The notes beneath the pieces were generated by a model. That model worked only from the letters and a program-made list of their open reading frames with translations, ran no database searches and had not been told where the DNA came from. A stretch of 64,000 nucleotides of DNA from Patescibacteria group bacterium. GTDB taxonomy: Bacteria > Patescibacteriota > Minisyncoccia > Phycocordibacterales > Phycocordibacteraceae. The stretch spans positions 158,657 through 222,656 of the forward strand of contig JAUPKX010000007.1 in NCBI GenBank assembly GCA_030837225.1, written 5' to 3'. The first letter of the stretch is position 1; each line of letters begins with the position of its first letter. The translations under genes were made by a program, and so were the position numbers. Below, in pieces: positions 1-64,000 of this stretch.

Positions 1-268
1 ACGTTGCTGCTGCAGCAACTGGATACGTACCATCTTCACCATACGAGGCACCTCGTAACAGGGTGAGCGATTCTCTCACACCGCGACTCGCGCTATCAAC
101 CGCAGTCGTTGCCTCAAGAAGAAACGCATTCGACCGATAGAAGTACGCAATCATAGACAGAAGTCCCACCCCTACAAGTCCCGTGAGTCCGATCACCACA
201 AGCATCTCTATAAGAGTAAGTCCTCTCTGGACCTTACGTGCGCTCGATACGGTATCGGTGTGATGCAT
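1..268 (-). CDS. pilin-like protein (partial, runs off window start); N-terminal prepilin-type motif GLTLIEMLVVIGL
   Basis: Minus-strand ATG at 266-268; translation MHHTDTVSSARKVQRGLTLIEMLVVIGLTGLVGVGLL shows class III (prepilin) signal/G-F/L-TLIE motif. Confidence 0.6.
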   Translation of the reverse strand, partial: MHHTDTVSSARKVQRGLTLIEMLVVIGLTGLVGVGLLSMIAYFYRSNAFLLEATTAVDSASRGVRESLTLLRGASYGEDGTYPVAAAAT

Positions 269-273
269 GACGG

Positions 274-1755
274 TTATTCTAGAATAATAACCGCTTCGGT
301 GGTCGTGCCCGGGTCGAGCGCGTAGGGAATCGTCGATGTCGGGCTCACGAGTGTATACCCATTAAAGATGAACGTGTACACGTCCCACTCAAGCGTAAGG
401 GGTCGTATGCCAGTCGCATCGGTGGTGTCGTCCATGACCGTCTTATAGAGCGGCGCACCGGCTCCTGTCGTACCCTTAGACTTCTCGCCGGTGAGCGTGA
501 ACGGGACGTTCGGAAACGGTACAGGACCCTCGTCAAACACGATTTCCCACATCTGCAGAGACGGCGCAAAGAGAATGTCAGAAGTAGAGAGTTGTGCTCG
601 TAGTGCGAGGCTTGGATACGTCGATGTAGACACAGCCGTCAAATCAATCGGAAACGTCGTGAAGCCAGAACTGTTCCCTGGCAGGACAGCATCTGGAAGA
701 GGTGCCCCGCTGCTATCAACTACGGACACAGCGAACGCTGTGTTTGCAGGGCTTGTGCCCGCAGCATCCACTGACGTCCATGCGGCGAGGTAGGTGGGGG
801 CGGTCGTGGTTGAGCGAGCACTTCCTGAAAGTGCGAAACTTCCCGAAGCACCCGAAAGCGTGAGGCTTCCTGCGCTCACCTGCACTGAAACCATCTCCGC
901 GAGATGTGTTACGTCCACGAACGAGTCGCTCGAGGTCGCAGCTCGTATCGGACTGTATGTCTTAATCGTAAACGATGAGAGGAGATCGATAGCAAAAGTA
1001 CCTGTGGTGGTCTGGTTCTGCACAACGGTGAGGTACCCTGGGGTTGGGTTCTGGTTTGTTTCATCACGCGCATACGTTTGTGCTGATGAGTACCCATCTT
1101 TAGAGACGGAAATGCGATAGTCAGTAGAGGTTGGTGCACCAGGAAGAATCACCGACCCTGCAATGTCAGAGAACGTGGTGACGTCTACCTCGGGAATGAG
1201 GCTTGGATTCTCAATACGCACACTCGCACCCGCCACCGGAGCGCCAACCGCATCAACGACATTCACACGGAGCGTGCCTCCGCCTGCGGTTGTCTCAATC
1301 GATGGCGGCACCACGTTTGAAACGATAACGATCTCCCGCTCCTCCCCACGGAACTGATACGTTGTGGCGACCCGTACGCGCTTATAGTCGGTCGGGATGC
1401 CGTTCGTATCCGCTGCCCCGCTCCCGTCCTTCGCATCATCTACATACTGCACGAGTGTGCGTACTCCGTACGGTATGCCGTTCATGGTTGTTGTTGCGTA
1501 CTGTTCAACCGGACCTGCCGGGATACCGCCGATTGTTCCAACAGAGTCGTATGTCAGAGAGCGGATGTATTCCATCTGCGTGGTTGCAATCGCCGTTGCG
1601 CCCGCCTTCGCTTTCGATGATGAAGAGATAAGTAGTGAGGCGCGCAAAAGGCCTAGGAGCCCGAGAAATACAATGAGTATGAGTGCAATGCCAATGATGA
1701 CGTCAATGAGTGACGTGCCTCGAGGTGCCTTCATATAGGTATGATAGCGCACCAT
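274..1755 (-). CDS. large minor pilin/pseudopilin-like protein with C-terminal beta-rich (carboxypeptidase-regulatory-like) domains
   Basis: N-terminus KAPRGTSLIDVIIGIALILIVFLGLL = prepilin cleavage/methylation-like helix; long Thr/Ser/Val-rich extracellular region; same operon as upstream pilin. Confidence 0.6.
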   Translation of the reverse strand: MVRYHTYMKAPRGTSLIDVIIGIALILIVFLGLLGLLRASLLISSSSKAKAGATAIATTQMEYIRSLTYDSVGTIGGIPAGPVEQYATTTMNGIPYGVRTLVQYVDDAKDGSGAADTNGIPTDYKRVRVATTYQFRGEEREIVIVSNVVPPSIETTAGGGTLRVNVVDAVGAPVAGASVRIENPSLIPEVDVTTFSDIAGSVILPGAPTSTDYRISVSKDGYSSAQTYARDETNQNPTPGYLTVVQNQTTTGTFAIDLLSSFTIKTYSPIRAATSSDSFVDVTHLAEMVSVQVSAGSLTLSGASGSFALSGSARSTTTAPTYLAAWTSVDAAGTSPANTAFAVSVVDSSGAPLPDAVLPGNSSGFTTFPIDLTAVSTSTYPSLALRAQLSTSDILFAPSLQMWEIVFDEGPVPFPNVPFTLTGEKSKGTTGAGAPLYKTVMDDTTDATGIRPLTLEWDVYTFIFNGYTLVSPTSTIPYALDPGTTTEAVIILE

Positions 1756-1765
1756 TGCGTGCTCT

Positions 1766-1984
1766 CTAGCTACTTCGACGACCTGGTTTCAATAGTTTCG
1801 ATAAAAGCGCGAAGAGCTCAATGGCCTCTTGCCGCGTAACATGCATTTCGGAGTCTTCGTCCGGACCAGTCACGAACAACACTACGCCAGGAACTCCCTG
1901 CACCAGCTCTTCACTTGCGCGTACATACACATCGTTCCCTTTCTCATTCCTGAAACGGATTGATACCACCTTTCCTATCGCCAT
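1766..1984 (-). CDS. hypothetical small protein (72 aa)
   Basis: ORF in gap between pilin-like gene and P-loop gene, co-oriented; no recognisable motif. Confidence 0.25.
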   Translation of the reverse strand: MAIGKVVSIRFRNEKGNDVYVRASEELVQGVPGVVLFVTGPDEDSEMHVTRQEAIELFALLSKLLKPGRRSS

Positions 1985-2036
1985 ATGCAGGCAGTGTAGC
2001 GCGATTGAGGGGTTGGGACGATGGCGGAGTTTGGAC

Positions 2037-2585
2037 CTAAGTCAATTGTCGCAGATACTCCTGTTCCTCCTTTTGAGAACGTAGTATCACTACTTTGTTT
2101 TTATGCGTTTCTACAAATTTGAGCAGTTTTGGTTTGTTCTTTCGTTCTCGTCGTATGATCTCTCGAAAAAATGTAATCTCGTCCCTAAGACCAAGTTCTG
2201 CATGTCGCTTTGGTTGAAAGAAAGCTCGGTGCATATGGTTAAGGAGTCGAACTGACAGAGGAATATCAAGAAAGACAATTGTGTCCGCAAGTGGCGCAAT
2301 CTCTTCCTGAACGTTCATATATACCCCATCGGAAACCCAGGACTCGGCTTTTGTTGCTTCCATGGCCCTTTCTTTTACTTTCTCCTTAACCTCATCAATG
2401 TTCGGCGTATCATGCCTGCCCTGTCGTCCGCCGTTCTCAAACCAGAAGCGGTCGAGGTGAATATGGGGTATGGAGAGTTTCTCTGAAATCTTCGCCGCAA
2501 GAGTAGACTTCCCGCTGGCCGGTAGCCCCACAATATCGATTCGCATACCATTAAGTGTATTTAAGGAGCGGCTCTCTAGAGTCAA
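2037..2585 (-). CDS. P-loop NTPase, small kinase-like (AAA_33/topology-modulation-like)
   Basis: Walker A IVGLPASGKSTLA followed by HIHLD motif; internal Met (MRIDIVG) may be true start. Confidence 0.6.
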   Translation of the reverse strand: MTLESRSLNTLNGMRIDIVGLPASGKSTLAAKISEKLSIPHIHLDRFWFENGGRQGRHDTPNIDEVKEKVKERAMEATKAESWVSDGVYMNVQEEIAPLADTIVFLDIPLSVRLLNHMHRAFFQPKRHAELGLRDEITFFREIIRRERKNKPKLLKFVETHKNKVVILRSQKEEQEYLRQLT

Positions 2586-2586
2586 C

Positions 2587-3798
2587 CTAAATCTTATCTG
2601 AAAGCGAGTAGATCGGTGTAATCATCGCCATCGCGAACACTCCCACGGCGCTTCCGATGAAGAGCATGAGTATCGGCTCAATGATAGTGGAGAGGTCTTT
2701 GGTGCGTTCCTCAACATCGTTCTCGTAGTACTGCGCGACCTGCCCGAGCATATCCGCCACTTTTCCCGTCTCCTCCCCTACCGCGATCATGTCACCCACG
2801 AAGACAGGATAGAGCTTGGCATGGTCAGTGAACGAGACAGAGAGTGTTTCACCCTTACGAACACGCTCTTCAGCTTCCTTAATCACTTTTCCAAACGAGT
2901 TGTCCCCTACCACTTCCGCAGCAATACTAAGAGCGGAAAGCATCTCAACGCCTGACGACAAGAGCGAAGACATCGCGCGAGCGGCTCTGGCACTCATAGT
3001 CTCGCGAACGAGCTCGCCAATAACCGGAACACGGAGCGCAAGGAAGAGCGTTATGCGGCCTCCAATCTTTGATTTCAAGAAGAATATAAAACCGGTAATG
3101 AAAACTACGAGCATAACGAACACGAGAATCGCATTCGCCGCCATAAAGTCTGATGCACCGATGATTACTTTCGTTGCAGTCGGCAGCTCGACGTTAAGCT
3201 CCTTGAAAGTATTCGACAAGGTCGGCACCACGAAGATCATCATGAGGATACCGATTACGATAATCGCAACGAGAATGATGGCCGGATAGATCATGGCGCC
3301 CTTCACCTTCTTCTGAAGCGTATTGGCCTTATCCATCTGGCGCGCAACAACCGCGAGCGCATCAGCCAAGGTTCCCGATTCTTCGCCTGCCTTACTCATC
3401 GCAATGAAGAGATCCGAGAAGACTTTCCGATGTCTGGCGAGTGCCTCATGGAAAGACGACCCTTTCTTCACCTCTTCCTCAAGATCCATAACGATCTTCT
3501 TCAGCGCCTTATTCTTTGTCTGTCGCTCGATAACGGAGAGCGCGCGGGTTAGCGTAAGGCCAGCAGCAATCATGGCTGCTAGATTCTTGGTAAAGGTAAT
3601 CTTCTCGTCGGTCTTTACGCCGGTACCAATCGTTATCTGTGTCCATGCAGGCAAGAGTGTGCCGCTTCCCTCTTGTACAGAAACAACAACACCTCCCTCT
3701 TTCTCTACCTGCTCGTACACTGCAAAGCGAGACGGCGCATCAATAACGCGCTTCGTCTCTTCTCCTTCGGGACTTTTCGAGGTTACGCGAAATTTCAT
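2587..3798 (-). CDS. pilC: type IV pilus assembly platform protein PilC (GspF family)
   Basis: 403 aa, two GspF-like repeats with three TM segments typical of T2SSF/PilC; sits next to PilB. Confidence 0.85.
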   Translation of the reverse strand: MKFRVTSKSPEGEETKRVIDAPSRFAVYEQVEKEGGVVVSVQEGSGTLLPAWTQITIGTGVKTDEKITFTKNLAAMIAAGLTLTRALSVIERQTKNKALKKIVMDLEEEVKKGSSFHEALARHRKVFSDLFIAMSKAGEESGTLADALAVVARQMDKANTLQKKVKGAMIYPAIILVAIIVIGILMMIFVVPTLSNTFKELNVELPTATKVIIGASDFMAANAILVFVMLVVFITGFIFFLKSKIGGRITLFLALRVPVIGELVRETMSARAARAMSSLLSSGVEMLSALSIAAEVVGDNSFGKVIKEAEERVRKGETLSVSFTDHAKLYPVFVGDMIAVGEETGKVADMLGQVAQYYENDVEERTKDLSTIIEPILMLFIGSAVGVFAMAMITPIYSLSDKI

Positions 3799-3867
3799 AA
3801 AAGAATCGTAGCATGCAAAACGATGTGGGCCGGATTCTCACGAGGAGAATCCGGCCCGGCGGCGATA

Positions 3868-4044
3868 CCTACACCCCCTTCGACACGAAACCGTAGCTCT
3901 GCACCTCCTTCGGGTCGAGGTGGCCACGCACGAATGCGACGAAGAAGAACAGGGTCACTGCGCTGCTGATCACAACGACGGGACTGAAACCGAGCGCGTA
4001 CGCAACGAGTGCAGCGAACATACAAATAACAAACAGACGACGCA
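3868..4044 (-). CDS. small membrane protein (about 58 aa), not in ORF track
   Basis: Minus-strand ATG near 4044 preceded by GGGAGGACCACA (SD-like); translation MRRLFVICMFAALVAYALGFSPVVVISSAVTLFFFVAFVRG... two hydrophobic helices; coordinates approximate. Confidence 0.3.
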
Positions 4045-4124
4045 TTGTGGTCCTCCCATATCAGTCCCTGTTTGGCTCAATACCGAACAATCGGGATGAT
4101 TAAGACACCTTATACTATAAGGCT

Positions 4125-5879
4125 CTATTCGGAAACCGCTCGCAACACCTCCTCAACCGACGTAATGCCGCGCGTGGACTTATAGAGCCCGTCCTCAAGC
4201 ATCGTGAGCATGCCTTCCTTGCGAGCTTGCGCTTCAATGGCGTCGGGTGCTGCGTTGTGAAGAATGAGCTCGCGAAGCGCAGACGAAAGCATCAAGACCT
4301 CATGAATACCAATACGGCCGGAGTATCCGTCCTCACACTGAGCAGACGGTACCGGCTTGTAGAACGGAACTTTATCCATGGTTGTTCCTTCCTTCACAAG
4401 CTTCTCTTCGAGAAGAGCCTTCATAACATTGTCGAACTTATCGTCGCTAGCAACCTTGCTACGTTCCATCGCATCAAGCGCGTACTGCTCTTTGCCGTCA
4501 CAGAGTCTGCGCACAAGACGCTGACCCATAACCATGCGGAGCGTTGAGACCAAGAGGAATGGTTCCACACCCATGTCCATAAGTCGTGGGATAGCGCCTG
4601 CAGCGGAATTCGTGTGAATGGTTGAGAGTACGAGGTGTCCCGTAAGTGCGGCGTTAATCGCAAGAGATGCTGTCTCCGCATCACGAATCTCTCCCACCAT
4701 GATGATGTTTGGGTCCTGGCGAAGGAGGGCACGAAGACCGTTCGCGAACGTAAACCCTATGGCTGGGTTCACCTGTGTCTGATTCACGCGCTTCATCTGG
4801 TACTCGATCGGGTCCTCAACGGTAGAAATGTTTACGTCCGGCGTATTCAAAATATCGAGGATGGTATAGAGGGTCGTGGTCTTTCCGGAACCAGTCGGTC
4901 CGGAAATCAAAATGATACCCGTAGTCTGTTTCATAGACTGATGCACCCGCTCAAGCCCCGAGCCATGGAACCCGAGCACATCGAGGGTAAATCCTTCGCC
5001 GGTCTCCCTCAACAAACGCATAACGATCTTCTCGCCGTAGTAGGTCGGGAGAAGTGACACGCGGAAGGACACCTTGTCCGCTTCAGTCTCCATCTTGAAG
5101 CGTCCGTCCTGCGGAAGACGCTTCTCATCGAGCTTCAAATTCGCAAGCACCTTGATGCGCGCGGTGATGCCGGGGGCGGCAGTGCGCGGCAACGTCATCG
5201 CGTCGTGCAAGACCCCGTCGATGCGGTACCGCACGAGTACCTCTGTCTCCATGGGCTCGATATGAATGTCGGATGCCTTTTGGATGATGGCGTGACGAAG
5301 CAACGTATCAACAATGCGTACAATCGGCAGGTCCTCGGCCATCTTCTTGAGATCCTCGCCTGATGCCTCGTCTCCAGACTGTCCGTCCTTTATTAGGTTA
5401 ATGCGGCCCGCTTCCGTGGTGATGAGGTCGCCGAACTCTTCCTTTAAAGACTTCTGGTACTGCAGCAGTACATTCTTCAAAGACTCGTCGTCTGTTAGGC
5501 GCGGAAGAATCTTTAGTCCTGTGGTCTTTCGGACCGAATCGATAGAGGGAAGATCCTCAGTATCAAGCATCGCTACCTCGAGCGAGTTTCCGTCCTTCTT
5601 AAACGCAACAATGGAGTGAGTACGTGCAATTGGTTCTGGAATCAAAGAGAGGACGTTCAAGTCGATCTTCTTGTCCTTCAAGTTAACGAACGGGATGCCG
5701 AGCACGTATGCCTTAATGCGACGAAGGCTATCGCTTGAGAGAAGTCCCTGCGCAATCAATATGTCGCCAATGGATTGCTTCTTCCGTTTCGCTTCTTCGT
5801 CTGCAGCATCGACATCCTTTCGAGACACGAGTCCGGAGTCGAGGATAAATTCTTTGAGTTCGCTTTCAGAGACCTGCAT
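4125..5879 (-). CDS. pilB: type IV pilus assembly ATPase PilB (GspE family)
   Basis: GspII N-domain, Walker A SGPTGSGKTTTLY, Asp box, Walker B, His box; likely start MQVSESELKEF at 5879 (track start 5993 is an upstream extension); TATACT -10 just upstream. Confidence 0.9.
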   Translation of the reverse strand: MQVSESELKEFILDSGLVSRKDVDAADEEAKRKKQSIGDILIAQGLLSSDSLRRIKAYVLGIPFVNLKDKKIDLNVLSLIPEPIARTHSIVAFKKDGNSLEVAMLDTEDLPSIDSVRKTTGLKILPRLTDDESLKNVLLQYQKSLKEEFGDLITTEAGRINLIKDGQSGDEASGEDLKKMAEDLPIVRIVDTLLRHAIIQKASDIHIEPMETEVLVRYRIDGVLHDAMTLPRTAAPGITARIKVLANLKLDEKRLPQDGRFKMETEADKVSFRVSLLPTYYGEKIVMRLLRETGEGFTLDVLGFHGSGLERVHQSMKQTTGIILISGPTGSGKTTTLYTILDILNTPDVNISTVEDPIEYQMKRVNQTQVNPAIGFTFANGLRALLRQDPNIIMVGEIRDAETASLAINAALTGHLVLSTIHTNSAAGAIPRLMDMGVEPFLLVSTLRMVMGQRLVRRLCDGKEQYALDAMERSKVASDDKFDNVMKALLEEKLVKEGTTMDKVPFYKPVPSAQCEDGYSGRIGIHEVLMLSSALRELILHNAAPDAIEAQARKEGMLTMLEDGLYKSTRGITSVEEVLRAVSE

Positions 5880-5952
5880 GCTGTTTGTGTGTAAAGTATA
5901 GCGCGCCGCGAGATGAATCGCGGCGCGCATATGGTTTATGTCGGGGAAAGAA

Positions 5953-6348
5953 TCAGTCGTCGTTCTTGAGTGGATGCGGCCAAAACACCACAAAGCCTAT
6001 CCTCTCAACCTTCTCTCCCTCAGAAGATTCATGTTCACCTGTGAACTTCTTGAAGGTGTACCCGTCCGCCATGAAAAGCCGCTCGGCGTGTAGGAGCACG
6101 CTCCCGGCTTCAGGATACTCAGCGGGCAGGAGAATGGTCGTCGAGAAATTGCCTTGAGAAGCTTCCAGGTCGATTCTCTCAAGCCACGTCCCCTCATATG
6201 CTCGGCGCACCGTAACCTCGATACTTGTCGAAGCTTCAGGCTTCTGGGTGGGATCGAATATTCTGAAGACATCTTCGGCGCTTGCCTGCGCAAGTGCTCC
6301 CAACGCCTTGTATCCACTACTCTCTGCACGGTTCATCAGAACCTCCAT
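5953..6348 (-). CDS. hypothetical protein (131 aa from MEVLMNRAESSG)
   Basis: ORF with GAGGATTAACTATG RBS at internal Met; no recognised domain. Confidence 0.4.
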   Translation of the reverse strand: MEVLMNRAESSGYKALGALAQASAEDVFRIFDPTQKPEASTSIEVTVRRAYEGTWLERIDLEASQGNFSTTILLPAEYPEAGSVLLHAERLFMADGYTFKKFTGEHESSEGEKVERIGFVVFWPHPLKNDD

Positions 6349-6514
6349 AGTTAATCCTCGGCTACAGTAGCGCTCCCGGCACATTGACGCAACACCTATA
6401 TATGGTATCTTCTCCCTATCTGGAATGTCCGCCCCCGCGGGCATTTATTTTTAGGAATCCAGAGATACGTGCGAAAATAGAATAATAGAGTGCGAACAAC
6501 TAAATACAGGACCT

Positions 6515-7903
6515 ATGTTGGATCTTAAGACAATCAATTCAGTGCTCGGAGAGTTCGAGGAGCGCGGTATCACCAAGGAAACCATGGTGGACGCTATCGA
6601 GCAGGCCATGGCAACGGCCTATAAGAAGGAATACGGAAAGCGCGGCCAGGTGGTACGCGGCATGCTCGATATGGATTCGGGTACCGTTACCTTCGAGCAG
6701 GTAAAGACTATCGTGGACGACACGATGGTGCGTTTCCCTGAGGAGGGTGAAGAGGTAAACGACCTTCCGGCGCATCACCCGCACTTTGACCGCGAGGAAG
6801 AGGTCGCTGAAGGCGAACTCCCCCGCTACGACGCGGAGAAGCACATTCTTCTTGAGGACGCGAAGCGTATCAAGCGCACTGCAGAGCTTGGCGAGGAGAT
6901 CATCTTCCCGCTCGAGCCACAGGACGACTTCGGTCGCATTGCAGCACAGACGGCGAAGCAGGTTGTTATTCAAAAGATCCGCGAGGCTGAGAAGCTTTCT
7001 ATCCTCGACGAATTTGGACACAAGAAGGGCGAGATTGTCACGGGTGTCGTGCAGCGCGCTGAACGCGGCGCAATCTTCGTCGACCTCGGACGGGCAACGG
7101 GCATCATTCCCTACGAGGAGCAGATCCCCGGCGAGCGCTACCGTCCAGGAGAGCGCATTAGCGCGTACCTCTACGCGGTAGACGAAGGATTCCGTGGCGT
7201 ATATCTCCGCCTTTCCCGTTCCCATCCTCGCTTCCTTACCCGTCTCTTTGAGATGGAGGTGCCAGAGCTCGCAGCGGGCGCTATTGAGATCAAGGGCCTC
7301 GCCCGCGAACCCGGCAGCCGCACCAAGATTGCAATTGCATCGAACGATCCGCACGTAGATCCCGTTGGATCACTCGTTGGCCAGCGCGGCGTTCGCGTCT
7401 CGACCGTTATGGCAGCACTTGGTGGCGAGCGCATCGACATCATCGAATGGTCCGAGGTCCAGGCGGCCTACATTAAGGAGTCTCTTTCTCCTGCAACCAT
7501 CATCGAAGTTGTTCTCGACGAGGAAGGACACCGTGCGAGCGTTACCGTTACCGAGGACCAGCAGTCTCTTGCTATCGGTCGCGGCGGCCAGAATGTTCGC
7601 CTCGCAGCGAAGCTCACCGGCTGGAACATCGACATCATGGCCGTTGGCGGCACAAACGTCGCTGAGAGCGAAGCACCGGTTGAGATTGCTGAAGGCGCGT
7701 CCGACGAATCCGTAGCAGCACTTGAGGAGGCTGAGGACATGGATCCAGCGGTAGCTGCAGGTATCGACCCAACCGAGACCGAGTCTCTTATCACGGAGGA
7801 TGCCCAGACTGACAGCGCACTCACCGTTGAAGACGAGACCACCCTTACGGACAACGGTTCCGTTGCTGACGCTGAAGAAGCGCGCGATGAATCTGCGGCA
7901 TAG
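6515..7903 (+). CDS. nusA: transcription termination/antitermination factor NusA
   Basis: NusA N-terminal domain, S1 and two KH regions (GRGGQNVRLA), acidic C-terminal tail. Confidence 0.9.
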   Translation: MLDLKTINSVLGEFEERGITKETMVDAIEQAMATAYKKEYGKRGQVVRGMLDMDSGTVTFEQVKTIVDDTMVRFPEEGEEVNDLPAHHPHFDREEEVAEGELPRYDAEKHILLEDAKRIKRTAELGEEIIFPLEPQDDFGRIAAQTAKQVVIQKIREAEKLSILDEFGHKKGEIVTGVVQRAERGAIFVDLGRATGIIPYEEQIPGERYRPGERISAYLYAVDEGFRGVYLRLSRSHPRFLTRLFEMEVPELAAGAIEIKGLAREPGSRTKIAIASNDPHVDPVGSLVGQRGVRVSTVMAALGGERIDIIEWSEVQAAYIKESLSPATIIEVVLDEEGHRASVTVTEDQQSLAIGRGGQNVRLAAKLTGWNIDIMAVGGTNVAESEAPVEIAEGASDESVAALEEAEDMDPAVAAGIDPTETESLITEDAQTDSALTVEDETTLTDNGSVADAEEARDESAA

Positions 7904-7916
7904 TACTCTGTATTCT

Positions 7917-8441
7917 ATGAACCTTCTTCACGACATCGCTCCGGGCACGAAGGACGAGATGAATGTAGTCATCGAGATTCCTCGCGGCTCGCACAACAAG
8001 TATGAGATAGACAAGGAGACGGGTATCATTGCGCTCGACCGCGTACTGCACACCGCGCAGACCTACCCGTTTGATTACGGCTTCGTGCCGCAGACACTGT
8101 GGGACGATGGTGATGCGCTTGATGTTGTTCTCCTCACCACCAATCCTCTTCTTCCCGGCATCTTGGTTCGCGCACGCCCTATCGCAACCCTTCCTATGGT
8201 TGATGGCGGCGACTCAGACGAGAAGATTCTCGCCGTACCAATTGCAGATCCACGCTTTGCTGATGTGCACGACCTCAGTGACGTGAACAAGCACACGCTC
8301 AAGGAGATCGCGCACTTCTTCGAGACGTACAAGAAGATACAGAACAAGGAAGTGTCTCTTGGTGCCTGGGCTGACAAGGCAGCCGCACAAGCAGCATTCG
8401 ATCGCTCCGTAGCGATGTATCAGGAGAAGAAATCAGCATAA
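7917..8441 (+). CDS. ppa: inorganic pyrophosphatase
   Basis: MNLLHDIAPGTKDEMNVVIEIPRGSHNKYEIDKETG and DGDALDV motifs typical of family I PPase; track start 7800 overlaps nusA and is rejected. Confidence 0.9.
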   Translation: MNLLHDIAPGTKDEMNVVIEIPRGSHNKYEIDKETGIIALDRVLHTAQTYPFDYGFVPQTLWDDGDALDVVLLTTNPLLPGILVRARPIATLPMVDGGDSDEKILAVPIADPRFADVHDLSDVNKHTLKEIAHFFETYKKIQNKEVSLGAWADKAAAQAAFDRSVAMYQEKKSA

Positions 8442-8557
8442 CTAGCGCTTTCAGAAAACCCGAGTCTCAATGGAGACCCGGGTTTTCTCGTATCCCCACC
8501 AGATAGCCACCCAACCCTTCTTTCCCCTATACTTAGGGCACACCTAATCAATCATCT

Positions 8558-8851
8558 ATGGAACAAGCACCAGATCAGAATATGAACCCAGGGAGCGTTA
8601 CTCCTCCGCCGGCAGCAGCACCTATGGCAGACGCGCCAAAGAATCCTGCCGCATTTGGTTCAGTCCTCGGCATCATTCTAATCGTCGCGATTCTTGTTGC
8701 TGGCGCGTTCTATGTCTGGAACGAGCGTCTCGGCACGAGCGAGATGCCCGAGAATGGCGTTCGTGGCGAAGTCCTTCCTGACGGCTCTATGCCGACCGTT
8801 GAAGGTGCTGCAGACATTGAAGAGGGCGAGAACGGCCCGGTACCGCAGTAG
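8558..8851 (+). CDS. small Pro/Ala-rich single-pass membrane protein
   Basis: One hydrophobic helix LGIILIVAILVAGAFYVW; followed by hairpin terminator near 8868-8898. Confidence 0.4.
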   Translation: MEQAPDQNMNPGSVTPPPAAAPMADAPKNPAAFGSVLGIILIVAILVAGAFYVWNERLGTSEMPENGVRGEVLPDGSMPTVEGAADIEEGENGPVPQ

Positions 8852-8991
8852 TTACATACCAGGAGTAAGCAAAAGTCCCGCCACATGCGGGACTTTTGCT
8901 ATACAGTCGAACACTGCATCTGGATCGGTTAGCGGTATACTAGGCCACAGCATCACGAGATTCGTGACTGCCCTAAGCATTCCTACTACCT

Positions 8992-9807
8992 ATGAGAATA
9001 TCAATTCTAGCGTTGCTCTTCCTTAGCCTTATTGTCTCGGGCGGAAGTGCACATGCACAGGACATAGTTCCTGGCACAACCACCGTTCCTTCTGTAGACA
9101 CTCCAACAAGGACACAACAGGAGAAGCCACCACTTAAGGAACGACTCAAGGGTGCGCAGGACCAGTTTCTCCAGCACCAAAACCAAGTGAAGGCTCGAGT
9201 GTCAGAGGTTAAAGACTCGGTCCCAGTAAAAGTAGAAGGTATTAAAGCCGAGGTTATGGAGCGACGCGAGGCGATGAAGAATATGATTTCCGAACGCCGC
9301 GCGCTTCAGGGCATGAAGCCTGAGGAACGAAAAGAGGCCGTGCAAACTCACATTGAGGAGCGCAAGGGATTCCTCATAGAGAAGCGTGCTGCATTTGCCT
9401 CAAGTACCGAGGAGCGCCGAGAGAAATTCTCTTCGAAGCTTGGAGAGAGCGCAGTCGTGAGCTTCAACAATGCAGTACAGCTTATGAATGCCATGATCCT
9501 ACGTCTTTCAGGCATAGCAGACAGAATTGATGCACGTATAGATGTGCTTGCCGCAGACGGAATCGACGTCGGCGACGCTGAAGTAGCACTGGCGTCTGCG
9601 CGCACGAATATTAGTGAGGCAGAAGCCGCCATAGCTTCGCTTTCAGATGCGATATCTGATGCACTCGCGAGTGAAACGCCGCGCGAGTCCTTTCAGGCAA
9701 CGCGCGCGCTTGCTCAAACAGCAAAGGCTGCAATTCGCTCGGCACACGAAGCGCTGAGAAGCGCGGTGCAAGCATTGCCAAAGCCGGGTACAGAAACAGG
9801 AACCTAA
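8992..9807 (+). CDS. secreted coiled-coil protein, hypothetical
   Basis: Signal peptide MRISILALLFLSLIVSGGSAHAQD, Lys/Glu/Arg-rich coiled-coil region. Confidence 0.5.
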   Translation: MRISILALLFLSLIVSGGSAHAQDIVPGTTTVPSVDTPTRTQQEKPPLKERLKGAQDQFLQHQNQVKARVSEVKDSVPVKVEGIKAEVMERREAMKNMISERRALQGMKPEERKEAVQTHIEERKGFLIEKRAAFASSTEERREKFSSKLGESAVVSFNNAVQLMNAMILRLSGIADRIDARIDVLAADGIDVGDAEVALASARTNISEAEAAIASLSDAISDALASETPRESFQATRALAQTAKAAIRSAHEALRSAVQALPKPGTETGT

Positions 9808-10116
9808 TTGAACATACGTATGGACCAGACACCAGAATCCCCTGTCGTTAACGTATTAGAGCCACAGAAGACCTCGTGGGTCGCACTCGGCGGCCTTGTT
9901 GTTGTGCTTCTTGCGGTTGCTGGCGGCGCCTACTACCTCTCAAGCACTATGCCTTCTACAGAGAGCATTGAAGCCCAGGTAGAAGCCCTCGAGACTCAGA
10001 GCGAGTCAACAAACCCTGAAGCAATCGAGGCAGATATCGCAGCACAAAGCCCCGAAGCGTTTGAGGAAGACTTCGATGCCGCATTCGCGGAACTCGACGC
10101 GTCTCTCGCAGAGTAG
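9808..10116 (+). CDS. small acidic single-pass membrane protein
   Basis: TM helix WVALGGLVVVLLAVAGGAYYL, acidic C-terminus; start immediately after previous stop. Confidence 0.4.
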   Translation: MNIRMDQTPESPVVNVLEPQKTSWVALGGLVVVLLAVAGGAYYLSSTMPSTESIEAQVEALETQSESTNPEAIEADIAAQSPEAFEEDFDAAFAELDASLAE

Positions 10117-10194
10117 AACCAAGAAGTAGAGAAAGCGCCTCGTATTCCGGGGCGCTTTCTCTTATGTCACGAGCTTTGGTACTATGACTCTACT

Positions 10195-10803
10195 ATGGAA
10201 CACCGAACTACAAACCCCCGTGCGATGCTTGTGCCGATGGTCGTGGAGAAGACGCAGTTCGGTGAGCGTGGCTACGACATCTACTCGCGTCTCCTCAAGG
10301 ACCGCATTGTGTTTCTTGGTGGCGGCATCGACGACGACATGGCCAACCTCATCATCGCCCAGCTTCTTTTCCTCGAGTCTGAGGACCCGAAGAAGGACAT
10401 CTCGCTTTATGTGAACTCTCCTGGTGGCTCGGTGACCGCAGGTCTCGCAATCCTCGACACCATGAACCACGTGAAGCCTGACGTCTCCACCGTCTGTGTT
10501 GGTATGGCTGCTTCCGCTGCTGCAGTTATTCTCGCTGCCGGTGCCAAGGGCAAGCGCTATGCCCTTCCGAACGCTGAGGTTATGATCCACCAGCCATGGG
10601 GCGGTGCACAGGGCCAAGCGACCGACATTGAGATTACCGCGAAGCACATCCTGCTTACGCGCGACCGACTCAACAAGATTCTTGCGAAGTCGACCGGGCA
10701 GCCACTCGCGAAGATTGAGAAGGATGTTGATCGCGATTACTTCATGATGGCAGAGGACGCGAAGAAGTACGGACTCGTAGACCAGGTCTACAAGAGCAAG
10801 TAG
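10195..10803 (+). CDS. clpP: ATP-dependent Clp protease proteolytic subunit
   Basis: ClpP signature incl. Ser ([11 protein letters not shown]) and His (MIHQPWGG) active-site motifs; extended -10 TGgTACTAT about 10 nt upstream of ATG. Confidence 0.95.
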
Positions 10804-10891
10804 TTGCCCACTTTCGCTATCAGTGGTTAAGTGAGTACGGCTTGTTCGCTGTGAGCAGCTTTTCAGTGTCCGGACGGACTCAAAGGGATGG

Positions 10892-11311
10892 ATGTCCCAG
10901 AAAGAGGATGAAGTGACTACGATTATTGAGCGTTTCCATGTGAATCGCAAACTATTCGATGATTTGCCCTGGCTATGGGCTATAACACCCTCCTGCGATT
11001 TTGGACTAAAAATTGCAGTGCGTGCCTTCAACCCTGCCGATCTTACTCGTCCTGCGGACGAAAGATTCACTTGGTGGATTAAGACTAGAATGCAGAATCT
11101 TAGGGAGTGTGTGCTCGCGGTCGAACACGATCCGAGCCGAAACTTGGCCGCTGACATTGAGTACACTGTGGCCCTGATCGCCGGACTAGAAATTCAGTTC
11201 CTCGTTCTTGATGACCGGACCGACTTCACGAGGAAGCTCATCGTCTATCGTCCTCCTATTTCGGAACCGTCGCTGGCTGATCTATGTGTGAACATGGCTC
11301 AATCGTCATAA
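10892..11311 (+). CDS. hypothetical protein (139 aa), lower-GC orphan
   Basis: Good RBS AAAGGGATGGATG; no recognisable family; composition AT-richer than neighbours. Confidence 0.45.
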   Translation: MSQKEDEVTTIIERFHVNRKLFDDLPWLWAITPSCDFGLKIAVRAFNPADLTRPADERFTWWIKTRMQNLRECVLAVEHDPSRNLAADIEYTVALIAGLEIQFLVLDDRTDFTRKLIVYRPPISEPSLADLCVNMAQSS

Positions 11312-11494
11312 GGGGCACTCCTCCGGCCCGGCCAGAAATGGTCGGGTCGTTCGATTTGCGAAACTCGCAAAAAGTGTTATTTTATAAGGGTTCTGGGGAA
11401 TTCTTATACGCAGAAACGGCTGAAATGCTGCATTCCCGAACCTAATTTGCTTGCAAACCCCTTTGCGTACGCGTGAAGGGATCCATCCACCGGT

Positions 11495-13024
11495 ATGTCC
11501 ATAAAGATAGTCTTGAGTCTTCTCGCCCTTTCAGGTCTCGCCGGTATCGTGCTCGGGTACGTGCTTCGTCTCTTAATTGCGCTCGGCCAGCGTGGCTCGT
11601 TGGAGCTTGAAGTGAAGCAGAAGATGCTCGAAGCCAAAGAGCGCGCAAGCCGCGTGCTTGAGGATGCCGAAGATCGCGCCAAGAAGCTCGAGGGTGAGCG
11701 CATGCATCCCCTTAAGGAACGTGAGGAGAAGCTCGCGAAAGCTGCGGACCGTATAAACAAGCGTGAGGAGTTCCTCGACGAGCGTGAACGCGCACTCGCA
11801 ACTGAAGCAGATGATGTAAAGAACCGTGAGAACGAAGTCGCAAACCTAAAGCGTGACGCTGAGAAGCTCCGTGACGAACGACGCCAGGAACTTGCTCGTA
11901 TCTCACATCTGTCAGAGAAGGATGCAAAAGCCATGCTTCTCAAAGACCTCGAAGATAGCCATGAGGAAAGCGTGCTCGCACGACTTCAGAAGCTCGAGGC
12001 ACACGGTCGAGAGCAGCTAGAAGCAAAGGGACGCGCCATTCTCCTCTCAGTTATTCATCGCATGGGCGCAGCCGTTAACAGCGAGGTTATGACGCTGTCC
12101 GTACAGATTCCTTCAGAGGAAGTGAAGGGCAAGATTATCGGGAAGGAAGGTCGCAACATTAAGGCCTTTGAGCGAGCTACTGGTGTTGATGTCATCATCG
12201 ACGACGCACCAGACAAGATAACGCTCTCATCGTTCGATCCACTGCGTCGCCACACTGCAAAGCTCGCACTCGAGAACCTCATTGCAGACGGTCGTATCCA
12301 GCCTGCGAAGATCGAAGAGGCTGTTGAGAAGGCAAAGGCAGAGATCGCAGAGATGGTTAAGCAAAAAGGCGAAGAAGCAGCATACGAGGTTGGTGTTATC
12401 GGCCTTGATCCGCGCCTCATTGCCCTTCTTGGGCGCCTTAACTTCCGCACAAGCTACGGCCAGAACGTACTTCAGCACTCTATTGAGATGGCGCACATCG
12501 CTGGCATGCTCGCTGCAGAGCTCGGTGCGAACGTAGAGGTCGCAAAAGCTGGAGCGCTTCTTCACGACATCGGAAAGGCCGTTGATCACGAACTCGAAGG
12601 CACCCACGTCGAGATCGGACGCCGTATTCTCGAGAAGTTTGGCGTTGATATAGCGGTTATTCAGGCGATGCAGTCTCATCATGAGGAGTATCCGTACGAG
12701 ACAACAGAGTCCATGATTGTGCAGGTGGCAGACGCAATCTCTGCAGGGCGCCCTGGAGCGCGTCGTGATACCGTAGAGCGATATCTTGAGCGTTTAGGCG
12801 ACTTGGAGCGGATTGCGCGAGGGTATGAGGGCGTCGAAAAGGTATACGCTATCTCTGCCGGACGTGAAATACGCATCTTCGTAAACCCAGGAAAGGTTAC
12901 GGACCTCGCGATGCACCGCATGGCGCGCGATATTGCTGAGCGCGTGCAGAAGGAGCTGAAATATCCGGGAGAAATCAAGGTGAATGTGATTCGAGAGAAC
13001 CGCGTCGTCGAGTTTGCACGGTAA
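11495..13024 (+). CDS. rny: ribonuclease Y
   Basis: N-terminal TM helix, coiled coil, KH domain (IIGKEGRNIKAFE), HD domain (LLHDIGKA). Confidence 0.9.
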   Translation: MSIKIVLSLLALSGLAGIVLGYVLRLLIALGQRGSLELEVKQKMLEAKERASRVLEDAEDRAKKLEGERMHPLKEREEKLAKAADRINKREEFLDERERALATEADDVKNRENEVANLKRDAEKLRDERRQELARISHLSEKDAKAMLLKDLEDSHEESVLARLQKLEAHGREQLEAKGRAILLSVIHRMGAAVNSEVMTLSVQIPSEEVKGKIIGKEGRNIKAFERATGVDVIIDDAPDKITLSSFDPLRRHTAKLALENLIADGRIQPAKIEEAVEKAKAEIAEMVKQKGEEAAYEVGVIGLDPRLIALLGRLNFRTSYGQNVLQHSIEMAHIAGMLAAELGANVEVAKAGALLHDIGKAVDHELEGTHVEIGRRILEKFGVDIAVIQAMQSHHEEYPYETTESMIVQVADAISAGRPGARRDTVERYLERLGDLERIARGYEGVEKVYAISAGREIRIFVNPGKVTDLAMHRMARDIAERVQKELKYPGEIKVNVIRENRVVEFAR

Positions 13025-13191
13025 ATCTCACACAGAAATCCCGTCATTTCTTCGGAGGTGACGGGATTTCACCTTATCCCCTTATAAAATCAAGCCCTAT
13101 TGCGTTAAATGGCTCATTTCCTATACTTCTCAGGTAGCCCTCCCGTAGGGCTTTACCAAAGCCCTACCAGGGAATAACCCTAATTACGATC

Positions 13192-13464
13192 ATGAACAAA
13201 GCAGACATCGCAGCAAAGGTGCAGGACGTACTCGGCGGCACAAAGGCTGACGCAGAGCGCGCAGTTGAGTGTGTCATCGGTTGCATCACTGACGGCCTCA
13301 AGGGAGGCGACGAAGTATCAATCGCTGGCCTCGGCATCTTCAGCGCGAAGGCTCGCCCAGCACGCACCGGACGCAATCCACGCACTGGCGAGACTATCAA
13401 GATCGCAGCTACTCGTACTCCGAAGTTCCGTGCAGCTAAGGCACTCAAGGACGCGGTTAAGTAG
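13192..13464 (+). CDS. hup: DNA-binding protein HU
   Basis: 90 aa; MNKADIAAKV...GFGxF...RNPRTGE...PKF motifs of HU/IHF family. Confidence 0.9.
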   Translation: MNKADIAAKVQDVLGGTKADAERAVECVIGCITDGLKGGDEVSIAGLGIFSAKARPARTGRNPRTGETIKIAATRTPKFRAAKALKDAVK

Positions 13465-13483
13465 TTAGACTGTTTGTTATAGA

Positions 13484-13509
13484 AAGGCCCCGCTTCTGCG
13501 GGGTTTTTC
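13484..13509 (+). terminator. intrinsic terminator after hup
   Basis: GGCCCCGC-ttct-GCGGGG followed by TTTTTCT. Confidence 0.6.
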
Positions 13510-13565
13510 TATAACTCTGTACTCAGGTACTTTGCGCTTCCCTACTTGAAAAACAAACGAATGTT

Positions 13566-13898
13566 TTAATGTACCGTCTCTGGTGGATGTGCACGCACTA
13601 ATTCCAAAAATGCTGAGACCTTAGACTGGTCAAGCTGCATGTCTTCTGGGGTGCGCGCCGGGTCTTCGATGTATGCACGGAAACGACTTGCAAGAGAGTC
13701 TCCAGGTGCCTTCTCTTTGACCCAGGAATCTAGTGGGGACTGCGCATTAGGAAACGCAGCGGTAGCAAGGAGTATCTGGGCTTTCATAATGCTCTTGAAG
13801 TCAGTAAGCGGTAGTATGCCCTGTCCCGATTCTATTACCCTTTCATACGAATGCGTGGGTTCAGGTGATCGGAACTGTCCTTCAGGTGAGAAATCCAT
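13566..13898 (-). CDS. hypothetical protein (about 110 aa from MDFSPEGQF)
   Basis: TATACT box 7 nt upstream of ATG at 13898 (leaderless-type); longer track start lies inside neighbouring terminator. Confidence 0.35.
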   Translation of the reverse strand: MDFSPEGQFRSPEPTHSYERVIESGQGILPLTDFKSIMKAQILLATAAFPNAQSPLDSWVKEKAPGDSLASRFRAYIEDPARTPEDMQLDQSKVSAFLELVRAHPPETVH

Positions 13899-13999
13899 AA
13901 GAAAAGTATACCGCTTCTCTATACCTCCTAATGCTGCTCTGTACCCGTAACGCAAAAGCAGGCTCCAGAGAGCCTGCTTTTGTTTCCTTTCTTGCAGTA

Positions 14000-15220
14000 C
14001 TAGAGAGCGTCTATTGCCTCGTCTGCGAGGTCCTGTGCCTCTTCAGCGAAGTCTATAGCGTCTTCATAGTCTTCGTCATCAAGGGCGTCTTCTGCGTCAT
14101 TGAGTGCGTCCTCAGCTTCGTCCAGAAGATCTTCTGCCTCGTTTATTCTTGAGCTTGAGCTATTTGAGTCATCAATCTCATCCTGCGCGTCGTTGATCGC
14201 TTCCTGCGCATCATCGATAGCGTCTTCTGCATCAGATTCGTCGTCATCACTGTTGCTGCTTGAACCTATTTCGTCGAGTGCTTCGTCAATAAGATCTTCA
14301 GCTTCGTCTGCTAGATCCATGGCTTCCTCGTAGTCCTCATCATCGAGAGCGTCCTCTGCCTCGCTTATGAGGTCCTCTGCTTCGTCGAGGAGGTCTTCAG
14401 CATCGTCAGTGTCTTCGCCATCATCATTTGCAGCATCGACCTCGTCCCTTGCGTCGTCGAGCGCATCATTTGCCTCGTCGATAGCGTCTTCAGCGTCTCC
14501 TTCGTCGGCATCGTTGTTGTCATCGTTGTCATCATCATTTCCACTGCCGTCGATCTCATCGAGAGCATCATCTATAAGATCAAGGGCCTCGTCCGCGAGC
14601 TCGTTTGCATCGCTATAATCCTCGTCAACGAATGCGTAGAGCGCAAGCGTGACCTTCTTATCTGCGTTAACGAGGAGTGCCTTTGAGTCTCCAACCTCAT
14701 CGCCTTCGTCTTTGGCGTTTTCATAATCATCCATCGCGTCCTCATGTGCGTCACGCGCATCAAGAATTGCGCTCCGTGCCTCAGTCTGCGCGGTGGAGGT
14801 TGGCTTTGGTGTCGGAATAACAGGCGTAGTTAGTTGTGGAGCGGGTACCGTTGGCTTCGGGACCGCTGGCGACGTGAGTACGATGTACTTCGCGCGCGAG
14901 ACCGGACCGAAGGTTCCTGTTGCAGGACTAATCCCGTTTGCAGTCTGCCACTTCTGGACTGCCGCTACGGTCTTCGTCTGGTACTGGTTTGTCTCATATC
15001 CCTTTGAGCCGACACCTGATGTCGAAATCGTAAAACCATTTGCGTTCAGGTACTGCTGGAGGCAACGTACCGCCTCGCTCTCGACACCGAGTTCAAGATT
15101 GCTTGTAAAGGTACAGGTCGCAGCGCGCGCTTGTGCTGGAATCATGAGCGTACTTGCAACGAGCATCATGCCGAGCACGATAAATGCTGCAGCGCTCTTT
15201 TGGATAGTGGTGATATTCAT
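14000..15220 (-). CDS. secreted peptidoglycan-binding (PG_binding_1-like) protein with very acidic Asp/Glu repeat tail
   Basis: Signal peptide; domain LGVESEAVRCLQQYLNANGF...VAAVQKWQTANGISPATGTFGP; Pro-rich linker; about 200 aa of D/E repeats (EAEDALDDEDYEEAMDLADEAEDLIDEALDEI occurring twice). Confidence 0.65.
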   Translation of the reverse strand: MNITTIQKSAAAFIVLGMMLVASTLMIPAQARAATCTFTSNLELGVESEAVRCLQQYLNANGFTISTSGVGSKGYETNQYQTKTVAAVQKWQTANGISPATGTFGPVSRAKYIVLTSPAVPKPTVPAPQLTTPVIPTPKPTSTAQTEARSAILDARDAHEDAMDDYENAKDEGDEVGDSKALLVNADKKVTLALYAFVDEDYSDANELADEALDLIDDALDEIDGSGNDDDNDDNNDADEGDAEDAIDEANDALDDARDEVDAANDDGEDTDDAEDLLDEAEDLISEAEDALDDEDYEEAMDLADEAEDLIDEALDEIGSSSNSDDDESDAEDAIDDAQEAINDAQDEIDDSNSSSSRINEAEDLLDEAEDALNDAEDALDDEDYEDAIDFAEEAQDLADEAIDAL

Positions 15221-15355
15221 ACGTACTAAGATCAGTGGTAAACGTGCCGCGTCGTACGCGATGTACGATCGTATGTATTAAAGATAGCATGTGGGTATCT
15301 GTGGAATGTGTGACGGAGATACAGAAAAGAGCGCCATGCGGCGCTCTTTTCTTTT

Positions 15356-15428
15356 GGTGCGGGATAGGAGAATCGGACTCCTGCTCTCAGTTTGGAAAAC
15401 TGATGTTCTACCATTAAACTAATCCCGC
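15356..15428 (-). tRNA. tRNA-Gly (anticodon TCC), CCA encoded
   Basis: GCGGGATTAGTTTAATGGTAGAACATCAGTTTTCCAAACTGAGAGCAGGAGTCCGATTCTCCTATCCCGCACCA read on minus strand; cloverleaf parsed by hand. Confidence 0.85.
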
Positions 15429-15475
15429 TTCGGCTCGAGAATACCATATTCTAGAGCCCTCTGTCTTCTTCCTAG

Positions 15476-15546
15476 TCGGGGTGCGGAGAATCGAACTCCG
15501 TCAACTACTTCCCAAAAGTAGCGTACTACCGGTATACGACACCCCG
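15476..15546 (-). tRNA. tRNA-Pro (anticodon TGG), C1:G72, no CCA encoded
   Basis: CGGGGTGTCGTATACCGGTAGTACGCTACTTTTGGGAAGTAGTTGACGGAGTTCGATTCTCCGCACCCCGA on minus strand. Confidence 0.85.
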
Positions 15547-15905
15547 AGCGAACGATAGGATGCGCAGCAGCACATCCCGACAGGAATACCTTCTCATGAA
15601 TCTCCTGTCTTCGCTATCCTAACAGATTTATATGATTTGCGGCAGAGAGCCTCAGAATCTCTTTAAGTTAGGTCTATGGGGGTCTCTTATTTTGTGGATA
15701 CATGTCGAATAGCTTCATGTCTCTCAACACAGAGGTCTTTGAGAGAGACTTATATAAAACCTAGCAAACGTAAGGGTATTTTTAGGACTATGAAGATTTC
15801 TTTAGGTTTGTCCTATGTCCTTTATCCCCAGTATCAACAGACTTATCCCCCTTTGTCCCAAAAGCAAAAGACAGCCGATTGGGCTGTCTTTTGCTTTCTC
15901 ACGCT

Positions 15906-15979
15906 TGGTGCGGATAGGGAGAATCGAACTCCCGCTATATCATTGGCAACGATATGTTCTACCACTAAACTATATCCGC
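15906..15979 (-). tRNA. tRNA-Gly (anticodon GCC), CCA encoded
   Basis: GCGGATATAGTTTAGTGGTAGAACATATCGTTGCCAATGATATAGCGGGAGTTCGATTCTCCCTATCCGCACCA on minus strand; hairpin terminator (AAAGACAGCC-gatt-GGCTGTCTTT) downstream at about 15870-15900. Confidence 0.85.
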
Positions 15980-16666
15980 GCTGGGTTTTATACTCTCATA
16001 ATACGCGCTATTCATCAATTCCCCTGGCATCAGGGATATCCACGCTAGAACCTTAGCCTTGAAATAGGCACTTGATACAGTAATCAAACAGACACCGTGC
16101 GAGAGACGTCGTGTCTTGTGGCGACCATTGATTGTTGTTGTTTTGGTGAAATTCTCCTCAGGCAGACCAGTGGCGGCCACCCAGTATCTCCGACACTGAT
16201 CATCATTTAAGTCAGGATAGATGAGTATTTGTGCCCTTACCCTTTCCATAGGTATTCGGCAAACATGTAAGACAAAGAACACATAAAGCCTAATCATTTC
16301 AGAGTCTGTGTTCGTAAGCCTTACGACAGATTTGCCAAGCTTCGTGCCTTCGCCCCAATACAGCATTATGCCTGCTATGAATAGCGGGTTGTATTTTAGG
16401 ACCTCGAATTCTTCAGTAGCTACCTTTCTCGCTTCATCGTACGCAAGCTCAAGATTCTTTCCACGCGTTTTGTTCAAAGTCCTAATTCTTAGAGTGTGTT
16501 GGACTCGAGCCGCTTCGGAAAGTTTGTCTCGTATTTTTTCAGACCAATCCTCTTTCCCGAACCATCCAGACAGGGTACTTCGCGGTACTTCAAGAATCTC
16601 GATAATTTCTTTATAACTCTTACCCGAAAGCCTTAGGTGCCTCGCGGCTTCTTTATCAGTACGCAT
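15965..16666 (-). CDS. HTH + LAGLIDADG-like homing-endonuclease-family protein, tRNA-adjacent
   Basis: N-terminal HTH (GKSYKEIIEILEVPRSTLSGWF), motif LFIAGIMLYWGEGTK resembling LAGLIDADG block; segment VVRLTNTDSEMIRLY alignable to the paralog at 63465; last 15 nt overlap tRNA-Gly 5' end; lower GC. Confidence 0.5.
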   Translation of the reverse strand: MRTDKEAARHLRLSGKSYKEIIEILEVPRSTLSGWFGKEDWSEKIRDKLSEAARVQHTLRIRTLNKTRGKNLELAYDEARKVATEEFEVLKYNPLFIAGIMLYWGEGTKLGKSVVRLTNTDSEMIRLYVFFVLHVCRIPMERVRAQILIYPDLNDDQCRRYWVAATGLPEENFTKTTTINGRHKTRRLSHGVCLITVSSAYFKAKVLAWISLMPGELMNSAYYESIKPSADIV

Positions 16667-16734
16667 TCTATAATGATACTCCTCGGAAGTTCGACTTTCG
16701 AAAAACTTAGCGAAAGTTGTGTAACTTGTGGGGA

Positions 16735-17916
16735 TTACAGAGCGTACTCCGACGGAACGAACGAGATGTCCTTCAGTCTGCCAGCTCCCGAAACGAGAAC
16801 CTCACGCGGGAGCGCGTGCATATTGAAGTTACTTGCCATAGAGAATCCATAGGCACCGGCGTTCCGTATAACAAGAACATCATCCAGTTCTGGACGGATC
16901 ATCATACGATCGACAGCAAAGAGGTCTCCTGATTCACACACGTTGCCTGCGATCGTTATGGGAGTCTTGGGACCACGAGTGCGAGAGAGGTTCTCGATAG
17001 GATGATATGAGCCGTACATGGCATGTCGTATCAACTGATTGAACCCGGAGTTAACACCAACGAACTGATGTTTGTTTGTTTTCTTTTGATCTACTACTGA
17101 CACGAGCAAAGAACCGCTCTCAGCCACAATGAATCTGCCGGGCTCCATAGCAAACGACACATCACGTCCCATAGATTCCTTGAAGGCGCTGGTGAGAATC
17201 TTGAACTCCTTCCCTACCCTCTTCAAATCAAGCTGACTTTCCTCCGGCGCGTACGATATGCCGAGCCCTCCGCCGAAATCAATGTGTGTAAGGTTCGGAA
17301 ATCTCTTAGCCGTTTGTAAGAGCACACGCACTGACTTGAGGAACACTGTCGCATCAAGGACATTCGATCCAATGTGCTGCTGTATCCCCACAACCCTAAG
17401 GCCGTAGGTGTCTGTAATCCGCAGTGCCTCCGGAATATCCTCAAGTGTTATGCCAAATTTGCTATGCGGACCGCCTGTTATTACGTGCGCATGGTGCCCC
17501 GCACCAATACCCTGATTAAGACGCAGGGATACTTCCCTGCCGAGCGCTTTCCTACCCCACGTCTCAATCTGCGTAAGTGAATCAAGATGTATGCGGGCGC
17601 CTGAAGACGCTGCACTCGCTAGTTCTCTTTCCGTTAAACTCGCACACGTAAAGCTCGTATCTTTCGCTTTGAACCCCGCATGCTTTGCGAGCGCGAGTTC
17701 TCCAAGACTTACGGCCTCTGCTCCTATTCCTTGCTTGCGGATAATCCTCAGAATCTCAGGATTGCTGTTCGCCTTCATGGCGTAATGGATCGCGACGTTC
17801 GGGAAGTGTCGCCAGAGCTTCTGACACTGTGCCTCTATAACCTGCTGCTCATAGACATAGACTGGAGTCCCGTATGTCTGCGCCGCCTTATGTAGTACCT
17901 CTCTTCCCTTTTTCAT
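16735..17916 (-). CDS. lysA: diaminopimelate decarboxylase family (PLP-dependent fold-III decarboxylase)
   Basis: YAMKANSNPEILRII PLP-lysine motif, GxGLG and C-terminal beta-barrel motifs; start MKKGREV at 17916 (track extension to 17979 would overlap tRNA-Arg). Confidence 0.8.
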   Translation of the reverse strand: MKKGREVLHKAAQTYGTPVYVYEQQVIEAQCQKLWRHFPNVAIHYAMKANSNPEILRIIRKQGIGAEAVSLGELALAKHAGFKAKDTSFTCASLTERELASAASSGARIHLDSLTQIETWGRKALGREVSLRLNQGIGAGHHAHVITGGPHSKFGITLEDIPEALRITDTYGLRVVGIQQHIGSNVLDATVFLKSVRVLLQTAKRFPNLTHIDFGGGLGISYAPEESQLDLKRVGKEFKILTSAFKESMGRDVSFAMEPGRFIVAESGSLLVSVVDQKKTNKHQFVGVNSGFNQLIRHAMYGSYHPIENLSRTRGPKTPITIAGNVCESGDLFAVDRMMIRPELDDVLVIRNAGAYGFSMASNFNMHALPREVLVSGAGRLKDISFVPSEYAL

Positions 17917-17920
17917 GATG

Positions 17921-17993
17921 TGCGCCCGGAGGGAATCGAACCCCCGACCCTCTGTTCCGAAGACAGATGCTCTATCCACTGAGCTACGGGCGC
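17921..17993 (-). tRNA. tRNA-Arg (anticodon TCG), no CCA encoded
   Basis: GCGCCCGTAGCTCAGTGGATAGAGCATCTGTCTTCGGAACAGAGGGTCGGGGGTTCGATTCCCTCCGGGCGCA on minus strand. Confidence 0.8.
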
Positions 17994-18053
17994 GCTTAAG
18001 TGATACTACCTGGAAGCTAGGAGAATGACCATCAGCGTACTAGTATTTTCCTT

Positions 18054-19517
18054 ATGAAGTTCCCTGTTCCCCTTGAAGTTACACGTGTAACAACTGCACT
18101 CCAGGACGCTGGATACGAGGCCTACCTTGTCGGTGGCTGCGTCCGGGACCTCCTTTTAGACCGTACCCCTAAGGACTGGGATGTAACCACGAACGCAAAG
18201 CCCGAGCAGATCCAGGCAGTCTTCCCTGAATCCTTCTACGAGAACGACTTCGGAACCGTAGGAGTGAAGACCGGGAGCGAGGACCAGACGCTCGCAATTA
18301 TTGAGGTAACCCCCTACCGCACCGAAACTGGGTACTCCGACAAGCGTCGCCCCGACGCTGTATCGTTTGGGGATAACTTAGAAGAGGATCTCGCACGTCG
18401 CGACTTCACCATTAACGCCATTGCCCTTGATCCTTCTAAAGGACAGTTGATAGACCCTTATCAAGGACAAAAGGACATTGAGGCCCGTGTCTTAAGGACA
18501 GTTGGTGTACCTGCTGACCGGTTTGAGGAGGACGCTCTGCGTCTTATGCGTGCTGTGCGACTCGTAGCAGAGCTCGAGTTCGCACTCGACACTGATACTG
18601 CTGCCGCTATTAAGGAGAAAGGTTCGAACTTGGCGCACATTTCACGTGAAAGGATCAGGGACGAGTTTGTTCGCATCCTGAACTCAAACCAGCCTATGAT
18701 GGCGCTGGTATTGGCTCAGCAACTTGAGATACTTAGCTATATCGCACCTGACCTCTCCCGAGGTGTGGGTATCGACCAGAATCAGGCCCATAGCTACGAC
18801 GTTTTTGGGCACCTTATGCGTGCTCTCCAGCATGCTGCAGATAAGGGCTGGGGGCCAGATATACGCCTTGCAGCAGTATTCCATGACGTATCTAAGCCAG
18901 AAACTAGGCGCTGGTCTGACGAGAAGAATGACTGGACCTTCCATGGGCACGAAGTGGTTGGTTCACGTGTAACCCGAAAGGCCCTTGAAGACCTTAAGTT
19001 TTCACGTGAAACTATCGAAAGAGTGAGCAAATTGGTTCGTTGGCACATGTTCTTCTCAGATCCTGACCAGATTACCCTTTCGGCCGTTCGCCGTATGATT
19101 AGGAACGTTGGGGAGGAAAATATCTATGATCTCCTCAATCTCCGTATTTGTGACCGTATTGGAACAGGGAGGCCGAAAGAACAGCCATTCCGCTTCCGCA
19201 GATATAAGGCCATGGTTGAGGAGGCCCTTCGCGATCCGATATCCGTAGGCATGCTTAAGACTGACGGTTCACGGATAATGGAGAAGTTCCACGTGCAACC
19301 GGGTCCAAAGATAGGTTTTGCCCTCCACGCGCTCCTTGAGGAGGTTCTTGAGGACCCAAAGAGGAATACTGAGGAATACCTGGACACCCGGACTGTAGAG
19401 CTTCTGGCGCTGCCTGAGGCAGATCTTAAGGCGCTAGGGGAGTCAGGCAAGAAGAGGAGGGAAGAGGAGGAGGAACGGGAAATCCAGGAAATACTTGAAA
19501 AGCACCACGTTGGGTAG
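18054..19517 (+). CDS. cca: CCA-adding tRNA nucleotidyltransferase with HD domain
   Basis: Pol-beta NTase head (GGCVRDLLLDRTPKDWDVTT), HD motif (VFHDVSKPE), C-terminal charged tail. Confidence 0.9.
   Translation: MKFPVPLEVTRVTTALQDAGYEAYLVGGCVRDLLLDRTPKDWDVTTNAKPEQIQAVFPESFYENDFGTVGVKTGSEDQTLAIIEVTPYRTETGYSDKRRPDAVSFGDNLEEDLARRDFTINAIALDPSKGQLIDPYQGQKDIEARVLRTVGVPADRFEEDALRLMRAVRLVAELEFALDTDTAAAIKEKGSNLAHISRERIRDEFVRILNSNQPMMALVLAQQLEILSYIAPDLSRGVGIDQNQAHSYDVFGHLMRALQHAADKGWGPDIRLAAVFHDVSKPETRRWSDEKNDWTFHGHEVVGSRVTRKALEDLKFSRETIERVSKLVRWHMFFSDPDQITLSAVRRMIRNVGEENIYDLLNLRICDRIGTGRPKEQPFRFRRYKAMVEEALRDPISVGMLKTDGSRIMEKFHVQPGPKIGFALHALLEEVLEDPKRNTEEYLDTRTVELLALPEADLKALGESGKKRREEEEEREIQEILEKHHVG
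18998..19013. promoter_or_regulatory. parS-like site GTTTTCACGTGAAACT (13/16 to TGTTTCACGTGAAACA), inside cca coding sequence
   Basis: Palindromic CACGTG core flanked by TTT/AAA; weaker copies also at 18638-18653 and 18961-18976. Confidence 0.5.
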
Positions 19518-19533
19518 GTTTTCACGTGGAACA
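19518..19533. promoter_or_regulatory. parS-like site GTTTTCACGTGGAACA (14/16)
   Basis: Matches the B. subtilis-type parS family TGTTNCACGTGAAACA; directly after cca stop. Confidence 0.6.
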
Positions 19534-19549
19534 CGCTTAAAACTAGATT

Positions 19550-19571
19550 AAAGCCCGTATATACGGGCTTT
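19550..19571 (+). terminator. hairpin terminator after cca (AAAGCCCGTATATACGGGCTTT)
   Basis: Perfect palindrome; near-identical hairpin recurs at 45684-45705. Confidence 0.5.
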
Positions 19572-19576
19572 AATGC

Positions 19577-19592
19577 TGTTTCATGTGAAATA
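19577..19592. promoter_or_regulatory. parS-like site TGTTTCATGTGAAATA (14/16)
   Basis: Same palindromic family with C-to-T changes. Confidence 0.5.
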
Positions 19593-19735
19593 TGACCATA
19601 TAGCAGAAGACCGCCTGGGAAGGCGGTCTCTTCTGTAATGCGTCCAAGGCGGCGGGAAAGGTTGGGGAAGGGGCTTTGGATGGTTCCCGCCAAGAGAGTA
19701 TGGACATAACAGGACAAACGAACTGATGATTTGTG

Positions 19736-19751
19736 CTTTTCACGTGGAACT
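19736..19751. promoter_or_regulatory. parS-like site CTTTTCACGTGGAACT (13/16)
   Basis: TTTTCACGTGGAAC 14-mer identical to the copy at 19520-19533. Confidence 0.55.
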
Positions 19752-20003
19752 AGTTTATGCCGGACCCGGTCGATATGTGGAGGATACGCCTCGTCGTCGG
19801 TCAGCTATAACACGTCACACGCTACTTGCACCTGATGAAGTGAACAAAGAGCTCGCAAAGAACATCGCCACCCTTAAGGGGTGGCGTATCTCTCGCGAGC
19901 TTTGCCCAACCCCCTCAGGTCTTTATAGATAGTACTCTTCTATAGGACAGAGTAAAGGACAACTCTGTGGATAGAGTGGATAACTTGTCTTTTATAATGT
20001 CCT

Positions 20004-20798
20004 TTAGAGCGTAATGGACACAGGGCAGTGGTCAGAACCGTATATATCAGCGTGTATCTCAGCGCCCTTAACTTTTGCTGAGAATTTCTTTGAGGCGAAT
20101 ATGTAATCGATTCGCCAGCCTACATTGCGATCACGCGCCATCCGAAACGGGCTCCACCAGGAGTAGTGGCCGTTGCCTTCGGTGAACATTCGGAACGTAT
20201 CGATGAATCCTGCTTCCTGGATCTGATCAATACCTGCTCGCTCTTCCTTGGTATATCCGTGCCCGCCCTCGTTTGCCTTAGGGTTTGCGAGATCGTCTGG
20301 CGTATGTGCGACGTTCAAATCCCCGCAGAAAATAACAGGTTTCTCCTCTTCGAGACGCTTCATATAGGTTAGGAAAGCAGGGTCCCACTTTTCGTGGCGA
20401 AGACTGAGACGGGATAGGTCTTCCTTGGAGTTCGGAGTGTAGACCGACACAACCCAGAACTGGCCCATATCTGCAGCGATAATACGGCCCTCCTCGTTCG
20501 GGTCTCCGTACTCGTCGTCAGAAAGGCCGTATTCCTTGGCTATATCTTCGGGCATACCAAAAAGCACATCCTCGGGAATCTGCTTGGTGAATATGGCAGT
20601 TCCGCTGTAGCCCTTTCGATTCTTTGCTGAATGCCAGTATTCCTCATATCCCATGAGATCAACAGGGGATTGGTGCTGCTCAGCTTTGGTTTCCTGGAGA
20701 CAGATGATGTCTGGCTTTAATTGCTTTATAAACGGCTCAAACAGGCCCTTCTTGTGAACGGCTCGGATGCCATTTACGTTCCAAGAAACGATTCTCAT
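20004..20798 (-). CDS. xth: exodeoxyribonuclease III (AP endonuclease, EEP family)
   Basis: MRIVSWNVNGIRA...CLQETK...GDLNVAH...SDHCPV motifs. Confidence 0.9.
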   Translation of the reverse strand: MRIVSWNVNGIRAVHKKGLFEPFIKQLKPDIICLQETKAEQHQSPVDLMGYEEYWHSAKNRKGYSGTAIFTKQIPEDVLFGMPEDIAKEYGLSDDEYGDPNEEGRIIAADMGQFWVVSVYTPNSKEDLSRLSLRHEKWDPAFLTYMKRLEEEKPVIFCGDLNVAHTPDDLANPKANEGGHGYTKEERAGIDQIQEAGFIDTFRMFTEGNGHYSWWSPFRMARDRNVGWRIDYIFASKKFSAKVKGAEIHADIYGSDHCPVSITL

Positions 20799-20846
20799 GC
20801 GGGTATTGTATACCGTTAGAGTTCGATCCCTACTCTGCCAGCTACT

Positions 20847-21076
20847 GATATAAAAAGATAACGCCCAGGAACGAAGTTCCTGGGCGGCACCGTCCTGATT
20901 CGGATTTCACCAGTACCATCATAGGGATTCCTACCCTAGGCCTTTTAGTGTCAGAACACCTGCTCTTGCTGGATTAGGTGCGTCCAGCTCACCCTGTATT
21001 CCTTCCCATGGCCGGGACTACCATATCGGGAAGACCCCACTGTTTCACCGCCGCTCCGTGTGGACGAGTTAGTCGG
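20847..21076 (-). ncRNA. candidate small RNA (about 225 nt) bounded by a TTGACA promoter and a strong intrinsic terminator, identity unknown
   Basis: Minus strand: TTGACA (plus 21106-21111) with weak -10 TACTGT about 16 nt on; 11-bp stem CGCCCAGGAAC-uucg-GUUCCUGGGCG plus U-tract (plus 20847-20886); no ORF over 12 codons; xth has its own TATACA box after the terminator. Confidence 0.3.
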
Positions 21077-21126
21077 CCTGAGTACAGTAGCATATAGTGT
21101 AATTCTGTCAACCCCTATTTAAGTAA

Positions 21127-21151
21127 GTTCCAACATCGTCCCAGACTGCCA
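21127..21151 (+). repeat. 25-bp motif GTTCCAACATCGTCCCAGACTGCCA (copy a)
   Basis: Identical to copy at 21513-21537; related copies at 50413-50437 and 63257-63281. Confidence 0.8.
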
Positions 21152-21178
21152 GCAATATTTCCATGCTAGATTCATGAT

Positions 21179-21508
21179 ATGGATATTCCCCTGCAATCTA
21201 TACTTCTAATAGTACTAATTGTCGCAGTGCCGCTACTGCTCTCCGGAGCTCTTATATACGGCCATATAAAAGAGGGAAGAATAATGGGTGCCGCCCATTT
21301 CCCATTCCTTCAATCATGGACCAAGTCATTTTGGTATTCGACTGGGATGCCGAAGTATGTGAGTAGAAAACACGAGCCCTTAGAGTTTTGGTTCGGATTC
21401 ATCCTCCGAATGATCCCGCTTATAGGGATGTTGCTGCTACTAATGCTGATGGGCGTTAGTGCAGTACTCGGAGTGACCTTCTACGAACTTATAGATTTGC
21501 TTTTTTAA
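21179..21508 (+). CDS. small membrane protein (109 aa), flanked by 25-bp direct repeats
   Basis: Two to three TM helices (LLIVLIVAVPLLLSGALIYG; IPLIGMLLLLMLMGVSAVLGV). Confidence 0.5.
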   Translation: MDIPLQSILLIVLIVAVPLLLSGALIYGHIKEGRIMGAAHFPFLQSWTKSFWYSTGMPKYVSRKHEPLEFWFGFILRMIPLIGMLLLLMLMGVSAVLGVTFYELIDLLF

Positions 21509-21512
21509 AAAG

Positions 21513-21537
21513 GTTCCAACATCGTCCCAGACTGCCA
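21513..21537 (+). repeat. 25-bp motif GTTCCAACATCGTCCCAGACTGCCA (copy b)
   Basis: Lies in the 30-bp gap between converging stop codons of the small membrane gene and the recombinase gene. Confidence 0.8.
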
Positions 21538-21538
21538 A

Positions 21539-22447
21539 CTATCCTCGCTTCGAATGGAACTTCTTATGCACCTCTCGTAGATGCGAGTCTGTAACGTGAG
21601 TGTAGATCTGCGTCGTATTGATAGATGCGTGGCCAAGGAGCGCCTGAACGGAGCGAATGTCCGCACCATTTGAGAGGAGATCGGTGGCAAACGAGTGTCG
21701 CATAACGTGCGGAGTCACTTTCTTCGTGATGCCGGCCTTCGTGGCATAGGTCTTAATGAGAAGCTCTATGGAGCGGGGAGTAAGGCGGGTAGGGATTCTC
21801 TTCTTGGTCTCAGACTTTCTGGCTGTACTAACGAACAATGCTGGCTCCATATCCGTACGAGCCTTTAGATAGGCTCTCGTAGCGGCCTTGGCAGCGTCTG
21901 AGAGGAATACGACACGCACCTTGTCGCCCTTTCCGCGGATAGGGAAGTCATCACGGGAAAGATCGAGGTCTGAATCAAGCGAACATAGTTCTGAAACACG
22001 AAGTCCCGTAGAGAAGAGCATCTCAAGAATCGCCTTGTCGCGAAGCGCTTTCTCGCTCTCGCCATCCGTTGCTTTGAGAAGGCGGTCGAGCTCGAGCGGG
22101 GAAATAAGGTCCAAGTGACGCTCCGGAACCTTCGCAAGTTCAATCTTCTCGGGAGAAAGCGAGGGAATGTCACGCTTCCGGAGGAACTTGAGGTACGCAC
22201 GGAGCGCGATGAGGTAGTAATTCTGGGTCCGGCGCTTCATCGAGTCCTTATTCGTGCCCGGCTGGCGATTAAGCCAAAGCCTAAACTCACGCACCTTCTC
22301 CTCGGTTATAGCTCCCGTATCCTTAATCTGAGCGTATTCAAAGAATCGAGAGAGGTAATGGTCATAGTTTTCTATGGTCTTTACCGCTCTACCTCGCTCT
22401 ATCTCGAGATACTCAAGGAATTGACGCTTCATCTGTACCGCATCCAT
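21539..22447 (-). CDS. tyrosine site-specific recombinase, XerC/XerD-like
   Basis: N-terminal SAM-like domain (FLEYLEIERGRAVKTIENYDHYLSRF), catalytic HVMRHSFAT and LLGHASINTTQIYTHV (R-H-R-H-Y); track start 22486 is a TTG; ATG at 22447 preferred. Confidence 0.85.
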   Translation of the reverse strand: MDAVQMKRQFLEYLEIERGRAVKTIENYDHYLSRFFEYAQIKDTGAITEEKVREFRLWLNRQPGTNKDSMKRRTQNYYLIALRAYLKFLRKRDIPSLSPEKIELAKVPERHLDLISPLELDRLLKATDGESEKALRDKAILEMLFSTGLRVSELCSLDSDLDLSRDDFPIRGKGDKVRVVFLSDAAKAATRAYLKARTDMEPALFVSTARKSETKKRIPTRLTPRSIELLIKTYATKAGITKKVTPHVMRHSFATDLLSNGADIRSVQALLGHASINTTQIYTHVTDSHLREVHKKFHSKRG

Positions 22448-22521
22448 ACGAAAAGAGTAGCACGCAGGTTCGCACAATATTCTCAAGGTCTCCTTAACGT
22501 AATACGCTATACTTTCTCTAT

Positions 22522-23277
22522 ATGGAACTCTTACTTACACTCCCGATTCTCGTACCGCTTTTTATCGTTGTGCTTGTCGCTGTTATCAAGCAGATAAACC
22601 AGTATGAGCGTGGTGTTCGTTTCACTATGGGTAGGTTCTCCGGAATTATGAACCCTGGGTGGCGCGTAATTATCCCGGTCTTCCAGACATACCAGAAGGT
22701 GGATATGCGCACGAAGGCGGTTGATGTGCCAGATCAGAACGCGATTACACGCGACAACGTGTCAGTACGCGTAAATGCAGTCATATACTACAAGGTTTCT
22801 GACGCTGAGAAGGCGATTATCGAGGTCGAAGACTTCCGATTCGCTATCTCGCAGTATGCGCAGACAACTATGCGCAATATCGTGGGCGAAGTGACGCTCG
22901 ATGAGCTGCTTTCAAGCAGGGATCAGATTGCTGACCGCATCCGGGAGATTGTCGACAAGGAAACTGATGCATGGGGCCTTAAGGTCCAGAATGTAGAGCT
23001 TAAGGACGTTAGTCTGCCTCCTGATATGGAACGCACCATTGGAAAACAGGCAGAAGCTGAGCGTGAGAAGCGTGCCGTCATTATTACATCCGAAGGAGAG
23101 GTCGCAGCGGCACAAAATATGGCTAACGCAGCGCAAATGCTGTCCGCCGTACCTGGTGCGCTACATCTCCGTACCCTCCAATCCATTAACGATATCTCGT
23201 CAGATAAGTCGAATACCGTGGTATTTGCTATCCCGCTAGAGATCTTGAAGGCCCTTGAAGGCTTCAGTAAGCCCTAG
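22522..23277 (+). CDS. SPFH/band-7 (stomatin/prohibitin-like) membrane protein
   Basis: N-terminal TM, SPFH core (VDVPDQNAITRDNVSVRVNAVIYYKV...IVGEVTLDELLSSRD). Confidence 0.85.
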   Translation: MELLLTLPILVPLFIVVLVAVIKQINQYERGVRFTMGRFSGIMNPGWRVIIPVFQTYQKVDMRTKAVDVPDQNAITRDNVSVRVNAVIYYKVSDAEKAIIEVEDFRFAISQYAQTTMRNIVGEVTLDELLSSRDQIADRIREIVDKETDAWGLKVQNVELKDVSLPPDMERTIGKQAEAEREKRAVIITSEGEVAAAQNMANAAQMLSAVPGALHLRTLQSINDISSDKSNTVVFAIPLEILKALEGFSKP

Positions 23278-23331
23278 GGGCACACTAGGAAACACTTGCG
23301 TTTTTAATCAAGGTGTGGTAAGGTGCATGTA

Positions 23332-23598
23332 ATGCTTACGAAACGAGTTAAGACCGCGGTTATTAAGGATATTGCACGCCACCCACAAGATACCGGCTCT
23401 GCCGACGTCCAGGTGGCTATTCTAAGCCGTCAGATTGACGAGCTCACGACCCATCTTAAGAAGAACAAGAAGGATTTCCATTCTCGCCGTGGTCTTCTCC
23501 AGATGGTTGCTGACCGCCGCACCCACCTTCGTTACCTCGAGAAGAACGACAAGCGCCGCTACAGCGCAGTTGTGAAGAAGCTCGGTCTAAAGAAGTAA
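23332..23598 (+). CDS. rpsO: 30S ribosomal protein S15
   Basis: GSADVQVAILSRQIDELTTHLKKNKKDFHSRRGLLQMVADRRTHLRYL; AAGGTG RBS before second Met. Confidence 0.9.
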   Translation: MLTKRVKTAVIKDIARHPQDTGSADVQVAILSRQIDELTTHLKKNKKDFHSRRGLLQMVADRRTHLRYLEKNDKRRYSAVVKKLGLKK

Positions 23599-23599
23599 G

Positions 23600-23630
23600 A
23601 AACCGCGGGCAGAGGCCCGCGTTTCTCGTT
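23600..23630 (+). terminator. intrinsic terminator after rpsO
   Basis: AACCGCGGGC-agag-GCCCGCGTT then TCTCGTT. Confidence 0.55.
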
Positions 23631-23698
23631 CTAAGCAGGTGCTAGAATATAGATAGGCTCCTCTGAGCCCCATTACACCGTTTTAATACTGAACCGTT

Positions 23699-24211
23699 AT
23701 GCCTGTTATCAAGCATCCGGCGCAACGAGTAGGAGTTTTCATCGACACGCAGAACCTCTACCACAGCGCTAAGCATCTTTATAAGTCCCGCGTTAACTTC
23801 GCCAAGGTCCTCGAAGAGGCCGTGGGGGACCGCATTCTTGTTCGCGCCATCGCCTACGTTATTTCTACCGAAGGTGGCGACGAGAGTGCCTTCTTCGATG
23901 CTCTCACCAAGATCGGCATCGAAACAAAGGTGAAAGGTCTCCAGATCTTCTCAGACGGCGCAAAGAAAGCCGACTGGGACGTAGGTCTCGCCATAGACGC
24001 CGTTAAACTAGCTCCCAAGCTCGACACTGTTATTATCGCGAGCGGGGACGGGGATTTCGTGCCTCTTATTGAATACTTGGACATGAACCAAGGCTGCCAG
24101 GTGGAAGTTATCTCCTTCGGGAAATCTTCCTCGCAGAAACTTAAGGAAGCCGCACACGCGTTTACCGACATGTGTGAGGATCCAAAGAAGTTCATCATCG
24201 GACATCGTTAG
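23699..24211 (+). CDS. NYN domain (LabA-like, PIN-related) protein
   Basis: RVGVFIDTQNLYHSA ... VIIASGDGDFVPLIEYL motifs typical of NYN/DUF88. Confidence 0.65.
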   Translation: MPVIKHPAQRVGVFIDTQNLYHSAKHLYKSRVNFAKVLEEAVGDRILVRAIAYVISTEGGDESAFFDALTKIGIETKVKGLQIFSDGAKKADWDVGLAIDAVKLAPKLDTVIIASGDGDFVPLIEYLDMNQGCQVEVISFGKSSSQKLKEAAHAFTDMCEDPKKFIIGHR

Positions 24212-24315
24212 AGATGTGATTCAGATAGAGAGGCCGCGACAGTGTGTCGCGGTCTTTTCTATACACGCATGCACCTCTTCATAGAGCAGGGGGCAGGTAT
24301 AATTGAAACAACACC

Positions 24316-25911
24316 ATGCCACCACTCAACGACCCAAAGAAGGACCCTGCGACAACTCCCACTCCTGCACAAACTGCGGCCAACATAACTGTCGCGCCCG
24401 AGGATCGTTCAAAATATATCCGTACCATGGCCAAAGACATGGCCACGCTTTCCGGAAACCCTCCCGTTCATGCACCAACAAAGAAGCTGCCCGCGAAGGA
24501 AGAGACTGTTGCGGGCGTCACCCTAAAGACTGAAGAGCGTCCGTTCTTTGAGAAGCCGCAATCGAGAGAAGAGCGCGAGGCAGATGTGCCAATCGCACTC
24601 CCGTCCATGCAGGAAGCGAGCACCGTAGTAGAAGCAGCACCGAATCCAGTTGAAGTGCGCGCAGCAGAGCGTGCCGCCGTACTCGAGCGCCTTCGCCAGA
24701 AAGTTGGGGAGAGCGCACAGATGTCCATCCAAGATTCTCCTGCGCCCGAAGTACCAAGCCCTGCACAGGTTCCAGCAGAGAAGTCGTGGCCAGATATTCC
24801 CGTACCTGATTTTTCAGTACCCGAGACGCCGAAATCTGAGTGGGCTAACATTCCTGCTCCTGCTCCGCAGTTTGCGCCGCTCGCAGAACCCGTGCCGTCG
24901 AGACTTCCTCCTGTTGGGAAGGAGTCGTATCGTGAACCTATTGAATCAAGCGAGCCTGGGCGTCCACTTGCTCCCGCTGGTCCTGACGTAATGCATACCT
25001 ATTCGAGTGATTTCTCGAACCGGATCGACACCAAGAGTGCGTCCACGTTCTCCGTGCTTGCTGCTGAACAGGACTCTCAGACAAAGACCGCCGCAGTACT
25101 ATCTACACCAAAGAAGAGCCCCGTTAAGGCAATCGTTGCTGTTGGTACAGGCATCCTGCTTCTCGCACTCGCAGGTGGCGGTATCTTCGCTACGTATCAG
25201 TTCGTTATGACCATGCGCGACACACCAATCGCATCGCTTACTGTTCCCTCAATTGTATTTGCTGACGAGTACCGTGAACTCTCGGGCACCGGAAACGAGC
25301 TGATGAGTGCTTTCAAGTCCGCGGCAAACGGCGCACTCGTGCCGGGCAACGTTCTCGTTACCTATATCCTTACCGATTCGAACGGGGAAGACGGCTCTGT
25401 GCTTCGAGGTCCTGCGGGCGGCGCTGCCTTTGTTCGTGCGCTTCAGGTTCCTGCACCTGACATACTCCTTCGAAATATCGCAGAAGAGAGCACGACTGGT
25501 GTAGTGAACGCGGAAGGGAACACAACACCGTTCTTCGCACTTCGTGTCGATTCGTATGAGCGCACCTATGCGGGCATCCTTACCTGGGAACCACTCATGC
25601 ATCGGGACCTCGGACTTCTGTACCCACTCTATGCAGTTGAAAACGCGCCAGCTATAGAAGAGACGATTGCAACAACAACTGCTACTTCAACCATCGCAAC
25701 AACAACGAAGGCAGCTCCCGTGTCCTCAATTGAAGCGTCTGCCCGCACCCGATTTGAAGACGCAATTGTCGCGAACCATGATGTGCGTATCCTTAGAGAC
25801 ACTGAAGGACGTTCTCTTATTCTCTATGGATACGCAGACAAGCGTACGCTCCTTATTGTCCGTGACGAGGCTTCCTTTGAGGCTCTCCTTGCACGCCTGA
25901 AGGCTGAATAG
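24316..25911 (+). CDS. Pro-rich hypothetical membrane-anchored protein
   Basis: Low-complexity P/A/E N-terminal half, TM helix AIVAVGTGILLLALAGGGIFATY; TATAAT at 24298-24303 only about 12 nt before ATG. Confidence 0.5.
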   Translation: MPPLNDPKKDPATTPTPAQTAANITVAPEDRSKYIRTMAKDMATLSGNPPVHAPTKKLPAKEETVAGVTLKTEERPFFEKPQSREEREADVPIALPSMQEASTVVEAAPNPVEVRAAERAAVLERLRQKVGESAQMSIQDSPAPEVPSPAQVPAEKSWPDIPVPDFSVPETPKSEWANIPAPAPQFAPLAEPVPSRLPPVGKESYREPIESSEPGRPLAPAGPDVMHTYSSDFSNRIDTKSASTFSVLAAEQDSQTKTAAVLSTPKKSPVKAIVAVGTGILLLALAGGGIFATYQFVMTMRDTPIASLTVPSIVFADEYRELSGTGNELMSAFKSAANGALVPGNVLVTYILTDSNGEDGSVLRGPAGGAAFVRALQVPAPDILLRNIAEESTTGVVNAEGNTTPFFALRVDSYERTYAGILTWEPLMHRDLGLLYPLYAVENAPAIEETIATTTATSTIATTTKAAPVSSIEASARTRFEDAIVANHDVRILRDTEGRSLILYGYADKRTLLIVRDEASFEALLARLKAE

Positions 25912-25940
25912 GGTAGGGGTTTCGTGGTACAGTAGCGGCC

Positions 25941-26294
25941 ATGAACATAGAACAATTCCGCACACGCTTAACCGAAGAGAAGACAGCACTCGAAGCAGAG
26001 CTCGCTACCGTTGGCCGCAAGAACCCAAGCAACCCAAATGACTGGGAGGCAACGCCTGAGGAGACTGGTCTTGAGGCTGATCCAAATGATCGCGCAGACC
26101 AGATGGAGGAATTCGGCAACAATGCCGCTATCCTTACCGACCTCGAGCGTCGCTATAACGATGTAATCGCAGCAATCGCTAGAATCGAGGACGGTATGTA
26201 CGGCACGTGTATCGCAGGGGACGAGACCATCGAAGAAGATCGTCTCGAGGCAGATCCTGCTGCCGCAACATGCAAGACACACATGAACGGCTAA
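25941..26294 (+). CDS. DksA/TraR-family (YteA-like) zinc-finger protein
   Basis: Coiled-coil N-terminus and C-terminal GTCIAGDETIEEDRLEADPAAATC motif. Confidence 0.55.
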   Translation: MNIEQFRTRLTEEKTALEAELATVGRKNPSNPNDWEATPEETGLEADPNDRADQMEEFGNNAAILTDLERRYNDVIAAIARIEDGMYGTCIAGDETIEEDRLEADPAAATCKTHMNG

Positions 26295-26296
26295 CT

Positions 26297-26956
26297 ATGA
26301 ATACTTTTTCTGTTAAGGAAGCGATAAAGCACGGGTGGAACACCTTCAAATCTCGTCCGTGGCTATTCGTGCAGGCAGGAATCTTTCTATTCCTTCTGAA
26401 CTTTGGTATGAATCTCGTGCAGACCCTGCTCGAGGAAACTGGCAAGATGAACGGGGACGTCGCTGCCCTCATCTTTGGGCTTGCTTCTATGGTGCTCGGT
26501 ATTGGCGTGTCCTTCCTCATTAGCATGGGAGAGACCGCGTTCTTCCTACGCGCTCATGACAAGCCGGAAAGTGTGTCCCTTAAGGACCTCTGGCATCCTC
26601 ATCCGTACTGGAAGTTCCTCGGTACGAGTCTCCTCGCAGGTCTTATGATCCTTGGAGGTCTCATCCTGCTCATCGTTCCCGGCATTATCGTTGGCCTCAT
26701 GGTTACGTTCGTTGGCTACATCGTTATTGAGGAGAAGCTCGGTCCGATCGATGCAATCAAGCGCAGCATGGCCCTCACGAAGGGGAATCGCTGGAAGCTC
26801 TTCCAGCTCTCTCTCGCGCTTCTCCTTCTAAACATCCTCGGGTTGCTCGCGCTTCTCGTTGGTCTCTTCGTTACCATCCCTGTCTCATTCATCGCCATGG
26901 TGCATGCGTACCGGGCCCTGAAAGGGGAGGCGGTTGAAGAAGCGGTAGCGGTGTAA
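26297..26956 (+). CDS. multi-pass membrane protein, hypothetical
   Basis: Start MNTFSVKEAIKHGW right after DksA-like stop; 5-6 TM helices; track start 26207 overlaps previous gene and is rejected. Confidence 0.5.
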   Translation: MNTFSVKEAIKHGWNTFKSRPWLFVQAGIFLFLLNFGMNLVQTLLEETGKMNGDVAALIFGLASMVLGIGVSFLISMGETAFFLRAHDKPESVSLKDLWHPHPYWKFLGTSLLAGLMILGGLILLIVPGIIVGLMVTFVGYIVIEEKLGPIDAIKRSMALTKGNRWKLFQLSLALLLLNILGLLALLVGLFVTIPVSFIAMVHAYRALKGEAVEEAVAV

Positions 26957-26972
26957 GGACACTGTAAAGAGA

Positions 26973-27003
26973 AAAGCCCCGGACCAGTCCGGGGCTTTTC
27001 TCC
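26973..27003 (+). terminator. intrinsic terminator (AAAAGCCCCGGACCAGTCCGGGGCTTTTCTCC)
   Basis: Near-identical to terminator at 27765-27795. Confidence 0.6.
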
Positions 27004-27020
27004 ATTTCGGGCAGCGATGC

Positions 27021-27761
27021 ATGCTAGCATCTCAGGTAATGATTTCTGTACTGGTTGTGGCACATAACGAGGAAGCTCATATAGCAGCCTGTCTCGACTC
27101 ACTAATGCGGCAGACGCTACGACCGGAGGAGATTCTAGTCATCGTGCACAACTCGACTGATGCTACCGCCGATATCGCCAGTAAATATCTTGTGCGCGTT
27201 ATAGAGTACACGGGCCCGGCCGGATCTATCTATGCGCGCATGAAGGGATTTGAGTCTGTCGCTGGAGATATTGTGGCCTGTATCGATGGGGATGCGGAAG
27301 CGAGTCCCGGGTGGCTGCACAATATTGTGTTGCCCCTCAACAGGCCAACCGTATCGCTTGTAGGAGGACCCATCTTCTGGAAGAACACTCCTTTTATGCA
27401 GATACTAAGTCTGTGGATATTCTTTGGATACTACCCACTCACGCGTCTTCTGAAGCCAGAAGCCTTTGTAGACGTGTGGGGTGCAAACTTTGCACTTCGA
27501 ATACGAGATTACAGAGCGGTTGGTGGATTATCAGGACTTGAATCCGTACGTGATGCACTTGGTTTCGAAGAAACGTACTGGCCTGATGATTTATATCTAA
27601 CATTAAGACTTCGAACTCAAGGTTCGGTTGCCATAGCCCATCGAGCAACGGTTTCGGTTACAGGAAAGGAGCGGGGTAACGCGCATGCATTTATGCTTTC
27701 AGCACGTAATCGCAAGCGAGCACAAATGATTATTCGATATATGAGAAAAGGAAGTTTATAA
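27021..27761 (+). CDS. family 2 glycosyltransferase
   Basis: ISVLVVAHNEEAHIAACLDSLMRQTL ... CIDGDAEASPGWL (DxD) motifs. Confidence 0.75.
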   Translation: MLASQVMISVLVVAHNEEAHIAACLDSLMRQTLRPEEILVIVHNSTDATADIASKYLVRVIEYTGPAGSIYARMKGFESVAGDIVACIDGDAEASPGWLHNIVLPLNRPTVSLVGGPIFWKNTPFMQILSLWIFFGYYPLTRLLKPEAFVDVWGANFALRIRDYRAVGGLSGLESVRDALGFEETYWPDDLYLTLRLRTQGSVAIAHRATVSVTGKERGNAHAFMLSARNRKRAQMIIRYMRKGSL

Positions 27762-27764
27762 AGA

Positions 27765-27795
27765 AAAACCCCGGTCAAGTCCGGGGCTTTTCTTG
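27765..27795 (+). terminator. intrinsic terminator (AAAACCCCGGTCAAGTCCGGGGCTTTTCTTG)
   Basis: Hairpin plus T-tract; sequence family shared with 26973-27003. Confidence 0.6.
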
Positions 27796-27806
27796 TATCG
27801 CTATCT

Positions 27807-28817
27807 CTAGGACCCGAACGGGTTCTTTGCACCGCGAACCTCGAAGTGGAGGTGGTAGCCAGTAGACTGTCCGGTGTTTCCAACGGTTCCAATGTTCTGT
27901 CCGCGGACAACCGTGTCGCCAACCGATACTGCGTCAGTACTTAAGTGTGCGTAGAGCGTCTGTACGCCGTTGCCATGATCAATAACGATGTAGTTGCCGT
28001 AACCTCCGTTCCACCCGCCAACACGAGAGACAATAACGGTACCTGCTGCCGCTGCGTTAACAGCAGAACCTTGAGGGCCAGCAAGGTCCACGCCGTTCCA
28101 TCCATGGATACCTTGGGAAAGGCGAGCGGATGGTGCTGGGTTCGCGAATGAGCCGGAAGAAGTATTAGAAGTGTTGCCGGTACCAAGAACTGAACCGAGA
28201 CTGCCTCCGGTCTTAATTTTCGAAGTAGCCTTTGCAACCGCCTTCTTCACAGGAGCCTTAGCTGCTGCAATCTCGCCGCCAGGAATAATAACGGTGTCAC
28301 CTGAAGCAAGACTTCCTGAGCTTGAGAGGCCATTGAAGGACGCGATTTCGTCCGCATCTGAGCCGTAGCGCTTTGCGAGAGTCGCGAGTGTGTCGCCTGA
28401 TGCTACTTTATGGCGAATACCAGAGACCGGAAGGATAACGAGGGTCATACCCGGGCGTACTGCGCCCTTATTTGAAAGGTTGTTGGCCCAAAGGATCGTG
28501 TTCATCGATACGTCGAACATATCCGCGATGCCAGAGAGGGAATCGCCGTCACGAACGGTATAGGTAGAAATGCGGCCAGAGGACGCGGTGCGGTCGATGT
28601 CCGCGATAGTGCCATCAGGACCGGTATAGGCAATAAGCGCTGAGCCGCCAGTAGTAGCGATGCCTCCACGACCCTTAGCCGGGTTCGGGTCAGTGTTTAC
28701 GGCCGCATCGAGGAGGTCGATGCTGCTGTCATGGACCATAGGTACGGTCGAAGTGCCGTCCGAAGCTCTCGTAACAGAAAAGGGCCAGAATGCACCGGCG
28801 GTGCGTGGCATAAGCAT
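27807..28817 (-). CDS. LysM-domain M23 family metallopeptidase
   Basis: Two LysM repeats (YTVRDGDSLSGIADMF; HKVASGDTLATLAKRYG) and M23 motifs HxxxD...HLHFE (YIVIDHGNGVQTLYAHL...GYHLHFEV). Confidence 0.85.
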   Translation of the reverse strand: MLMPRTAGAFWPFSVTRASDGTSTVPMVHDSSIDLLDAAVNTDPNPAKGRGGIATTGGSALIAYTGPDGTIADIDRTASSGRISTYTVRDGDSLSGIADMFDVSMNTILWANNLSNKGAVRPGMTLVILPVSGIRHKVASGDTLATLAKRYGSDADEIASFNGLSSSGSLASGDTVIIPGGEIAAAKAPVKKAVAKATSKIKTGGSLGSVLGTGNTSNTSSGSFANPAPSARLSQGIHGWNGVDLAGPQGSAVNAAAAGTVIVSRVGGWNGGYGNYIVIDHGNGVQTLYAHLSTDAVSVGDTVVRGQNIGTVGNTGQSTGYHLHFEVRGAKNPFGS

Positions 28818-29101
28818 GATTCCTATCCCCAGAAGGAGGCTTGCGGCGATTAGAGCGCCAGGAATCCAGTATGTGTTACGGTCGAGAGCAACTGCTGCAG
28901 GACCGAAAGCTTTGGTGGTTTCAGTTATAGGGGAAACAGGGGATCTTCAGCGTTTCTTCAGAATACAAAAACGGCTTAGGTAAGCCATCTCTTGAGTATC
29001 AGGTAATCATTCGATGAAGGTAGTATAAACGCTCCTGGGGTAGGGTCAACCCATAGAAAAAGAGGGTGTTGAGAGCGAATTTCGGGTATAGTTGAGGAAG
29101 C

Positions 29102-32100
29102 ATGCAGCACCTCGAAGGCCTTAACGACGCGCAACGGGAAGCCGTCCTAGCCACCGAGGGTCCGGTCTCAGTCCTCGCGGGTGCCGGATCGGGCAAAACA
29201 CGGGTTCTAACCACCCGCATCTACCATCTTATAAAGGAAGGGGTGCCCGCTAACCGGATTCTCGCCGTTACCTTCACCAACAAGGCCGCCCGAGAGATGA
29301 GAGAGCGCCTCGCGCACAGACTCGGGGATAGTCCGCTCCCGTTTGTAGCTACGTTCCATGGCCTTGGCCGGGATATTCTCCAGCGATACGGCAGTCGCAT
29401 TGGTATCTCTCGTTATTTCACGATATTTGATCGCGATGACTCGAAATCCGCCATAAAGAGGGTATTGAAGGAGATGGATATCGACCCAAAGGAGATGAAT
29501 CCAAACTTTGTCCTTTCCCGCATCTCGAAAGAAAAGGGAGAAGGCTCCACTCCCGATGCTTTCCGTGAGAAGTACGCACAGAAGAGCTTCCAGTCCCGTG
29601 TTATCGCTGAAGTCTGGCCCAAGTACGAAGCAATACTCAAGAAGGAGAAGGCGCTCGACTTCGACGATCTTATTTGTCTTCCGGTGCGCTTGCTTCGCGA
29701 GCACGAGGACATCCGTAGGGAAGCGGAGCAGCTCTACAGCCACGTACACGTGGACGAGTTCCAAGACACCAACGAACTGCAGGGCAAGCTCGTCGACATG
29801 CTCACACAACCACAGAACAATGTGTTCGTGGTAGGGGATATTGACCAGTGTCTTCTTGCCGGAACAGAAGTGCGCATGGCAGATGGTTCGAAAAAATCTA
29901 TCGAACTAATTCAAGAAGGGGATTCTGTTCTGTCTAATTTTGGAAGTGGGGATATGCGGGCCGCAAGCGTTATAAGAGCCATGAAGCGAGAGTTCTCTGG
30001 AGACTTGGTTCACATCATCACTATGTCTGGACGCACCCTTACAAGCACGCCGGAGCATATTCACTTTGCCGGATACCGACTAGGTGTCGTACCCCAGAAA
30101 TACTTTACCTACCTGATGTACAAAAAGGGGAAAGGGTGGCGTCTTGGCGTCTCGCAGACCTATACCAACGGCCAGCGCGCGCCCATGATCGGATTTCAGC
30201 AGCGATGCAACCAAGAGCACGGGGACAGTGTGTGGATTGTTGGCGTATTTGACTCGGCACAGGAAGCACGCGTGCACGAGTACAAACTCTCGTTAACGTA
30301 TGGCATTCCAACGCTCCCTTTCGTAGCGCGAAAGGGAAGCGTAGGCGGGTATATCCATGACCAGGAAACGCTTGATGCGGTATTCGCATCATTCGATACT
30401 GATGCCGCCGCAAGAAAACTCTTATCAGACCGTGGACTCTCTCTTTCCTATCCCCATCATCGTGCTCAAGCAACGCGCAGCAACAGAAGGAATATTCTTA
30501 TCACACTATGTGGGGACCACAGGGGTAGCACACCCATGCATCGCATATCGATTGTTGGGAGCGATGATATAGGAAAAGAGGCACTGGTAGCGGCAGGATT
30601 TTCAGTACGTTCAGCAGGGTTAGGTTCGATGAGTTGGAGATTTGAGACCGCCCATGCCGATTACGGCAAGGCGAGAGAAATCTCTGATCGACTCCTCATA
30701 ATATTTCCAGATGCTCAGGTCGTAGAAACCGCGCGTCTCGGAGGAAAGAAAACAAACCCTAAGGATTCGAACTCATTGCCATTTCTTCCCGCTGCCTCGG
30801 TGCTGCCAGGTATGGCCATGTTCGACGACGAAGCTGGATGGGATATCGTCGAGTCTGTAGAACGTGTTCCTGGGAACAAGATACCCGTCTATGACTTAAA
30901 CATTGAAGGGACACATAACTTCATTGCAAACGGTCTTTCAACACACAATTGTATCTACACCTGGCGAGGCGCTACAATCGAGAACCTGCTCAAGTTCGAA
31001 GAGCAGTACGAGAACGCAAAGACCATCGTGCTCGCGCATAACTATCGTTCAACAAAAACAATTGTTGCTGCAGGAAACCAGATAATCGAGAAGAATCAGA
31101 ACCGCAAGGATAAGCATGCAGTAACCGACAACGCGGATGGGGAACCGATACGCTTACACATTGCGCGCAACGCAGAAAGCGAAGCTCGATGGGTGGCGCG
31201 TGAAGCGAGGAAAGCTATACGGGAAGGCGTTTTACCTGAAGAAGTTGCCGTACTGTTCCGTACGAACTTCCAGTCTCGTGCTCTTGAGGAAGCGTTCCTC
31301 TCAGAAGGCCTCCCATACAAGGTGCTCGGTACGCGCTTCCTTGATCGCAAAGAAGTGAAGGACGTACTCGCATGGGTCAGACTTGCACTTGATCCAGAAC
31401 GCGAAGTGGACCGCATCCGCGCCGTACAGGCACCAACGCGCGGAATAGGGAAAGTGACCCTCGGCAAGCTTATCGACGGAAAGAGGGACACTTTGAAGCC
31501 TGCAGAAGTGAAGAAGGTAGCGGCATTCGAAGCTATCGTTATGGAACTGAACGAACTCGCAAAGATTGCGGTGCCGAGCGAATTCGTAAAGCTCGTCATT
31601 GAGCGCTCAGGATTAGCCGAAGCGCTGCGTAAGGGCGGGGAAGAGGACGCCGAGCGCCTTGAGAACGCGAAGGAGCTCGCAACCTTAGCCAGCCGCTATG
31701 ACGGCATGCCAGGAGAGGAGGGAATTGCAGCATTTCTGGCGGAGTCCGCCTTAGCTGGCGACCAAGACGAGCTCGACGCACCAGGCACTGCCGGCATTAC
31801 CCTTATGACCGTACACGCAGCCAAGGGACTTGAGTTCGATACCGTATTTGTTACCGGCATGGAGCAGGGATTGTTCCCGCACGAAGCGAGAGAGGGGGAG
31901 AAGCGGGACGAGGAAGAGGAGCGCCGCTTGTTCTATGTAGCGGTTACGCGCGCAAAGCGCAGGCTTAATCTCACGCTCGCAACCGTTCGTCGCATCTATG
32001 GCACCGACTTCGCCTCGGAACCTTCCATGTTCATCCGCGACATAGACGAGGGGCTTATCAGTTTCTCAGAAGGGGACGAGCTCTATGGAGAGCGTACGAT

Positions 32101-32110
32101 ATACATCTAG
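29102..32110 (+). CDS. uvrD: UvrD/PcrA-family DNA helicase interrupted by an intein in motif III
   Basis: Walker A AGSGKTRVLT, DEFQDT, then VVGDIDQ | intein | CIYTWRGA, downstream helicase motifs IV-VI. Confidence 0.9.
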   Translation: MQHLEGLNDAQREAVLATEGPVSVLAGAGSGKTRVLTTRIYHLIKEGVPANRILAVTFTNKAAREMRERLAHRLGDSPLPFVATFHGLGRDILQRYGSRIGISRYFTIFDRDDSKSAIKRVLKEMDIDPKEMNPNFVLSRISKEKGEGSTPDAFREKYAQKSFQSRVIAEVWPKYEAILKKEKALDFDDLICLPVRLLREHEDIRREAEQLYSHVHVDEFQDTNELQGKLVDMLTQPQNNVFVVGDIDQCLLAGTEVRMADGSKKSIELIQEGDSVLSNFGSGDMRAASVIRAMKREFSGDLVHIITMSGRTLTSTPEHIHFAGYRLGVVPQKYFTYLMYKKGKGWRLGVSQTYTNGQRAPMIGFQQRCNQEHGDSVWIVGVFDSAQEARVHEYKLSLTYGIPTLPFVARKGSVGGYIHDQETLDAVFASFDTDAAARKLLSDRGLSLSYPHHRAQATRSNRRNILITLCGDHRGSTPMHRISIVGSDDIGKEALVAAGFSVRSAGLGSMSWRFETAHADYGKAREISDRLLIIFPDAQVVETARLGGKKTNPKDSNSLPFLPAASVLPGMAMFDDEAGWDIVESVERVPGNKIPVYDLNIEGTHNFIANGLSTHNCIYTWRGATIENLLKFEEQYENAKTIVLAHNYRSTKTIVAAGNQIIEKNQNRKDKHAVTDNADGEPIRLHIARNAESEARWVAREARKAIREGVLPEEVAVLFRTNFQSRALEEAFLSEGLPYKVLGTRFLDRKEVKDVLAWVRLALDPEREVDRIRAVQAPTRGIGKVTLGKLIDGKRDTLKPAEVKKVAAFEAIVMELNELAKIAVPSEFVKLVIERSGLAEALRKGGEEDAERLENAKELATLASRYDGMPGEEGIAAFLAESALAGDQDELDAPGTAGITLMTVHAAKGLEFDTVFVTGMEQGLFPHEAREGEKRDEEEERRLFYVAVTRAKRRLNLTLATVRRIYGTDFASEPSMFIRDIDEGLISFSEGDELYGERTIYI
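29849..30949 (+). mobile_element. intein (367 aa) within uvrD
   Basis: Starts Cys (CLLAGTEVRMADG), block B GRTLTSTPEH, C-terminal VYDLNIEGTHNFIANGLSTHN followed by +1 Cys; flanking extein halves re-form helicase motif III. Confidence 0.8.
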
Positions 32111-32111
32111 T

Positions 32112-32894
32112 ATGCTCGCCAAGAAATCCCTCGGACAGAACTTTCTTATGCATCGGCAGACTGCCGAGCGTATCGTTGGTGCAGCCCTCCTTCCAGAGAA
32201 CGCTCAAGTGCTTGAGATTGGACCAGGGACCGGCATGCTTACACGTGAACTGCTTAATGCAGGCATGCGTGTTATCGCGGTTGAATCGGACTATGTACTT
32301 ATACCTGAACTCGAGGAGACCTTTAGGAATGAGATAGAGGAGGGAACACTTACACTTGAGCGCGCAGACATACGAACGTTTGATACGACGAGCATCAAGG
32401 GGACGTATCATTTGGTTGCGAACATCCCGTACTACATAACCGGCGAGATCATCCGGCAGTTCTTAACGAGCCCAAACCAGCCAGCGTCTATGACGCTTCT
32501 CGTCCAGAAAGAGGTAGCGATTCGTATCGCCCGAGAGAAGAAGGAGAGTCTTTTGTCTTTGTCCGTAAAGGTATACGGGGTACCAAACTACTGCTTTACG
32601 GTGCCACGCGGCGCGTTTAAACCAGCCCCGAACGTTGATTCAGCGGTACTACGTATTGGGAACATAAGTCGCACTGGTTTTACTGATGCTTCCGAGGAAG
32701 AGCGGTTCTTCGAGGTTATCCGTGCTGGATTCGCACACAAACGAAAGCGTCTTGCGAAGAATCTTGAAGAGAAGTTCTCGAAAGAGATGGTTGCGGGTGC
32801 ATTTGGCGCAGCTGTCCTTGATGCGAATGTACGTGCCGAGGACCTCTCGCTCGAGACCTGGAAGGTGCTCACGAGAGAACTGAAGTCTTCATAA
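32112..32894 (+). CDS. rsmA: 16S rRNA (adenine1518/1519-N6)-dimethyltransferase
   Basis: LGQNFL, SAM-binding EIGPGTGMLT, NIPY motifs of KsgA/RsmA; start overlaps uvrD stop. Confidence 0.9.
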   Translation: MLAKKSLGQNFLMHRQTAERIVGAALLPENAQVLEIGPGTGMLTRELLNAGMRVIAVESDYVLIPELEETFRNEIEEGTLTLERADIRTFDTTSIKGTYHLVANIPYYITGEIIRQFLTSPNQPASMTLLVQKEVAIRIAREKKESLLSLSVKVYGVPNYCFTVPRGAFKPAPNVDSAVLRIGNISRTGFTDASEEERFFEVIRAGFAHKRKRLAKNLEEKFSKEMVAGAFGAAVLDANVRAEDLSLETWKVLTRELKSS

Positions 32895-32977
32895 AACACC
32901 ATGCACTAATGCACATGTACCTCTATAGGTAGATGAAGGGGGGATGAGCCTGCGTGCTATTATTTTGATACTGAATT

Positions 32978-33994
32978 ATGGCTCATTCTACCCGCACCCT
33001 CCGCATCGCAGGCGCATCTTTACTCGCTGTTTTCATGGTCGGCGGCACATATCTTTCGACAGGACCTAATCCCTTCTTTGGCATGACGCGCATCGCAGGC
33101 GCGCAGTCCTCAGAAGAACTTCTTCGTGAGTATGCCGCTAAGGATAGCGACGCTGACGGACTTCCTGATTGGCAGGAATCCTTGTATGGGACCGATCCCT
33201 TGAATCCTGAATCCTTCCAGGCAGGGATTAAGGACGGGGAAGCGGTTGCTCAGGGTCTTATCGAGCCGAAGGTTGTTGTTCGTCCGGAAGAGGAACCGAT
33301 TGACCCGAATAGTATCCCGGGTATCGATGCGGTTCCTGATTCGCTCACCGATCGATTCTCTCAGACTCTCCTAAAGCAGTATCTGCTTAATAAGGGGACC
33401 GAACCACCCACACAAGAGGAAATACTCGCGTTCGTGCAGCAGGGTGTCGCGGAACTCTCCGCGACCTTTGTGCCGAAAGATGCCTACAGTTCTGCACAGG
33501 TGCGCTCTTCCGGTACTTCCGGGGAAGCTGCTCTGCGTGCGTATGCGGCACAAGTAGATGCTGCATTTGAAACACATACCGTGTCCTCAGAGAAGAACGA
33601 GCTCTTCTATTTCGAGGATGCTATGAAGGGCAGCACGAGTGCTCTTAAGAAGATTGCTGATATCAGCGAGGCATACACCAATATCGCTGACGCGCTTATG
33701 GACATCCCGGTACCACAAGAAGCACAGCGTGCTCACCTTTCGATCGTGAACGCGCTCATGCAGATGAGTGATGTGACCGAGCACATGGCTTCAATGGAGA
33801 GCGATCCACTTCGAGCGCTCATGGGTATCGGACTGTATCAGCAGTCTGCTGACCGGGTTGTTACCGCCCTTACCGGCATGCACGGAATCTTTACTGCTCT
33901 ACAGGTAACGATACCGGCTGGGACGGACGGATATGAACTGGTTCAGATGGCGAACTATGCCGCGCAGGTTTCTGCTAAGAACTCAGCACAATAG
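32978..33994 (+). CDS. membrane-anchored hypothetical protein, first gene of T4SS-like operon
   Basis: N-terminal TM LRIAGASLLAVFMVGGTYL; no recognised domain. Confidence 0.45.
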   Translation: MAHSTRTLRIAGASLLAVFMVGGTYLSTGPNPFFGMTRIAGAQSSEELLREYAAKDSDADGLPDWQESLYGTDPLNPESFQAGIKDGEAVAQGLIEPKVVVRPEEEPIDPNSIPGIDAVPDSLTDRFSQTLLKQYLLNKGTEPPTQEEILAFVQQGVAELSATFVPKDAYSSAQVRSSGTSGEAALRAYAAQVDAAFETHTVSSEKNELFYFEDAMKGSTSALKKIADISEAYTNIADALMDIPVPQEAQRAHLSIVNALMQMSDVTEHMASMESDPLRALMGIGLYQQSADRVVTALTGMHGIFTALQVTIPAGTDGYELVQMANYAAQVSAKNSAQ

Positions 33995-33995
33995 T

Positions 33996-35477
33996 ATGTC
34001 TTTCTTCTCAAACTCTCGCTCCATACTTGCAGGACTCGCGTTTCTCCTCATGCTCAGCGTAGCGACGCCAGCTCATGCGCAGGTTCCAATTCCAGCACCA
34101 CAACCTGTTGTAGACGTTTTGGGTGTTCCTGTTCAAAAACTGAATCTGATAGAGAGTATCGTAAGTGCCGCGAATAGCGCGGCTGATCACACGCTCGAGT
34201 ATGTTTTGAACGGGCTCGCGTGGGATGTCGCGAACCTCGCCATTGAGTCCATGACGAAGAGTATCGTTAACTGGATTAACTCGGGCTTCGAAGGCTCTCC
34301 TGCCTTCGTTACGGATCTCGAATACAACTTGCGCGGCTTAAGCGATGCGGTCGCCGACCGTTTCTTTGATGAGCTTGCGGTATCTACGCAAGCCATTTTT
34401 GAGGCTAATGGCCAGGACAGAGTGCTCGACGCTGTCCGGCTCGCATATTACCTGCGCACGAGCCCTGAATCCTTCTATGTACGGTACCCAAATACTCTTG
34501 GCCAGGTAAGTTCAGACCATCGCGCATTTCTTGATGGGGATTTTAGCCAGGGAGGCTGGAACGCCTGGATTTCAGCCAGCCTTAACCTGACCAACAATCC
34601 GTATGGTCAGCGAGCACTTCTTGAGGACGAGCTTTCAGGACTCCTCGCAAGCGCAACAGGCAACCGTCTTCAGGAATTGTCGTGGGGAAGCGGTTTCCGC
34701 TCACTACGTGCGTGTGACACCGAAGGTACGGGACCCGCAATTGCCTCCTCTACGGAAATCAGCCTGAGCGGTGTCGAGCCGTGTGCTTTTGGAGAGATGC
34801 GTACACCTGGCTCGGTGATCCAGCGCCAGTTGAACGATGCTCTTGGTTCCGGTAGGGATCGGCTCATCGTTGCGGATGATTTTAACGAGATCGTCGGTGC
34901 TCTTCTAAACCAGCTCGTCGGCCATGTACTTGGTGCAAACAATTCTGGAGGTTTGAGTGGAGTTTCTCGCCCATCAGCTGGTGGCGGTGCTTCGTTCCTC
35001 GACCGGTCAACAGATCCTTCGCAGAATACGGGAAGTGGTGTTCGTACTGCTGCTTCCTTCACCGCAACAATCGAGGATCAGCGTCGTATCGTTAAAACAT
35101 ATCAAGCGAACTGGGAGAAGATACGCGGCGCAGCGGATACCGCAGCAGCAAAGTGCCCGAACAACTCTGACGCGGAGAACGTAGTGACCAGAGCACAAGC
35201 GGCACTAATAAAGGCGGCGGATGCGTTAGCGAAGTTCGATGACCTCCTTTCGCGCATTGCAGCAGCGAATGCTGCGGGAGGGAATCAGAGTACCGCAATA
35301 TCAGGAATTGCGAACGATTTCACTATTCTTAGCCGTTCAGTAATTGTTCCAACTGGAGAGGAGATAGCAGAAGCCAAGATAGAGTCGCAGGATACTGGAG
35401 ACCTCGAGCCAGGCTCGCTCTACAGCCAGATGGTGCGTGCTGCGAAAGCTACCTCATGCCAGGCGAGTGGGGAGTAA
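33996..35477 (+). CDS. secreted hypothetical protein (T4SS-like operon)
   Basis: Signal peptide MSFFSNSRSILAGLAFLLMLSVATPAHAQ; track start 33933 overlaps previous gene. Confidence 0.45.
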   Translation: MSFFSNSRSILAGLAFLLMLSVATPAHAQVPIPAPQPVVDVLGVPVQKLNLIESIVSAANSAADHTLEYVLNGLAWDVANLAIESMTKSIVNWINSGFEGSPAFVTDLEYNLRGLSDAVADRFFDELAVSTQAIFEANGQDRVLDAVRLAYYLRTSPESFYVRYPNTLGQVSSDHRAFLDGDFSQGGWNAWISASLNLTNNPYGQRALLEDELSGLLASATGNRLQELSWGSGFRSLRACDTEGTGPAIASSTEISLSGVEPCAFGEMRTPGSVIQRQLNDALGSGRDRLIVADDFNEIVGALLNQLVGHVLGANNSGGLSGVSRPSAGGGASFLDRSTDPSQNTGSGVRTAASFTATIEDQRRIVKTYQANWEKIRGAADTAAAKCPNNSDAENVVTRAQAALIKAADALAKFDDLLSRIAAANAAGGNQSTAISGIANDFTILSRSVIVPTGEEIAEAKIESQDTGDLEPGSLYSQMVRAAKATSCQASGE

Positions 35478-35527
35478 TTCCTATGATACGGACCTTACTT
35501 GAGAGGATTCGTAGGGGAGGATTGTCT

Positions 35528-37645
35528 ATGAAGCTACCGGTATCTGCATTTCTCGCAGGGTTTCTACTCGTAACACCACTGACTGCACAGGCAGCGGGTG
35601 CTGCTGATGTTCTTTCATGGGTTGGTAGGCAGGTGGGTGGGGCATTTGTCGACATCTTGTCTTTAATGGTTGTGCCGATAGCGTTTGTGTTCCTTTCGAT
35701 TTCAAATTTCGTACTTTGGGTCTCTGGACTCGTATTCAACTGGGCAGTTATCCGGACCGTATTCCAGTTTGGAACCTACTTTGGCACCTCTGATGAGATG
35801 TTAACCGCTTGGGGCGTCATGCGGGATGTCGCCAACATCGGCCTTTTGTTCGGTTTCATATTCATGGGAGTGCTTCTCATCCTGAACGTTGAGGGGGGAG
35901 GGCATGGACACGGGGGAGGCATCAGTGCCAAGAAGGCTATCCCGAGGCTTCTTATATTCGCCGTGCTTGTGAACTTCAGTTTGTTCACCACTCAGGCGGT
36001 TATTGATGTGTCTAACGGCCTTGCCTCGGTGTTTGCTGAGCAGGCAGGACAGAAGTGTGATCTTGTTGGTGATGCTGAGAAGTGCGCGAATCTAGGAATC
36101 GCGTCCGTTATATCTCAGCGTGCAGGCATAACGACTATTTTTGCAGGCGGCCCCAACCCACTTACTGATCCGCTAAAGACTGCTGTAGTGTATGTCGGTC
36201 TTTCAATATTCGTCATGATTACGGCGATGGTCCTTTTGGCTGGAGCCATCATGTTTATCTATCGTGCAGTGGTGCTCTCGTTCCTTATGGTTACGTCGCC
36301 CATAGGCTTTGCGGGTATGGCGATTCCTTCCCTTAAGAAAATCGCAGACGAGTGGTGGAGCAAACTAATCTCTCAGGCGTTCTTTGCTCCAGTGTATCTC
36401 CTTTTGATATTCATTAGCCTCAAGCTAACTGAGACGTTGGCTAAGGTCTCAGTGGAGGGTGGGGGTAAGGGCAGTCTTGCGAGTGCGCTCGCTGGAACCG
36501 GAGGAGAGCCGGGCACCGAGGCAGGGAATATACAGATTGTGCTCGTGTTTATGGTTGTTATTGGGTTCATGATGGCGTCCCTTGTGACAGCAAATAAGAT
36601 GGGGGCTGTGGGAGCGAAGTTTGCAACTAAGACTGCCGGCGCTCTTACGATTGGCACCGCTGGGTTCGTTGGTCGCAGGACGCTTGGAAGGGCTTCGACC
36701 AGAATTGCCAACAATATTAGGCGTTCGCCCCTTGGCGAAACCGAGGCTGGGCGCCGCCTGGCTGGGATTGCAGATTATGGTTCTAAGGCGAGTTATAGCT
36801 TGAGGAATGTGGGTAACAAGGCGTTGAGTGGTGCGGGAGCAGGAATAGATATTGGAACGGCAAATAAGACTGCCGGACATGGATACCACGGCATTGAAGA
36901 GAAGGCAGTGAAGGAACGCGTTGACTATGCCAAGAGTCTTAAGGGCCCAAGAGGAGAATCGGATCAAGAGATGGAGTACCGTCTTGCGCACCAGGAGGCG
37001 AGCCTTATTAACGCAAACAGTAATTACGACGCTGCGGAAACCTCACTGTCTACATCGCAAGCAGCGCGTAACTCACAGCAAATGGTTCGAGATAACGTCG
37101 CGTTCTCTGTTGCCGAACAAGAGAGAATTATCGCCAGCAATCCAGCTGATACAGATGCATACAGGGTGCTCGCTGAACTTAAGTTGCAGCTTGCAAAAGA
37201 AGAACAGGCGCTTACTCAATCAGACCGAGACCTTAAGAAGGCGAATGATACCTTGGCAAAAGCTACAACTGACCGCGCTAACGCAATGAAGGCTGCAGAA
37301 AACACTGATCGAGGCTACGTGGAAGAGAAGGATCGTCAAAGAGGCTATGCCCGTAACCTAGACTCACGTGCGCTTATAGTAGGAGAAGACGGAAAGCCTG
37401 TTCGAGGACCCGCAGGACGTCCTCGCGGAGCCTTTGATTTAATCTCAGGAGATCATGCTTTCACACTTGCACACCACGCAGAACACGAAGCCTCCGGAGA
37501 CATAGTTAAGTATGCAGGTAAGGATGCAACGGAGCGTGCACTGGACACCCTTAAAAAACAGATGAGTAAGGCTGATAAGCCAGCAGATGCACCTGCACCA
37601 AGCACAAGTGGACCATCTACGGGCGGTGGCGGTCCTAGTCATTAG
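35528..37645 (+). CDS. VirB6/TrbL-like polytopic membrane protein with C-terminal coiled-coil extension
   Basis: GGAGGA RBS before MKLPVSAFLAGF signal; six or more TM helices with Gly-rich loops; long charged coiled-coil tail. Confidence 0.55.
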   Translation: MKLPVSAFLAGFLLVTPLTAQAAGAADVLSWVGRQVGGAFVDILSLMVVPIAFVFLSISNFVLWVSGLVFNWAVIRTVFQFGTYFGTSDEMLTAWGVMRDVANIGLLFGFIFMGVLLILNVEGGGHGHGGGISAKKAIPRLLIFAVLVNFSLFTTQAVIDVSNGLASVFAEQAGQKCDLVGDAEKCANLGIASVISQRAGITTIFAGGPNPLTDPLKTAVVYVGLSIFVMITAMVLLAGAIMFIYRAVVLSFLMVTSPIGFAGMAIPSLKKIADEWWSKLISQAFFAPVYLLLIFISLKLTETLAKVSVEGGGKGSLASALAGTGGEPGTEAGNIQIVLVFMVVIGFMMASLVTANKMGAVGAKFATKTAGALTIGTAGFVGRRTLGRASTRIANNIRRSPLGETEAGRRLAGIADYGSKASYSLRNVGNKALSGAGAGIDIGTANKTAGHGYHGIEEKAVKERVDYAKSLKGPRGESDQEMEYRLAHQEASLINANSNYDAAETSLSTSQAARNSQQMVRDNVAFSVAEQERIIASNPADTDAYRVLAELKLQLAKEEQALTQSDRDLKKANDTLAKATTDRANAMKAAENTDRGYVEEKDRQRGYARNLDSRALIVGEDGKPVRGPAGRPRGAFDLISGDHAFTLAHHAEHEASGDIVKYAGKDATERALDTLKKQMSKADKPADAPAPSTSGPSTGGGGPSH

Positions 37646-37662
37646 TCTGTAAAATTATTGAA

Positions 37663-38478
37663 ATGGATGCTCCAGAAATTTCTGACGAGAATGTTACCGA
37701 CGCCATGGGCGTCCTCATAGGAGGACTTCCAAAGCCGGTGCAAGAATTCTTGTTGAGCGACGAGAGAAACGCGGTGGCAAGCGAACTATCGAACAAGTAC
37801 GGTCTCCATGCAGATCAAGCAGGGAAGTTCGAAGAGGCATACCTGCACATGCTTCTAGGTATAGCAACACCTGAAGATTTTGTATCTTCCCTCAAGAAGG
37901 CTGGGGTGCAGCAAGAGGTAATAAACGGTCTTGCGGCCGATGTTAATACGCGCGTGTTCATGCGTCTGCGCGATGCTGAACGCCTAGGAACTCCAATAAC
38001 GGATACGCCGCCACCAACACCGAGTAAGCCCGCTCCTCTTCCTCCTCCCGCTCTCGACTATCAGCCAGCAGCAGTTCCAACTCTCCCCGGGTCTCCGGTG
38101 CCAGCACCTATGCCCCCTGCTCCAGCAGTAGTAGCACCCGTTCTTGCAGCTGCTGAACCGACACCAGTGCCGCAACCCCTAGCTCCTCAGCAGCATTTCG
38201 TTCACACGATGCCTAGTTCCCAGCAGCAACAGGGCTGGCACCCTGCCGCGGCGGTTCATATCTTCGTTCCGACGCATGGAGCACCTATGCAGATGAGCGC
38301 GCCAGCACCGCAAGCACCCGTTCAAGAAACTCCTGTTTACAATGCTGCTTATTCTGAGCCAGCTCCAACCGTTCCTGTGCAGCCTGTATATGTAAACCCG
38401 GAGCAAACACCAGTAGCTCCTGCTGCTGTAATTCATAAAGAGTACAGTGCCGATCCGTATCGCGAGCCCGTGCAGTAG
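37663..38478 (+). CDS. Pro-rich hypothetical protein (T4SS-like operon)
   Basis: PPPTPSKPAPLPPPALDYQPAAVP low-complexity region. Confidence 0.45.
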   Translation: MDAPEISDENVTDAMGVLIGGLPKPVQEFLLSDERNAVASELSNKYGLHADQAGKFEEAYLHMLLGIATPEDFVSSLKKAGVQQEVINGLAADVNTRVFMRLRDAERLGTPITDTPPPTPSKPAPLPPPALDYQPAAVPTLPGSPVPAPMPPAPAVVAPVLAAAEPTPVPQPLAPQQHFVHTMPSSQQQQGWHPAAAVHIFVPTHGAPMQMSAPAPQAPVQETPVYNAAYSEPAPTVPVQPVYVNPEQTPVAPAAVIHKEYSADPYREPVQ

Positions 38479-38521
38479 AAAAAAGGGAAGTGGTTTCAGG
38501 TATCAGGTATACTGATACGTA

Positions 38522-38929
38522 ATGGAGTACCAGATACCACAGTTCATCGAGGTTGAGGACAAGATATTCGGACCGTTCACGCTGAAGCAGTTTATCTATG
38601 TCGCTGGTGGGGTGGGACTTTGCGCCATTGTGCTCCTATATTTGCCACTTTGGCTTGGTGTAATCATCGGTCTGCCGGTAGGACTGCTAACCTTGGCGCT
38701 CGCGTTCTATAAGATAAACAATAAGCCGTTCGTTGAGATCATGGAGGCGGCATTTAACTACTACATCGGGGACCGACTATACCTTTGGAAGAAAGAGAAG
38801 AACCAGGTAGACGCTCCTGTTATCGTGAAGCCTGCGGATCCTGCAAAGCTCGGCCTCACGCAGAGCAAGCTCAAGGACTTGGCCTGGTCGCTCGACATCA
38901 AGGACCGCGAGAACAACAATCCTGCATAG
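38522..38929 (+). CDS. PrgI/VirB3-like small membrane protein
   Basis: QIPQFIEVEDKIFGPFTLKQFIYVAGG followed by two TM helices, the PrgI-family signature. Confidence 0.6.
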   Translation: MEYQIPQFIEVEDKIFGPFTLKQFIYVAGGVGLCAIVLLYLPLWLGVIIGLPVGLLTLALAFYKINNKPFVEIMEAAFNYYIGDRLYLWKKEKNQVDAPVIVKPADPAKLGLTQSKLKDLAWSLDIKDRENNNPA

Positions 38930-38932
38930 ATC

Positions 38933-39562
38933 ATGGCATCTACCAAGACTACCCAATCATTCGTACCTGTTAAGGAAGTAAGGAACGGCGTCATCGTCCT
39001 CAAGGGCGACGGGTACCGAGGTGTACTCATGTGTTCGTCGATTAACTTCGCTCTGAAAGGGGAGGATGAGCAGCGCGCCATCATCGGCGGATTCCAGAGC
39101 CTTTTAAATACGCTCGATTTCTCCATACAGATCGTTGTCCATTCACGTAAGACCGATATACGCCCTTATCTCGCACTACTTGAGACTCGCATGCAAGAGC
39201 AGACGAGCGAGCTTATGCGGTTGCAGCTTCGCGAGTACGTCGCCTTCATTCGGAACTTCATTGATTCGAGCGACATCATGACAAAAATGTTCTACATCGT
39301 AGTGCCGTACACGCCAGGAGCCGGAGGCATCGTTGCCAGTGCCGCACCGTTCCTTGGAGGAAAGAAGTCCGCAAACGACGGAGCGACAGATTCGTTCGAA
39401 GAGAATCGTGTGCAGCTCGAGCAGCGCATGTCGCTCGTGGTATCGGGCCTTGCCAGTAGCGGGGTACGCGCAGTGCCGCTTGGCACTGAGGAAATAATCG
39501 AGTTGTTGTACCGTTCATTCAACCTGAGCGAGCTCGAGAACCCTATCCATCTATCCGCGTAA
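38933..39562 (+). CDS. VirB4-like ATPase, N-terminal portion (separated from the ATPase body by one in-frame TAA)
   Basis: Same reading frame as 39566-41380; stop TAA at 39560-39562 then TCT ATG. Confidence 0.45.
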   Translation: MASTKTTQSFVPVKEVRNGVIVLKGDGYRGVLMCSSINFALKGEDEQRAIIGGFQSLLNTLDFSIQIVVHSRKTDIRPYLALLETRMQEQTSELMRLQLREYVAFIRNFIDSSDIMTKMFYIVVPYTPGAGGIVASAAPFLGGKKSANDGATDSFEENRVQLEQRMSLVVSGLASSGVRAVPLGTEEIIELLYRSFNLSELENPIHLSA

Positions 39563-39565
39563 TCT

Positions 39566-41380
39566 ATGGCACTACTCGACTTCCTCGGAAAGAATAAGAA
39601 GGATGAGGCTCCCGCAATGGCACCGGTACTTCCGAAGGACATCTACGCGGAAGGGGAACTTCAGCTCGCTGACGCTATCGCGCCTGCGGCGCTTAGGGTG
39701 GGTCCGCGCGAGCTCGAACTCGGTGAGAAGGTGTCTCGAACGTTCTATACCATCTCTTATCCACGCTTCCTTGTTGATAGCTGGTTCACGCCAATCATCA
39801 ATCTCGACAAGGTGTTCGATGTTGCTATATTCGTCCATCCTATTGAGACCGGTTCCGCACTTCGAGGATTCCAGAAGAAAGTGGCGGAAATCGAGAGCCA
39901 GATATCAGACAGGGAAGAGAAGGGTTTGGTGCGCGACCCGATGCTCGATACGGCGTACCGAGATCTCGAACAGCTCCGCGATCAGCTTCAGCAGGCTGAG
40001 GAGCACATCTTCGAGGTAGGGCTCTATATAACCCTCTATGGTGATTCGAAGGAGGATCTCGACAAGATTGAGGGTGATGTTCGTGGCATCTTGGACGCGA
40101 AACTCGTCTACACGAAGCCAGCACTCTTCCAGCAAGAGCAGGGGTTCCGTTCGACACTCCCTTTGGCAAACGACGAGCTTATGGTAACGAGCAAGTTGAA
40201 TTCGTCGCCTCTTTCCTCGATATTCCCATTCGTGTCCTTTGACCTTACGAGTGACCGCGGCATCCTGTACGGCATCAACCGCCACAACGCCTCCTTGATC
40301 CTCTTCGATCGCTTCTCGCTTGAGAACTACAACTCGGTAGTGTTCGCGAAGTCCGGTTCCGGTAAGTCCTATGCGGTGAAGCTCGAGATACTGCGAACGC
40401 TTATGTTCGGTGCAGACGTTATCGTTATCGACCCTGAACGCGAGTACGAGAATCTCGCTTCAGCGACCGGAGGCCGCACCTTTAATATCTCGCTCTCTTC
40501 GGAGCACCACATCAATCCGTTCGATCTTCCACCGGTTAAAGAAGACGAGGAGCCGTCCGACATTCTCAGGTCTAACATTATCAACCTGGTTGGTCTCTTC
40601 CGCATCATGCTCGGAGGACTTACACCCGAGGAAGACGCTATCGTCGATCGCGCTATCACTGAGACCTACGCCCTTAAAGACATTACTGGGGACGCTGACT
40701 TCACGGGCGTAGAGCCGCCGCTTCTTTCAGACTTCGAGAATGTGCTTTCGGGCATGGAGGGCTCAGAGTCGCTCGTTATACGCCTCTCGAAGTATACGCA
40801 CGGTACCTGGGCCGGGTTCATCAACCAGCCGACCAACATCGATATCAACAAGCAGTTCATCGTCTTCTCGGTGCGCGACATGGAGGATGAGCTGAAGCCG
40901 GTGGCGATGTATATCATTACGCACTTCATTTGGAACGCGGTCCGTCACGAGCTCCGCAAGCGTCTTCTCGTGATCGACGAGGCATGGTGGATGATGAAGT
41001 CGGAGGATACGGCATCGTTCCTCTATAGCGTCGCGAAACGCGGCCGCAAGTATTATCTCGGTGTTGCAACGATAACGCAGGACGTTGAGGACTTCTTGAA
41101 GAGCCCGTACGGTCGCCCAATTCTCACCAACTCCTCAATGCAGCTCCTGTTGAAGCAGTCGCCAACGACGATTAACGTACTCAAGGAAACATTCAACCTA
41201 ACCGATGAGGAGAAGTTCCTGCTGCTTGAGTCGGGAGTGGGGGAGGGGCTCTTCTTTGCAGGACTCAAGCATGTCGCCATTAAGGTCGTCGCATCGTATA
41301 CCGAGGACCAGATCATAACTTCAGATCCGTCACAGCTTCTGCAGATAAAGCAGGAGAAGATGCGCAATGAGGCCGCATAA
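39566..41380 (+). CDS. VirB4/TraE/CagE-family conjugative/type IV secretion ATPase
   Basis: Walker A FAKSGSGKSYAV, Walker B LLVIDEAWWMM, DUF87/AAA_10-like architecture. Confidence 0.85.
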   Translation: MALLDFLGKNKKDEAPAMAPVLPKDIYAEGELQLADAIAPAALRVGPRELELGEKVSRTFYTISYPRFLVDSWFTPIINLDKVFDVAIFVHPIETGSALRGFQKKVAEIESQISDREEKGLVRDPMLDTAYRDLEQLRDQLQQAEEHIFEVGLYITLYGDSKEDLDKIEGDVRGILDAKLVYTKPALFQQEQGFRSTLPLANDELMVTSKLNSSPLSSIFPFVSFDLTSDRGILYGINRHNASLILFDRFSLENYNSVVFAKSGSGKSYAVKLEILRTLMFGADVIVIDPEREYENLASATGGRTFNISLSSEHHINPFDLPPVKEDEEPSDILRSNIINLVGLFRIMLGGLTPEEDAIVDRAITETYALKDITGDADFTGVEPPLLSDFENVLSGMEGSESLVIRLSKYTHGTWAGFINQPTNIDINKQFIVFSVRDMEDELKPVAMYIITHFIWNAVRHELRKRLLVIDEAWWMMKSEDTASFLYSVAKRGRKYYLGVATITQDVEDFLKSPYGRPILTNSSMQLLLKQSPTTINVLKETFNLTDEEKFLLLESGVGEGLFFAGLKHVAIKVVASYTEDQIITSDPSQLLQIKQEKMRNEAA

Positions 41381-41391
41381 CGCACTCTGCC

Positions 41392-42165
41392 GTGGCCAAC
41401 GAACGGATTCAAGTGAGGCAAGGGCAAGGCACCGATGATTCTTTAAATAAGGTCGCGGAGCTGTTTGCTTCGCGGGGTGAGAAGTTTGATGAAGAGGATG
41501 CGCAGATGCTCCAAGAGAAGCTGCCGACCGATCCTGGGTTTCCGTTCATGATTACGGCGTTGGTGGTTATTAAAGACCTTCTCGATTTAGTTCTCGATGC
41601 AACCGTTATTCTCGCTATTGTTGCCTGGGTCCTGTCGGCCATAATCGGCATTATCCTGGTGTTCTGGACGTTCGGAAAGATTAGCGGAGGCTGGTGGAAG
41701 AAGGGCGCCATACAGTGGCTTTGGAAGCGATTCTTCTTGATGATTAGTGTCGAGCTAATTCCGTTCCTTAACATAATGCCTACGAACGTCATTTACGTAC
41801 TCATGGTGCATTACCGAGAGAAGAAGATTGTGAAGCTTTTTAACGAAGCGCTCGAGATATTCCATGGCGGGGGTGGGGGCAAGCCAGGGGTATCGGGACG
41901 ACAGGCATTTCTGCGAGGACTCGCAAACAGGGCGGAGGAAGACGAAGAAGAAAATACCGTATCTAAAGCGGGCAGGACCATTACCCGACTTACACAATCA
42001 CCCGCAGGGAAGATGGTTAGAACCGCAACTAAGTTTGATCCGACTAAAAGAACTGCGGTAGGCACAGCACGATTCTCGAGTATGAACGCCACCAGGCAGA
42101 AGCAACTCAGTCGAAAAACGTCCCAAGGGCCGCAAGGGTCCGAAGCACTACGCGAAGCAGCGTAA
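41392..42165 (+). CDS. membrane protein, hypothetical (T4SS-like operon)
   Basis: Three TM helices then Gly-rich and basic disordered tail. Confidence 0.45.
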   Translation: MANERIQVRQGQGTDDSLNKVAELFASRGEKFDEEDAQMLQEKLPTDPGFPFMITALVVIKDLLDLVLDATVILAIVAWVLSAIIGIILVFWTFGKISGGWWKKGAIQWLWKRFFLMISVELIPFLNIMPTNVIYVLMVHYREKKIVKLFNEALEIFHGGGGGKPGVSGRQAFLRGLANRAEEDEEENTVSKAGRTITRLTQSPAGKMVRTATKFDPTKRTAVGTARFSSMNATRQKQLSRKTSQGPQGSEALREAA

Positions 42166-42219
42166 CCTTACCCACGCCGCAAGCAGGGGACTGTCTCTAC
42201 TTCGGTATATACTGAGCAC

Positions 42220-43197
42220 ATGATCCGCGCCGTGCTTCTTTTTCTCCTCATTTCAAGCGCTGCCTCCGCGAGCGCTCAAACGCTTCCGGGTACTGATCCG
42301 CTCACCCTTTCCGTGTCTCCGTTGTACCCCCGCCCGTACCAAACGGTCTCCATCGCTCCTCGAAGCACGCTTCTTGATCTCTCGGCAAGCACCGTGAGGG
42401 TGACGGTGGATGGGGATGTTGTGTATGAGGGAAGCGGAACACAAGCAACCACCGTACGTTCTGGAGCCTTTGGTGAGCGCACTACCATTGTTGTTACGGT
42501 CACCGATCCTTTTGGAAAGACTTACACAAGGACCCAGATACTGCGGCCAGCGGAAGTCTCTCTGGTGCTTGAGCCGGTATCAACTACCCATCCTTTCTAT
42601 CAAGGAGGGAGTCTTGTGTCTTCAGAAGGGAAGGTTCGGTTGGTTGCGCTCGCAGATTTCCGATCGGGACCAGGAACCCGGCTTCCTCCGTCGTCCTTGG
42701 TATATACCTGGCGTCTTGGAAACCGGATCCTAGCCGACTCGTCTGGAATCGGACGCTCAACCCTGACCGCGACTGCACCCGTGCGCCACCGAAATGCTGA
42801 TGTTAGCGTTACGGTGACGAGTCCGGATAGTTCTCTGGTGGGCGAGGCCCGGACCCTTATATCTGCCATCGACCCCGTGGCGCGTATTTATCGCAATGAC
42901 CCGCTCCTTGGTCCGAACTTCGACGTGGCGCTTTCGGGTAATTTCTCTATGCCTGATACAGAGGCAACCTTCAGGGCGGTTGGCTACTTCTTCGCTGTGC
43001 CACCCACGTTCGCGTGGACGGTAAACAAAGCAACGAACGGAACCGACAAAGACATCACCGTTCGTGCAACTGGAAATGGTCAGGGTACCGCACGCTTAGG
43101 GGTAACGGTACTTGAGTCTGGGACACGCACTTCGGCAGAAAACAATGTGGCGGTGACGTTCGGCTCTTCCACAGGCTTTGGGTTCTTCGGTCTATAA
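42220..43197 (+). CDS. secreted beta-rich protein, hypothetical
   Basis: Signal peptide MIRAVLLFLLISSAASASAQT; Thr/Val/Ser-rich repeats. Confidence 0.5.
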   Translation: MIRAVLLFLLISSAASASAQTLPGTDPLTLSVSPLYPRPYQTVSIAPRSTLLDLSASTVRVTVDGDVVYEGSGTQATTVRSGAFGERTTIVVTVTDPFGKTYTRTQILRPAEVSLVLEPVSTTHPFYQGGSLVSSEGKVRLVALADFRSGPGTRLPPSSLVYTWRLGNRILADSSGIGRSTLTATAPVRHRNADVSVTVTSPDSSLVGEARTLISAIDPVARIYRNDPLLGPNFDVALSGNFSMPDTEATFRAVGYFFAVPPTFAWTVNKATNGTDKDITVRATGNGQGTARLGVTVLESGTRTSAENNVAVTFGSSTGFGFFGL

Positions 43198-43203
43198 CCA
43201 CTT

Positions 43204-44445
43204 ATGAAATACCTTCCTTTTCTTTCTCTTCTTCTCCTCGGTCTTCCGTTGGTTGTGTTCGGTCAGCAGGACCCGGGCTTCGTTCCCCTAACAACCGGTG
43301 TTCCGTTTCTCGAGAACGTTGGAAACGCCGATTCATTGTCCGCCTTCCTGAACGATATCTATAAGGTTTGTATTGGTGTGGCCGCAACACTTGCGGTGCT
43401 GCAGATTATGCGCGCGGGCATTATGTATATGGGAGGGGACAGCGTAACCGAGAAGAAGGAGGCGAAGAATCTTATCGCAATGTCTATCGGAGGACTTATT
43501 CTCGTGCTTTCACCGGTTGTGGTGTTCTCAATCATTAACCCTGAAATACTTAATCTTGAGATTAAAGGGTTGAAAGACCTTGCAAGCGATGTTGAGGGTT
43601 GGGGACTGTCTGAAGAAGCTCGAGAAAACACGCTCGATGTAAATACCACTGACACTCGACCTGTAGCCAAAGCTGCTTGTATCGCTCGCGGTGGTACTCC
43701 GGTCTTCACCTGCACCCCGAGAGCTGGTGGAAGTGGGCGCACTGTTCCCGAAAGTGAACTTTGTAATGCGGCAACTGAACTCAGTGCGACAGTTTGTACT
43801 AGGAATGAAACTACTGCAACAAGCGAGAGCTGTACTGGATACACTGGTATCAAGGACGCAGATGGTGGCCTTTGTACTACTGAGGGGTACACCCGCATTG
43901 GTGATTCATGCTGCGCCAGTGGCGTGTGTTGTGGTTCGAGGAGCGGGGCTGTTGATGACCCTGCACGAACCAGCTTCTTCTCTATTTTTAGAGGAATTGA
44001 GGAGGAAGCAAACCGCTATGTCGCTGCATGTGATGCGTTAAGGCCATCTGCTGGCACTCAAGACATCGTAATGAGGAGGCACGGAACTAAAGTACAGGTA
44101 CCAAGAGCGATTGATACGGAGACGAGACAGAATCTCTTCTACGGCATCTGTGAATCCTACAGTTTGCCTTTCATTAAGTATGCGGTGGTAACTCGAGGTG
44201 TCAGTGAAGCAAAAGGTTTCGCTCCAGGTGAGGAAGATAAATATAATCGGTACTTTCAGGGCTGTCGTAATAATCCAGGCGGAACCTTTCAGGATGAATG
44301 GTCAGGCACCAGAAGAGAGGGTGGGCCGATTACCTGTCCCGCAGACATAAAGACCAGGATAGAGGCTTCTTTGGGGCCGCCGCCTACTGAGGGCACTCGA
44401 ACCATTAGCTGCACCCAGGTAACGTTCCGTTGTATCAAACCTTAG
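43204..44445 (+). CDS. secreted protein with pilin-like double hydrophobic segment (VirB2/TrbC-like topology) fused to Cys-rich domain
   Basis: Signal peptide, then VCIGVAATLAVLQIMRAG...IAMSIGGLILVLSPVVVFSII; C-terminal domain with over 20 Cys. Confidence 0.45.
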   Translation: MKYLPFLSLLLLGLPLVVFGQQDPGFVPLTTGVPFLENVGNADSLSAFLNDIYKVCIGVAATLAVLQIMRAGIMYMGGDSVTEKKEAKNLIAMSIGGLILVLSPVVVFSIINPEILNLEIKGLKDLASDVEGWGLSEEARENTLDVNTTDTRPVAKAACIARGGTPVFTCTPRAGGSGRTVPESELCNAATELSATVCTRNETTATSESCTGYTGIKDADGGLCTTEGYTRIGDSCCASGVCCGSRSGAVDDPARTSFFSIFRGIEEEANRYVAACDALRPSAGTQDIVMRRHGTKVQVPRAIDTETRQNLFYGICESYSLPFIKYAVVTRGVSEAKGFAPGEEDKYNRYFQGCRNNPGGTFQDEWSGTRREGGPITCPADIKTRIEASLGPPPTEGTRTISCTQVTFRCIKP

Positions 44446-44448
44446 ACC

Positions 44449-45666
44449 ATGCGCCGCACTCTCATCATCGTCGCCAGTATTGTGGTCGTCCTCGGCCTCC
44501 TTGTGGGCGCGTACTTCCTCTTCTTCAACAACCCAACCCTTTCGGTCGGCGTTCCTAGTAATCCCTTCGGTTCAAGCGGAGACCGCGTAGAAACCGAACT
44601 ACTTGGTCCTGACGGACAGCCTATCCAGGGAGCAGGGACGGTAGTGGCGCCGAGACTCATCCGCATTAGTGACGCACCGGTCGCAAAGGGGGCTGTAGCG
44701 CTCTATATTCCCCCTGTGCCATCGGTAGCTTCCTCAACGGAGCCCGGCATCCCCGCTGACACCGAGGTGCGCTTCATCGAACGCCAGAGCGGCAACGTCT
44801 ACGCGTTCAGAGTGCATGATCGGGTATTAACCCGCATTTCAAATCGAACACTTCCGGGCATTCAAGAGGCAGTGTGGACCACGGACGGCGCACGCGCGTT
44901 CGTTCGGTACCTTACTCGTGCCGCCGACGGTACAGAACATGTTGATACTTATATGCTTCCTGCAGACGGCGGGGAGGGGTACTTCCTTGAGCAGGATCTC
45001 GAGCAGGTGGCGATACGTGCGACCAGCACGGTGTTCTCGCTCCTTCCGAGCATGTCTGGATCCATAGGAACATTGTCGGCACCTGATGGCACGAACGTGC
45101 GTACGCTTTTCACCTCGGTGCTCTCGCGACTGCGTGCAGGATTCTCTGGCGCAGACATCATTGCCACCACTAAGGCCTCGAGCGGGCTTGATGGGTATTC
45201 GTTCCTTGTAAGCGGCTCTGACGGGTCATTCACGCGCATTCTAGGGCCACTCCGCGGTCTTGCAACCCTTCCGAACCGGGAGGGGAGTGCGGTTCTCTAC
45301 ACATACGTAGACGCGAACCGCACCTATCTTCAGGTGCTCGATCTCGCATCAAGGAACGCAACGTCGCTTCCGCTCGTTACCCTCGCAGAGAAGTGTGTGT
45401 GGGAGCCGGGGGGAAGGGCTGTGTACTGCGGGGTACCGACGGCACTTGCAGGTAATGTGCCCGACGAATGGTATCAAGGAGTAAAAACATTCTCAGATCG
45501 CATCTGGCGCATTGATCTCGATACCCGACTCGCGACACTTGTTGTTGATCCAGGACAAGTAGCAAGTGTTGCGATTGACGCGGTTGCGCTCGCGATTGAT
45601 TCGGAAAGTGACACGCTCGTCTTTACGAATAAGAAAGACGGTACGCTCTGGGTATACGACCTCTAA
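44449..45666 (+). CDS. membrane-anchored beta-propeller-like (TolB-like) protein, hypothetical
   Basis: N-terminal TM IIVASIVVVLGLLVGAYFLFF; repeated beta-strand-rich segments. Confidence 0.45.
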   Translation: MRRTLIIVASIVVVLGLLVGAYFLFFNNPTLSVGVPSNPFGSSGDRVETELLGPDGQPIQGAGTVVAPRLIRISDAPVAKGAVALYIPPVPSVASSTEPGIPADTEVRFIERQSGNVYAFRVHDRVLTRISNRTLPGIQEAVWTTDGARAFVRYLTRAADGTEHVDTYMLPADGGEGYFLEQDLEQVAIRATSTVFSLLPSMSGSIGTLSAPDGTNVRTLFTSVLSRLRAGFSGADIIATTKASSGLDGYSFLVSGSDGSFTRILGPLRGLATLPNREGSAVLYTYVDANRTYLQVLDLASRNATSLPLVTLAEKCVWEPGGRAVYCGVPTALAGNVPDEWYQGVKTFSDRIWRIDLDTRLATLVVDPGQVASVAIDAVALAIDSESDTLVFTNKKDGTLWVYDL

Positions 45667-45677
45667 TAGAGACATAG

Positions 45678-45708
45678 AAAAAGAGCCCGTATATACGGGC
45701 TCTTTTTC
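45678..45708. terminator. bidirectional terminator hairpin AGAGCCCGTATATACGGGCTCTTTTT
   Basis: Between converging genes; core GCCCGTATATACGGGC also at 19553-19568. Confidence 0.6.
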
Positions 45709-46445
45709 TATGTAATCGCGGTTAGCTCAATCTTCTTTCGACGGATGATGAACTCTTGGAGGACGCCCACGAGGTTGCTCGTAATGAAGTAGAGAGCGAT
45801 AGCAACGGAGGTGTAGTACGCTGCGACACCGATGAATACCGGTAGCATGAAGCGCATCTGCAGAGCGAGAGAACGTCCGAAGTCTGCCTGCATATCGGTT
45901 CCGGGCTTCTTCGTGCTCTTTTCTGGAACGGGTATCGCATACCAGCCGTATGCGAACTGCGTGATTGCTGCGATAAGTGCGAGCGTGATGCTTACGCCTG
46001 TAACCGCGAAGATACCGAGGAAAAGCGGGGAGATGGCGAGTGGAGCCGGAACAAACGAGTAAAGGATTGAAGCATCCACCGTGAGGAGGGTCTTGTTGTT
46101 AAACACCCAATAGAGCGCAATAACGATAGGGAGCTGAATGATAAGAGTAAGGAGTCCCGCAAACGGATTCACACCGTACTTCTTATAGAGTGCGAACATC
46201 TCTTTCGCCTGTGTTTCCTTATCGTCCTTAAGTTTCTCGCGTATCTCTTTCATCTCAGGCTCGATCGCCTTAATCGCGCGTTGAGTACGGAGTGCCGCAA
46301 ACGAGAGCGGCATGAGAATGACCTTAACTATCAAGGTCGCCGCAACTACCGCAAGACCGATATCCTGCCCAGGCAGAATATCGGTAAGGAACATAAGGAG
46401 GTTATAGATCGGTGTGTAGAGAACGCTATGAAAGAAAGATGCCAT
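45708..46445 (-). CDS. yidC: membrane protein insertase YidC (short form)
   Basis: YidC/Oxa1 core with conserved MPLSFAALRTQRAIKAIEPEMKEIREKLKDD. Confidence 0.9.
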   Translation of the reverse strand: MASFFHSVLYTPIYNLLMFLTDILPGQDIGLAVVAATLIVKVILMPLSFAALRTQRAIKAIEPEMKEIREKLKDDKETQAKEMFALYKKYGVNPFAGLLTLIIQLPIVIALYWVFNNKTLLTVDASILYSFVPAPLAISPLFLGIFAVTGVSITLALIAAITQFAYGWYAIPVPEKSTKKPGTDMQADFGRSLALQMRFMLPVFIGVAAYYTSVAIALYFITSNLVGVLQEFIIRRKKIELTAIT

Positions 46446-46456
46446 GGAAGTTCAGT

Positions 46457-46783
46457 CTACCGTACTTCGGGGAAGGCGCGAGTGAGGAGTTCTTCGAGCT
46501 CCTCTTTAAGAACTGGAAAGGGGATGGTCTGGCTTCCGGGGCGGGCATAGACAATGAGTGCGCGGGTAGGGAGGCACCAGGGCTTCAGTACCGAAAGGAC
46601 CCGACGCTTCAAAAGGTGCCGGCCAACGGAGAGTTTTGAGACTTTTTTAGAGACCACAACCGCGCAGCCACCTTCGGTTTGGTTATCTCGTATAGATAGG
46701 GAAAAATGGCTTGAAACAAGCCTTTTTTCAGGTCCGGTAGGCGCAAAATGCGCCCGAGAGAGGCGCAATTTACGTGGAATCAT
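46457..46783 (-). CDS. rnpA: ribonuclease P protein component
   Basis: Basic 108-aa protein, KKVSKLSVGRHLLKRRV motif; start overlaps rpmH stop (TAATG). Confidence 0.75.
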   Translation of the reverse strand: MIPRKLRLSRAHFAPTGPEKRLVSSHFSLSIRDNQTEGGCAVVVSKKVSKLSVGRHLLKRRVLSVLKPWCLPTRALIVYARPGSQTIPFPVLKEELEELLTRAFPEVR

Positions 46784-46920
46784 TAGACAGTGAGCTTCGA
46801 GCGACCCTTGCGGCGTCGGCGAAGGAGAACAGCGCGTCCTGTAGGGGTACTGGTACGGGCTCGGAAGCCGTGCGTACGCGCGCGCTTACGCTTTTTCGGC
46901 TGATAGGTGCGCTTTGGCAT
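46783..46920 (-). CDS. rpmH: 50S ribosomal protein L34
   Basis: Translation [45 protein letters not shown] (45 aa); absent from ORF track because under 60 aa. Confidence 0.85.
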
Positions 46921-47009
46921 ATGCACAGGATACTAACAGGTTGACGGGAGAGTAGCAAGCAAAAGCCTTGTCGGGCCCCCGGTCGCGCATTTTTGAAACG
47001 TCCGTATAC

Positions 47010-47018
47010 TTATCCACA
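47010..47018 (+). promoter_or_regulatory. perfect DnaA box TTATCCACA just upstream of dnaA
   Basis: Exact consensus 9-mer, 3 nt before dnaA ATG. Confidence 0.6.
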
Positions 47019-47020
47019 CG

Positions 47021-48373
47021 ATGAATAGGCTTGATGCGCGGGAACTCTGGGAATACACCCTCACGCAGGTGGAGCTCTCCATTTCACCCGCTAACTTCAA
47101 CACGTGGTTTAGGGATAGCTCAATCGTAAAGATTGAAGAGGGGATTGTGTATGTTGGTGTCCCGAGCCAGTTCTTCCGCGACTGGTACCTAAAGAAGTTC
47201 AACATGCTTCTTTTGAAGATCATCCGTGGTGTGAGTCACGAGTACCGCAATATCGAGTACATGATCGTAAAAGACGATCGCAGGCGTCCTCCCAAAGAAT
47301 CTCGCCATAAACCTCAACAGACGGTTGAGATGCCACTCGATGAGTTCTACATAAACAAAAGCGACGGCTTAAATCCTCGCTATACCTTCGACACGTTCGT
47401 GGTTGGTTCTTTTAACGAACTCGCTCATACGGCTGCTCAGGCTGCTTTAAAGCGCCCTGGCATCATGTACAACCCTTTGTTTATCTACGGAGACACTGGA
47501 AGAGGGAAGACTCACTTGATTCAGGCGATCGGCAACCAGTTTAAGAAGCTGTATCCCGGAAGAAAGGTCTTCTATTTAACGTCTGAAACCTTTGGCCAGG
47601 ACTACACGAACTCCATTCAGGCTGGAAACACTAATAGATTCAAGGAGAAGTACCGCCAGTACGACCTATTGATCATGGACGACATTCAGTTCTTCGCGAA
47701 GAAGGACAAGACACAGGAAGAGTTGTTCCATCTCTTCAATGCGCTCTACGACAACAACAAGCAGATCCTCTTCTCCTCTGATAGGGCACCTGCAGCGATA
47801 CCGGACATCGCCGACAGGCTTCGAGGACGCTTCGCGGCCGGTATGTCGATTGATATTGGGGAACCCGACACTGAGAGCCGTATGGCAATTGTCCGCAAGA
47901 AGGCTGCCTCTCACGGGGTATACCTCTCAGACGAGGTTATAGAGCACATCGCGACCTCAATCTCAGGCTCGATCCGAGAACTCGAGGGTGTCATTAACAG
48001 CGTGGTCTGCCACACACAGGTAAAGGGGGTACCACCAGACCTCGCGGAAGTCCGTCATTCGCTTCGTTCCTTTGCGCGTCCGCAGAAAACAGTCTCCGTT
48101 AAGCATGTAGTATCAAAAGTTGCCGAGTTCTATGGCATTGATGAGGAGAGCATCTACGAGAAGACTCGCAGAAGGGAGGTGGTACGTCCTCGCCAGGTAA
48201 TCATGTACATCCTTCGCGAGGATTTCAGTGTGTCGTATCCGACCATTGGCTCGAAACTTGGTGGTCGTGACCACACAACCGTCATACACTCCTGTGAGAA
48301 GGTGAAGAGGGAGGTGCTTGTCGATCCGGACCTCGCAAAAGAGATCCAGGATATTAGAAGCCTGTTGGTATAG
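47021..48373 (+). CDS. dnaA: chromosomal replication initiator DnaA
   Basis: AAA+ Walker A GDTGRGKTHL, Walker B LLIMDDIQF, C-terminal DNA-binding domain (GGRDHTTVIH). Confidence 0.95.
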   Translation: MNRLDARELWEYTLTQVELSISPANFNTWFRDSSIVKIEEGIVYVGVPSQFFRDWYLKKFNMLLLKIIRGVSHEYRNIEYMIVKDDRRRPPKESRHKPQQTVEMPLDEFYINKSDGLNPRYTFDTFVVGSFNELAHTAAQAALKRPGIMYNPLFIYGDTGRGKTHLIQAIGNQFKKLYPGRKVFYLTSETFGQDYTNSIQAGNTNRFKEKYRQYDLLIMDDIQFFAKKDKTQEELFHLFNALYDNNKQILFSSDRAPAAIPDIADRLRGRFAAGMSIDIGEPDTESRMAIVRKKAASHGVYLSDEVIEHIATSISGSIRELEGVINSVVCHTQVKGVPPDLAEVRHSLRSFARPQKTVSVKHVVSKVAEFYGIDEESIYEKTRRREVVRPRQVIMYILREDFSVSYPTIGSKLGGRDHTTVIHSCEKVKREVLVDPDLAKEIQDIRSLLV

Positions 48374-48585
48374 CTGGGGAAAACCTATGGATAACCTTCG
48401 AAAAACTACGGGGATATGCAGGGGAAAGAAGGGTTTCCGAAAGGACAAGAATGTCTTATCCCCAGAACATCTCGTCCAGACGAGGCCGTCCTCAACAGGT
48501 TGTTTCCGGATGAAGCGTCTTACTACCGCCAATCTATTGAACGGAAGGGGTTGTCCCCCGTGTCCACACCCCTAATAATAGGACT
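48374..48585. other. dnaA-dnaN intergenic region with three DnaA-box-like 9-mers (candidate oriC)
   Basis: TTATCCATA (minus, 48386-48394), TTATCCCCA (48456-48464), TGTCCACAC (48561-48569). Confidence 0.45.
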
Positions 48586-49686
48586 ATGATTATTACTTTA
48601 GATAAAAAAGAATTCTCAGAAGGAGTGCAGAGCGTTGCACGCTTCGCAGAGAAGAGAAGCGGCACGCTTCCGGTACTCGCGGGTATCGCAATCATCGCGG
48701 GAGACGATGGCATCAAGCTTCGTGCTACGAATCTCGAGACTGGTGTCGACCTTAAGATCGAAGGCACTATAAAGAGCGATGGCGTTGTGGCGCTCCCGGC
48801 AGCAACCCTTCGCGATATTGCATCCTCGCTTTCTGGAAGTGGCACATTAACGCTCGAGCATTCGGGTGACACGGTCCTTGTATCAACCGGAAACGGCCGC
48901 TCAACGCTCAAGACCCTCGCGTTCGAGGATTTCCCTACACTTCCTCTCCCTGAGTCCCCACGGGCGAAATTCGAGCTTCCAGGAAGTCTCCTTAAGGCAC
49001 TTGTTATGTCGGTTGTGTCGTATGCATCCACGTCTACTGTTCGTCCTGAACTCGCGTCTGTCCTTATTGCAGGAGAAGGAAGCGCCCTTAAGGCGGTTGC
49101 CACAGATTCTTTCCGTCTTGCAGAGAAGAAAGTATCGCTTTCAAGCTCCATTGCAGCGTTCTCGATGCTTATTCCTGCAAAGAATGCGATTGATATCATG
49201 CAGACATTGCCTGACGAGACTATTGAAATCGCGGTAGACGAGCACCAGTGCGCGTTCTACTGGAAGAAGGGTGTCCTTACGACTCGTCTCGTTACCGCTA
49301 ACTATCCGGACTACACCCAGATTATCCCAAAGTCCTTTGTCTCTGAGGCAACCGTCCTTAAGAAGGACTTCGAGGCGGCACTCAAGCGTACTGCTATCTT
49401 CTCGGACACCTTCCAGAAGGTGCGTCTTGGGTTTGATGCAGGATCAAAAGCAGTTGCACTCTCGGCACAGAATGCAGATGTAGGGGATTCAGCTGAATCT
49501 ATTCCTGCTGCTATCTCAGGAGATGCGGTTGAGCTCTCCTTCAACCATCGGTATCTTTCAGCGCCAATCTCAACCATTGCTGCAGAGAGTATTTCTTTGT
49601 CTGCAAGCGGTATTGGTAGAGCAATGGTTATGCGAGGTTCAGGGGACACTTCGTTCTTGTATCTCGTGATGCCGATGAATCAGTAG
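48586..49686 (+). CDS. dnaN: DNA polymerase III beta sliding clamp
   Basis: Three-domain beta-clamp, 366 aa, immediately after dnaA. Confidence 0.9.
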   Translation: MIITLDKKEFSEGVQSVARFAEKRSGTLPVLAGIAIIAGDDGIKLRATNLETGVDLKIEGTIKSDGVVALPAATLRDIASSLSGSGTLTLEHSGDTVLVSTGNGRSTLKTLAFEDFPTLPLPESPRAKFELPGSLLKALVMSVVSYASTSTVRPELASVLIAGEGSALKAVATDSFRLAEKKVSLSSSIAAFSMLIPAKNAIDIMQTLPDETIEIAVDEHQCAFYWKKGVLTTRLVTANYPDYTQIIPKSFVSEATVLKKDFEAALKRTAIFSDTFQKVRLGFDAGSKAVALSAQNADVGDSAESIPAAISGDAVELSFNHRYLSAPISTIAAESISLSASGIGRAMVMRGSGDTSFLYLVMPMNQ

Positions 49687-49746
49687 GTTTGATCTCCAGA
49701 CCCCAGCAATTGATATTTGGTACTTGTTCTCTTTTACCAAGCAACC

Positions 49747-50379
49747 CTACTTTATTACTTCAAGCTGGCAAGTCTTTTCATCGCAATAAATTACTTCGCC
49801 ACGTACACTGATAGCACTGAAAACAAACGTACCGTCACTTGTATCGCTGTCACCTTTTGTACTGAGACGCCACCCTTTAGGAAACCCATCTTGGGTAAAG
49901 TTCTCTTGATCATCGTGCAGTGGGTAGTACCAGGAACCTGTAGGGGCAGAGGCGCACATACTACCAGGATTTGGATTGTACTGTTGAGTAGGATACTGCA
50001 AGTTGTACCCAGCTAATACGCACTGCAAAGCGATTTCGCGCCTTGATTCCATGAACTCAAGTACAGTTGATGCAGGAAGTACTTCTCTCTCGGGTACGAG
50101 TCCTCCCCAACGAGTAACTACACCAATGAATGAGACAGCAAATAGTACTAGTAAAATTGAAAGAAGAGTCCAACGCTTTTGAAAGAAAAGTGCGAGGAGT
50201 GCTATAAGTGCAAACGCAAGAAGAACTACACCGATCAAAAGCCTCATTGGTTGGAAGTCATCTCCAATACCAATATTGAGGGTGAGAGGATCAAGAATAA
50301 AGCTCAGACCGCCAATGAAGACCGCAACAAAAATTGGAACAGCGACCATCACTATATGTCTATGATTTGTTGGGTCCAT
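49747..50379 (-). CDS. membrane protein, hypothetical (AT-richer island)
   Basis: Four TM helices then extracellular Cys-containing domain. Confidence 0.45.
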   Translation of the reverse strand: MDPTNHRHIVMVAVPIFVAVFIGGLSFILDPLTLNIGIGDDFQPMRLLIGVVLLAFALIALLALFFQKRWTLLSILLVLFAVSFIGVVTRWGGLVPEREVLPASTVLEFMESRREIALQCVLAGYNLQYPTQQYNPNPGSMCASAPTGSWYYPLHDDQENFTQDGFPKGWRLSTKGDSDTSDGTFVFSAISVRGEVIYCDEKTCQLEVIK

Positions 50380-50412
50380 GAAAGTTTAGATTGCTTCCAA
50401 TTTATCATGCTG

Positions 50413-50437
50413 GTGCCAACATCGTCGCAGACTGCCT
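50413..50437 (+). repeat. 25-bp motif variant GTGCCAACATCGTCGCAGACTGCCT (copy c)
   Basis: 22/25 identical to copies a/b; 56 nt upstream of 50494 gene. Confidence 0.7.
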
Positions 50438-50493
50438 AAGGTGGATATGTTGATATTTCATTCTGTAATCTAGAAGACTTATATACTCTAACT

Positions 50494-50856
50494 ATGAATA
50501 CATCACCATCAGAGACAGGTAAGCGGCCCGTAATCATCAGCATAATATGTGTAGTCGGATTCCTGGGCGGCATCCTCTCCCTCGCAGGAATTATAATTCC
50601 TGCTTCCCGAGCAATGCTTGTAGAAAGCTACGGAATGTCATTTGTGATTCTAACTGCCGTGCTAACCATCCTGACGTTTGCGAGTCTCATCGGATTCTGG
50701 AAGATGAAGAAATGGGGACTCTACACATATATCGTGGCCACTGTTCTCGGAATGGTCGGAGGCCTGTACCTAGGATTACCATTCAACGTTCTTAGTTACA
50801 TAGTCCCCACAGCGATAGTTGTTACTGGTCTCTTTTATTTCAAGCGTTTCAGGTAG
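50494..50856 (+). CDS. small four-TM membrane protein, hypothetical
   Basis: Hydrophobic helices throughout. Confidence 0.5.
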   Translation: MNTSPSETGKRPVIISIICVVGFLGGILSLAGIIIPASRAMLVESYGMSFVILTAVLTILTFASLIGFWKMKKWGLYTYIVATVLGMVGGLYLGLPFNVLSYIVPTAIVVTGLFYFKRFR

Positions 50857-50865
50857 TCTACAAAG

Positions 50866-50895
50866 CAAAAACCGCACTTAGTGCGGTTTTTCTTT
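50866..50895. terminator. bidirectional terminator AAAAACCGCACTTAGTGCGGTTTTTCTTT
   Basis: Between converging genes 50494-50856 and PBP gene. Confidence 0.6.
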
Positions 50896-50904
50896 ATTTC
50901 ATAA

Positions 50905-53100
50905 CTAATTATTCTCCTGCCTCTGCCTCCTCCGTTCTTCGCGATCAAGAGCACGTTGTTCGTCCTCGGTTAACTCAGGAACTGGTTCTGTAGTGGTTGC
51001 AGTTTCTTGCTGCATCATGCCCGTCCACATCTGGATTGGTGTTTCCCAGTATGCGAGCTGTGGATCAGAATACGGGTTAACCGGCGGAGGACCTTGAGGA
51101 TTCTCCTTGTTGGTTAAGAGAAGAAGGGAGTGGTAGCTCACAACACCGCGAAGTACTGCCGGGGCGCTCTCAGGAATGCCTGGCGGCTCATTAAAGTATT
51201 CCTTCGGTACCTTTGTAAGTGCTACGTCCATAAATGCACGCCACATAGGAGCTACGATGTAGCCGGCAATTTCCTTAACCATCGGCGTGTTGTCGTTGTT
51301 TCCAGCCCACACCGCAACCGCGAGCGTCGGGGAGTAGCCAACGGTCCATGCATCGCGTGATTCGTTGGTGGTACCGGTCTTTGCCGCTACATCGTAGTCC
51401 GTGAAGGCAAGTGGATTAACCGGATTGTAGGAAGGAATACGTGCCTGATTGTCTGACATGATGTCAGCAATCTGACGCGCAACACCCTGATCGATAGCTT
51501 GTTCAGGTGCTGGTGTGAACTTCTCAATAACACGCCCCTTCATGTCACGGATCTCGAGGATACCGGTTGGGGGATTCCTAACACCGTCATTTGCAAACAC
51601 ACCCATGGCACTTGCCATCTGGAGAGGGGAGACCTCAGCAGCGCCAAGCGCAAAGGAGAGTCCGTAATCTTTCGCGGTTCCAAGGGAGGTGATTCCCATG
51701 CGAGTTGAAAGATTAATCACGTTATCAATTCCTGCGAGGTAGAGCGCCTTAACTGCTGGAATGTTGATTGATTGTGCGAGTGCGGTACGGAACGTCATAG
51801 GGCCACGGAACGTTAGGTCATAGTTCTGTGGTGCGTAGCAGGGAGGCTCGCTGTTTCCGGTGTCAGAAGGTGAGCAGGCGGTTGAGAACTGCGTCGGCAC
51901 ATCAAAGATAACGGTCTCTGGGGTGTAGCCCTTCTCAATAGCGGCTGCGTACACGAATGGCTTAAACGAGGAACCTGGCTGGCGGGGAGCAACCGCAACA
52001 TTGTAGTTGCCGGGAATAATCTCATCGAAGTAATCACGCGAGCCAACCATAGAAAGGATCTGTCCGGTCTTTGGGTCGATTGCAACGAGAGCCGCGTTTG
52101 AAGCATTGAACTTTGCAGTGTTTGCGAGGGCGTATTCCTTCACGATAGACTGCGCTGCGTTCTGCATTTCTGCATCGAGGGTGGTTATAACCGAAAGACC
52201 TTGTGTCACTACGTCTGGGCCATACTTTTGTTCAAGAAGCCCCTCAATATAGAAGACGAAGTGCGGCGCAAGGATCGAGTTGTTCTGCTGGCGACTGAAG
52301 ACAACGAGCTCGCGCTTTGCGGACGCAGCTTCTTCTGCGGTGAGGTACCCGAGATACTCCATGCGATCGATCACATAGTCCTTACGAACATCGAGCTCGT
52401 CACGATTGTTGCCGTACGGGGAGTAATAGGTAGGAAGCTGGGGGATCGCGGCCAGATACGCAGCCTCGGCAACAGAAAGATCATTCGCGCTCTTTCCATA
52501 GAACGAACGACTGGCTACTTCTGCGCCGTAGAGAGTTCCACCGTACGGGGTTACGTTGAAATAGAATTCAAGAATCTGGTCCTTGGTGTACTTCTGCTCG
52601 AGTTTCCAAGCGAGTACCCATTCCTGAAACTTACGAATAGGACTCTTAACACCTGACAGAATCGTGTTCTTTACTACCTGCTGCGTTATGGTCGACCCAC
52701 CCTGAGCAAAGGAAAGGGTCTGAATATCAACCCAAATAGCACGCGCAACCGCCTTCAAGGATACGCCGCTATGGTTGTAGAACTCAGAGTCCTCAATAGC
52801 GATAGCTGCTTTCTGGAGATTTGGTGAGATTTCAGCCAGGGGTACGATGTTCCGGCGCACGTCATGGTTGAGATCGTAGAGCACGGTCTTTCCAGTGCGG
52901 TCGTAGATCTTCGTAGACTGCGCTACCTTCCGGGAGTCAAAGGAGTTCAGGTCCGGAATTGGTGTAAGGGCAGCCCAGAGGATACCCGCACCAGCCAAAA
53001 GCATGAGGCCACCAACACCAATAAAGAGGATACGGAGCACAGGATGGGGATTCTCGAGGTGTGCACGCACGTTGAGCTTCTTGCGGGGTCGTTTCGGCAT
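50905..53100 (-). CDS. mrcA: class A penicillin-binding protein (transglycosylase + transpeptidase)
   Basis: GT51 motifs EDSEFYNHSGV, GGSTITQQ; TPase motifs SSFKP, SIN (AQSINIPAV), KTGTT. Confidence 0.9.
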   Translation of the reverse strand: MPKRPRKKLNVRAHLENPHPVLRILFIGVGGLMLLAGAGILWAALTPIPDLNSFDSRKVAQSTKIYDRTGKTVLYDLNHDVRRNIVPLAEISPNLQKAAIAIEDSEFYNHSGVSLKAVARAIWVDIQTLSFAQGGSTITQQVVKNTILSGVKSPIRKFQEWVLAWKLEQKYTKDQILEFYFNVTPYGGTLYGAEVASRSFYGKSANDLSVAEAAYLAAIPQLPTYYSPYGNNRDELDVRKDYVIDRMEYLGYLTAEEAASAKRELVVFSRQQNNSILAPHFVFYIEGLLEQKYGPDVVTQGLSVITTLDAEMQNAAQSIVKEYALANTAKFNASNAALVAIDPKTGQILSMVGSRDYFDEIIPGNYNVAVAPRQPGSSFKPFVYAAAIEKGYTPETVIFDVPTQFSTACSPSDTGNSEPPCYAPQNYDLTFRGPMTFRTALAQSINIPAVKALYLAGIDNVINLSTRMGITSLGTAKDYGLSFALGAAEVSPLQMASAMGVFANDGVRNPPTGILEIRDMKGRVIEKFTPAPEQAIDQGVARQIADIMSDNQARIPSYNPVNPLAFTDYDVAAKTGTTNESRDAWTVGYSPTLAVAVWAGNNDNTPMVKEIAGYIVAPMWRAFMDVALTKVPKEYFNEPPGIPESAPAVLRGVVSYHSLLLLTNKENPQGPPPVNPYSDPQLAYWETPIQMWTGMMQQETATTTEPVPELTEDEQRALDREERRRQRQENN

Positions 53101-53150
53101 GATTTGACCATGTTATCACGAAGAACGGCCCCTGTTGGGGGCCGTTTCGC

Positions 53151-53273
53151 TTAGATTACGTCTTCTTCCTCAGATTCTTCATCCTCATCGAGTTCGTCTT
53201 CTTCCTCGTCTACCAAGGGAAGGCCGTTCTCGTCGAGTTCTTCTTCTGTATCGAGCTTCTCGTCGTCAAACAT
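53151..53273 (-). CDS. possible small acidic protein (40 aa)
   Basis: MFDDEKLDTEEELDENGLPLVDEEEDELDEDEESEEEDVI; no RBS; followed by hairpin at 53121-53150. Confidence 0.2.
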   Translation of the reverse strand: MFDDEKLDTEEELDENGLPLVDEEEDELDEDEESEEEDVI

Positions 53274-53360
53274 GATGGGTACGAAATTACGTGTAGTGTG
53301 CCCCGCAATGCGAAGCTTCTCTATTTGAACAGACCCGGCAGTTTTTGGAAACAGGAATAC

Positions 53361-53831
53361 CTAGATGCGTGTGGACAGTGCACAGATGCCAAGTGCAATT
53401 GCATCAAGTTCGTCGTCGAGGCGCTTCTTTAGGGGTAGCTGTATAAGGCGGGGAATCATTCCGGCTACCGCTTTCTTGTCGGCGTTCCCGTACCCCGTAA
53501 CTGCAAGCTTCACCTGTTGCGGGGAATGCTCAGAGACGGAAAGTCCGGCTTCTGCGGCAGCAGAGAGTGCGGCACCTCTTGCTTCCGCAACGCCTAACGC
53601 ACTTCGTTTGTTGTTCGTGCTCCAGAATAGATTCTCTATAGCGACACGTTCTGGTGCATATTCTTTGATTGCGAACGCAACAGCTTCATGGATACATGCG
53701 AGGCGCTCTTCGGCAGCACCCTTAGGTGGAAGAATAGTGTCGCTCCATATATGGGTAGGTCTCGAAGGATCTCCCTCGAGAACAGCGAGGCCCATGCGAT
53801 CGTATCCGGGATCGATAGCCAGGATACGCAT
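53361..53831 (-). CDS. ruvC: Holliday junction resolvase RuvC
   Basis: MRILAIDPGYDRMGLAV ... catalytic acidic residues, 156 aa. Confidence 0.9.
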   Translation of the reverse strand: MRILAIDPGYDRMGLAVLEGDPSRPTHIWSDTILPPKGAAEERLACIHEAVAFAIKEYAPERVAIENLFWSTNNKRSALGVAEARGAALSAAAEAGLSVSEHSPQQVKLAVTGYGNADKKAVAGMIPRLIQLPLKKRLDDELDAIALGICALSTRI

Positions 53832-53832
53832 T

Positions 53833-54393
53833 CTAGTCGCTTTCGTTACTCTCGTATCCGCGCGCGTTTGTGAACACGCGTTGCACGTCGTCGTTTTCGT
53901 CGATGAGGTCGAAGATCTTGCCGAGTGATTCTTCGTCCACTTCTGAGAGATCCATCAAAGGCTCGTTCGGAGCGAACTTGCCATCGGGAGACTTCTGGAA
54001 TGCCCAAGCCGCTGATCCTGGAGAGCCGAGCTCGAAGCCGCTCTTTGAAATAAGATGCTTAATCTCTTGGGTTGTGCGGTTTGTGTTGTCCGTAAGAGTG
54101 TCGATTATTATCGCAGTACCTCCTGGTCCGTACCATTCGTACACTACCTGCGATAGTTCGCCCGCTTCTTTCGATGCACCCTTTGTTACGGCGCGTTCAA
54201 TATTGTCTTTGGGCATGTTCGCAGCTTTCGCTCGCTCGATAGCAGCTGCGAGGCCTGGAGAGGAGAGATTGCCGCCTGCTTTCTTTGCTTCAATAGCGAT
54301 TAGCTTCGCGAAGCGAGAGAACGTCTTCGATCGGGCAGCGTCCGTAACGCCTTTCTGTCTCTTAATCTGTGACCATTTGCTGTGTCCTGACAT
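53833..54393 (-). CDS. yebC: YebC/PmpR-family transcriptional regulator
   Basis: MSGHSKWSQIKRQKG N-terminus diagnostic of YebC family. Confidence 0.85.
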   Translation of the reverse strand: MSGHSKWSQIKRQKGVTDAARSKTFSRFAKLIAIEAKKAGGNLSSPGLAAAIERAKAANMPKDNIERAVTKGASKEAGELSQVVYEWYGPGGTAIIIDTLTDNTNRTTQEIKHLISKSGFELGSPGSAAWAFQKSPDGKFAPNEPLMDLSEVDEESLGKIFDLIDENDDVQRVFTNARGYESNESD

Positions 54394-54454
54394 AGACGTA
54401 TTTTACCCCACAAACCCTACTCCAGGTTTTTGTTAATTTAATTTAGGGCACGCC

Positions 54455-54479
54455 ATTATTGTTGTCCCAGACCGTCACA
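54455..54479 (+). repeat. weak, partial copy of the 25-bp motif (core GTCCCAGAC)
   Basis: About 12/21 identities to consensus; upstream of 54513 gene. Confidence 0.3.
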
Positions 54480-54512
54480 GTGTTTATGGGGCCCCGTGAC
54501 TATAATAGTTAT

Positions 54513-55283
54513 ATGAACCGACTACACATACTTTGTGCACTGCTAACAATCATCCTCCTTGGAGCAAGTGCGTACTTCTATTTTCTCTACTCAGGAACCC
54601 TCATGGATTTTTCTGGCGAAAATGTAACGGAAAACACTATTGCTATCAGCGAACCGGAGACAGAAAGTGGGCTAATTTCTCACAACCGTGTTGAACCATA
54701 TGTGCCCATTTCTCCAACAGCTGTAAGAAACGGAGACCTGACCGTAGTTACTGATCCTGAGGTCGGAATCGTATTCGAGTATCCTGCCGACTGGGGACCG
54801 CTATCAGTAAAGGACGAGCGCGGAACTTGTAGTGGGCAAGTTGCTAAATCGGACCCATGTAATCAAAGAACATATAGTTTTGATCAGATAGCGGGAGGTA
54901 TTTTCATGAGCGCACAGACAGGCCTTTCAAGAAACTACCCTGTAGGTCGCGGTCCGTATTGGGGTGACAGTGCTGCAAAACTTACGAGTGAATTCATTTA
55001 CGGGCCGTACCCGCCAGGCTCAGTTTCATTATGGAAATCAGGTTCTACACTTATGATAAGCAATAGTGGTCTAAGTATTCGAAAGCTAATAGATACCAAC
55101 TACATCACCTCAGGGGATGAACCAGGCAGGGTAGTGACCTTCTATCATCTTTCTCAACCCGAAAGACCGTATCAGGGTATTCTACTCACACAGGAAAGAC
55201 TTACTGACGACACGAACTCAAACATTGGGCGCCTCTTTGAGGAAGTGCTCGTTAAAAGTCTCAAAGAGATACCCACTAATTAG
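54513..55283 (+). CDS. membrane-anchored extracellular protein, hypothetical
   Basis: Perfect TATAAT (54501-54506) 7 nt before ATG (leaderless-type); TM LHILCALLTIILLGASAYFYFLY. Confidence 0.5.
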   Translation: MNRLHILCALLTIILLGASAYFYFLYSGTLMDFSGENVTENTIAISEPETESGLISHNRVEPYVPISPTAVRNGDLTVVTDPEVGIVFEYPADWGPLSVKDERGTCSGQVAKSDPCNQRTYSFDQIAGGIFMSAQTGLSRNYPVGRGPYWGDSAAKLTSEFIYGPYPPGSVSLWKSGSTLMISNSGLSIRKLIDTNYITSGDEPGRVVTFYHLSQPERPYQGILLTQERLTDDTNSNIGRLFEEVLVKSLKEIPTN

Positions 55284-56262
55284 TACCCAAGAGATATTCC
55301 TTGCCCTTACTTGTGAGCACGCGCCCACGCGGAGACCGCTCAACAAACCCAAGTCTCAAGAGATAGGGCTCATACACATTCTCAACGGTATCGGGGTCTT
55401 CGTGTAGTGCTGAAGCTAGTGCACGGATACCAGCAGGACCGCTCTTAAAGGAATCCCTGAGTGTTGTGAGGTAGCGACGATCATCTTTGGTAAGACCCAG
55501 GGTGTCGATACCAAATAGTTCGCACGCGAGATCCGCTACTTCTGCGGAGAGTTCTTTATTCTCCACCTGCGAATAATCGCGAACACGCTTAAGAAGAGCA
55601 TTCGCAACGCGCGGTGTTGCGCGACTCCTGGAAGCAACACGTTCAATAACCTCGTCTGGGGCATTAAGACCAAGAACACCAGCCGAGCGGCGGATGATAC
55701 TTCGGAGATCCTCGTCTGTATAGAAATCGAGCTGGTATACACCGCCGCCGAACCGGGAACGAAGTGGAGAAGAGAGCTGCGCAACTCTCGTGGTTGCACC
55801 AACGAGTGTGAAAGGAGGGAGCGCGAGCTCAACCGTACGTGCGGACGGCCCTTTCCCTAGAATAATATCGAGTGATCCTGATTCAAGGGCAGGGTACAGG
55901 AGCTCTTCTACCTTAGAAGAGAGCTGGTGTATCTCGTCGATGAAAAGGACAGTGCCTGGCTCGAGATTCGTAAGGATTGAGGCCAAGTCAGCGGCACGTT
56001 CGATAGCGACGCCTGAGGTTGATTTGAGCGGAGCGTCCAGAGAAGCCGCTACAAGGTGGGCAAGGGTGGTCTTGCCGACGCCTGGCGGGCCATAGAATAG
56101 AATATGTTCCGGCATGTCTCCGCGCATGCGCGCAGCCTCCAAAACGACGGAAACATTGGCTTTTACGTGACCCTGGCCCACATAATCGTCCCAGGTAGAG
56201 GGCCGAAGCGCACTATCCAGGGCCTGATCACGGAGCTTAGGTAGGTCAGTAGGGCTTGACAT
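55276..56262 (-). CDS. ruvB: Holliday junction branch-migration ATPase RuvB
   Basis: Walker A GPPGVGKTTLA, Walker B LFIDEIH, sensor and winged-helix C-terminus. Confidence 0.95.
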   Translation of the reverse strand: MSSPTDLPKLRDQALDSALRPSTWDDYVGQGHVKANVSVVLEAARMRGDMPEHILFYGPPGVGKTTLAHLVAASLDAPLKSTSGVAIERAADLASILTNLEPGTVLFIDEIHQLSSKVEELLYPALESGSLDIILGKGPSARTVELALPPFTLVGATTRVAQLSSPLRSRFGGGVYQLDFYTDEDLRSIIRRSAGVLGLNAPDEVIERVASRSRATPRVANALLKRVRDYSQVENKELSAEVADLACELFGIDTLGLTKDDRRYLTTLRDSFKSGPAGIRALASALHEDPDTVENVYEPYLLRLGFVERSPRGRVLTSKGKEYLLGTN

Positions 56263-56507
56263 AAAGTTGCACTATGCTAGTATTCTAACACACCGGCTCC
56301 TTCATAAGGGCCGAATTTCTTTTTAGATCGCACATAGCACCCTCTAGGCAAGGCTTGACGGCTTCAGGGCGTTTCCCCAAGGACCATTTGGTACCGCGCT
56401 TGTTCGCGGCTCGCTGGATGCATCCTCAGGCGACTCGTCCGCCTTTCCATTGCGGAAAGGAGTGCCTGGAGGGTACTGCGCACGATCTCGAGAGAAGGCA
56501 CAGGAAC

Positions 56508-56538
56508 AAAACGCACGCTACGGCGTGCGTTTTGTGTT
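56508..56538 (+). terminator. intrinsic terminator-like hairpin in ruvB-upstream intergenic region
   Basis: AACGCACGC-tacg-GCGTGCGTT followed by TTGTGTT. Confidence 0.4.
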
Positions 56539-56565
56539 GTTCTCCGCGAGCATGCCTTTGCTCCT

Positions 56566-56769
56566 GTGAACTGGTATCCTTGCAGCATGACCTCGAACGA
56601 TACTCAGCAGCTCTATAGAGAGACCGCCGCCGTGCTTTCTAAGGAGCATGCAGAAGCTGCGGCAGAGATTAGGCAGGGCATGATTGCCCTTCAGGAAACG
56701 ATTGCTTCTCAGGGTGCTGCAGAGAAGCGTTCCTCTCTGCTCGCACGGCTTTTCAATGGAAACGCATGA
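56566..56769 (+). CDS. small hypothetical protein, translationally coupled to next gene
   Basis: Stop overlaps next ATG (ATGA); alternative start MTSNDTQ at 56587. Confidence 0.3.
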   Translation: MNWYPCSMTSNDTQQLYRETAAVLSKEHAEAAAEIRQGMIALQETIASQGAAEKRSSLLARLFNGNA

Positions 56770-57455
56770 GTTACGAAGACATGTCGCTTGAATCTTATGG
56801 GCCCTCTGGCTCCGACCCTGTACCCGAGCTCACAACGTTTGATAGTATCGAGCATCATGCACAGACACTAGAAAGCGTGATGGATGAGCGCGAAGCAGAG
56901 CTCTTACGAACATTCGAAACAATACACACGCAAACTCCTGAGCAGGAGAGAGTTCTAGAGGCACTTAAAGAACGGACGCTTGCGCTTTCAGGCCCGCGGA
57001 TTGATTTAAAGATAGCTGCACAAACGGCTGCGCTGACGGTAGCTCTCGAAGGTCTTATGTCAGGAACAGAAGACCGCTCGCCAGAGAGTGAGCTACAAGC
57101 AGCGCGGCTTATGACAAAGAATCCAGAACTCGCAGACATGCTCATGCAAAGGATTTTTGCCATGCCAGAGCATCTCGGACATGAGGGATCTCACACCTCT
57201 GAAGCGAATACAAAACTACGTGCTGAAGCAAAAGAAGTGCTTCAGGAGATGGAGGGCTCCGACAGCAAGGTTTTTAAAGGTGTTGCTCTCCGTACCGCAG
57301 AGCGGATAACGCGAGCGCTTATAAGTGCAGGCACACTTGGTGTTGGAGGAATTGTGTATGATTCTGCGAAGGATCTGTACGTGAATCTGCGCGCACGGAG
57401 TGAACTACGAACGAAGCAGAGACTCATGGCGTCTACTACCATTCTTACGTCTTAA
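56766..57455 (+). CDS. hypothetical protein (229 aa)
   Basis: Helical, acidic; no recognised domain. Confidence 0.45.
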   Translation: MSYEDMSLESYGPSGSDPVPELTTFDSIEHHAQTLESVMDEREAELLRTFETIHTQTPEQERVLEALKERTLALSGPRIDLKIAAQTAALTVALEGLMSGTEDRSPESELQAARLMTKNPELADMLMQRIFAMPEHLGHEGSHTSEANTKLRAEAKEVLQEMEGSDSKVFKGVALRTAERITRALISAGTLGVGGIVYDSAKDLYVNLRARSELRTKQRLMASTTILTS

Positions 57456-59134
57456 TCTCGCGGAAGATCGACAACCCTAAACACCTCGTCGAGCGACGTT
57501 TGTCCCTCAATCGCTTTCAATACGCCGTCCTGCGCCATGGTGAGGAATCCCTGGCGACGTACCGACTTCGCAATGTCGCCCTCGCTCGGATTGTCTCTAA
57601 GGAAGTTTCCAAGCTCGTCGTCCATGAATATAACTTCATGGACGCCCTTTCGGCCCTTGTAGCCTGTCTCTTCAGCGCTCTTTGGATCAGGTGCCCAGAC
57701 TAAATCTATCGATGCAGGAAGGAGACTCTTGTCCTCAACGGTTGAGAGTACCTTCTCCATGAGTCGCTTCTGCTCGTCGGTCGCGGGCACTTGTTTACGA
57801 CTTTCAGGGTCAAGGGTGCGTACGAGACGCTGGGCCATAGCAACCGAGATTGCGGATGCGAACGTCTTCGGATCAACGCCGAGATCGACGAGACGAGGGA
57901 AGGTACCAGCGGCATTGTTGGTATGAAGTGTCGAGAAGACGAAGTGCCCGGTGAGAGCAGCCTGCACTGCGGTTGCTGCAACCTCAGCGTCACGCACCTC
58001 TCCAACCATAATCACATCAGGGTCTTGGCGAAGTACGGAACGAAGTCCCGAGGCGAAGGTGTACTGCTTGCCGTCAGTCTGCGTCTGCACGATGCCAGGG
58101 AGGTGGTACTCAACCGGGTCTTCAATCGTAACGATCTTAATCTCTGGGGTATGGATGTGGCGAAGGAACGCGTAGAGCGTCGTTGTCTTTCCGGATCCTG
58201 TCGGTCCCGTAACGAGGAGCATGCCGGTTGGGCGCGTAATCTCAGTCTTCAGACGTTCAAGCAGGTTCGTGCGGATGCCCAGATTTTCAAACGAGACGCC
58301 GAGGATGCTTGGGTCGAGAATACGCATAACAAAAGACTCACCGTATGCTCCAGGAATAAGTGACGTACGGATTTCAACTTCGGTATCTCCTACGGGCACG
58401 GAGAACCGACCATCTTGTGCGCGGTCCCGGATATTAATTTTGAGTCCCGAGAGAAGCTTGATGCGAGACGCAAAGAGGTTATAGGTATGGGCATCAAAGG
58501 TATATGCGTCCATAAGAGAGCCGTCGACACGGAGTCTCAATCGTATGCCAGTTTCCTCCGGTTCGATGTGAATGTCGGACGCCTTGAGTGCGAATGCAGT
58601 AGCGAGGATGAACTCAAGTACACGCGATACTTGGGCTCGCGCACCAGCCTTAAGTGTTTCGTCGAGCTGGCTGCGGAGCGCAGCGAGGCTCGTAAGCGTC
58701 CCGCGGAGTTCGTGGAGTTCATCGCCGCGAATATCGAAGACACCTGCTTTCGATTCGCTTGCGAGTGAGAGTTCAGCATAGCGTGCATACGCTTTGTCGA
58801 GGGATTTATTTGAGACCAAGAAACGGGAGAGAATAAATCCTTGTGACTCGAGTGCGTGCTCAATCTGCGTAAGTGTGATGTTGCTCGGGTTTCTGAGTGC
58901 TATGGAGAGATGCTTGCCAGACTTTTCAAATGCTACAACTTCAGCTTCGCGCGCCTCTTTCTCAGGGATGAGACGAAGCGCATCCACATTGAGCGGCATG
59001 ATAGTGAGGTCGGTATAGGTGAGTCCGTATTTCTCGGACAGCACGCGCGCCAGGTCCTCTTCTTCTTGTTCACGCAAGGACGCGAGCTTCGCGTCTTCAG
59101 CATCGGTATCAAAATGTGCAGGCATTAGCACCAT
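57452..59134 (-). CDS. GspE/PilB-family secretion ATPase (second paralog)
   Basis: Walker A VTGPTGSGKTTTLY, Asp/His boxes, N-terminal GspII-like domain. Confidence 0.85.
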   Translation of the reverse strand: MVLMPAHFDTDAEDAKLASLREQEEEDLARVLSEKYGLTYTDLTIMPLNVDALRLIPEKEAREAEVVAFEKSGKHLSIALRNPSNITLTQIEHALESQGFILSRFLVSNKSLDKAYARYAELSLASESKAGVFDIRGDELHELRGTLTSLAALRSQLDETLKAGARAQVSRVLEFILATAFALKASDIHIEPEETGIRLRLRVDGSLMDAYTFDAHTYNLFASRIKLLSGLKINIRDRAQDGRFSVPVGDTEVEIRTSLIPGAYGESFVMRILDPSILGVSFENLGIRTNLLERLKTEITRPTGMLLVTGPTGSGKTTTLYAFLRHIHTPEIKIVTIEDPVEYHLPGIVQTQTDGKQYTFASGLRSVLRQDPDVIMVGEVRDAEVAATAVQAALTGHFVFSTLHTNNAAGTFPRLVDLGVDPKTFASAISVAMAQRLVRTLDPESRKQVPATDEQKRLMEKVLSTVEDKSLLPASIDLVWAPDPKSAEETGYKGRKGVHEVIFMDDELGNFLRDNPSEGDIAKSVRRQGFLTMAQDGVLKAIEGQTSLDEVFRVVDLPRD

Positions 59135-59160
59135 AATACCGCGCCCTGGAGCGCGTTCCT

Positions 59161-59625
59161 ATGCTGCTTGGTACAATTAGGGACATGAGACCAGCCCGTA
59201 CGATACAGGACCTCCAAGACCTTGAAGCGGAGGCTCGAGAGTTTGTGTCTGCACTCCAACCAAAACAAGACAGTGCGACGTTCGTTACGCTCTCAGGGAA
59301 CCTTGGGGCCGGGAAGACGGCGTTTACGCAAGCCGTTGCGCGAACGCTCGGTGTCCTCGAGCCCGTTACGAGTCCCACCTTTGTACTTGCGAAGTCATAC
59401 GACCTTTCTGGAAAAGAGTTTTCTAAACTCGTGCACATCGATGCGTACCGTCTTACGAAAGGGAAGGAGCTTCGTGCGCTCGATTTCACACATACGCTTG
59501 AAGATCCTCGAACACTCGTGATACTTGAGTGGCCAGAGATGGTAGAGGACGGGCTTCCACACGCTGACGTCGCCATAACTCTCACAGTGCGCTCAGACAC
59601 CGAACGCGACATAGCCTATGCCTAA
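59161..59625 (+). CDS. tsaE: tRNA threonylcarbamoyladenosine biosynthesis protein TsaE
   Basis: P-loop GNLGAGKT and SPTF motifs. Confidence 0.75.
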   Translation: MLLGTIRDMRPARTIQDLQDLEAEAREFVSALQPKQDSATFVTLSGNLGAGKTAFTQAVARTLGVLEPVTSPTFVLAKSYDLSGKEFSKLVHIDAYRLTKGKELRALDFTHTLEDPRTLVILEWPEMVEDGLPHADVAITLTVRSDTERDIAYA

Positions 59626-61999
59626 GAACCCGAACACAACTCGGCTCGTTCTTCTCGACGCACATGCGATTATCCATCGCGCGTATCATGCGCTCCCTGA
59701 CTTTACGGCGCCCGACGGACAACCAACCGGTGCGCTCTACGGGCTGTCTTCGATGTTGCTTCGGATCGCAACAGATCTAAAGCCTGACTACATTGTTGCG
59801 TGCTACGACTTGGCTGGCCCAACTGTTCGCCACGAGGCATACGCGGAATACAAAGGTACGCGCTCTGCGATAGATGACTCACTCATTGCGCAACTCAATT
59901 CGTCTCGCAATGTGTTCAAGGCATTCTCAGTGCCGATCTACGAGAAGCAGGGATTCGAAGCGGACGATATCCTCGGCACCATCGTTGAGAAATTGAAGGA
60001 CGACCCGTCAATCGAAATCATCATCGCCTCGGGCGACATGGATACCATGCAGCTGATAACAGGAAAGAAGGTGCAGGTTTACACCCTTAAGAAAGGTTTG
60101 AACGACACCATCCTTTACGATGAGAAGGCGGTAGAAGAGCGCTACGGATTCCTGCCTGCACTCATCGCTGATTACAAAGGCCTTCGGGGCGATCCCTCGG
60201 ACAACATCAAGGGCGTGCCCGGCATCGGCGAGAAGACGGGAACCGAACTCATACAGAAGTTCGGCTCTGTTGAGGATATCTACAAGGCGATTAAGAAAGA
60301 CGAAGCCGCAGTACTCGCAGCCGGCATCAAGCCACGCATCGTGAACCTCCTTAAGGAGCACGAGGAGGATGCGCTCTTCTCGAAATCCCTCGCAACAATT
60401 CGTCTTGATGCACCAATAACGTTTGCGATGCCTGCAAAAGTTTGGAAGGAGACTATCGCGACTGAAAAACTACTCGCTCTTTTTGATGAGCTTGGGTTCC
60501 GTTCCCTCAAGCCGCGCGTTAGGTCGCTCCTTGGAGGAGAGGACGACACCGAAGACGAGGAGGTACGTGAAGAAGCTGCAGAAGAAAACATCCCGCTCGA
60601 TCGGCTGCAAGAAGCGAAGGTAATGCTTTGGCTTTTGTATTCTGATTTTACAAACCCAACTCTCGACGACATACTCGCGTACACCAAAGCAAAAGATTTC
60701 GATGAGGCATACACAGCACTTGAGAAGGGACTTGCTGAGACCGGACGCTTGAGGGAGCTCTACGACACCATCGAGAAACCGCTCGTGCCGATCTTAGAGG
60801 AAATGAAGCAGTGCGGCGTGCGTATTGATACGAACGTGCTTGAGACACTGCGAAAAACATATCGCAAAGAGCTCGAGACTATAGAAGCGCGCGTGTACAA
60901 GGCAGCCGGGCACGAATTCAACATAAGCTCGCCGAAGCAGCTGGGAGACGTTTTGTTCGACGAGATGGAACTAACCGCAAAAGGGCAGAAGAAGACCGCT
61001 ACGGGCCAGCGCTCAACCAAGGAATCGGAACTTGAGAAGATAAAAGATTTGCATCCGATTGTTTCAGACGTGCTCGAGTTCCGTGGGCTCCTGAAGCTCC
61101 TCTCTACCTATATAGAAGCGCTGCCGCCGCTACTCGATGAAGGCAGTCGTCTCCATGCGGAGTTCTTGCAGACGGGTACCGTTACGGGGCGCATGGCGAG
61201 CCAGAACCCGAATCTGCAGAACATACCGATACGTACCGATCGTGGACGCGCGATTAGAAACGCATTTATTCCCCGCGACGGCTATACGCTCGTTGGTATC
61301 GACTATTCGCAGGTGGAATTGCGCATTGCAGCGATTCTCTCAAGGGACGAGAAGCTTGAAGCAATATTCAAGAGTGGGCGTGATGTGCACACCGAGGTAG
61401 CTGCCGCTGTGTTCAAGGTTCCGGCAGAAAGTGTGGATCGCGAGATGCGTCGCCGTGCGAAGATCATCAACTTTGGCATCCTCTACGGCATGGGCGTGAA
61501 TGCACTGAAGACGCAGCTCGGCACGTCGCTTGCTGAAGCCCATACGTTCTATGACGACTACTTTGCAACGTTCGATACGCTCGCGAAGTATCTTGAATCG
61601 ACTCGTGGTTACGCGCGCAAGCATGGGTACACCGAGACGTTGTTCGGAAGAAGGCGCCAGTTCCCAGAAATGAAGTCGTCGTTGCCGTACGTACGAGCAC
61701 AAGCGGAGCGTATGGCAATTAACGCGCCCATTCAAGGCACCCAAGCAGACCTCATAAAGCGGGCCATGGTTGAGGTTGATAGGGTGCTCAGGGAGAGCGG
61801 AGACCGCGAGGACGCACACCTTTTGCTTCAGGTACATGACGAACTCGTGTATGAGGTGCGTGCTGAACGCGCACAGGAACTCGGTAATCGCATTAAGGAT
61901 GTGATGGAGCAGGCGTTTCCTATGGAGCTCACAAACGGCGTACCGATACTCGCTGACGCGAAGCAGGGAGCGAACTGGGGCGACATGCAACCACTATGA
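59618..61999 (+). CDS. polA: DNA polymerase I (5'-3' exonuclease + polymerase domains)
   Basis: FEN-like N-terminus, polymerase motifs A (DYSQVELR), B (RRRAKIINFGILYG), C (LQVHDEL). Confidence 0.95.
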   Translation: MPKNPNTTRLVLLDAHAIIHRAYHALPDFTAPDGQPTGALYGLSSMLLRIATDLKPDYIVACYDLAGPTVRHEAYAEYKGTRSAIDDSLIAQLNSSRNVFKAFSVPIYEKQGFEADDILGTIVEKLKDDPSIEIIIASGDMDTMQLITGKKVQVYTLKKGLNDTILYDEKAVEERYGFLPALIADYKGLRGDPSDNIKGVPGIGEKTGTELIQKFGSVEDIYKAIKKDEAAVLAAGIKPRIVNLLKEHEEDALFSKSLATIRLDAPITFAMPAKVWKETIATEKLLALFDELGFRSLKPRVRSLLGGEDDTEDEEVREEAAEENIPLDRLQEAKVMLWLLYSDFTNPTLDDILAYTKAKDFDEAYTALEKGLAETGRLRELYDTIEKPLVPILEEMKQCGVRIDTNVLETLRKTYRKELETIEARVYKAAGHEFNISSPKQLGDVLFDEMELTAKGQKKTATGQRSTKESELEKIKDLHPIVSDVLEFRGLLKLLSTYIEALPPLLDEGSRLHAEFLQTGTVTGRMASQNPNLQNIPIRTDRGRAIRNAFIPRDGYTLVGIDYSQVELRIAAILSRDEKLEAIFKSGRDVHTEVAAAVFKVPAESVDREMRRRAKIINFGILYGMGVNALKTQLGTSLAEAHTFYDDYFATFDTLAKYLESTRGYARKHGYTETLFGRRRQFPEMKSSLPYVRAQAERMAINAPIQGTQADLIKRAMVEVDRVLRESGDREDAHLLLQVHDELVYEVRAERAQELGNRIKDVMEQAFPMELTNGVPILADAKQGANWGDMQPL

Positions 62000-62646
62000 T
62001 TTATCTCTTCCACGGAACTGATACCGGAAAGACGCGTGCCAAGGCGTTTGCGTGGATTGCAGCGGTACGAGCAAAAGCACCAGAGGCCGCGTACATCAGG
62101 CTCCAAGGAAGCCAGATAACGGAGGAAGCACTTCGCGATGCTATTAGCGCGCAGGGACTCTTCTTCGCGAAGTCTTTGATACTCCTTGATGACCCATTTT
62201 CCGACGAGAGTGCCGGAGAGATCATGCTCTCAATGCTTGATCTTCTGGCTGCGTCCGAGAATCCAGTAGGTATACTCGCACCAAAGCTTCTCGCAGCTCG
62301 TGCAAAGAAACTTGAAGCGGTTGCAACAAAAGTTTTTAAAGAAGATGCAGTACCGAAGCGCGATAGGGGATTCAATAGTGCGCTTGTGAACGCGCTTGGC
62401 TCTAAAGACGGGAAAACGTTGTGGAAGGAGCTTGTGAAAGCGGAACGTCTGGGCGACGTACCGGAAATAACGCACGGACTTTTGCACTGGAAGGCACGCG
62501 ACATGATGCAAAAGGGAAATACAAAATGGGGGAAAGAAGGCGCACGTGAGTTATCCGTCTCGCTTATAGAGCTCCTGTCCGATGCGCGATCGGGGGACCT
62601 TCCGCTCGGTCCATCGCTTGAGCGCTTCGCGCTCTCTTTACGATAA
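61996..62646 (+). CDS. holA: DNA polymerase III delta subunit-like protein (short)
   Basis: N-terminus MIYLFHGTDT typical of HolA; start overlaps polA stop (ATGA); only 216 aa. Confidence 0.5.
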   Translation: MIYLFHGTDTGKTRAKAFAWIAAVRAKAPEAAYIRLQGSQITEEALRDAISAQGLFFAKSLILLDDPFSDESAGEIMLSMLDLLAASENPVGILAPKLLAARAKKLEAVATKVFKEDAVPKRDRGFNSALVNALGSKDGKTLWKELVKAERLGDVPEITHGLLHWKARDMMQKGNTKWGKEGARELSVSLIELLSDARSGDLPLGPSLERFALSLR

Positions 62647-62693
62647 GTTAGACTCCCACCCGCCCGGCAATATTTTGAGGCTATAATAGCCTC

Positions 62694-63254
62694 ATGGAAT
62701 ACCGAGAGATTGAAGTTAGATTTCTTAACATAGATAAAGAAGCTTTGGTCCAGAAGCTAGAGAAGGTGGGTGCTGAGGACCTAGAAGAAAGTCTTCTCGA
62801 TGAACGAATCATTTATGATGAAGCATTTACGTGGCGCGATGGAATCCACAAGATACTTCGTCTACGCACCGTGGATGGAAAAACTCATCTAACATACAAG
62901 CACCGAACAGAAATAACTGCGACAGGCACTGAGGAGATTGAGTTTGAGGTTGGGAATATAGACGCTGCAGAGGCCCTACTTCAAAGACTTGGTTATGTTG
63001 CTTTCAGGCACCAACAGAAACTTCGCCATACGTTCCGTCTTGGAGAGGTTCTCGTTGAAATTGATACCTGGCCAAGAGTCCCTGCATACGTAGAACTCGA
63101 AGGTCCTAGCGAAGAAGCGCTAAAGGAGACAGCAAAAGCACTCGAGCTCGACTGGAATACAGTGGAGATGAGGAGTCCCAGAACAGTTATTGAGGAGGTA
63201 TATAACATTCCAGTAGGCCAGATGCGCTGGTTTACGTTTGATAGGTTTGAATAA
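62694..63254 (+). CDS. CYTH-domain protein (triphosphate tunnel metalloenzyme)
   Basis: EIEVRFL (ExExK-type) N-terminal motif and beta-barrel-consistent pattern. Confidence 0.75.
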   Translation: MEYREIEVRFLNIDKEALVQKLEKVGAEDLEESLLDERIIYDEAFTWRDGIHKILRLRTVDGKTHLTYKHRTEITATGTEEIEFEVGNIDAAEALLQRLGYVAFRHQQKLRHTFRLGEVLVEIDTWPRVPAYVELEGPSEEALKETAKALELDWNTVEMRSPRTVIEEVYNIPVGQMRWFTFDRFE

Positions 63255-63256
63255 AG

Positions 63257-63281
63257 GTTCCAACATCGTCCCAGACATCCA
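63257..63281 (+). repeat. 25-bp motif GTTCCAACATCGTCCCAGACATCCA (copy e)
   Basis: First 20 nt identical to copies a/b; 45 nt upstream of tRNA-Lys. Confidence 0.75.
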
Positions 63282-63325
63282 GCAGATAGAAATCGGAACC
63301 TGCATCTGCTACAGTAGTAAGGTAT

Positions 63326-63397
63326 GCGCCTGTAGCTCAGCGGTAGAGCAACGGACTTTTAATCCGCAGGTCGATGGTTCGATCCCATCCGGGCGCA
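63326..63397 (+). tRNA. tRNA-Lys (anticodon TTT), no CCA encoded
   Basis: GCGCCTGTAGCTCAGCGGTAGAGCAACGGACTTTTAATCCGCAGGTCGATGGTTCGATCCCATCCGGGCGCA. Confidence 0.85.
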
Positions 63398-63464
63398 CAT
63401 GGCACCTTCGTTCAAAGAACAATGTATCTCACTGCGCAAACAAGACCACTCAATCGTGGAAATC

Positions 63465-64000
63465 ATGCGTATAACAGGAAGACCCAAAACAACGATTTAC
63501 GCACACATTCGCAACCTGCCTCTGAGTGAGAAGCGTCTCCGGTCCTATAGAAATGCATCAGGACAACATATACGTCAGTTCGCCGTTTCAAGGAAAGGGA
63601 AAAGCGAGAAGAAGTTTACTCCATTTAACGAGTGGACCCTTGAGACTGTACTTCTTGTTGCACACCTAACCTTCGACGGTAGTTTGGGACAAAGAATTGT
63701 CGCATATAGCAATCGTAGTGAGGCGCTCATCAATCGCGTAGAGTCCCTCATGAGCACAATCTACGCATATTTGCCAAAGAGATCCTTCGACTCTCACTCA
63801 GGAGTTTTGCGGACGAGTTATTACAATGTTTCGCTTGCGTTGTACCTAAAGAGTAAGTCAAGGGAGTTGCTCGCGGAGATTGAGAATTATGATCTCGAAC
63901 TAAAGAAAGAGTTCCTCAGGGCTTTCTTTGACGACGAAGGATGTATGGACTTAAAGCTAAAAACGAACAAGCGGAGAATACGTGGGTATCAAAAGGACGT
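63465..64000 (+). CDS. HTH + LAGLIDADG homing-endonuclease-family protein (partial, runs off window end), tRNA-adjacent
   Basis: Two LAGLIDADG-like blocks LLVAHLTFDGSLG and LRAFFDDEGCMD; N-terminal HTH-like GRPKTTIYAHIRNL; paralog of 15965-16666. Confidence 0.55.
   Translation, partial: MRITGRPKTTIYAHIRNLPLSEKRLRSYRNASGQHIRQFAVSRKGKSEKKFTPFNEWTLETVLLVAHLTFDGSLGQRIVAYSNRSEALINRVESLMSTIYAYLPKRSFDSHSGVLRTSYYNVSLALYLKSKSRELLAEIENYDLELKKEFLRAFFDDEGCMDLKLKTNKRRIRGYQKD

Follow-up and report, generated by a model that had tools for sequence, protein, structure and literature searches.

Both dif and pdif sites measure 28 bp and contain two 11-bp arms in inverted orientation; in pdif modules the site orientation alternates. 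SCC elements are many kb in length and depend on island-encoded ccr serine recombinases. The tycheposons of Prochlorococcus were described as tRNA-targeted integrative islands with tandem accretion (bioRxiv 10.1101/2020.12.28.424599). No description of an integron-like cassette arrangement anchored at tRNA-Gln was found in the literature searched. The DNA analysed here is a whole stretch of 64,000 nucleotides from a Patescibacteria group bacterium, referred to as the window. It contains a 25-bp repeat, probably the core sequence conserved in attachment (recombination) sites that bound mobile single-gene cassettes in Paceibacteria/Parcubacteria chromosomes, and a probability of roughly 0.65 was given to this reading.

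The four strong copies of the repeat listed in the earlier note, all on the plus strand, were found to be present with 0 matches in 100 dinucleotide-preserving shuffles, which is far above chance (0 expected). The 25-bp cores of copies 1 and 2 (21127-21151 and 21513-21537) were identical, followed by copy 3 (50413-50437) with 3 mismatches and copy 4 (63257-63281) with 2 mismatches and the first 20 nt identical. The fifth, degenerate copy claimed at 54455-54479 was not supported, as the profile from 92 instances matched just 14 nt of it (E = 7) and its gapped local alignment score was within the shuffled background. The gene contexts given for the copies were right: ORF 21179 starts 27 nt downstream of copy 1, copy 2 is located between the stop of this ORF and that of the minus-strand recombinase gene, ORF 50494 starts 56 nt downstream of copy 3, and tRNA-Lys is 44 nt downstream of copy 4. 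Three short-form (S) relatives, one opening each array of the window, had been missed (Table 1).

The conserved unit was found to exceed 25 bp, extending from -8 to +28 (A.AAAgGTTCCAACATCGTCCCAGAC.GCCAGCaa). The L form is a strand-specific site of 28-36 nt with the 25-bp repeat as its core, aaaGGTTCCAACATCGTCCCAGAC-n-GCCAGCaa. Neither dyad symmetry nor single-strand structure (MFE 0) was found in the site, which is unusual for the core sites of tyrosine or serine recombinases. The site was rejected as a promoter, hairpin, CRISPR or uptake signal.

Table 1. Coordinates of the sites, cassettes and adjoining recombinase gene in the window
Feature	Coordinates	Strand	Description
S-form site opening array 1	20821..20842	+	orphan tRNA-Gln 3′-end fragment, GTTCGATCCCTACTCTGCCAGC
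Cassette A	20843..21126	-	self-contained unit, strain-polymorphic
L-form copy 1	21127..21153	+	GTTCCAACATCGTCCCAGACTGCCAGC; profile E = 3e-11
Cassette B	21154..21511	+	small membrane protein ORF 21179-21508, 109 aa
L-form copy 2	21512..21539	+	GGTTCCAACATCGTCCCAGACTGCCAAC; E = 2.5e-11; end of array 1
XerC/D-like tyrosine recombinase gene	21539..22486	-	context; Pfam Phage_integrase and SAM-like N domain
Probable decayed S form opening array 2	49686..49707	+	GGTTTGATCTCCAGACCCCAGC; positional support
Array 2 cassette	49747..50379	-	210-aa ORF, no Pfam match
L-form copy 3	50412..50436	+	GGTGCCAACATCGTCGCAGACTGCC; E = 1e-5; diverged, right arm decayed
Decayed S form opening array 3	62647..62668	+	GTTAGACTCCCACCCGCCCGGC; directly after TAA stop of ORF 61996-62646
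CYTH-domain cassette	62669..63255	+	ORF 62694-63254, Pfam CYTH
L-form copy 4	63256..63283	+	GGTTCCAACATCGTCCCAGACATCCAGC; E = 9e-11; ends array 3

The S form of array 1 was found to share 20/22 identities with the tRNA-Gln 3′ end of related genomes, and the ExoIII start codon is 22 nt to its left; no tRNA was found at this position by ARAGORN and no tRNA body ahead of the site. Cassette A contained the promoter TTGACA-N16-TGcTACTGT (at about 21085-21115) and an intrinsic terminator (at about 20850-20885), both read directly from the sequence, with an RNA fold z of -1.8, no ORF >40 aa in the ORF list and no Rfam match. Cassette B contained an extended -10 element TGcTAGATT (21164-21172) located 6 nt ahead of the ATG at 21179, a spacing that implies an mRNA with no leader. 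An internal start of its ORF, giving 74 aa, is also used by public gene calls, and the ORF had no Pfam match. The stop codon was found 3-4 nt ahead of the copy 2 site, the last base of which is shared with the recombinase stop codon.

In array 2, the first G of the S form is common to the TAG stop of ORF 48586-49686; this site was read from the sequence and aligned with other S forms, its score alone not being significant. The promoter of the cassette (TGaTAAATT) adjoins the reverse complement of copy 3, which is followed by ORF 50494-50856 and then only by a bidirectional terminator, with no further site. The S form of array 3 was found to be orthologous to the intact S form GGTTCGATCCCTAGTCTGCCAGC ahead of the CYTH gene in locus L009, and both are followed by the common flank CAATATT...CTATAaT...TCATG. 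For the S forms of arrays 2 and 3, the score by itself would not suffice, and it is their position and orthology that suggest them. The CYTH cassette contained the -10 element TATAAT (62682-62687) followed after 6 nt by the ATG at 62694, and its stop merges into the A-rich sequence with which copy 4 begins at its 5′ edge. The same gene-plus-site arrangement was present in L009 at 66-70% identity (tblastx). Copy 4 is followed by tRNA-Lys (63326-63398), and its arrangement was unchanged in five strain contigs.

The strain polymorphism of flanked genes, put forward in the earlier note as a check, was found: near-identical strains contained three different cassettes left of copy 1. On either side of the 20842-21127 slot, loci L152 and L252 matched the window at 99-100% identity, and the breakpoints fell precisely after ...CCAGC and at GTTCC; the window and L152 were 99% identical up to 20842, followed by divergence. 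Cassette A was replaced in L152 by a 401-nt YunG-like cassette and in L252 by a 107-aa minus-strand cassette. A cassette end in L252 was also matched by one in L102. The Logan contigs L151 and L153 were found to break exactly at copy 1. A relative of cassette B was found in L249 at 84% nt identity over 419 nt, site to site (window 21123-21541), where it is third in a tRNA-Gln-anchored array and has other neighbours. The syntenic Xer-ExoIII slot was empty (17-35 nt) in 10 relatives, was occupied by a lone S-like site in L178, and contained inserts of 160-3362 nt elsewhere. No pre-existing site was found in the empty slots of close relatives, an observation that counts against the attachment-site reading.

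The genome collection was scanned with the exact 17-nt core pattern, and the perfect 17-nt core in the collection loci is therefore partly an ascertainment artefact; core variants such as CCCACAC and CATTGTC were found among the profile matches. The L form was found in 138 significant copies in 61 other loci, which come from many Patescibacteria (Parcubacteria/Paceibacteria) MAGs. At least two copies were present in 35 of the 61 loci, with strand mixing in none, and the copies were about 300-900 bp apart overall (median 555 bp, IQR 438-718). Each interval contained one small accessory gene, which had a promoter of its own and could point either way, the longest ORF (n = 96 intervals) being on the site strand in 60, on the opposite strand in 32 and absent in 4. 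The 89 cassette ORFs were mutually unrelated (mean column identity 5%) and the majority had no Pfam match; the families found were typical accessory ones, namely methyltransferases, HAD, NUDIX, GNAT, RidA, cupin, alpha/beta-hydrolases, DAGK, PspC and HD. The gap from stop codon to site was -8 to +4 nt in 34/60 same-strand units, the stops merging into the A-rich 5′ edge. A -10 hexamer followed by 5-8 nt and an ATG opening an ORF at most 45 nt after CCAGC was found at 37/170 copies, compared with 1 at control positions. The earlier statement that the site precedes plus-strand genes covered only half of the picture: the site equally follows stops, and one unit in three is on the opposite strand.

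The S form was found to be the final 23 nt of tRNA-Gln, GGTTCGATCCCTAGTCTCCCAGC, covering the T-loop, the T-stem and the acceptor 3′ strand and ending in ...CCAGC. It was the first element in 25 of the 26 other-genome arrays with a visible start, within an intact tRNA-Gln gene in 18 and as an orphan 23-mer fitting the tRNA-Gln 3′-end pattern in 7; S was always first in the array and L never. The 28 tRNA genes in 60 loci included 18 of tRNA-Gln, all 18 of which were 5′ of the array and co-oriented with it, with no site ahead. Over a 4.26-kb stretch that ends with the tRNA, loci L002 and L101 were collinear at 77%, with nothing common beyond the tRNA 3′ end. The orphan 23-mer was identical to the intact tRNA-Gln end of its own genome in L014 and L016, and orphan S forms began sharply with GGTTC on the left, immediately behind a stop codon or another tRNA (L016, L035, L056, L014). 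The L form aligned end to end with the tRNA-Gln 3′ 23-mer at 19/23 identities, and 0/20,000 shuffles were as good. Its right arm was found to fit the local tRNA-Gln acceptor strand more closely than the acceptor strands from other loci (permutation p = 0.0008), a modest covariation that could come from shared ancestry.

The Xer-like gene beside array 1 was entered in Table 1 as context. Its orthologs (62-89% identity) were present in 80 metagenome loci; a site was found within ~4 kb in only 2 of the 74 loci with enough flank and in none of the other 72, and no Xer-like homolog was found near the 61 other arrays. Judged by these sequence comparisons, the gene is a conserved core gene with no general linkage to the site. 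No recombinase gene was found within ~4 kb of the 61 arrays, neither inside nor beside them, and none among the cassette ORFs with Pfam families; no serine recombinase was found near the arrays, and no circular intermediate, phage or plasmid with the site. The absence of a recombinase linked to any array counts against the attachment-site reading, and so does that of such an intermediate, phage or plasmid.

That the repeat is a recombinase core site or cassette boundary, roles proposed in the earlier note, was supported by the same-strand single-gene arrays, the breakpoints at the site, the presence of cassette B in L249 and the tRNA-Gln anchor, and we infer site-specific recombination as the mode of exchange. 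An array opens with the S form, within intact tRNA-Gln or as an orphan copy, and every following cassette ends in the 28-nt L form, a putative diverged, 5-nt-longer derivative of the tRNA-Gln end (GGTTC-CAACATCG-TCCCAGAC-nG-CCAGC). A circular or incoming cassette with one L site would recombine with S or another L, the crossover probably being near the variable dinucleotide and the CCAGC right arm common to S and L, so that S would be regenerated at the tRNA and a new L formed behind the cassette. Repeated rounds would give same-strand arrays, and two-site recombination would lead to a swap or to cassette deletion leaving solo sites. The enzyme would act in trans, unlinked to the arrays; by analogy, other tRNA-targeting elements suggest a tyrosine recombinase as first candidate. 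A simple attP x attB reaction does not predict the orphan S forms found away from tRNA genes, which also counts against this reading; an extra step would be needed, for example relocation, the loss of a tRNA duplicate or some other mechanism.

It is possible, though rather unlikely, that the 28-nt site provides portable homology, a shared stretch for RecA-dependent swap, deletion or insertion after natural transformation with no dedicated enzyme, the islands being spread via homologous recombination in flanking core genes as are the 'minimal mobile elements' of Neisseria. Patescibacteria commonly encode competence genes and machinery, the core of ~27 bp comes close to the shortest length at which RecA can pair DNA, the site has neither symmetry nor structure, and no array has a linked recombinase; the replacements between 99-100% identical flanks could be accounted for by flank-driven exchange in those strain cases. 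However, cassette B moved between unrelated loci sharing just the two sites, and double crossovers in 27-bp segments are very inefficient. The array opening at the tRNA-Gln end, the S-first and L-never-first order, and the left arm that is constant between genomes with core genes ~65-77% identical (DNA) would also be left unexplained.

Transposon-like or rolling-circle (HUH-type) capture, with S and L as initiation and termination signals for single-strand transfer, would account for the orphan S forms at new loci with their sharp left boundary after stops or another tRNA, and it agrees with two end types that differ and are direct, not inverted, and with empty slots of relatives lacking a pre-existing target. 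It was considered improbable, however, as HUH, Rep and transposase were absent from the recurrent Pfam families of cassette and flanking ORFs, no subterminal hairpins were found, and the strong preference for a genuine tRNA-Gln 3′ end (18 loci) is classical integrase behaviour.

A regulatory or punctuation element of accessory genes (silencer operator, insulator or factor-dependent terminator) would suit a site located between transcription units, with same-strand cassettes that have no hairpin terminators and a stop abutting the site; the reverse complement of the site also gives a TTGGAA -35-like hexamer to the conserved TGnTAGGTT promoter (18 copies). However, distance and orientation to promoters vary, which speaks against the transcription-factor operator that the earlier note offered beside its argument that the site is not a core promoter. 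A same-strand site still separates consecutive opposite-strand genes (L016), the site is without structure, and the tRNA-Gln anchor, strain breakpoints and cassette-unit homology would be unexplained, making such a role very unlikely. A DNA uptake sequence for natural competence is hardly credible in spite of the competence machinery of Patescibacteria, the intergenic position of the motif and its conservation across genomes, as known uptake sequences are spread over the whole core genome on both strands at a density of ~1 per kb, whereas the window contains 4 copies in 64 kb on one strand, only at cassette junctions, and all copies within each of the 61 loci are on a single strand.

The proposed attachment-site arrays resemble dif modules/IMEX (host Xer) in their small gene modules, short recombination sites and lack of an element-encoded recombinase, and an Xer-like gene abuts a window array; unlike dif/pdif, the site is asymmetric and always direct, and the Xer ortholog was without a site in 72/74 loci. 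As in SCC islands (orfX/rlmH), tandem accretion takes place at the 3′ end of one conserved gene with short direct repeats between, and some SCC elements also have no recombinase of their own, whereas the units here are single genes with no serine recombinase nearby. Tycheposons likewise form hypervariable islands that start from the 3′ portion of one specific tRNA gene (bioRxiv 10.1101/2020.12.28.424599), with later integrations pushing older units inward, partial tRNA repeats between the cargo, and streamlined hosts with few classical mobile elements. They differ in being kb-scale with their own tyrosine recombinase and replication genes, compared with single genes of 0.2-1.3 kb and no integrase here. 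Their repeats are true partial tRNA copies of ~40 nt (bioRxiv 10.1101/2020.12.28.424599), whereas the repeat here derives from the tRNA end but has diverged, is 5 nt longer and has the same core in many genomes, and arrays at non-tRNA loci start from orphan tRNA ends of 23 nt. From integrons (attI, attC, IntI) the arrays differ in having a linear 28-nt site conserved in primary sequence, with no hairpin (MFE 0), in place of the attC R''/L''/L'/R' palindrome; cassette promoters of their own, mostly an extended -10 with a leaderless start, in place of the common Pc promoter; and a tRNA-Gln gene as anchor, with no IntI-type integrase adjoining the first site. In both systems the cassettes are mostly single ORFs of a few hundred bp with diverse accessory or unknown functions, a site is present at the end of each cassette with all sites in one orientation, the first site (S here, attI in integrons) is distinct from the rest, and a minority of cassettes are reversed with their own promoters. 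Integrase-less arrays occur in integrons too (CALINs), and the array system described here would represent integron-like gene shuffling in ultra-small Patescibacteria.

The repeat was found to close single-gene cassettes in one-strand arrays that open at the 3′ end of tRNA-Gln, and the arrangement is rated as a tRNA-anchored array of att-bounded cassettes. The last 23 nt of tRNA-Gln, as part of an intact gene or as an orphan, are called the S form, and the strand-specific repeat of 28-36 nt closing each cassette is called the L form; labels such as L002 denote loci or contigs of other genomes or of related samples. The four strong 25-mer copies described in the earlier note were recovered by a search allowing up to 3 mismatches, all on the plus strand, at 21127, 21513, 50413 and 63257, and no match was found in 100 dinucleotide-preserving shuffles of the window. 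The weak fifth copy at 54455 did not hold up, with a profile E value of 7 over 14 nt and a gapped alignment not above background, and regex and gapped-alignment scans of the window gave no further decayed copies above background. The window was found to be a Patescibacteria-type chromosome, whose proteins share up to 80-86% identity with Parcubacteria MAG proteins, and the neighbourhood of copies 1-2 was found to code for the CCA-adding enzyme, ExoIII, a XerC/D-like recombinase, an SPFH protein, S15 and a NYN protein.

Arrays, variable slot and other features of the window (window coordinates; strand in brackets)
Feature	Position	Opening site	Content	Closing site or remark
Array 1	20821-21539	S 20821-20842 (20/22 identical to tRNA end)	Cassettes A, 20843-21126 (-), and B, 21154-21511 (+)	Each closed by L
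Array 2		Diverged S 49686-49707	Minus-strand 210-aa cassette	L copy 3
Array 3		Decayed S 62647-62668, orthologous to intact S of L009	CYTH cassette	L copy 4
Slot, window	20842-21127		284-nt minus-strand unit	Promoter and terminator; no ORF >40 aa
Slot, L152	20842-21127		401-nt same-strand cassette, 125-aa YunG-like protein	Canonical -10/leaderless start; stop meets aaaGG
Slot, L252	20842-21127	Truncated site before cassette	Minus-strand 107-aa cassette	
Xer-like gene	21539-22486 (-)		XerC/D-like tyrosine recombinase	Adjoins array 1
Repeat-containing ORF	14000-15220 (-)		406 aa, internal repeats	Units ~129-135 and 264 nt apart (repeat families D2-D5)
Helicase gene	29102-32110		1002-aa UvrD-type helicase	May contain an intein (weak Intein_splicing Pfam match precomputed for the identical gene of L151)
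tRNA-Lys and ORF	63326-64000		tRNA-Lys (UUU), then 1-2 nt on an ORF with a weak LAGLIDADG_3 match	ORF called as 255 or 277 aa in strain contigs

At about 22-26 kb of the window the gene orientation was found to switch, from mostly minus leftward to almost all plus at 22.5-45.7 kb, and the cumulative GC skew reached its minimum at 24-26 kb and rose to the window end. A replication origin would be expected to show such a pattern, and array 1 was located just left of the switch. Free-standing LAGLIDADG genes were also found to adjoin small-gene clusters in the loci L165 and L166.

The exact scan with CCAACATCGTCNCAGAC, covering one genome per species, gave at least 116 loci. About 60 of the listed loci were Patescibacteria MAGs (Parcubacteria/Paceibacterota, Kaiser-, Nomura-, Wolfe- and Berkelbacteria, and some labelled Saccharibacteria), and the remaining listed loci were single matches in unrelated bacteria, including a recurring high-GC alphaproteobacterial sequence with conserved flanks. 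The Patescibacteria instances were found to contain the conserved unit A.AAAgG-TTCCAACATCGTCCCAGAC-n-GCCAGC-aa and nothing was conserved outside -8 to +28 of the site; the 17 core positions were invariant in the exact-scan loci partly because the search pattern forces it. The profile scan recovered many variants (e.g. CCCACAC, CATTGTC and CAACGTCG), with 138 significant copies in 61 loci. Two or more copies were present in 35 of the 61 loci, with strand mixing in none, and the copies were spaced by 181-3546 nt (median 555, IQR 438-718). The site was common to many genomes, with GC contents from 0.30 to 0.58. In L180, a Xer-centred locus, an inverted copy was found 4.5 kb off, beyond the xer gene.

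The same 19-mer, TTCCAACATCGTCCCAGAC, was also found in an unrelated high-GC family with conserved flanks, in alphaproteobacterial genomes and IMG/VR viral contigs (L006, L007, L025, L034, L044, L045, L047, L067, L084, L086, L105, L115 and most of L117-L149); its presence there is a sequence coincidence, and the family will contaminate naive motif searches. A scan of IMG/VR with the 19-mer gave 34 matches, of which 33 belonged to this family (GC 0.60-0.70), matching the alphaproteobacterial genome hits, and the 34th (L150, GC 0.52) likewise carried no CCAGC extension of the CPR type. No CPR phage attP was found in that scan, and the INPHARED phages and PLSDB plasmids contained chance matches only, of 17-23 nt.

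Each interval between copies was found to contain one small gene, and the longest ORF in 96 intervals lay on the site strand in 60 and on the opposite strand in 32, with none in 4. The arrays were found to consist of single-ORF cassettes of very diverse content, each ending in the proposed recombination site. The same-strand units were extremely compact, with an extended -10 element (TGnTAnnnT) beginning 4-13 nt past CCAGC, followed by the presence of 5-8 nt and then ATG. This order of -10, 5-8 nt and ATG was found after 37 of 170 copies against 1 at control positions, and the short gap implies leaderless mRNAs for the same-strand cassettes. Their stop codon was found to meet the A-rich 5′ edge of the next site (gap -8 to +4 nt in 34/60). 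The opposite-strand units contained an intrinsic terminator beside the 3′ side of one site, followed by the presence of a promoter adjoining or overlapping the next site.

At 18 copies a conserved 30-nt module was found, with a -35-like TTGGAA in the site's reverse complement and a TGnTAGGTT -10. The module, TCTrGACAGAACnnTAnCAtAnnTTGCAtAA, was located immediately 5′ of the site and before unrelated minus-strand genes (e.g. in L005, L014, L016, L027, L054, L070, L073, L078, L080, L085, L091, L101 and L106); with its 18-nt spacer between TTGGAA and TGnTAGGTT it reads as a portable promoter. In part it is similar to the site in inverted orientation (TCTGGAC/GTCCCAGA and GAACC/GGTTC), and it may belong to an extended recombination site. 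Genes of the lineage were often found to start 6-8 nt past a -10 hexamer without a Shine-Dalgarno sequence, such as the SPFH gene (TATACT, 8 nt, ATG; window 22487-22524) and the CYTH gene (TATAAT, 6 nt, ATG; 62680-62696). Further cases were seen at window 21164-21181, in many related loci and probably in the ExoIII gene, and the short gap in core genes suggests that leaderless mRNAs seem to be common beyond the cassettes. Many opposite-strand cassettes, by contrast, contained GGAGG leaders.

The 89 cassette proteins were mutually unrelated and contained no recombinase; methyltransferase, HAD, NUDIX, GNAT, RidA, cupin, hydrolase, DAG kinase, PspC and HD families were found among them, and others matched nothing. 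The recurrent families among 143 flanking ORFs were housekeeping ones (clamp loader, Dus, M23 and M10 peptidases, HI0933-like flavoprotein), with no tyrosine recombinase among the recurrent Pfam families. No shared cassette of at least 120 nt was found by all-against-all BLASTN between different loci of the genome collection, and shared cassettes surfaced only with closer relatives fetched by protein look-ups.

With ARAGORN, 28 tRNA genes were found in 60 loci, and 18 of these were tRNA-Gln (UUG or CUG). All 18 were located 5′ of the array and co-oriented with it, with no site before them and the first L form 377-2274 nt onward. The tRNA end ...CCAGC was followed, as was the repeat end ...CCAGC, by a -10 and a leaderless ATG or by a minus-strand terminator. 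The loci L002 and L101 were collinear over 4.26 kb (77% identity) up to the last tRNA base and had nothing in common beyond it. Seven further arrays were found to start with an orphan 23-mer of the tRNA-Gln 3′-end type (consensus GGTTCGATCCCTAGTCTCCCAGC), located for example directly past the YceG stop codon in L016 and 6 nt past tRNA-Pro in L014, and in both of these loci identical to the end of an intact tRNA-Gln in the same genome. The orphan S forms were always on the site strand and upstream of every L form, and never within an array. The S form matched the pattern of the tRNA-Gln 3′ 23-mer and was identical to the tRNA end in several loci.

The L form aligned end to end with the 23-nt tRNA end with 19/23 identities and two gaps, a score equalled by 0 of 20,000 shuffles. 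Its best tRNA match was tRNA-Gln in most cases among the species tested, with scores overlapping those of one other tRNA. The right arm of L (AC-nn-CCAGC) was found to fit the acceptor 3′ strand of tRNA-Gln of the same locus better than that of other loci (5.96 against 5.45 of 9 positions; permutation p = 0.0008), with covariation such as CCCCGAGC in L114 and CCAAC in L039. In L020 one array follows a tRNA-Met (CAU; original 3865-3936, -) whose 3′ end, GGTTCGATTCCGGGCCCCGCAAC, ends in ...CAAC, so tRNA-Gln may not be the sole possible anchor. In L005 (original ~6290-6593, with an N run) and L082 (7040-7195) an intact tRNA-Gln was followed by a conserved 29-nt spacer (ACAGCACATTTCACTCrCTCrCTTG...) and a second, 53-nt tRNA copy, which spans D-arm to 3′ end and differs in its acceptor strand in L082. 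This partial duplicate resembles the scar that another integration event, using a longer segment of the same tRNA, would leave. The site's reverse complement may resemble the 5′ end of 23S rRNA and the 5′ ends of tmRNA, a lead abandoned once the tRNA-Gln relationship emerged; no rRNA was found in any locus.

Three contigs from related samples were found to be 99-100% identical to the window on both sides of the slot and to differ from it solely between 20842 and 21127: near-identical strains contained different units with breakpoints at the S and L sites. The left breakpoint was located directly after ...CTGCCAGC and the right one at GTTCCAAC. Cassette B (ORF 21179-21508) was found to recur in L249/L250 with 84% nucleotide identity; there it takes third place in another array, among different neighbours, and the homology spanned exactly site to site (window 21123-21541). 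The locus L005, whose SPFH protein is 86% identical to that of the window, contained seven significant copies and one weak copy where the window has two. The YunG family was rejected as a part of the system; homologs 57-64% identical were present in four other genomes without a flanking site, so this gene family is not tied to it. Cassette A looks, by its predicted signals at 20848-21078 (-), like a small non-coding transcript, with a minus-strand promoter TTGACA-N16-TGcTACTGT and a strong intrinsic terminator (stem 20857-20885, then a T-run). Its RNA fold was -83.6 kcal/mol (z = -1.8) with no Rfam match, and it was missing from two near-identical strains, which contained protein-coding cassettes instead.

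From the architecture of one S form followed by cassettes each closed by L, all direct, we infer serial integration of L-bearing circles; no intermediate or enzyme has been observed. The tRNA end would serve as attB and the shared right arm would hold the crossover, so that S would be regenerated at the tRNA and an L form with the host's right arm would stay behind the cassette. Units would be lost or swapped whenever two sites recombined, with solo sites such as that in L178 as the scars. The orphan S forms and the target-less empty slots would require an extra step, which may be relocation, decay of duplicate tRNA-Gln genes or a transposition-like step. The chance is substantial that the arrangement is a cassette-capture system in its own right, with a dedicated enzyme. 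The full reading, with a tentative probability of about 0.4, is a previously undescribed platform of Paceibacteria (Patescibacteria/CPR) analogous to integrons in function and mechanistically distinct, in which the tRNA-Gln 3′ end would be the landing site, a 28-nt unstructured pseudo-tRNA site would accompany each promoter-bearing single-gene cassette, a trans-encoded putative recombinase, possibly of a new specificity class, would insert, excise and shuffle the cassettes and would also seed new arrays through orphan 23-nt tRNA ends set down at other loci.

The Xer-like gene of the window is located at the distal array end with its 3′ end facing the array. With orthologs 62-89% identical in 80 loci it was found to be a conserved core gene, and linkage to the arrays was rejected, with a site in only 2 of 74 Xer-centred loci (72/74 without). 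No Xer homolog was found near the 61 arrays, and tblastn and phmmer found no tyrosine recombinase in their 8-kb blocks. The syntenic Xer-ExoIII junction is a general insertion hotspot, with gaps of 17-3362 nt in 35 relatives: the gap was 17-35 nt without a site in 10, the closest (L169) among them, L178 has a solo S-like site there, and the remaining relatives contain inserts of 160-3362 nt. No comparable junction repeats were found in the other Xer-ExoIII inserts of relatives. In L199 the final 38 nt of xer (4400-4437, coding sequence) were duplicated 1432 nt downstream (5832-5869, 97% identical), which suggests insertion of another element at the 3′ end of xer in this genome.

The main rival to site-specific integration is RecA-driven exchange after natural transformation, in which the site would act as portable homology; the arrays without a nearby recombinase would fit it, as would the strain replacements between flanks 99-100% identical, and the presence of cassette B in two arrays at unrelated loci speaks against it. 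A rolling-circle or transposon-like mechanism is less likely; a transposition-like step might serve the orphan S forms, and no HUH, Rep or transposase family was present among the recurrent Pfam families of cassette and flanking ORFs. A regulatory or punctuation role of the site is also less likely; the core, ECF-type and sigma-54 promoter readings of the sequence were rejected because the -10 spacing varies and the site also parts opposite-strand genes, in agreement with the earlier note that it is not a core promoter element. A DNA uptake signal is less likely too: such sequences number in the hundreds to thousands and are spread over both strands of the core genome, whereas here 4 copies were found in 64 kb, on one strand and at cassette junctions only.

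Patescibacteria, with genomes of about 1 Mb, account for a large share of bacterial diversity; most are uncultured and the group is only just genetically tractable. They are regarded as poor in classical mobile elements and, to our knowledge, their gain and loss of accessory genes is largely unexplained. A conserved 28-nt junction site with a tRNA-Gln landing pad would give a concrete, testable mechanism for strain-level gene flux, and searches with the site as a simple sequence handle would pull the flexible gene pool of Patescibacteria from metagenomes. Were the recombinase to be found, these bacteria would gain a natural site-specific integration tool. An incomplete full-text search of the literature gave no description of the motif string, of CPR/Patescibacteria cassette arrays or of tRNA-Gln islands.

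Among known systems, CRISPR arrays contain repeats of 23-47 nt, non-coding spacers of ~21-72 nt and cas genes, and were rejected; the present spacing is 181-3546 nt (median 555), the intervals hold promoter-bearing ORFs and no cas family recurs in the ORFs of cassettes or flanks. REP/BIME or MITE elements are species-specific palindromes or terminal inverted repeats present in both orientations, whereas the present site has no hairpin and no inverted copies and is common to many genomes; the motif was not part of a REP/MITE, an outcome that the earlier note had named as a refutation. A dif/Xer site has two inverted ~11-bp arms with a 6-8 bp spacer and occurs once per replicon near the terminus, whereas no dyad symmetry was read in the site consensus and several sites were present per 64 kb; the window arrays were not located at a terminus-like skew maximum. 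With Rfam, five tRNAs alone reached the gathering threshold in the whole window, and nothing relevant was found in 20700-21700 at E <= 10.

Tycheposons are tRNA-seeded islands with tandem accretion (bioRxiv 10.1101/2020.12.28.424599). The present islands likewise begin at the 3′ part of a specific tRNA and would grow by tandem accretion, whereas tycheposon-type elements carry their own integrase (with or without excisionase or replication genes) and the present units carry none. Direct repeats of such elements are partial tRNA copies; here S matches the tRNA end, and L is probably a derived form of it. The likeness to integrons is functional, with a distinct first site, single-gene cassettes each with a site, very diverse cargo and integrase-less arrays. 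The attC sites of integrons are imperfect palindromes, folding into hairpins as ssDNA and conserved in structure, whereas the present site is conserved in primary sequence and unstructured, with no attC-like or terminator-like hairpin (ssDNA MFE of 0 kcal/mol for the site strand and -0.3 for the complement, with positive z-scores for both), and reverse-strand motif copies were absent from the arrays. In integrons intI beside attI heads the array and promoterless cassettes run from a common Pc, whereas no such gene was found at the present arrays and many same-strand and opposite-strand cassettes have their own promoter. With no IntI, attC hairpin, common promoter or unit integrase, the arrangement fails the defining tests of integrons and of tRNA-seeded islands. 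If the proposed reading is true, it would be a second, independent solution to the 'integron problem', with a tRNA-derived linear site in place of the folded attC.

Follow-up and report, generated by a model that had tools for sequence, protein, structure and literature searches.

The window, by which we mean the whole 64-kb stretch of DNA that was analyzed, contains two exact copies of the sequence GTTCCAACATCGTCCCAGACTGCCA on the + strand, at 21127-21151 and 21513-21537, 386 nt apart from start to start. Two variants of this sequence, also on the + strand, begin at 50413 (three mismatches) and 63257 (two mismatches). All four copies are intergenic, and dinucleotide-preserving shuffles yield an expectation of 0.00 chance matches in the window. 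The exact copies bracket a 330-bp gene (21179-21508), as the first-pass annotation of this DNA had reported; the distances it gave between gene and repeats, 28 and 5 nt, measure 27 nt (copy 1 to ATG) and 4 nt (stop codon to copy 2), a trivial off-by-one. The gene product, a predicted membrane protein of 109 aa, is an ORFan with only two homologue clusters and no match in Pfam or NCBIfam. Copy 2 lies 1 nt before the stop codon (21539-21541) of a converging gene, again as annotated.

This converging gene encodes a Xer-type (XerA-like, "Cand" subgroup) tyrosine recombinase, as indicated by Pfam, NCBIfam, and PDB matches. Its open reading frame spans 21539-22486, and the gene called in public assemblies (21539-22447, minus strand) specifies a protein of 302 aa with Phage_integrase and SAM-like domains (Pfam). 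The protein scores 243.3 bits against the NCBIfam model NF040815 (recomb_XerA_Arch; cutoff 220) and falls below the cutoffs of integron integrase models (TIGR02249 integrase_gron, 126 vs 265 bits; PRK15417, 82 vs 435). Its best PDB matches are XerA (4a8e, 5.8e-42) and XerD (1a0p, 5.5e-37), and the match to IntI4 (2a3v) covers residues 226-288 only. A full-length alignment to P. abyssi XerA includes the catalytic motifs GLRVSEL, HxxRHSFAT, and LGH...TQIY, upholding the original assignment of the neighboring gene as a tyrosine recombinase. No recombinase or transposase family other than Xer was detected in the window; searches for relaxase, HUH, serine recombinase, and transposase families across the 64 kb returned none. 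The rpsO-xer-xth synteny of the gene is conserved, and the protein retains 77-100% identity over more than 120 clusters, the named ones being Patescibacteria/Parcubacteria metagenome-assembled genomes.

The repeated 25-mer is the core of a longer element, hereafter the C site, of approximately 35 nt (ANAAAG-GTTCCAACATCGTCCCAGAC-nGCCAGCAA), whose conservation is restricted to positions -6 to +28. A second type of site, S0, marks the left boundary of the array in which the exact copies lie. This S0 (B-type) site, GTTAGAGTTCGATCCCTACTCTGCCAGC, occupies 20815-20842 on the + strand (S0 profile E=4.7e-6) and reproduces, as a free-standing copy, the tRNA-Gln T-arm and acceptor 3' end. It is followed by a 284-nt unit, cassette A (20843-21126, minus strand), that contains no credible open reading frame. 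Cassette A bears a TTGACA hexamer (21111-21106) and an intrinsic terminator (20886-20862) on its minus strand, and a 75% homologue of it adjoins another C site (L271/L248); it has no Rfam match and a fold z-score of only -1.6. We consider it probably a small RNA cassette. C site copy 1 (21121-21155, + strand; C profile E=1.7e-11) separates the two cassettes, ending cassette A on the right and bounding cassette B on the left; the body of cassette B (21156-21506, + strand) holds the 109-aa gene. C site copy 2, also found with the C profile (21507-21541, + strand), closes the array; its right part, GCCAAC-TA, corresponds to the right half of the original chromosomal target (attB) and includes the xer stop codon (complement TAG). 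In our reading, the first array is an attB that overlaps the xer stop codon and now carries two cassettes, one non-coding and one encoding the 109-aa membrane protein. The first-pass annotation had thus correctly recognized the gene with its repeats but overlooked both the second cassette and the site at 20815-20842.

Two further arrays in the window, starting at 49687 and 62647, contain one cassette each. The left site of the second, GTTTGATCTCCAGACCCCAGCAA (49687-49709, + strand), is intermediate between S0 and C and lies directly 3' of the dnaN stop codon. Its cassette (49710-50412, minus strand) contains a minus-strand gene (49747-50379) for a 210-aa protein without a Pfam match, and ends at a degenerate C site, GTGCCAACATCGTCGCAGACTGCCT (50413-50437, + strand; E=4.9e-5). 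The third begins with a decayed S0-like site, GTTAGACTCCCACCCGCCCGGCAATA (62647-62672, + strand), recognized by comparison with locus L011, where an intact S0 precedes the same cassette. This cassette (62694-63254, + strand) carries a CYTH-domain gene (1.8e-9) and is followed by a C site (63251-63285, + strand; core 63257-63281; E=7.3e-11) and then by tRNA-Lys at 63326. In total, the window contains at least seven sites in three arrays; its three S0-type sites are all stand-alone, and no tRNA-Gln gene was found within it. The window includes rnpA-yidC-dnaA-dnaN, an origin region, with dnaA and dnaN at 47-49.7 kb; together with a cumulative GC skew that reaches its minimum near 26 kb, this rules out a terminus location for the sites. 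Also present are a type IV secretion-like gene cluster (PrgI, VirB4/TraG-like, TrbC) and type IV pilus genes (T2SSE/T2SSF).

Scanning public data with an exact 20-mer of the site returned at least 115 genome stretches, 97 of them loci of ultra-small Patescibacteria (CPR), and at least 120 metagenome stretches. Approximately 18 of the genome matches derive from the same unrelated, high-GC alphaproteobacterial coding sequence that accounts for all 35 matches in IMG/VR, ruling out a phage attP origin on this evidence. Loci with the conserved C site number at least 97 in genomes and at least 120 in metagenomes, and belong mostly to Parcubacteria/Paceibacterota-type Patescibacteria. Sites within a locus are almost invariably co-oriented (317/320 in genome loci, 368/368 in metagenome loci), with a median spacing of 541 nt and one small gene, diverse in kind and in either orientation, per interval. 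S0 (GTTCGATCCCTAGTCTsCCAGCAA) is either a tRNA-Gln 3' end or a stand-alone copy: in 13 of 20 loci tested it forms the 3' end of an ARAGORN-called tRNA-Gln(TTG/CTG) gene. Where S0 is present, it comes first in the array (40/41 genome loci, 41/41 metagenome loci), and it never has a C site within the 1.5 kb before it. The two site types share only CCyAGwCTsCCAGC. The cassette idea had already been raised in the first-pass annotation; the start of arrays at sequences resembling the tRNA-Gln 3' end, and the spread of the system through mostly Parcubacteria/Paceibacterota-type genomes, had escaped it.

The C site resembles neither dif nor attC, having neither dyad symmetry nor a hairpin: its consensus contains six dyad matches, a value of six or more being reached by 89% of shuffles, and its minimum free energy is -1.0 kcal/mol vs a shuffle mean of -2.9 kcal/mol. 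The conserved bases are all found to one side of the point of exchange, a layout unusual for Xer/dif, for other simple core sites of tyrosine recombinases, and for attC. A known RNA family was ruled out by searches against Rfam, which gave no match for the whole window at gathering thresholds or for 20700-21600 at E<=1. A sigma-70, ECF, or sigma-54 promoter was likewise rejected, as the spacing to the downstream gene is inconsistent (27, 57, and 44 nt) and its orientation varies; a promoter scan of 20700-21700 found nothing. Approximately 10% of sites carry a fixed 32-nt extension that, combined with the site itself, could make up an outward promoter.

Comparisons between strains reveal occupied and empty alleles at the xer locus. 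In L002, whose flanks are 99-100% identical to the window, a 401-nt cassette carrying a YunG gene replaces cassette A, and identity breaks precisely where CTGCCAGC of S0 ends and where copy 1 begins. Strains with 99% identical Xer (L286/L287/L288) have an empty site, CTTCGATCCCTAGTCTGCCAAC-TA, followed by the xer 3' end; here the tRNA-like left arm of S0 is fused to GCCAAC-TA and xer. Strains with 96-97% Xer identity contain a single Trans_reg_C cassette with decayed sites, and in a species at 77% Xer identity the xth-S0-...-C-xer platform is kept and holds a different pair of cassettes. Homologous recombination in the xth and xer genes on either side could also spread such allele differences between strains.

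Cassettes are also shared between different arrays, and in each case homology ends at the sites. In another organism (L291), a tRNA-Gln array carries cassette B at 84% nucleotide identity, with a C site on either side and homology confined to window positions 21123-21541, and the fifth cassette of L039 is the first of L079. The window's 210-aa cassette has an 82% nucleotide homologue as the second cassette of L195, after a C site, and its CYTH cassette shares 67% homology with the first cassette of L011, over a stretch that opens with CCAGCAAT of S0 and closes with the C site. The empty site, the differing cassettes between strains, and the presence of cassette B in a foreign array together lend strong support to the main reading of the first-pass annotation, that of an integrative or integron-like cassette with a repeat that also occurs at other accessory loci. 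The position of exchange can be narrowed by base patterns: S0 keeps its own bases at +20/21, where C sites of the same array differ, and position +25 carries A in both the empty attB and copy 2 but G in both the hybrid S0 and copy 1. The crossover therefore falls between +21 and +25. No circular cassette contigs were found among the 120 metagenome loci, and a metagenome scan for S0 joined to window-specific flank gave 0 matches, the collection evidently lacking the sample of L002. Logan contigs that end exactly at copy 1, considered as a sign of population heterogeneity, can be explained simply by a site of at least 30 nt repeated throughout the metagenome.

The units so delimited are small, with a median length of 514 nt and one gene each, and the longest open reading frame occupies approximately 79% of the cassette. 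Their genes lie in both orientations (106 "+" vs 71 "-") and encode diverse accessory enzymes, including NUDIX, hydrolase, cupin, AKR, SDR, HAD, and CYTH families, among others. Terminators and TTGACA elements are present inside some cassettes. Pfam searches found no recombinase among the cassette proteins, and clustering of open reading frames in and near the arrays of 97 site-bearing loci revealed no recurrent recombinase beside them.

We conclude that the repeat very probably serves as the site of recombination in a gene-capture system of cassette type, which occurs mostly in Parcubacteria/Paceibacterota-type Patescibacteria. Each cassette spans approximately 0.3-1 kb and usually holds one small gene in either orientation; its end is formed by a conserved left arm of approximately 28 nt (AAAG-GTTCCAACATCGTCCCAGAC-nG) and, after it, the core CCAGC(A/C)A. 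As chromosomal target, attB (S0), the system has the 3' end of tRNA-Gln (GTTCGATCCCTAGTCTsCCAG-CCA, comprising T-arm, acceptor, and discriminator) or a stand-alone copy of approximately 24 nt. We propose that insertion would proceed from a circular cassette, through conservative site-specific exchange with attB or with a resident cassette's site inside the shared GCCA/CCAGC core. The tRNA-like arm would then remain leftmost, each cassette would be followed by a full cassette site, and repeated insertions would generate co-oriented arrays. The model predicts a circular junction of cassette B reading ...GATTTGCTTTTTTAAAAAGGTTCCAACATCGTCCCAGACTGCCAGCAATATTTCCATGCTAG, and, in the window strain, an empty junction GTTCGATCCCTACTCTGCCAACTATCCTCGC and a single-cassette junction CCCTACTCTGCCAGCAATATTTCC. 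It leaves the arrival of stand-alone tRNA-like left arms at new loci unaccounted for.

The cassettes carry no recombinase gene of their own, so their enzyme works in trans. The adjacent Xer is the most likely candidate, because of its very high conservation and because the attachment site overlaps its stop codon, an arrangement that characterizes the window clade and is retained down to 77% Xer identity; we put its involvement at just short of an even chance. Its candidacy is further favored by the parallel between its high conservation and the invariance of the site, by the lack of any other recombinase or transposase family among those detected in the window, and by a decayed S0/C pair just upstream of xer in L160. 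Against this candidacy are the lack of dyad symmetry in the site and the distance of most arrays from xer. A Xer homologue is absent from 216 of the 217 site-bearing loci of other genomes (tblastn, up to approximately 14 kb per locus), and in the genome-locus set the search was negative even at E<10, so the adjacency represents clade-specific synteny. Two relatives with 78-88% Xer identity (L159 and L162) have no site within 20 kb of xer. The first-pass annotation's link between cassettes and neighboring recombinase stays putative, given these loci, the housekeeping-type character and conserved synteny of the protein, and the absence of dif- or attC-like symmetry. Its alternative, a chromosomal Xer whose position is coincidental, holds as far as a housekeeping-type XerA/XerD-like protein is concerned, but pure coincidence is at odds with the overlap of site and xer stop codon.

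The same cassette system might instead be served by another trans-acting recombinase, such as a HUH- or relaxase-type nick-and-join enzyme or an integrase encoded elsewhere, and we regard this as a real possibility, though one with somewhat less than an even chance. The confinement of conservation to the left of the crossover, without dyad or hairpin, is the geometry of a nic site and not of a Xer core, arrays are almost never near xer, and the type IV secretion-like cluster in the window suggests that conjugation-type DNA-processing enzymes may exist in these genomes. However, no such enzyme family was detected in the window or recurs in the 97 loci or among cassette proteins, the site is absent from IMG/VR viral contigs, and integration at tRNA 3' ends is classically a trait of tyrosine integrases. 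Alternatively, a dedicated recombinase could be dispensable if the repeats were short homology anchors for RecA-dependent cassette swaps after natural transformation. The 28-35 identical bases that C sites have in common approach the minimum length for homologous recombination, pilus genes are present in the window, and the conserved xth and xer flanks could allow exchange of whole arrays; yet cassettes shift between S0- and C-flanked positions, where left homology amounts to just ~7-16 nt, the empty site is a precise fusion of S0 left and attB right, and arrays are strictly co-oriented with S0 first. An invariant 20-mer across many species moreover requires sequence-specific selection, and we find the RecA explanation improbable.

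It is still less likely that the arrays are decayed conventional tRNA-targeting genomic islands or prophages that formerly had their own integrases. Tandem arrays with direct repeats at a tRNA-gene 3' end would suit such an origin, but the single-gene units of approximately half a kilobase, the absence of integrase remnants from 217 loci, and the lack of viral-contig matches do not; nor does a repeated site that is a distinct sequence conserved across many species instead of a copy of the tRNA end, or the intact recurrence of the same tiny units in different arrays. The least probable account, to which we attach almost no weight, treats the repeat as a regulatory or RNA-processing signal (a transcription factor site, a terminator or insulator, or tRNA-like processing) beside accessory genes, with xer adjacent by coincidence. 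While the intergenic position of the site, often after a stop codon, its resemblance to a tRNA 3' half, and the possible outward promoter at a tenth of sites could be so read, site position is independent of gene orientation, homology between strains breaks exactly at the site, and RNA structure and Rfam family are both lacking. The empty and occupied alleles already contradict this account, and the S0-first order would also go unexplained.

As a cassette-type gene-capture system, the arrays recall integrons in several respects: they comprise small, mostly single-gene, functionally diverse cassettes without a recombinase, a special platform site comes first (S0, comparable to attI; 81 of 82 loci containing S0) with a recombination site after every cassette (comparable to attC), and cassettes are common to different arrays and variable between strains. 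Integron attC sites are imperfect inverted repeats (R''/L''...L'/R') that fold as single strands, whereas the cassette site here is 35 nt without dyad symmetry and its platform is a tRNA-Gln 3' end or a copy of one. Nor did we find an IntI-type integrase, which is a tyrosine recombinase with an additional domain specific to integrons, or promoterless, co-oriented cassettes served by a platform promoter beside intI; cassettes lie in both orientations, some with promoter-like or terminator elements of their own, several arrays occur per genome (three in 64 kb), usually without an adjoining integrase, and the only nearby recombinase is XerA/XerD-like and below the IntI threshold.

Modules at dif/pdif sites, such as IMEX and those of Acinetobacter plasmids, are similarly small, recombinase-less, equipped with short sites, presumed to use host Xer, and able to accumulate in tandem at a target. 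The sites described here, however, lack the paired, inverted 11-bp arms that flank a 6-8 bp spacer, lie away from the replication terminus, are numerous, and are co-oriented instead of alternating, and although a Xer-family recombinase is present it is only a candidate enzyme. In XerS/difSL-type modules the recombinase gene adjoins its own dyad-symmetric chromosome-dimer resolution site. The attachment site in the window clade likewise abuts, and indeed overlaps, the recombinase gene, but it is an asymmetric insertion hotspot and similar sites lie far from xer. A further parallel is with tRNA-targeting elements, including cis-mobilizable elements that lack an integrase (CIMEs) and the tycheposons of Prochlorococcus, which are tRNA-gene-targeting integrative elements (bioRxiv 10.1101/2020.12.28.424599): insertion occurs at the extreme 3' end, leaving the tRNA intact, units accrete in tandem, and those without an integrase rely on an enzyme supplied in trans. 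Our units differ in being approximately 0.5 kb with one gene, compared with kilobase-scale islands, and no integrase-carrying element was found beside the site. The C site, moreover, is a conserved mimic of the tRNA end (~16 nt shared) and not a duplicated tRNA segment, and stand-alone target copies exist away from tRNA genes.

Neither the site motif, in either orientation, nor integrons, cassettes, tRNA-Gln, or hypervariable islands in CPR yielded a relevant paper in the literature searched, which spans few subscription journals; we found no description there of an integron-like gene-capture system of CPR bacteria, and an earlier one may exist. We tentatively propose, with somewhat under even confidence in the whole, an undescribed integron-like system of Parcubacteria/Paceibacterota-type CPR bacteria in which a housekeeping-type single Xer would moonlight as cassette integrase on an asymmetric, 35-nt site that mimics the tRNA-Gln 3' end, its platforms being tRNA-Gln, the end of the xer gene itself, and further loci, and which would be a main route of accessory-gene gain and shuffling in these minimal genomes. 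If Xer is responsible, the site would represent a new type of Xer substrate, asymmetric and tRNA-mimicking. The 20-35 nt motif offers a simple handle with which to mine metagenomes for the flexible gene pool of CPR bacteria that are uncultured, and a defined attB/attP pair could become a genetic tool for these hard-to-manipulate organisms. To our knowledge, CPR/Patescibacteria have tiny genomes, few recognizable mobile elements, and no known general mechanism of accessory-gene acquisition. A site-specific cassette system that is conserved and represented by hundreds of publicly available arrays would supply one, and it would constitute a second, independent solution to gene-cassette capture besides integrons.

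The 25-mer GTTCCAACATCGTCCCAGACTGCCA occurs in the window in two exact, intergenic copies on the + strand (21127-21151 and 21513-21537), with intergenic + strand variants at 50413 (three mismatches) and 63257 (two mismatches); shuffles led us to expect no matches. The exact copies enclose a 109-aa ORF (21179-21508), for which family searches returned no match, and the second ends 1 nt short of the stop codon of xer, a converging tyrosine recombinase gene (21539-22447/22486). The xer product contains Phage_integrase and SAM-like domains, exceeds the threshold of the NCBIfam XerA_Arch model (243 bits versus 220) and stays below that of the integron-integrase model (126 bits versus 265), and its nearest solved structures are XerA and XerD, with which its catalytic motifs align. 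The first-pass annotation had described a 330-bp gene between identical 25-bp direct repeats beside a tyrosine recombinase, and had asked whether the enzyme was of Xer, IntI, or phage Int type; the description is borne out, and the enzyme types as Xer.

The repeats are the cores of cassette sites (C sites), and the 64-kb window contains three arrays of them. Array 1 starts at S0, a site resembling the 3' end of tRNA-Gln (20815-20842), followed by two cassettes with C sites at 21127 and 21513. Array 2 starts with an S0-like site at 49687, the first base past the dnaN stop codon, and comprises a minus-strand gene of 210 aa and a degenerate C site at 50413. In array 3 the S0, at 62647, is decayed and precedes a CYTH gene and a C site at 63257. 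Directly after this last site lies tRNA-Lys(TTT) at 63326 (+), in whose last bases a + strand ORF starts (63399) that runs past the window end (64000); this ORF weakly matches LAGLIDADG_3 (E=0.0056) and may encode a protein resembling homing endonucleases.

When the 20-mer GTKCCAACATCGTCSCAGAC was scanned against a single genome from each species, at least 115 stretches matched, and a metagenome scan for the site gave at least 120 more. Among the genome matches listed, at least 97 are loci of Patescibacteria MAGs (labeled Paceibacterota/Parcubacteria, Nomura-, Wolfe-, Kaiser-, Berkel-, and 'Saccharibacteria'); these and the metagenome stretches carry cassette arrays, in line with the first-pass remark that the repeat is present at other accessory loci. 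The other genome matches listed, about 18, fall in an unrelated coding sequence from alphaproteobacteria and have the same flanks as one another. In Rhodobacterales, other alphaproteobacteria, and their viral/GTA-like contigs, the 20-mer falls inside conserved high-GC coding sequence (L008, L009, L020, L026, and others, plus 35/35 IMG/VR matches, L124-L158); since these flanks are mutually identical and unrelated to the CPR site, the match is coincidental. Within each listed locus the sites are almost always co-oriented (317/320 in genomes, 368/368 in metagenomes), at a median spacing of 541 nt and with a maximum of 11 per locus. Conservation of the C site extends only from -6 to +28 (ANAAAG-GTTCCAACATCGTCCCAGAC-nGCCAGCAA); we looked for dyad symmetry and hairpin potential and found none, and no Rfam family matched. 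About 10% of cassette sites (59/560; L007, L014, L015, L048, L090, L097, L115, and others, none in the window) are extended to the left by 32 nt in fixed register, TCTaGACAGAACCTAnCAtanaTTGCAnAAaG. Read on the other strand, extension plus site give TTGGAA, 18 nt, TGnTAGGTT, which could act as an outward-facing promoter of cassette genes in reverse orientation.

S0, with the sequence GTTCGATCCCTAGTCTsCCAG(CAA/CCA), is the first site, in the orientation of the array, in 40/41 genome and 41/41 metagenome loci listed as containing it, never with a C site in the preceding 1.5 kb. In 13 of the 20 loci tested it is the end of a tRNA-Gln called by ARAGORN, comprising T-arm, acceptor, and discriminator, and in the remainder it is a stand-alone copy of about 24 nt. 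The sequence it shares with the C site is limited to CCyAGwCTsCCAGC(A/C)A and, further left, AGGTTC.

Relatives of the window organism retain the order rpsO-xer-[variable]-xth-cca and differ in the xer-xth interval, which in the window contains the 109-aa cassette and a non-coding cassette. L002/L120, with a 100% identical Xer, pair the 109-aa cassette with a YunG cassette, and their homology to the window is interrupted precisely between the end of CTGCCAGC in S0 and the start of copy 1. The interval is empty in L286-L288 (99% Xer identity), holds 2OG-oxygenase and FolB genes and no recognizable sites in L289 (98%), and holds a single Trans_reg_C cassette with decayed sites in L284/L290 (96%-97%); L228 (77%) shares the xth-S0-...-C-xer platform and holds two unrelated cassettes in it. 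The empty allele, xth-CAT gcgggtattgtataccgaccaaag CTTCGATCCCTAGTCTGCCAAC TA tgcacgcttggaatg(xer), fuses the left arm of S0 with the right-hand portion of copy 2 of the window, xer stop codon included, as would be predicted for an attB that holds no cassette. An empty site, of the kind that the first-pass annotation had proposed to seek in metagenomic reads, is present in the L286-L288 loci.

Cassettes are also shared between arrays. The 109-aa cassette recurs at 84% nucleotide identity between two C sites of L291, in an array whose initial S0 has on its left the same sequence as tRNA-Gln genes; the homology to the window is confined to 21123-21541. Similarly, L195 has the 210-aa cassette in second place, and L011 the CYTH cassette in first. 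The fifth cassette of L039, which follows a C site, matches the first of L079, which follows a stand-alone S0, at 86% over its full 435 nt, with homology that begins immediately behind the left-hand CCAGCAA and ends at the right-hand one. At +20/21, S0 retains its own bases, and C sites of the same array have CC, TG, or AG; at +25, the empty attB and copy 2 have A, and the hybrid S0 and copy 1 have G. Together these place the exchange point between +21 and +25, and on this sequence evidence the crossover is shown to lie in the GCCA of the shared core. We infer that a cassette would move via an excised circle, by conservative site-specific recombination.

Across the listed loci, the cassette interval has a median of 514 nt, about 79% of it taken up by one ORF, which may point in either direction (106 versus 71); 14/212 cassettes lack an ORF of at least 50 aa. 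By ORF clustering, cassette genes hardly ever recur. The 46 cassette proteins sampled include NUDIX, serine and alpha/beta hydrolase, cupin, AKR, SDR, HAD, DAGK, DnaJ, HD, glyoxalase, and CYTH families, among others, and no recombinase. The first cassette of array 1 (20843-21126) has no credible ORF; on its minus strand, a TTGACA hexamer at 21111-21106 is followed by a strong intrinsic terminator at 20886-20862, and together they imply an RNA of about 230 nt. In metagenome loci L271/L248, a 75% homolog that shares blocks of conserved sequence and the promoter-like element adjoins a C site. The cassette has no Rfam match, and its fold z-score is only -1.6.

Elsewhere in the window, a UvrD/PcrA-type helicase gene (29102-32110, +; 1002 aa) contains an intein, recognized by Intein_splicing and Hint matches between the helicase N- and C-terminal domains; the relatives' helicases are 635-658 aa and intein-free. 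A minus-strand gene (14000-15220) with internal, approximately 130-nt periodic repeats (families D2, D3, and D5) encodes a 406-aa protein with PG_binding_1 and DUF4398 matches that is probably surface-associated. Two near-identical bidirectional terminator hairpins, AGAAAAGCCCCGGaCcAGTCCGGGGCTTTTCT (repeat D12/I2; 26965-27001 and 27757-27793), lie on both sides of a glycosyltransferase gene (27021-27761).

No recombinase recurs in or beside the arrays by ORF clustering, and Xer is the sole recombinase or transposase family detected in the window, whose other genes include RuvC, RuvB, dnaA, dnaN, type IV pilus/T2SS E and F genes (2587-5993), and a type IV secretion-like cluster (38522-45666, +; PrgI family, VirB4/TraG-like P-loop ATPase, and TrbC/VirB2-like pilin, interspersed with several large ORFs without family match). 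This Xer belongs to the candidate-phyla Xer-related recombinases noted by Smyshlyaev et al. (PMC8138268). We regard it as a candidate cassette enzyme that falls just short of probable. Its unusually high conservation (77%-100% identity over more than 120 clusters at 90% identity, those named being Patescibacteria/Parcubacteria MAGs) parallels the invariant site, attB overlaps the xer stop codon in the window's clade, and L160 has the decayed remains of an S0/C pair immediately upstream of xer. Against it, the C site is asymmetric, no site occurs near xer in the relatives L159 and L162, and xer is far from most arrays: tblastn with the window Xer found nothing in the 97 genome loci listed, even at E<10, and in the 120 metagenome loci listed only L228, where the platform is as in the window. 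That another enzyme is responsible is a serious but tentative possibility, and because site conservation is one-sided, it might be of a nick-and-join type.

Other readings of the sites themselves fare worse. A regulatory motif fails to explain the empty and occupied alleles and boundaries that are independent of gene orientation. Homologous recombination alone leaves transfer between S0-flanked and C-flanked positions unexplained, with only 7-16 nt in common there. Unit size, missing integrase remnants in the listed loci, and absence of the site from IMG/VR viral contigs contradict decayed prophages or islands. Nor is the site a dif, since the window lies at the replication origin rather than the terminus: the rnpA-yidC/dnaA-dnaN arrangement (46457-49686) marks the origin region at about 46.8-47 kb, despite a cumulative GC-skew minimum near 26 kb.

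Functionally, the closest known system is the integron, which likewise has a platform site followed by cassettes each ending in a recombination site. The integron-like reading first offered is strongly supported by the site-bounded cassettes and the empty and occupied alleles; IntI and attC structure are both missing here. Also close are integrase-less elements accreting at tRNA genes, although the element-borne integrase and tRNA-segment duplication of tRNA-gene elements are missing, and Xer-mobilized modules, although a dif-type site and a terminus location are missing. The open-access literature we searched contained no description of the motif string or of a CPR integron, cassette, or tRNA-Gln system. 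We class the system among site-specific gene-cassette arrays, a known kind, with new components.

Follow-up and report, generated by a model that had tools for sequence, protein, structure and literature searches.

The uvrD/pcrA-family helicase gene in the window, i.e. in the 64,000-nucleotide stretch of DNA analysed here, is interrupted in motif III by a class-1 intein, as judged from conserved residues and structural modelling, with splicing itself being a prediction. In this CPR/Patescibacteria-type bacterium, the element is probably mobile and bifunctional, combining a splicing domain with a GIY-YIG-like homing endonuclease module. On balance, it also seems to represent the first recognized class of contiguous inteins with an in-frame GIY-YIG-type homing endonuclease: a large active family that occupies motif III of SF1 UvrD-like helicases and has a non-canonical active site (Arg for the YIG Tyr, Glu for His) as well as a new DNA-recognition domain.

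The host open reading frame (table 1) displays the helicase motifs GSGKT, TFTNKAA, DEFQDT and GDIDQ/CIYTWRGA, and its product matches Pfam UvrD-helicase (PF00580) with 251.6 bits and UvrD_C (PF13361) with 216.5 bits. The intein sits between Gln249 and Cys617 of the 1002-aa protein, in an ATPase motif, with VVGDIDQ before and CIYTWRGA after it. Its stop-free translation (CLLAGTEVRMADG...GTHNFIANGLSTHN) is identical to the 367 residues quoted in a preliminary description of this DNA, whose boundaries are correct to the base and whose assignment of the site to motif III of UvrD/PcrA is fully borne out. That description had also held that removing the insert restores motif III as GDxDQ[CS]IYxFRGA. 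Indeed, PcrA, the best NCBIfam model for the host, matches the unspliced protein in two stretches but the in silico spliced 635-aa protein in a single continuous stretch (634.6 bits), and syntenic empty orthologues read VGDIDQ[T/S/C]IYTWRGA. The spliced protein does not reach equivalog level, for which the cut-off is 911.2 with PcrA and 1144 with UvrD (score 504.4); by its sequence, the host is a member of the UvrD/PcrA/Rep SF1A helicase family below orthologue-level assignment. Once spliced, the helicase is probably functional, and the long open reading frame should therefore not be annotated as a fusion or an error. In base composition, the intein shows no distinct GC or skew signature.

The intein call agrees with the family models: Pfam Intein_splicing reaches 47.3 bits (E = 2.5e-12, against a cut-off of 35.8 bits) and NCBIfam intein_Cterm (TIGR01443) 27.7 bits (cut-off 15.6), with the matches to intein_Nterm, Hint and Hom_end_hint falling under their cut-offs. 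A phmmer search against the PDB returned Hint-block matches only, in which the C-terminal part of the Hint domain matches DnaX, CDC21, RadA and DnaB mini-inteins. The AlphaFold model of the intein (pLDDT 86.6) has a Hint fold: its N-terminal part is rich in beta-strands (pLDDT ~95), and Foldseek returned only inteins, BIL or Hedgehog Hint domains from the PDB, among them PI-SceI (E 1e-7) and gp41-1 (TM 0.82). The class-1 signatures that had been listed previously (N-terminal Cys, TxxH, and HN followed by Cys+1) are all present, and the splice residues are invariant: C1, T67, H70, D349, H356, H366 and N367 do not vary among 81 aligned sequences (C1 in all 80 that cover this position), and block B reads T67-P-E-H70 in 81 of 81. 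Among 81 intein-containing alleles, 20 have Cys and 61 have Ser as the +1 residue, D-2 and Q-1 are kept in 80 of 80 aligned intein-containing homologues, and a single uninterrupted reading frame runs through the intein in 80 of 80 genomic homologues.

Judging from these canonical residues, the Hint domain (aa 1-79 plus 301-367) would excise the intein post-translationally. An N-S acyl shift at Cys1 would be followed by attack of Cys+1 on the thioester and by cyclization of Asn367, assisted by His366, whereupon a final S-N shift would join VVGDIDQ to CIYTWRGA and thus produce the active 635-aa helicase. As UvrD inteins are already known, the intein as such is ordinary.

Table 1. Intein-containing helicase gene: features, positions in the window and basis of assignment.
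Feature	Position	Strand	Basis
uvrD/pcrA-family SF1 helicase gene, intein host, 1002 codons + stop	29102..32110	+	ORF; Pfam/NCBIfam
N-extein, aa 1-249, ends VVGDIDQ (motif III first half)	29102..29848	+	translation
Intein, 367 aa, class-1 signature Cys1 ... His366-Asn367	29849..30949	+	HMMs, model, invariant residues
Hint splicing domain, N-terminal part, intein aa 1-79	29849..30085	+	partial Hom_end_hint, Hint, intein_Nterm matches
Block A Cys1	29849-29851	+	
Block B T67/H70	30047-30058	+	
Subdomain 1, intein aa 80-165, GIY-YIG-like beta-beta-alpha-beta-alpha putative nuclease core	30086..30343	+	
Subdomain 1 residue Y88	30110-30112	+	
Subdomain 1 residues R98-L-G100	30140-30148	+	
Subdomain 1 residue R119	30203-30205	+	
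Subdomain 1 residue E123	30215-30217	+	
Subdomain 1 residue E144	30278-30280	+	
Loop and helical linker, intein aa 166-204, conserved PHH motif at end	30344..30460	+	AlphaFold model
Subdomain 2, intein aa 205-300, alpha/beta domain, no family match, inferred DNA-recognition module	30461..30748	+	
Hint splicing domain, C-terminal part, intein aa 301-367; block F D349/H356	30749..30949	+	Intein_splicing, intein_Cterm
Block G H366-N367	30944-30949	+	
C-extein, aa 617-1002 + stop, begins with +1 Cys (30950-30952), motif III second half CIYTWRGA	30950..32110	+	

The Hint domain is split by an insert of 220 aa, and in the central region of the intein the preliminary description had seen no clean LAGLIDADG pair. 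In line with this, no LAGLIDADG family of Pfam matches the intein at E<=1; the same scan method finds LAGLIDADG_3 in other UvrD inteins. Nor does the intein match an HNH/His-Me finger family, and a PHROGs scan of the centre and of the whole intein yielded noise only (E>0.03). Because a Foldseek search with the whole intein was swamped by Hint matches and thus uninformative for the centre, the latter was modelled on its own. The AlphaFold models, built on shallow alignments (8 and 18 sequences), reach pLDDT 84-87 and predict a core with a three-stranded sheet and beta-beta-alpha-beta-alpha topology as in the GIY-YIG superfamily, which differs from the alpha-beta-beta-alpha-beta-beta-alpha fold of LAGLIDADG enzymes. 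The weak Foldseek/BFVD matches of the module are mostly GIY-YIG homing endonucleases, and PF01541 is the sole Pfam family that recurs among module members, touching 3 of 65 at E>=0.03 (best 0.031); the window's own sequence has no PF01541 match. A profile of subdomain 1 found no match among PDB sequences (hmmsearch, E<=10), and hhalign gave no match to I-TevI alone and a non-significant one to an I-TevI-family profile of 11 sequences from phage records (probability 1.9%, P 0.026). No UvrC that could serve as an internal GIY-YIG reference is encoded within the window. With antisense or out-of-frame endonucleases having been reported in phage inteins, we also examined an antisense open reading frame within the intein (30105-30473), which has no family match; the conserved module is the in-frame one. 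Taken from the models, subdomain 1 probably has a GIY-YIG-like fold, with nuclease activity as a prediction.

Residue equivalences to GIY-YIG enzymes, which are based on secondary-structure position and this weak alignment, involve Y88, R98, G100, R119 and E144, all of them invariant. E144 on helix 2 pairs with Glu75 of I-TevI in the best local hhalign segment, R98-x-G100 pairs with Tyr17-x-Gly19, and Y88, which is located mid-strand 1 and does not vary in 65 diverse and 81 genomic sequences, pairs with Tyr6 only in the non-significant global path. The strand-2 motif reads [YFW]-R98-[ILV]-G100, i.e. the canonical Tyr-x-Gly of YIG is absent from strand 2 in that the glycine is kept but an invariant Arg stands where the tyrosine would be; Hpy188I, which has Lys73 in this place, shows that the residue can be basic (PMC3045582). 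R119 lies on helix 116-122 and is followed at +4 by an invariant Glu (E123) rather than by His or Tyr, with His124 at +5. With Arg for the YIG tyrosine and Glu for the His/Tyr that follows the arginine, any chemistry would have to be non-canonical.

A rather unlikely alternative is that the module is functional but that subdomain 1 is not of GIY-YIG type, i.e. a small alpha/beta unit matched by chance, with the chemistry residing elsewhere, for instance in the invariant H203/C221/H231 cluster (subdomain 2), or in a new nuclease or DNA-binding fold. However, two structure-search methods, two libraries and the weak Pfam matches agree on the GIY-YIG superfamily, and the invariant residues appear to lie in the GIY-YIG catalytic positions, with the Tyr and x-G on strands 1 and 2 and the Arg and Glu on helices 1 and 2, respectively.

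The remainder of the insert comprises two predicted linker helices (172-181 and 185-194, AlphaFold model), with H203 being invariant in the alignment, and subdomain 2 with the motifs RRxxxxxLCGDxRGxxPxHR and WRxE. No part of the gene is better conserved than the central module, and subdomain 1 in particular: identity to the closest relatives is 77.5% in the module versus 62-65% in the exteins, and across phyla 57% (56-57% for the intein) versus 39-42%. In 81 genomes that span many phyla, more than 20 residues of the centre never vary, including the key residues of the module (81 of 81), and about 1,900 protein clusters bear this conserved ~220-aa module, which has no Pfam family. It is unusual for a purely selfish endonuclease to be better conserved than an essential host gene, and some other function could lie behind this.

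Related loci were sought with an alignment of eight inteins, and the module is known from no fewer than 563 bacterial species, which belong to many phyla, and also from phages. It is confined to one site of UvrD-family helicases: all 12 module-bearing proteins that were checked for their odd length or position are such helicases, some with two or three inteins, and the intein follows PF00580 position ~252 in the seven proteins whose Pfam match spans the junction. One BFVD entry, A0A8S5TZY8, is annotated as a methyltransferase and may be a case of another host gene. Helicases of E. coli, Bacillus, Streptococcus and Campylobacter phages have an intein of this type in the same position, and it also occurs in strains of Azospirillum, Geothrix and Hydrocarboniphaga. 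In metagenomes, the insert is absent from 78 of the 78 closest extein homologues, among them genes with 93%, 81% and 78% identity that share the same gene neighbourhood. Empty alleles have T, N, S, C, A or L at the +1 position. In one intein-less orthologue (L082), the empty motif-III site reads GTGGTGGGGGACATCGATCAG up to the insertion point and ACTATCTACACGTGGCGCGGT beyond it; relative to this orthologue, the last ~25 aa of the N-extein are a hot-spot of divergence and the +1 codon is changed too. Relatives of the intein range from full-length via partly deleted forms to mini-inteins. These observations, along with the greater similarity of the intein than of the exteins across phyla, speak for mobility.

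Orthologues that keep the segment as an integral helicase domain, without splice-junction residues, had been named by the preliminary description as speaking against an intein. Such a domain is ruled out by the syntenic orthologues, up to 93% identical, which lack the segment.

That the module has been domesticated appears improbable; in this case it would benefit the host or phage, for instance as a nuclease in repair or anti-phage defence or as a sensor on which helicase maturation depends, and would no longer be mainly a homing nuclease. Domestication would fit with the module being more conserved than the exteins and with inteins being concentrated in the ATPase motifs of proteins for repair and replication, for which a regulatory role is argued in PMC4760082; yet the closest relatives manage without the intein, its distribution is sporadic and includes phages, and deletion variants are tolerated. 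That the centre is an inactive remnant of a homing endonuclease in an immobile, only vertically inherited intein is very improbable, since the lack of a LAGLIDADG or HNH motif and of a family match, together with decay by partial or complete deletion of the centre in relatives, is outweighed by subdomain 1 topping the gene in conservation, by more than 20 invariant central residues, by confident fold models, and by empty orthologous sites in close relatives and the occurrence of the element in phages. The preliminary description had considered that the endonuclease may be ‘degenerate or of another type’; because the module is most conserved, its key residues are invariant and its predicted fold is GIY-YIG-like, only the second part of this statement stands.

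For the mobile intein that we favour, the 220-aa insert would thus be a homing-endonuclease module that belongs to neither the LAGLIDADG nor the HNH type. Y88 on the first strand may act as the general base, R98 would stand at the position of the ‘YIG’ tyrosine in a manner similar to Lys73 of Hpy188I, R119 would be provided by the arginine helix, and E144 on the second helix would be the metal ligand. The helical linker would tie this catalytic core to the second alpha/beta domain, which probably recognizes the target DNA. Its cuts would fall within or close to the part of intein-less uvrD alleles that encodes motif III, and the element would spread as the break is repaired from the intein-containing copy.

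In the reviews and the 2025 survey that were consulted, contiguous inteins are credited with in-frame LAGLIDADG or HNH endonucleases, and GIY-YIG enzymes figure there only as separate genes beside split inteins. A literature phrase search for a GIY-YIG intein found no paper, and a contiguous intein with a GIY-YIG-like endonuclease in frame is apparently undescribed. If our reading is true, inteins have captured a third nuclease superfamily in-frame, which bears on the repeated invasion of splicing domains by free-standing endonucleases and accounts for how a single element came to colonize this helicase motif in phages and in many bacterial phyla. A new compact pair of nuclease and DNA-binding domains would also become available for engineering, and a testable system would be at hand, since culturable E. 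coli phages harbour the same intein type, as do strains of Azospirillum, Geothrix and Hydrocarboniphaga.

Among known systems, 16 bacterial UvrD inteins are counted by Novikova et al. 2016 (PMC4760082), the available portion of whose text gives neither their insertion sites nor their endonuclease types. One review places the PcrA/UvrD intein in the P-loop, which differs from the motif III site found here. In E. coli phages such as Bas62 JohannJBalmer (MZ501084), proteins are annotated as ‘intein-containing UvrD / Rep family helicase precursor’: these phage UvrD/Rep inteins share with the present one the insertion point (GDxxQ/C...HN/[CS]IYxFRG), the class-1 residues and the central motifs YLM..GFRVG..R..E..E..GIPT, whereas the present intein has a CPR-type bacterial host, a module that is ~26% identical, and Cys at +1. 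LAGLIDADG inteins (PI-SceI, PI-PfuI, Tli/Pho VMA) likewise have a Hint domain split by a nuclease module and are the best structural matches of the whole intein. Their likeness, however, is limited to the Hint part (TM 0.25-0.3 overall); the present intein has no LAGLIDADG motif or Pfam match and a different central fold.

With I-TevI, I-BmoI and Seg proteins, the module shares a predicted beta-beta-alpha-beta-alpha core, a similar predicted placement of Tyr, x-Gly, Arg and Glu, and what appears to be the same modular build, in which a linker joins a catalytic to a DNA-binding domain. In contrast to these free-standing or intron-encoded homing endonucleases, it lies in-frame within an intein; compared with I-TevI-type enzymes, it has Arg for the YIG Tyr, Glu for His31 and a loop of ~11 residues before the Arg helix, it has no NUMOD, Zn-finger or HTH modules, and the sequence similarity is not significant. 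Hpy188I and PD-T4-3 (9u75), with ~12% identity to the module, are GIY-YIG restriction or defence enzymes and are not intein-borne. GIY-YIG enzymes were ‘not known to be present in inteins’ when Dassa et al. 2009 (PMC2677866) described fractured genes in which split inteins flank a free-standing GIY-YIG or Vsr-like endonuclease gene. There, a GIY-YIG-type nuclease is tied to an intein in a conserved position of an enzyme of DNA metabolism, and the same is probably true here; in the fractured genes, however, the nuclease is a separate open reading frame between the split-intein halves, whereas here it would be part of one continuous in-frame polypeptide.

The insert in motif III of the UvrD/PcrA-family helicase is almost certainly a genuine class-1 intein. 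The preliminary description had placed it at 29849-30949, and these coordinates and the 367-residue sequence proved exact, with the flanks VVGDIDQ and CIYTWRGA visible in the translation of the window. Family models recognize UvrD-helicase (251.6 bits) and UvrD_C (216.5 bits) on the exteins, i.e. the host helicase parts flanking the intein. The intein HMM search that had been proposed gave scores over the cut-offs for Pfam Intein_splicing (47.3 against 35.8 bits) and NCBIfam intein_Cterm (27.7 against 15.6 bits), and Hint, Hom_end_hint and intein_Nterm matched the first 35-70 residues of the insert with scores under theirs. Both ends of the intein were also matched in the solved mini-inteins DnaX, CDC21, RadA and DnaB (phmmer against PDB sequences). 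An AlphaFold model of the 367-aa intein (pLDDT 86.6, pTM 0.83) retrieved only inteins and other Hint domains with Foldseek, e.g. PI-SceI (E 1e-7) and gp41-1 (TM 0.82 on target). Removal of the insert restores motif III, as had been claimed: residues 4-620 of the in-silico spliced 635-aa product align without a break to positions 2-637 of the PcrA model (634.6 bits), whereas the unspliced protein matches it in two pieces.

Features of the window
Feature	Position	Strand	Remarks
PilB/T2SSE ATPase	4125-5993		elsewhere in window
Long ORF	24316-25911		no Pfam family (own scan)
Helicase ORF	29102-32110	+	1002 aa, one long ORF
Intein	29849-30949	+	367 codons, stop-free; starts CLLAGTEVRMADG, ends GTHNFIANGLSTHN
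Antisense ORF inside intein	30105-30473	-	122 aa; no family match
338-aa ORF	within 32978-35477		no Pfam family (public gene call)
514-aa ORF	33933-35477
Long ORF	35456-37645		no Pfam family (own scan)
TraG/VirB4-like ATPase	39566-41380		near long ORFs without Pfam family
PilB/T2SSE ATPase	57452-59134		elsewhere in window
DNA polymerase I homologue	59618-61999		5'-3' exonuclease domain and polymerase domain; no 3'-5' exonuclease domain at E<=0.01

An alternative would be an integral helicase domain carried by orthologous UvrD proteins. A metagenome scan with the spliced exteins as query yielded 80 loci; the junction was covered in 78, and in all 78 a single tblastn segment ran straight across it without the insert. 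The intein-less loci L082, L083 and L084 share 93%, 81% and 78% identity with the exteins of the window. Together with ~18 more loci they also have its gene order, i.e. LysM/M23 peptidase (opposite strand), helicase, rsmA and an unknown gene, and thus represent orthologous empty sites, with the junction VGDIDQ-T/S/C-IYTWRGA. By this comparison the segment is an insertion and no domain of the helicase, and the alternative does not apply. The first C-extein residue (+1) is T (23), N (22), S (20), C (5), A (3) or L (1) in empty alleles, but always Cys (20) or Ser (61) in the 81 intein-containing ones; thus, a nucleophile at +1 tracks the presence of the intein. Among the Cys+1 alleles, 19 of 20 come from CPR-type or unclassified genome bins and one from a Nitrospira bin. 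Three intein-less metagenome loci of the window's clade (L085, L095 and L099; junction motif VGDIDQCIYTWR) have Cys at the equivalent position in place of the Thr found in most empty relatives; they may mark a precise loss of the intein or be recipient sites that it prefers.

With one genome searched per species, at least 563 genomes encode a relative of this intein. In the best 80 of these, which were taken for alignment, the match spans intein residues 1-367 or runs to the contig end, and helicase and intein form a single uninterrupted frame in every case. C1, T67, H70, D349, H356, H366 and N367 do not vary among the 80 and the window, which bears out the Cys1, TxxH and terminal HN signatures originally noted. 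The closest of the 80, at 62-68% identity, come from genome bins of CPR/Patescibacteria with the labels Kaiserbacteria, 'Saccharibacteria', Pacebacteria and Zambryskibacteria; other carriers among the matches listed belong to Holophagaceae/Acidobacteriota, Rubrobacteraceae, Ktedonobacterales/Chloroflexota, Nitrospira and Alpha-, Beta- and Gammaproteobacteria, with cultured strains of Azospirillum, Caenispirillum bisanense, Roseomonas, Hydrocarboniphaga effusa AP103 and Geothrix fermentans DSM 14018. The apparent fragmentation of homologues in the first protein search is an artefact and no sign of pseudogenes: this search listed only proteins below ~645 aa, many of them fragments, and it took the representative search and the genome scan to recover full-length intein-containing helicases of ~1000-1100 aa, the window's protein included. 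Partly deleted relatives also came from the first search: in some, the centre is missing its first half (P0026, P0033, P0036, P0044), and others are mini-inteins of ~145 aa in the same position (P0066, P0067, P0070), a series from full-length to mini-intein that is expected under a cycle of homing, decay and loss.

What, then, is the central module? Intein residues ~76-309 match no Pfam, NCBIfam or PHROG family, and the endonuclease had been proposed to be degenerate or of another type. By identity, however, the central region is the best-conserved part of the gene: subdomain 1 (aa 80-165) reaches 77.5% in the six closest relatives and 57% in distant phyla, compared with 60-65% and 56-57% for the Hint halves and 62-65% and 39-42% for the exteins. 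Residues Y88, R98, G100, R119, E123, D126, W129, R141, E144, P154, T155, R161, H203, C221, H231 and W263 are invariant in 81 of 81 sequences, and Y88, R98, G100, R119, W129 and E144 remain so in 65 sequences thinned to <55% pairwise identity, which rules out a decayed remnant. The module is thus very likely conserved and functional, and of the two options the evidence decides for the other type, probably with a GIY-YIG-like fold.

This fold assignment, which we consider probable, rests on predicted structure and several weak, mutually agreeing signals. The same layout emerges from the model of the whole intein and from one made for the centre separately (18-sequence alignment, pLDDT 84.3): strands 84-92 and 96-104, helix 116-122, strand 127-134 and helix 137-151 in subdomain 1, followed by two helices at 172-194 and a second alpha/beta domain at 215-295. 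Against predicted viral structures, Foldseek gave three strong matches, apparently proteins with the same module, followed at E 0.01-0.3 by a tail with repeated matches to GIY-YIG homing endonucleases (NUMOD3 proteins, 'GIY-YIG domain-containing', Seg-like 'site-specific intron-like DNA endonuclease', 'GrpIintron_endo', GIY-YIG_COG3680). PF01541 (GIY-YIG) is the Pfam family with most member matches (3 of 65 diverse members, best E 0.031, scan at E<=10). The subdomain 1 profile found nothing among PDB sequences, nor did hhalign against I-TevI alone (a sequence 100% identical to the annotated phage T4 gene); against an 11-member I-TevI-family profile from phage records, hhalign gave a weak alignment (probability 1.9%, P 0.026), with E144 on I-TevI Glu75 in the best local segment and, in the global path, Y88 on Tyr6 and R98-I-G100 on Tyr17-V-Gly19. 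Hpy188I uses its GIY tyrosine as general base, carries a lysine in place of the YIG tyrosine, has an arginine on its 'arginine helix' and holds the metal through a glutamate (PMC3045582). Y88, R98, R119 and E144 fit this scheme, whereas E123 stands where GIY-YIG nucleases usually have His or Tyr, so the predicted active site would be non-canonical.

The module profile retrieved 1,920 proteins at E<=1e-3 (1,065 at E<=1e-10) from 1.84 billion cluster representatives. All 12 scanned, which were chosen for unusual length or module position, are UvrD-family helicases, and in all seven with a Pfam match across the junction the intein starts directly after PF00580 position ~252 (motif III). A module tied to one site in one gene family is how a site-specific homing endonuclease would look. 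Four very long module proteins (P0194, P0219, P0229, P0265; 1872-2536 aa) are UvrD-like helicases with two or three inteins each, including an upstream-site intein with LAGLIDADG_3 and a motif-III intein with the GIY-YIG-like module. In BFVD, the 782-aa entry A0A8S5TZY8 from Myoviridae sp. ctCuC1 is a strong structural match to the centre (E 1.3e-8; 135 columns at 27% identity) and bears the name 'Adenine specific DNA methyltransferase'; either this name is wrong or the module occupies another host gene here.

Besides the empty orthologous sites, the comparison across phyla bears on mobility: similarity is higher for the intein than for the gene that hosts it, although stronger constraint could also be the cause. 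Phages are plausible vectors: the UvrD-like helicases of two IMG/VR phage contigs (L172, L173) carry this intein, module included, at the identical position, and the module lies inside helicase genes of 67 catalogued phage genomes (E ~1e-12), i.e. E. coli Phapecoctavirus and Justusliebigvirus phages and phages of Bacillus, Streptococcus and Campylobacter. The record of phage Bas62 JohannJBalmer already names the gene 'intein-containing UvrD / Rep family helicase precursor' and marks a mat_peptide 'intein' in it; its junctions (VVGDEFQ|C...SHN|CIYQFRG) and central motifs match those of the window. Between the window and L082, extein identity in stretches of 20 residues is 95-100% but falls to 55-65% over the ~25 residues that precede the junction; the +1 codon is TGT versus ACT, and the C-extein is identical from +2 on. 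This pattern looks like a co-conversion tract, but is suggestive only, as the loop is generally variable. Overall, we lean towards an intein that actively homes to motif III in UvrD-like helicases.

The antisense ORF inside the intein is probably spurious, since it has no family match and conservation follows the sense frame. An rsmA/ksgA-like gene (RrnaAD) starts at 32085 in our ORF call, 26 nt before the helicase stop (overlap 32085-32110), or ~1 nt past this stop in the public gene call (L001); the two genes are tightly packed under either start, and their order is conserved in ~20 related genomes. The long ORFs at 24316-25911, 32978-35477 and 35456-37645 (338-729 aa) may encode lineage-specific pilus or secretion components; the TraG/VirB4-like ATPase lies nearby.

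A 2016 survey lists 16 UvrD inteins from Acidobacteria, Actinobacteria, Deinococcus-Thermus, Firmicutes and Proteobacteria (PMC4760082); the window's intein as such is therefore of a known sort, here in a CPR-type genome. A 2025 survey reports in-frame LAGLIDADG and HNH intein endonucleases, antisense LAGLIDADG and VSR-like ones and out-of-frame EndoVII-like ones, and cites GIY-YIG only through the split-intein case (10.1101/2025.01.02.630785), in which a free-standing GIY-YIG or Vsr-like gene lies between split-intein halves (Dassa et al. 2009; PMC2677866); these authors also note that no GIY-YIG endonuclease was known within inteins. A phrase search of the open-access literature found no paper on GIY-YIG inteins, though an earlier description is possible. 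The UvrD-family protein P0211 (1210 aa) has a second intein at another site (residues ~250-544) with an in-frame DUF559 / MTES_1575 domain (E 6e-13), which is Vsr-like, PD-(D/E)xK; this may be another undescribed in-frame type, as we otherwise found Vsr-like endonucleases reported only beside split inteins or antisense. The intein itself is ordinary; it is the type of its endonuclease, the size of the family and the culturable hosts that merit specialist attention.
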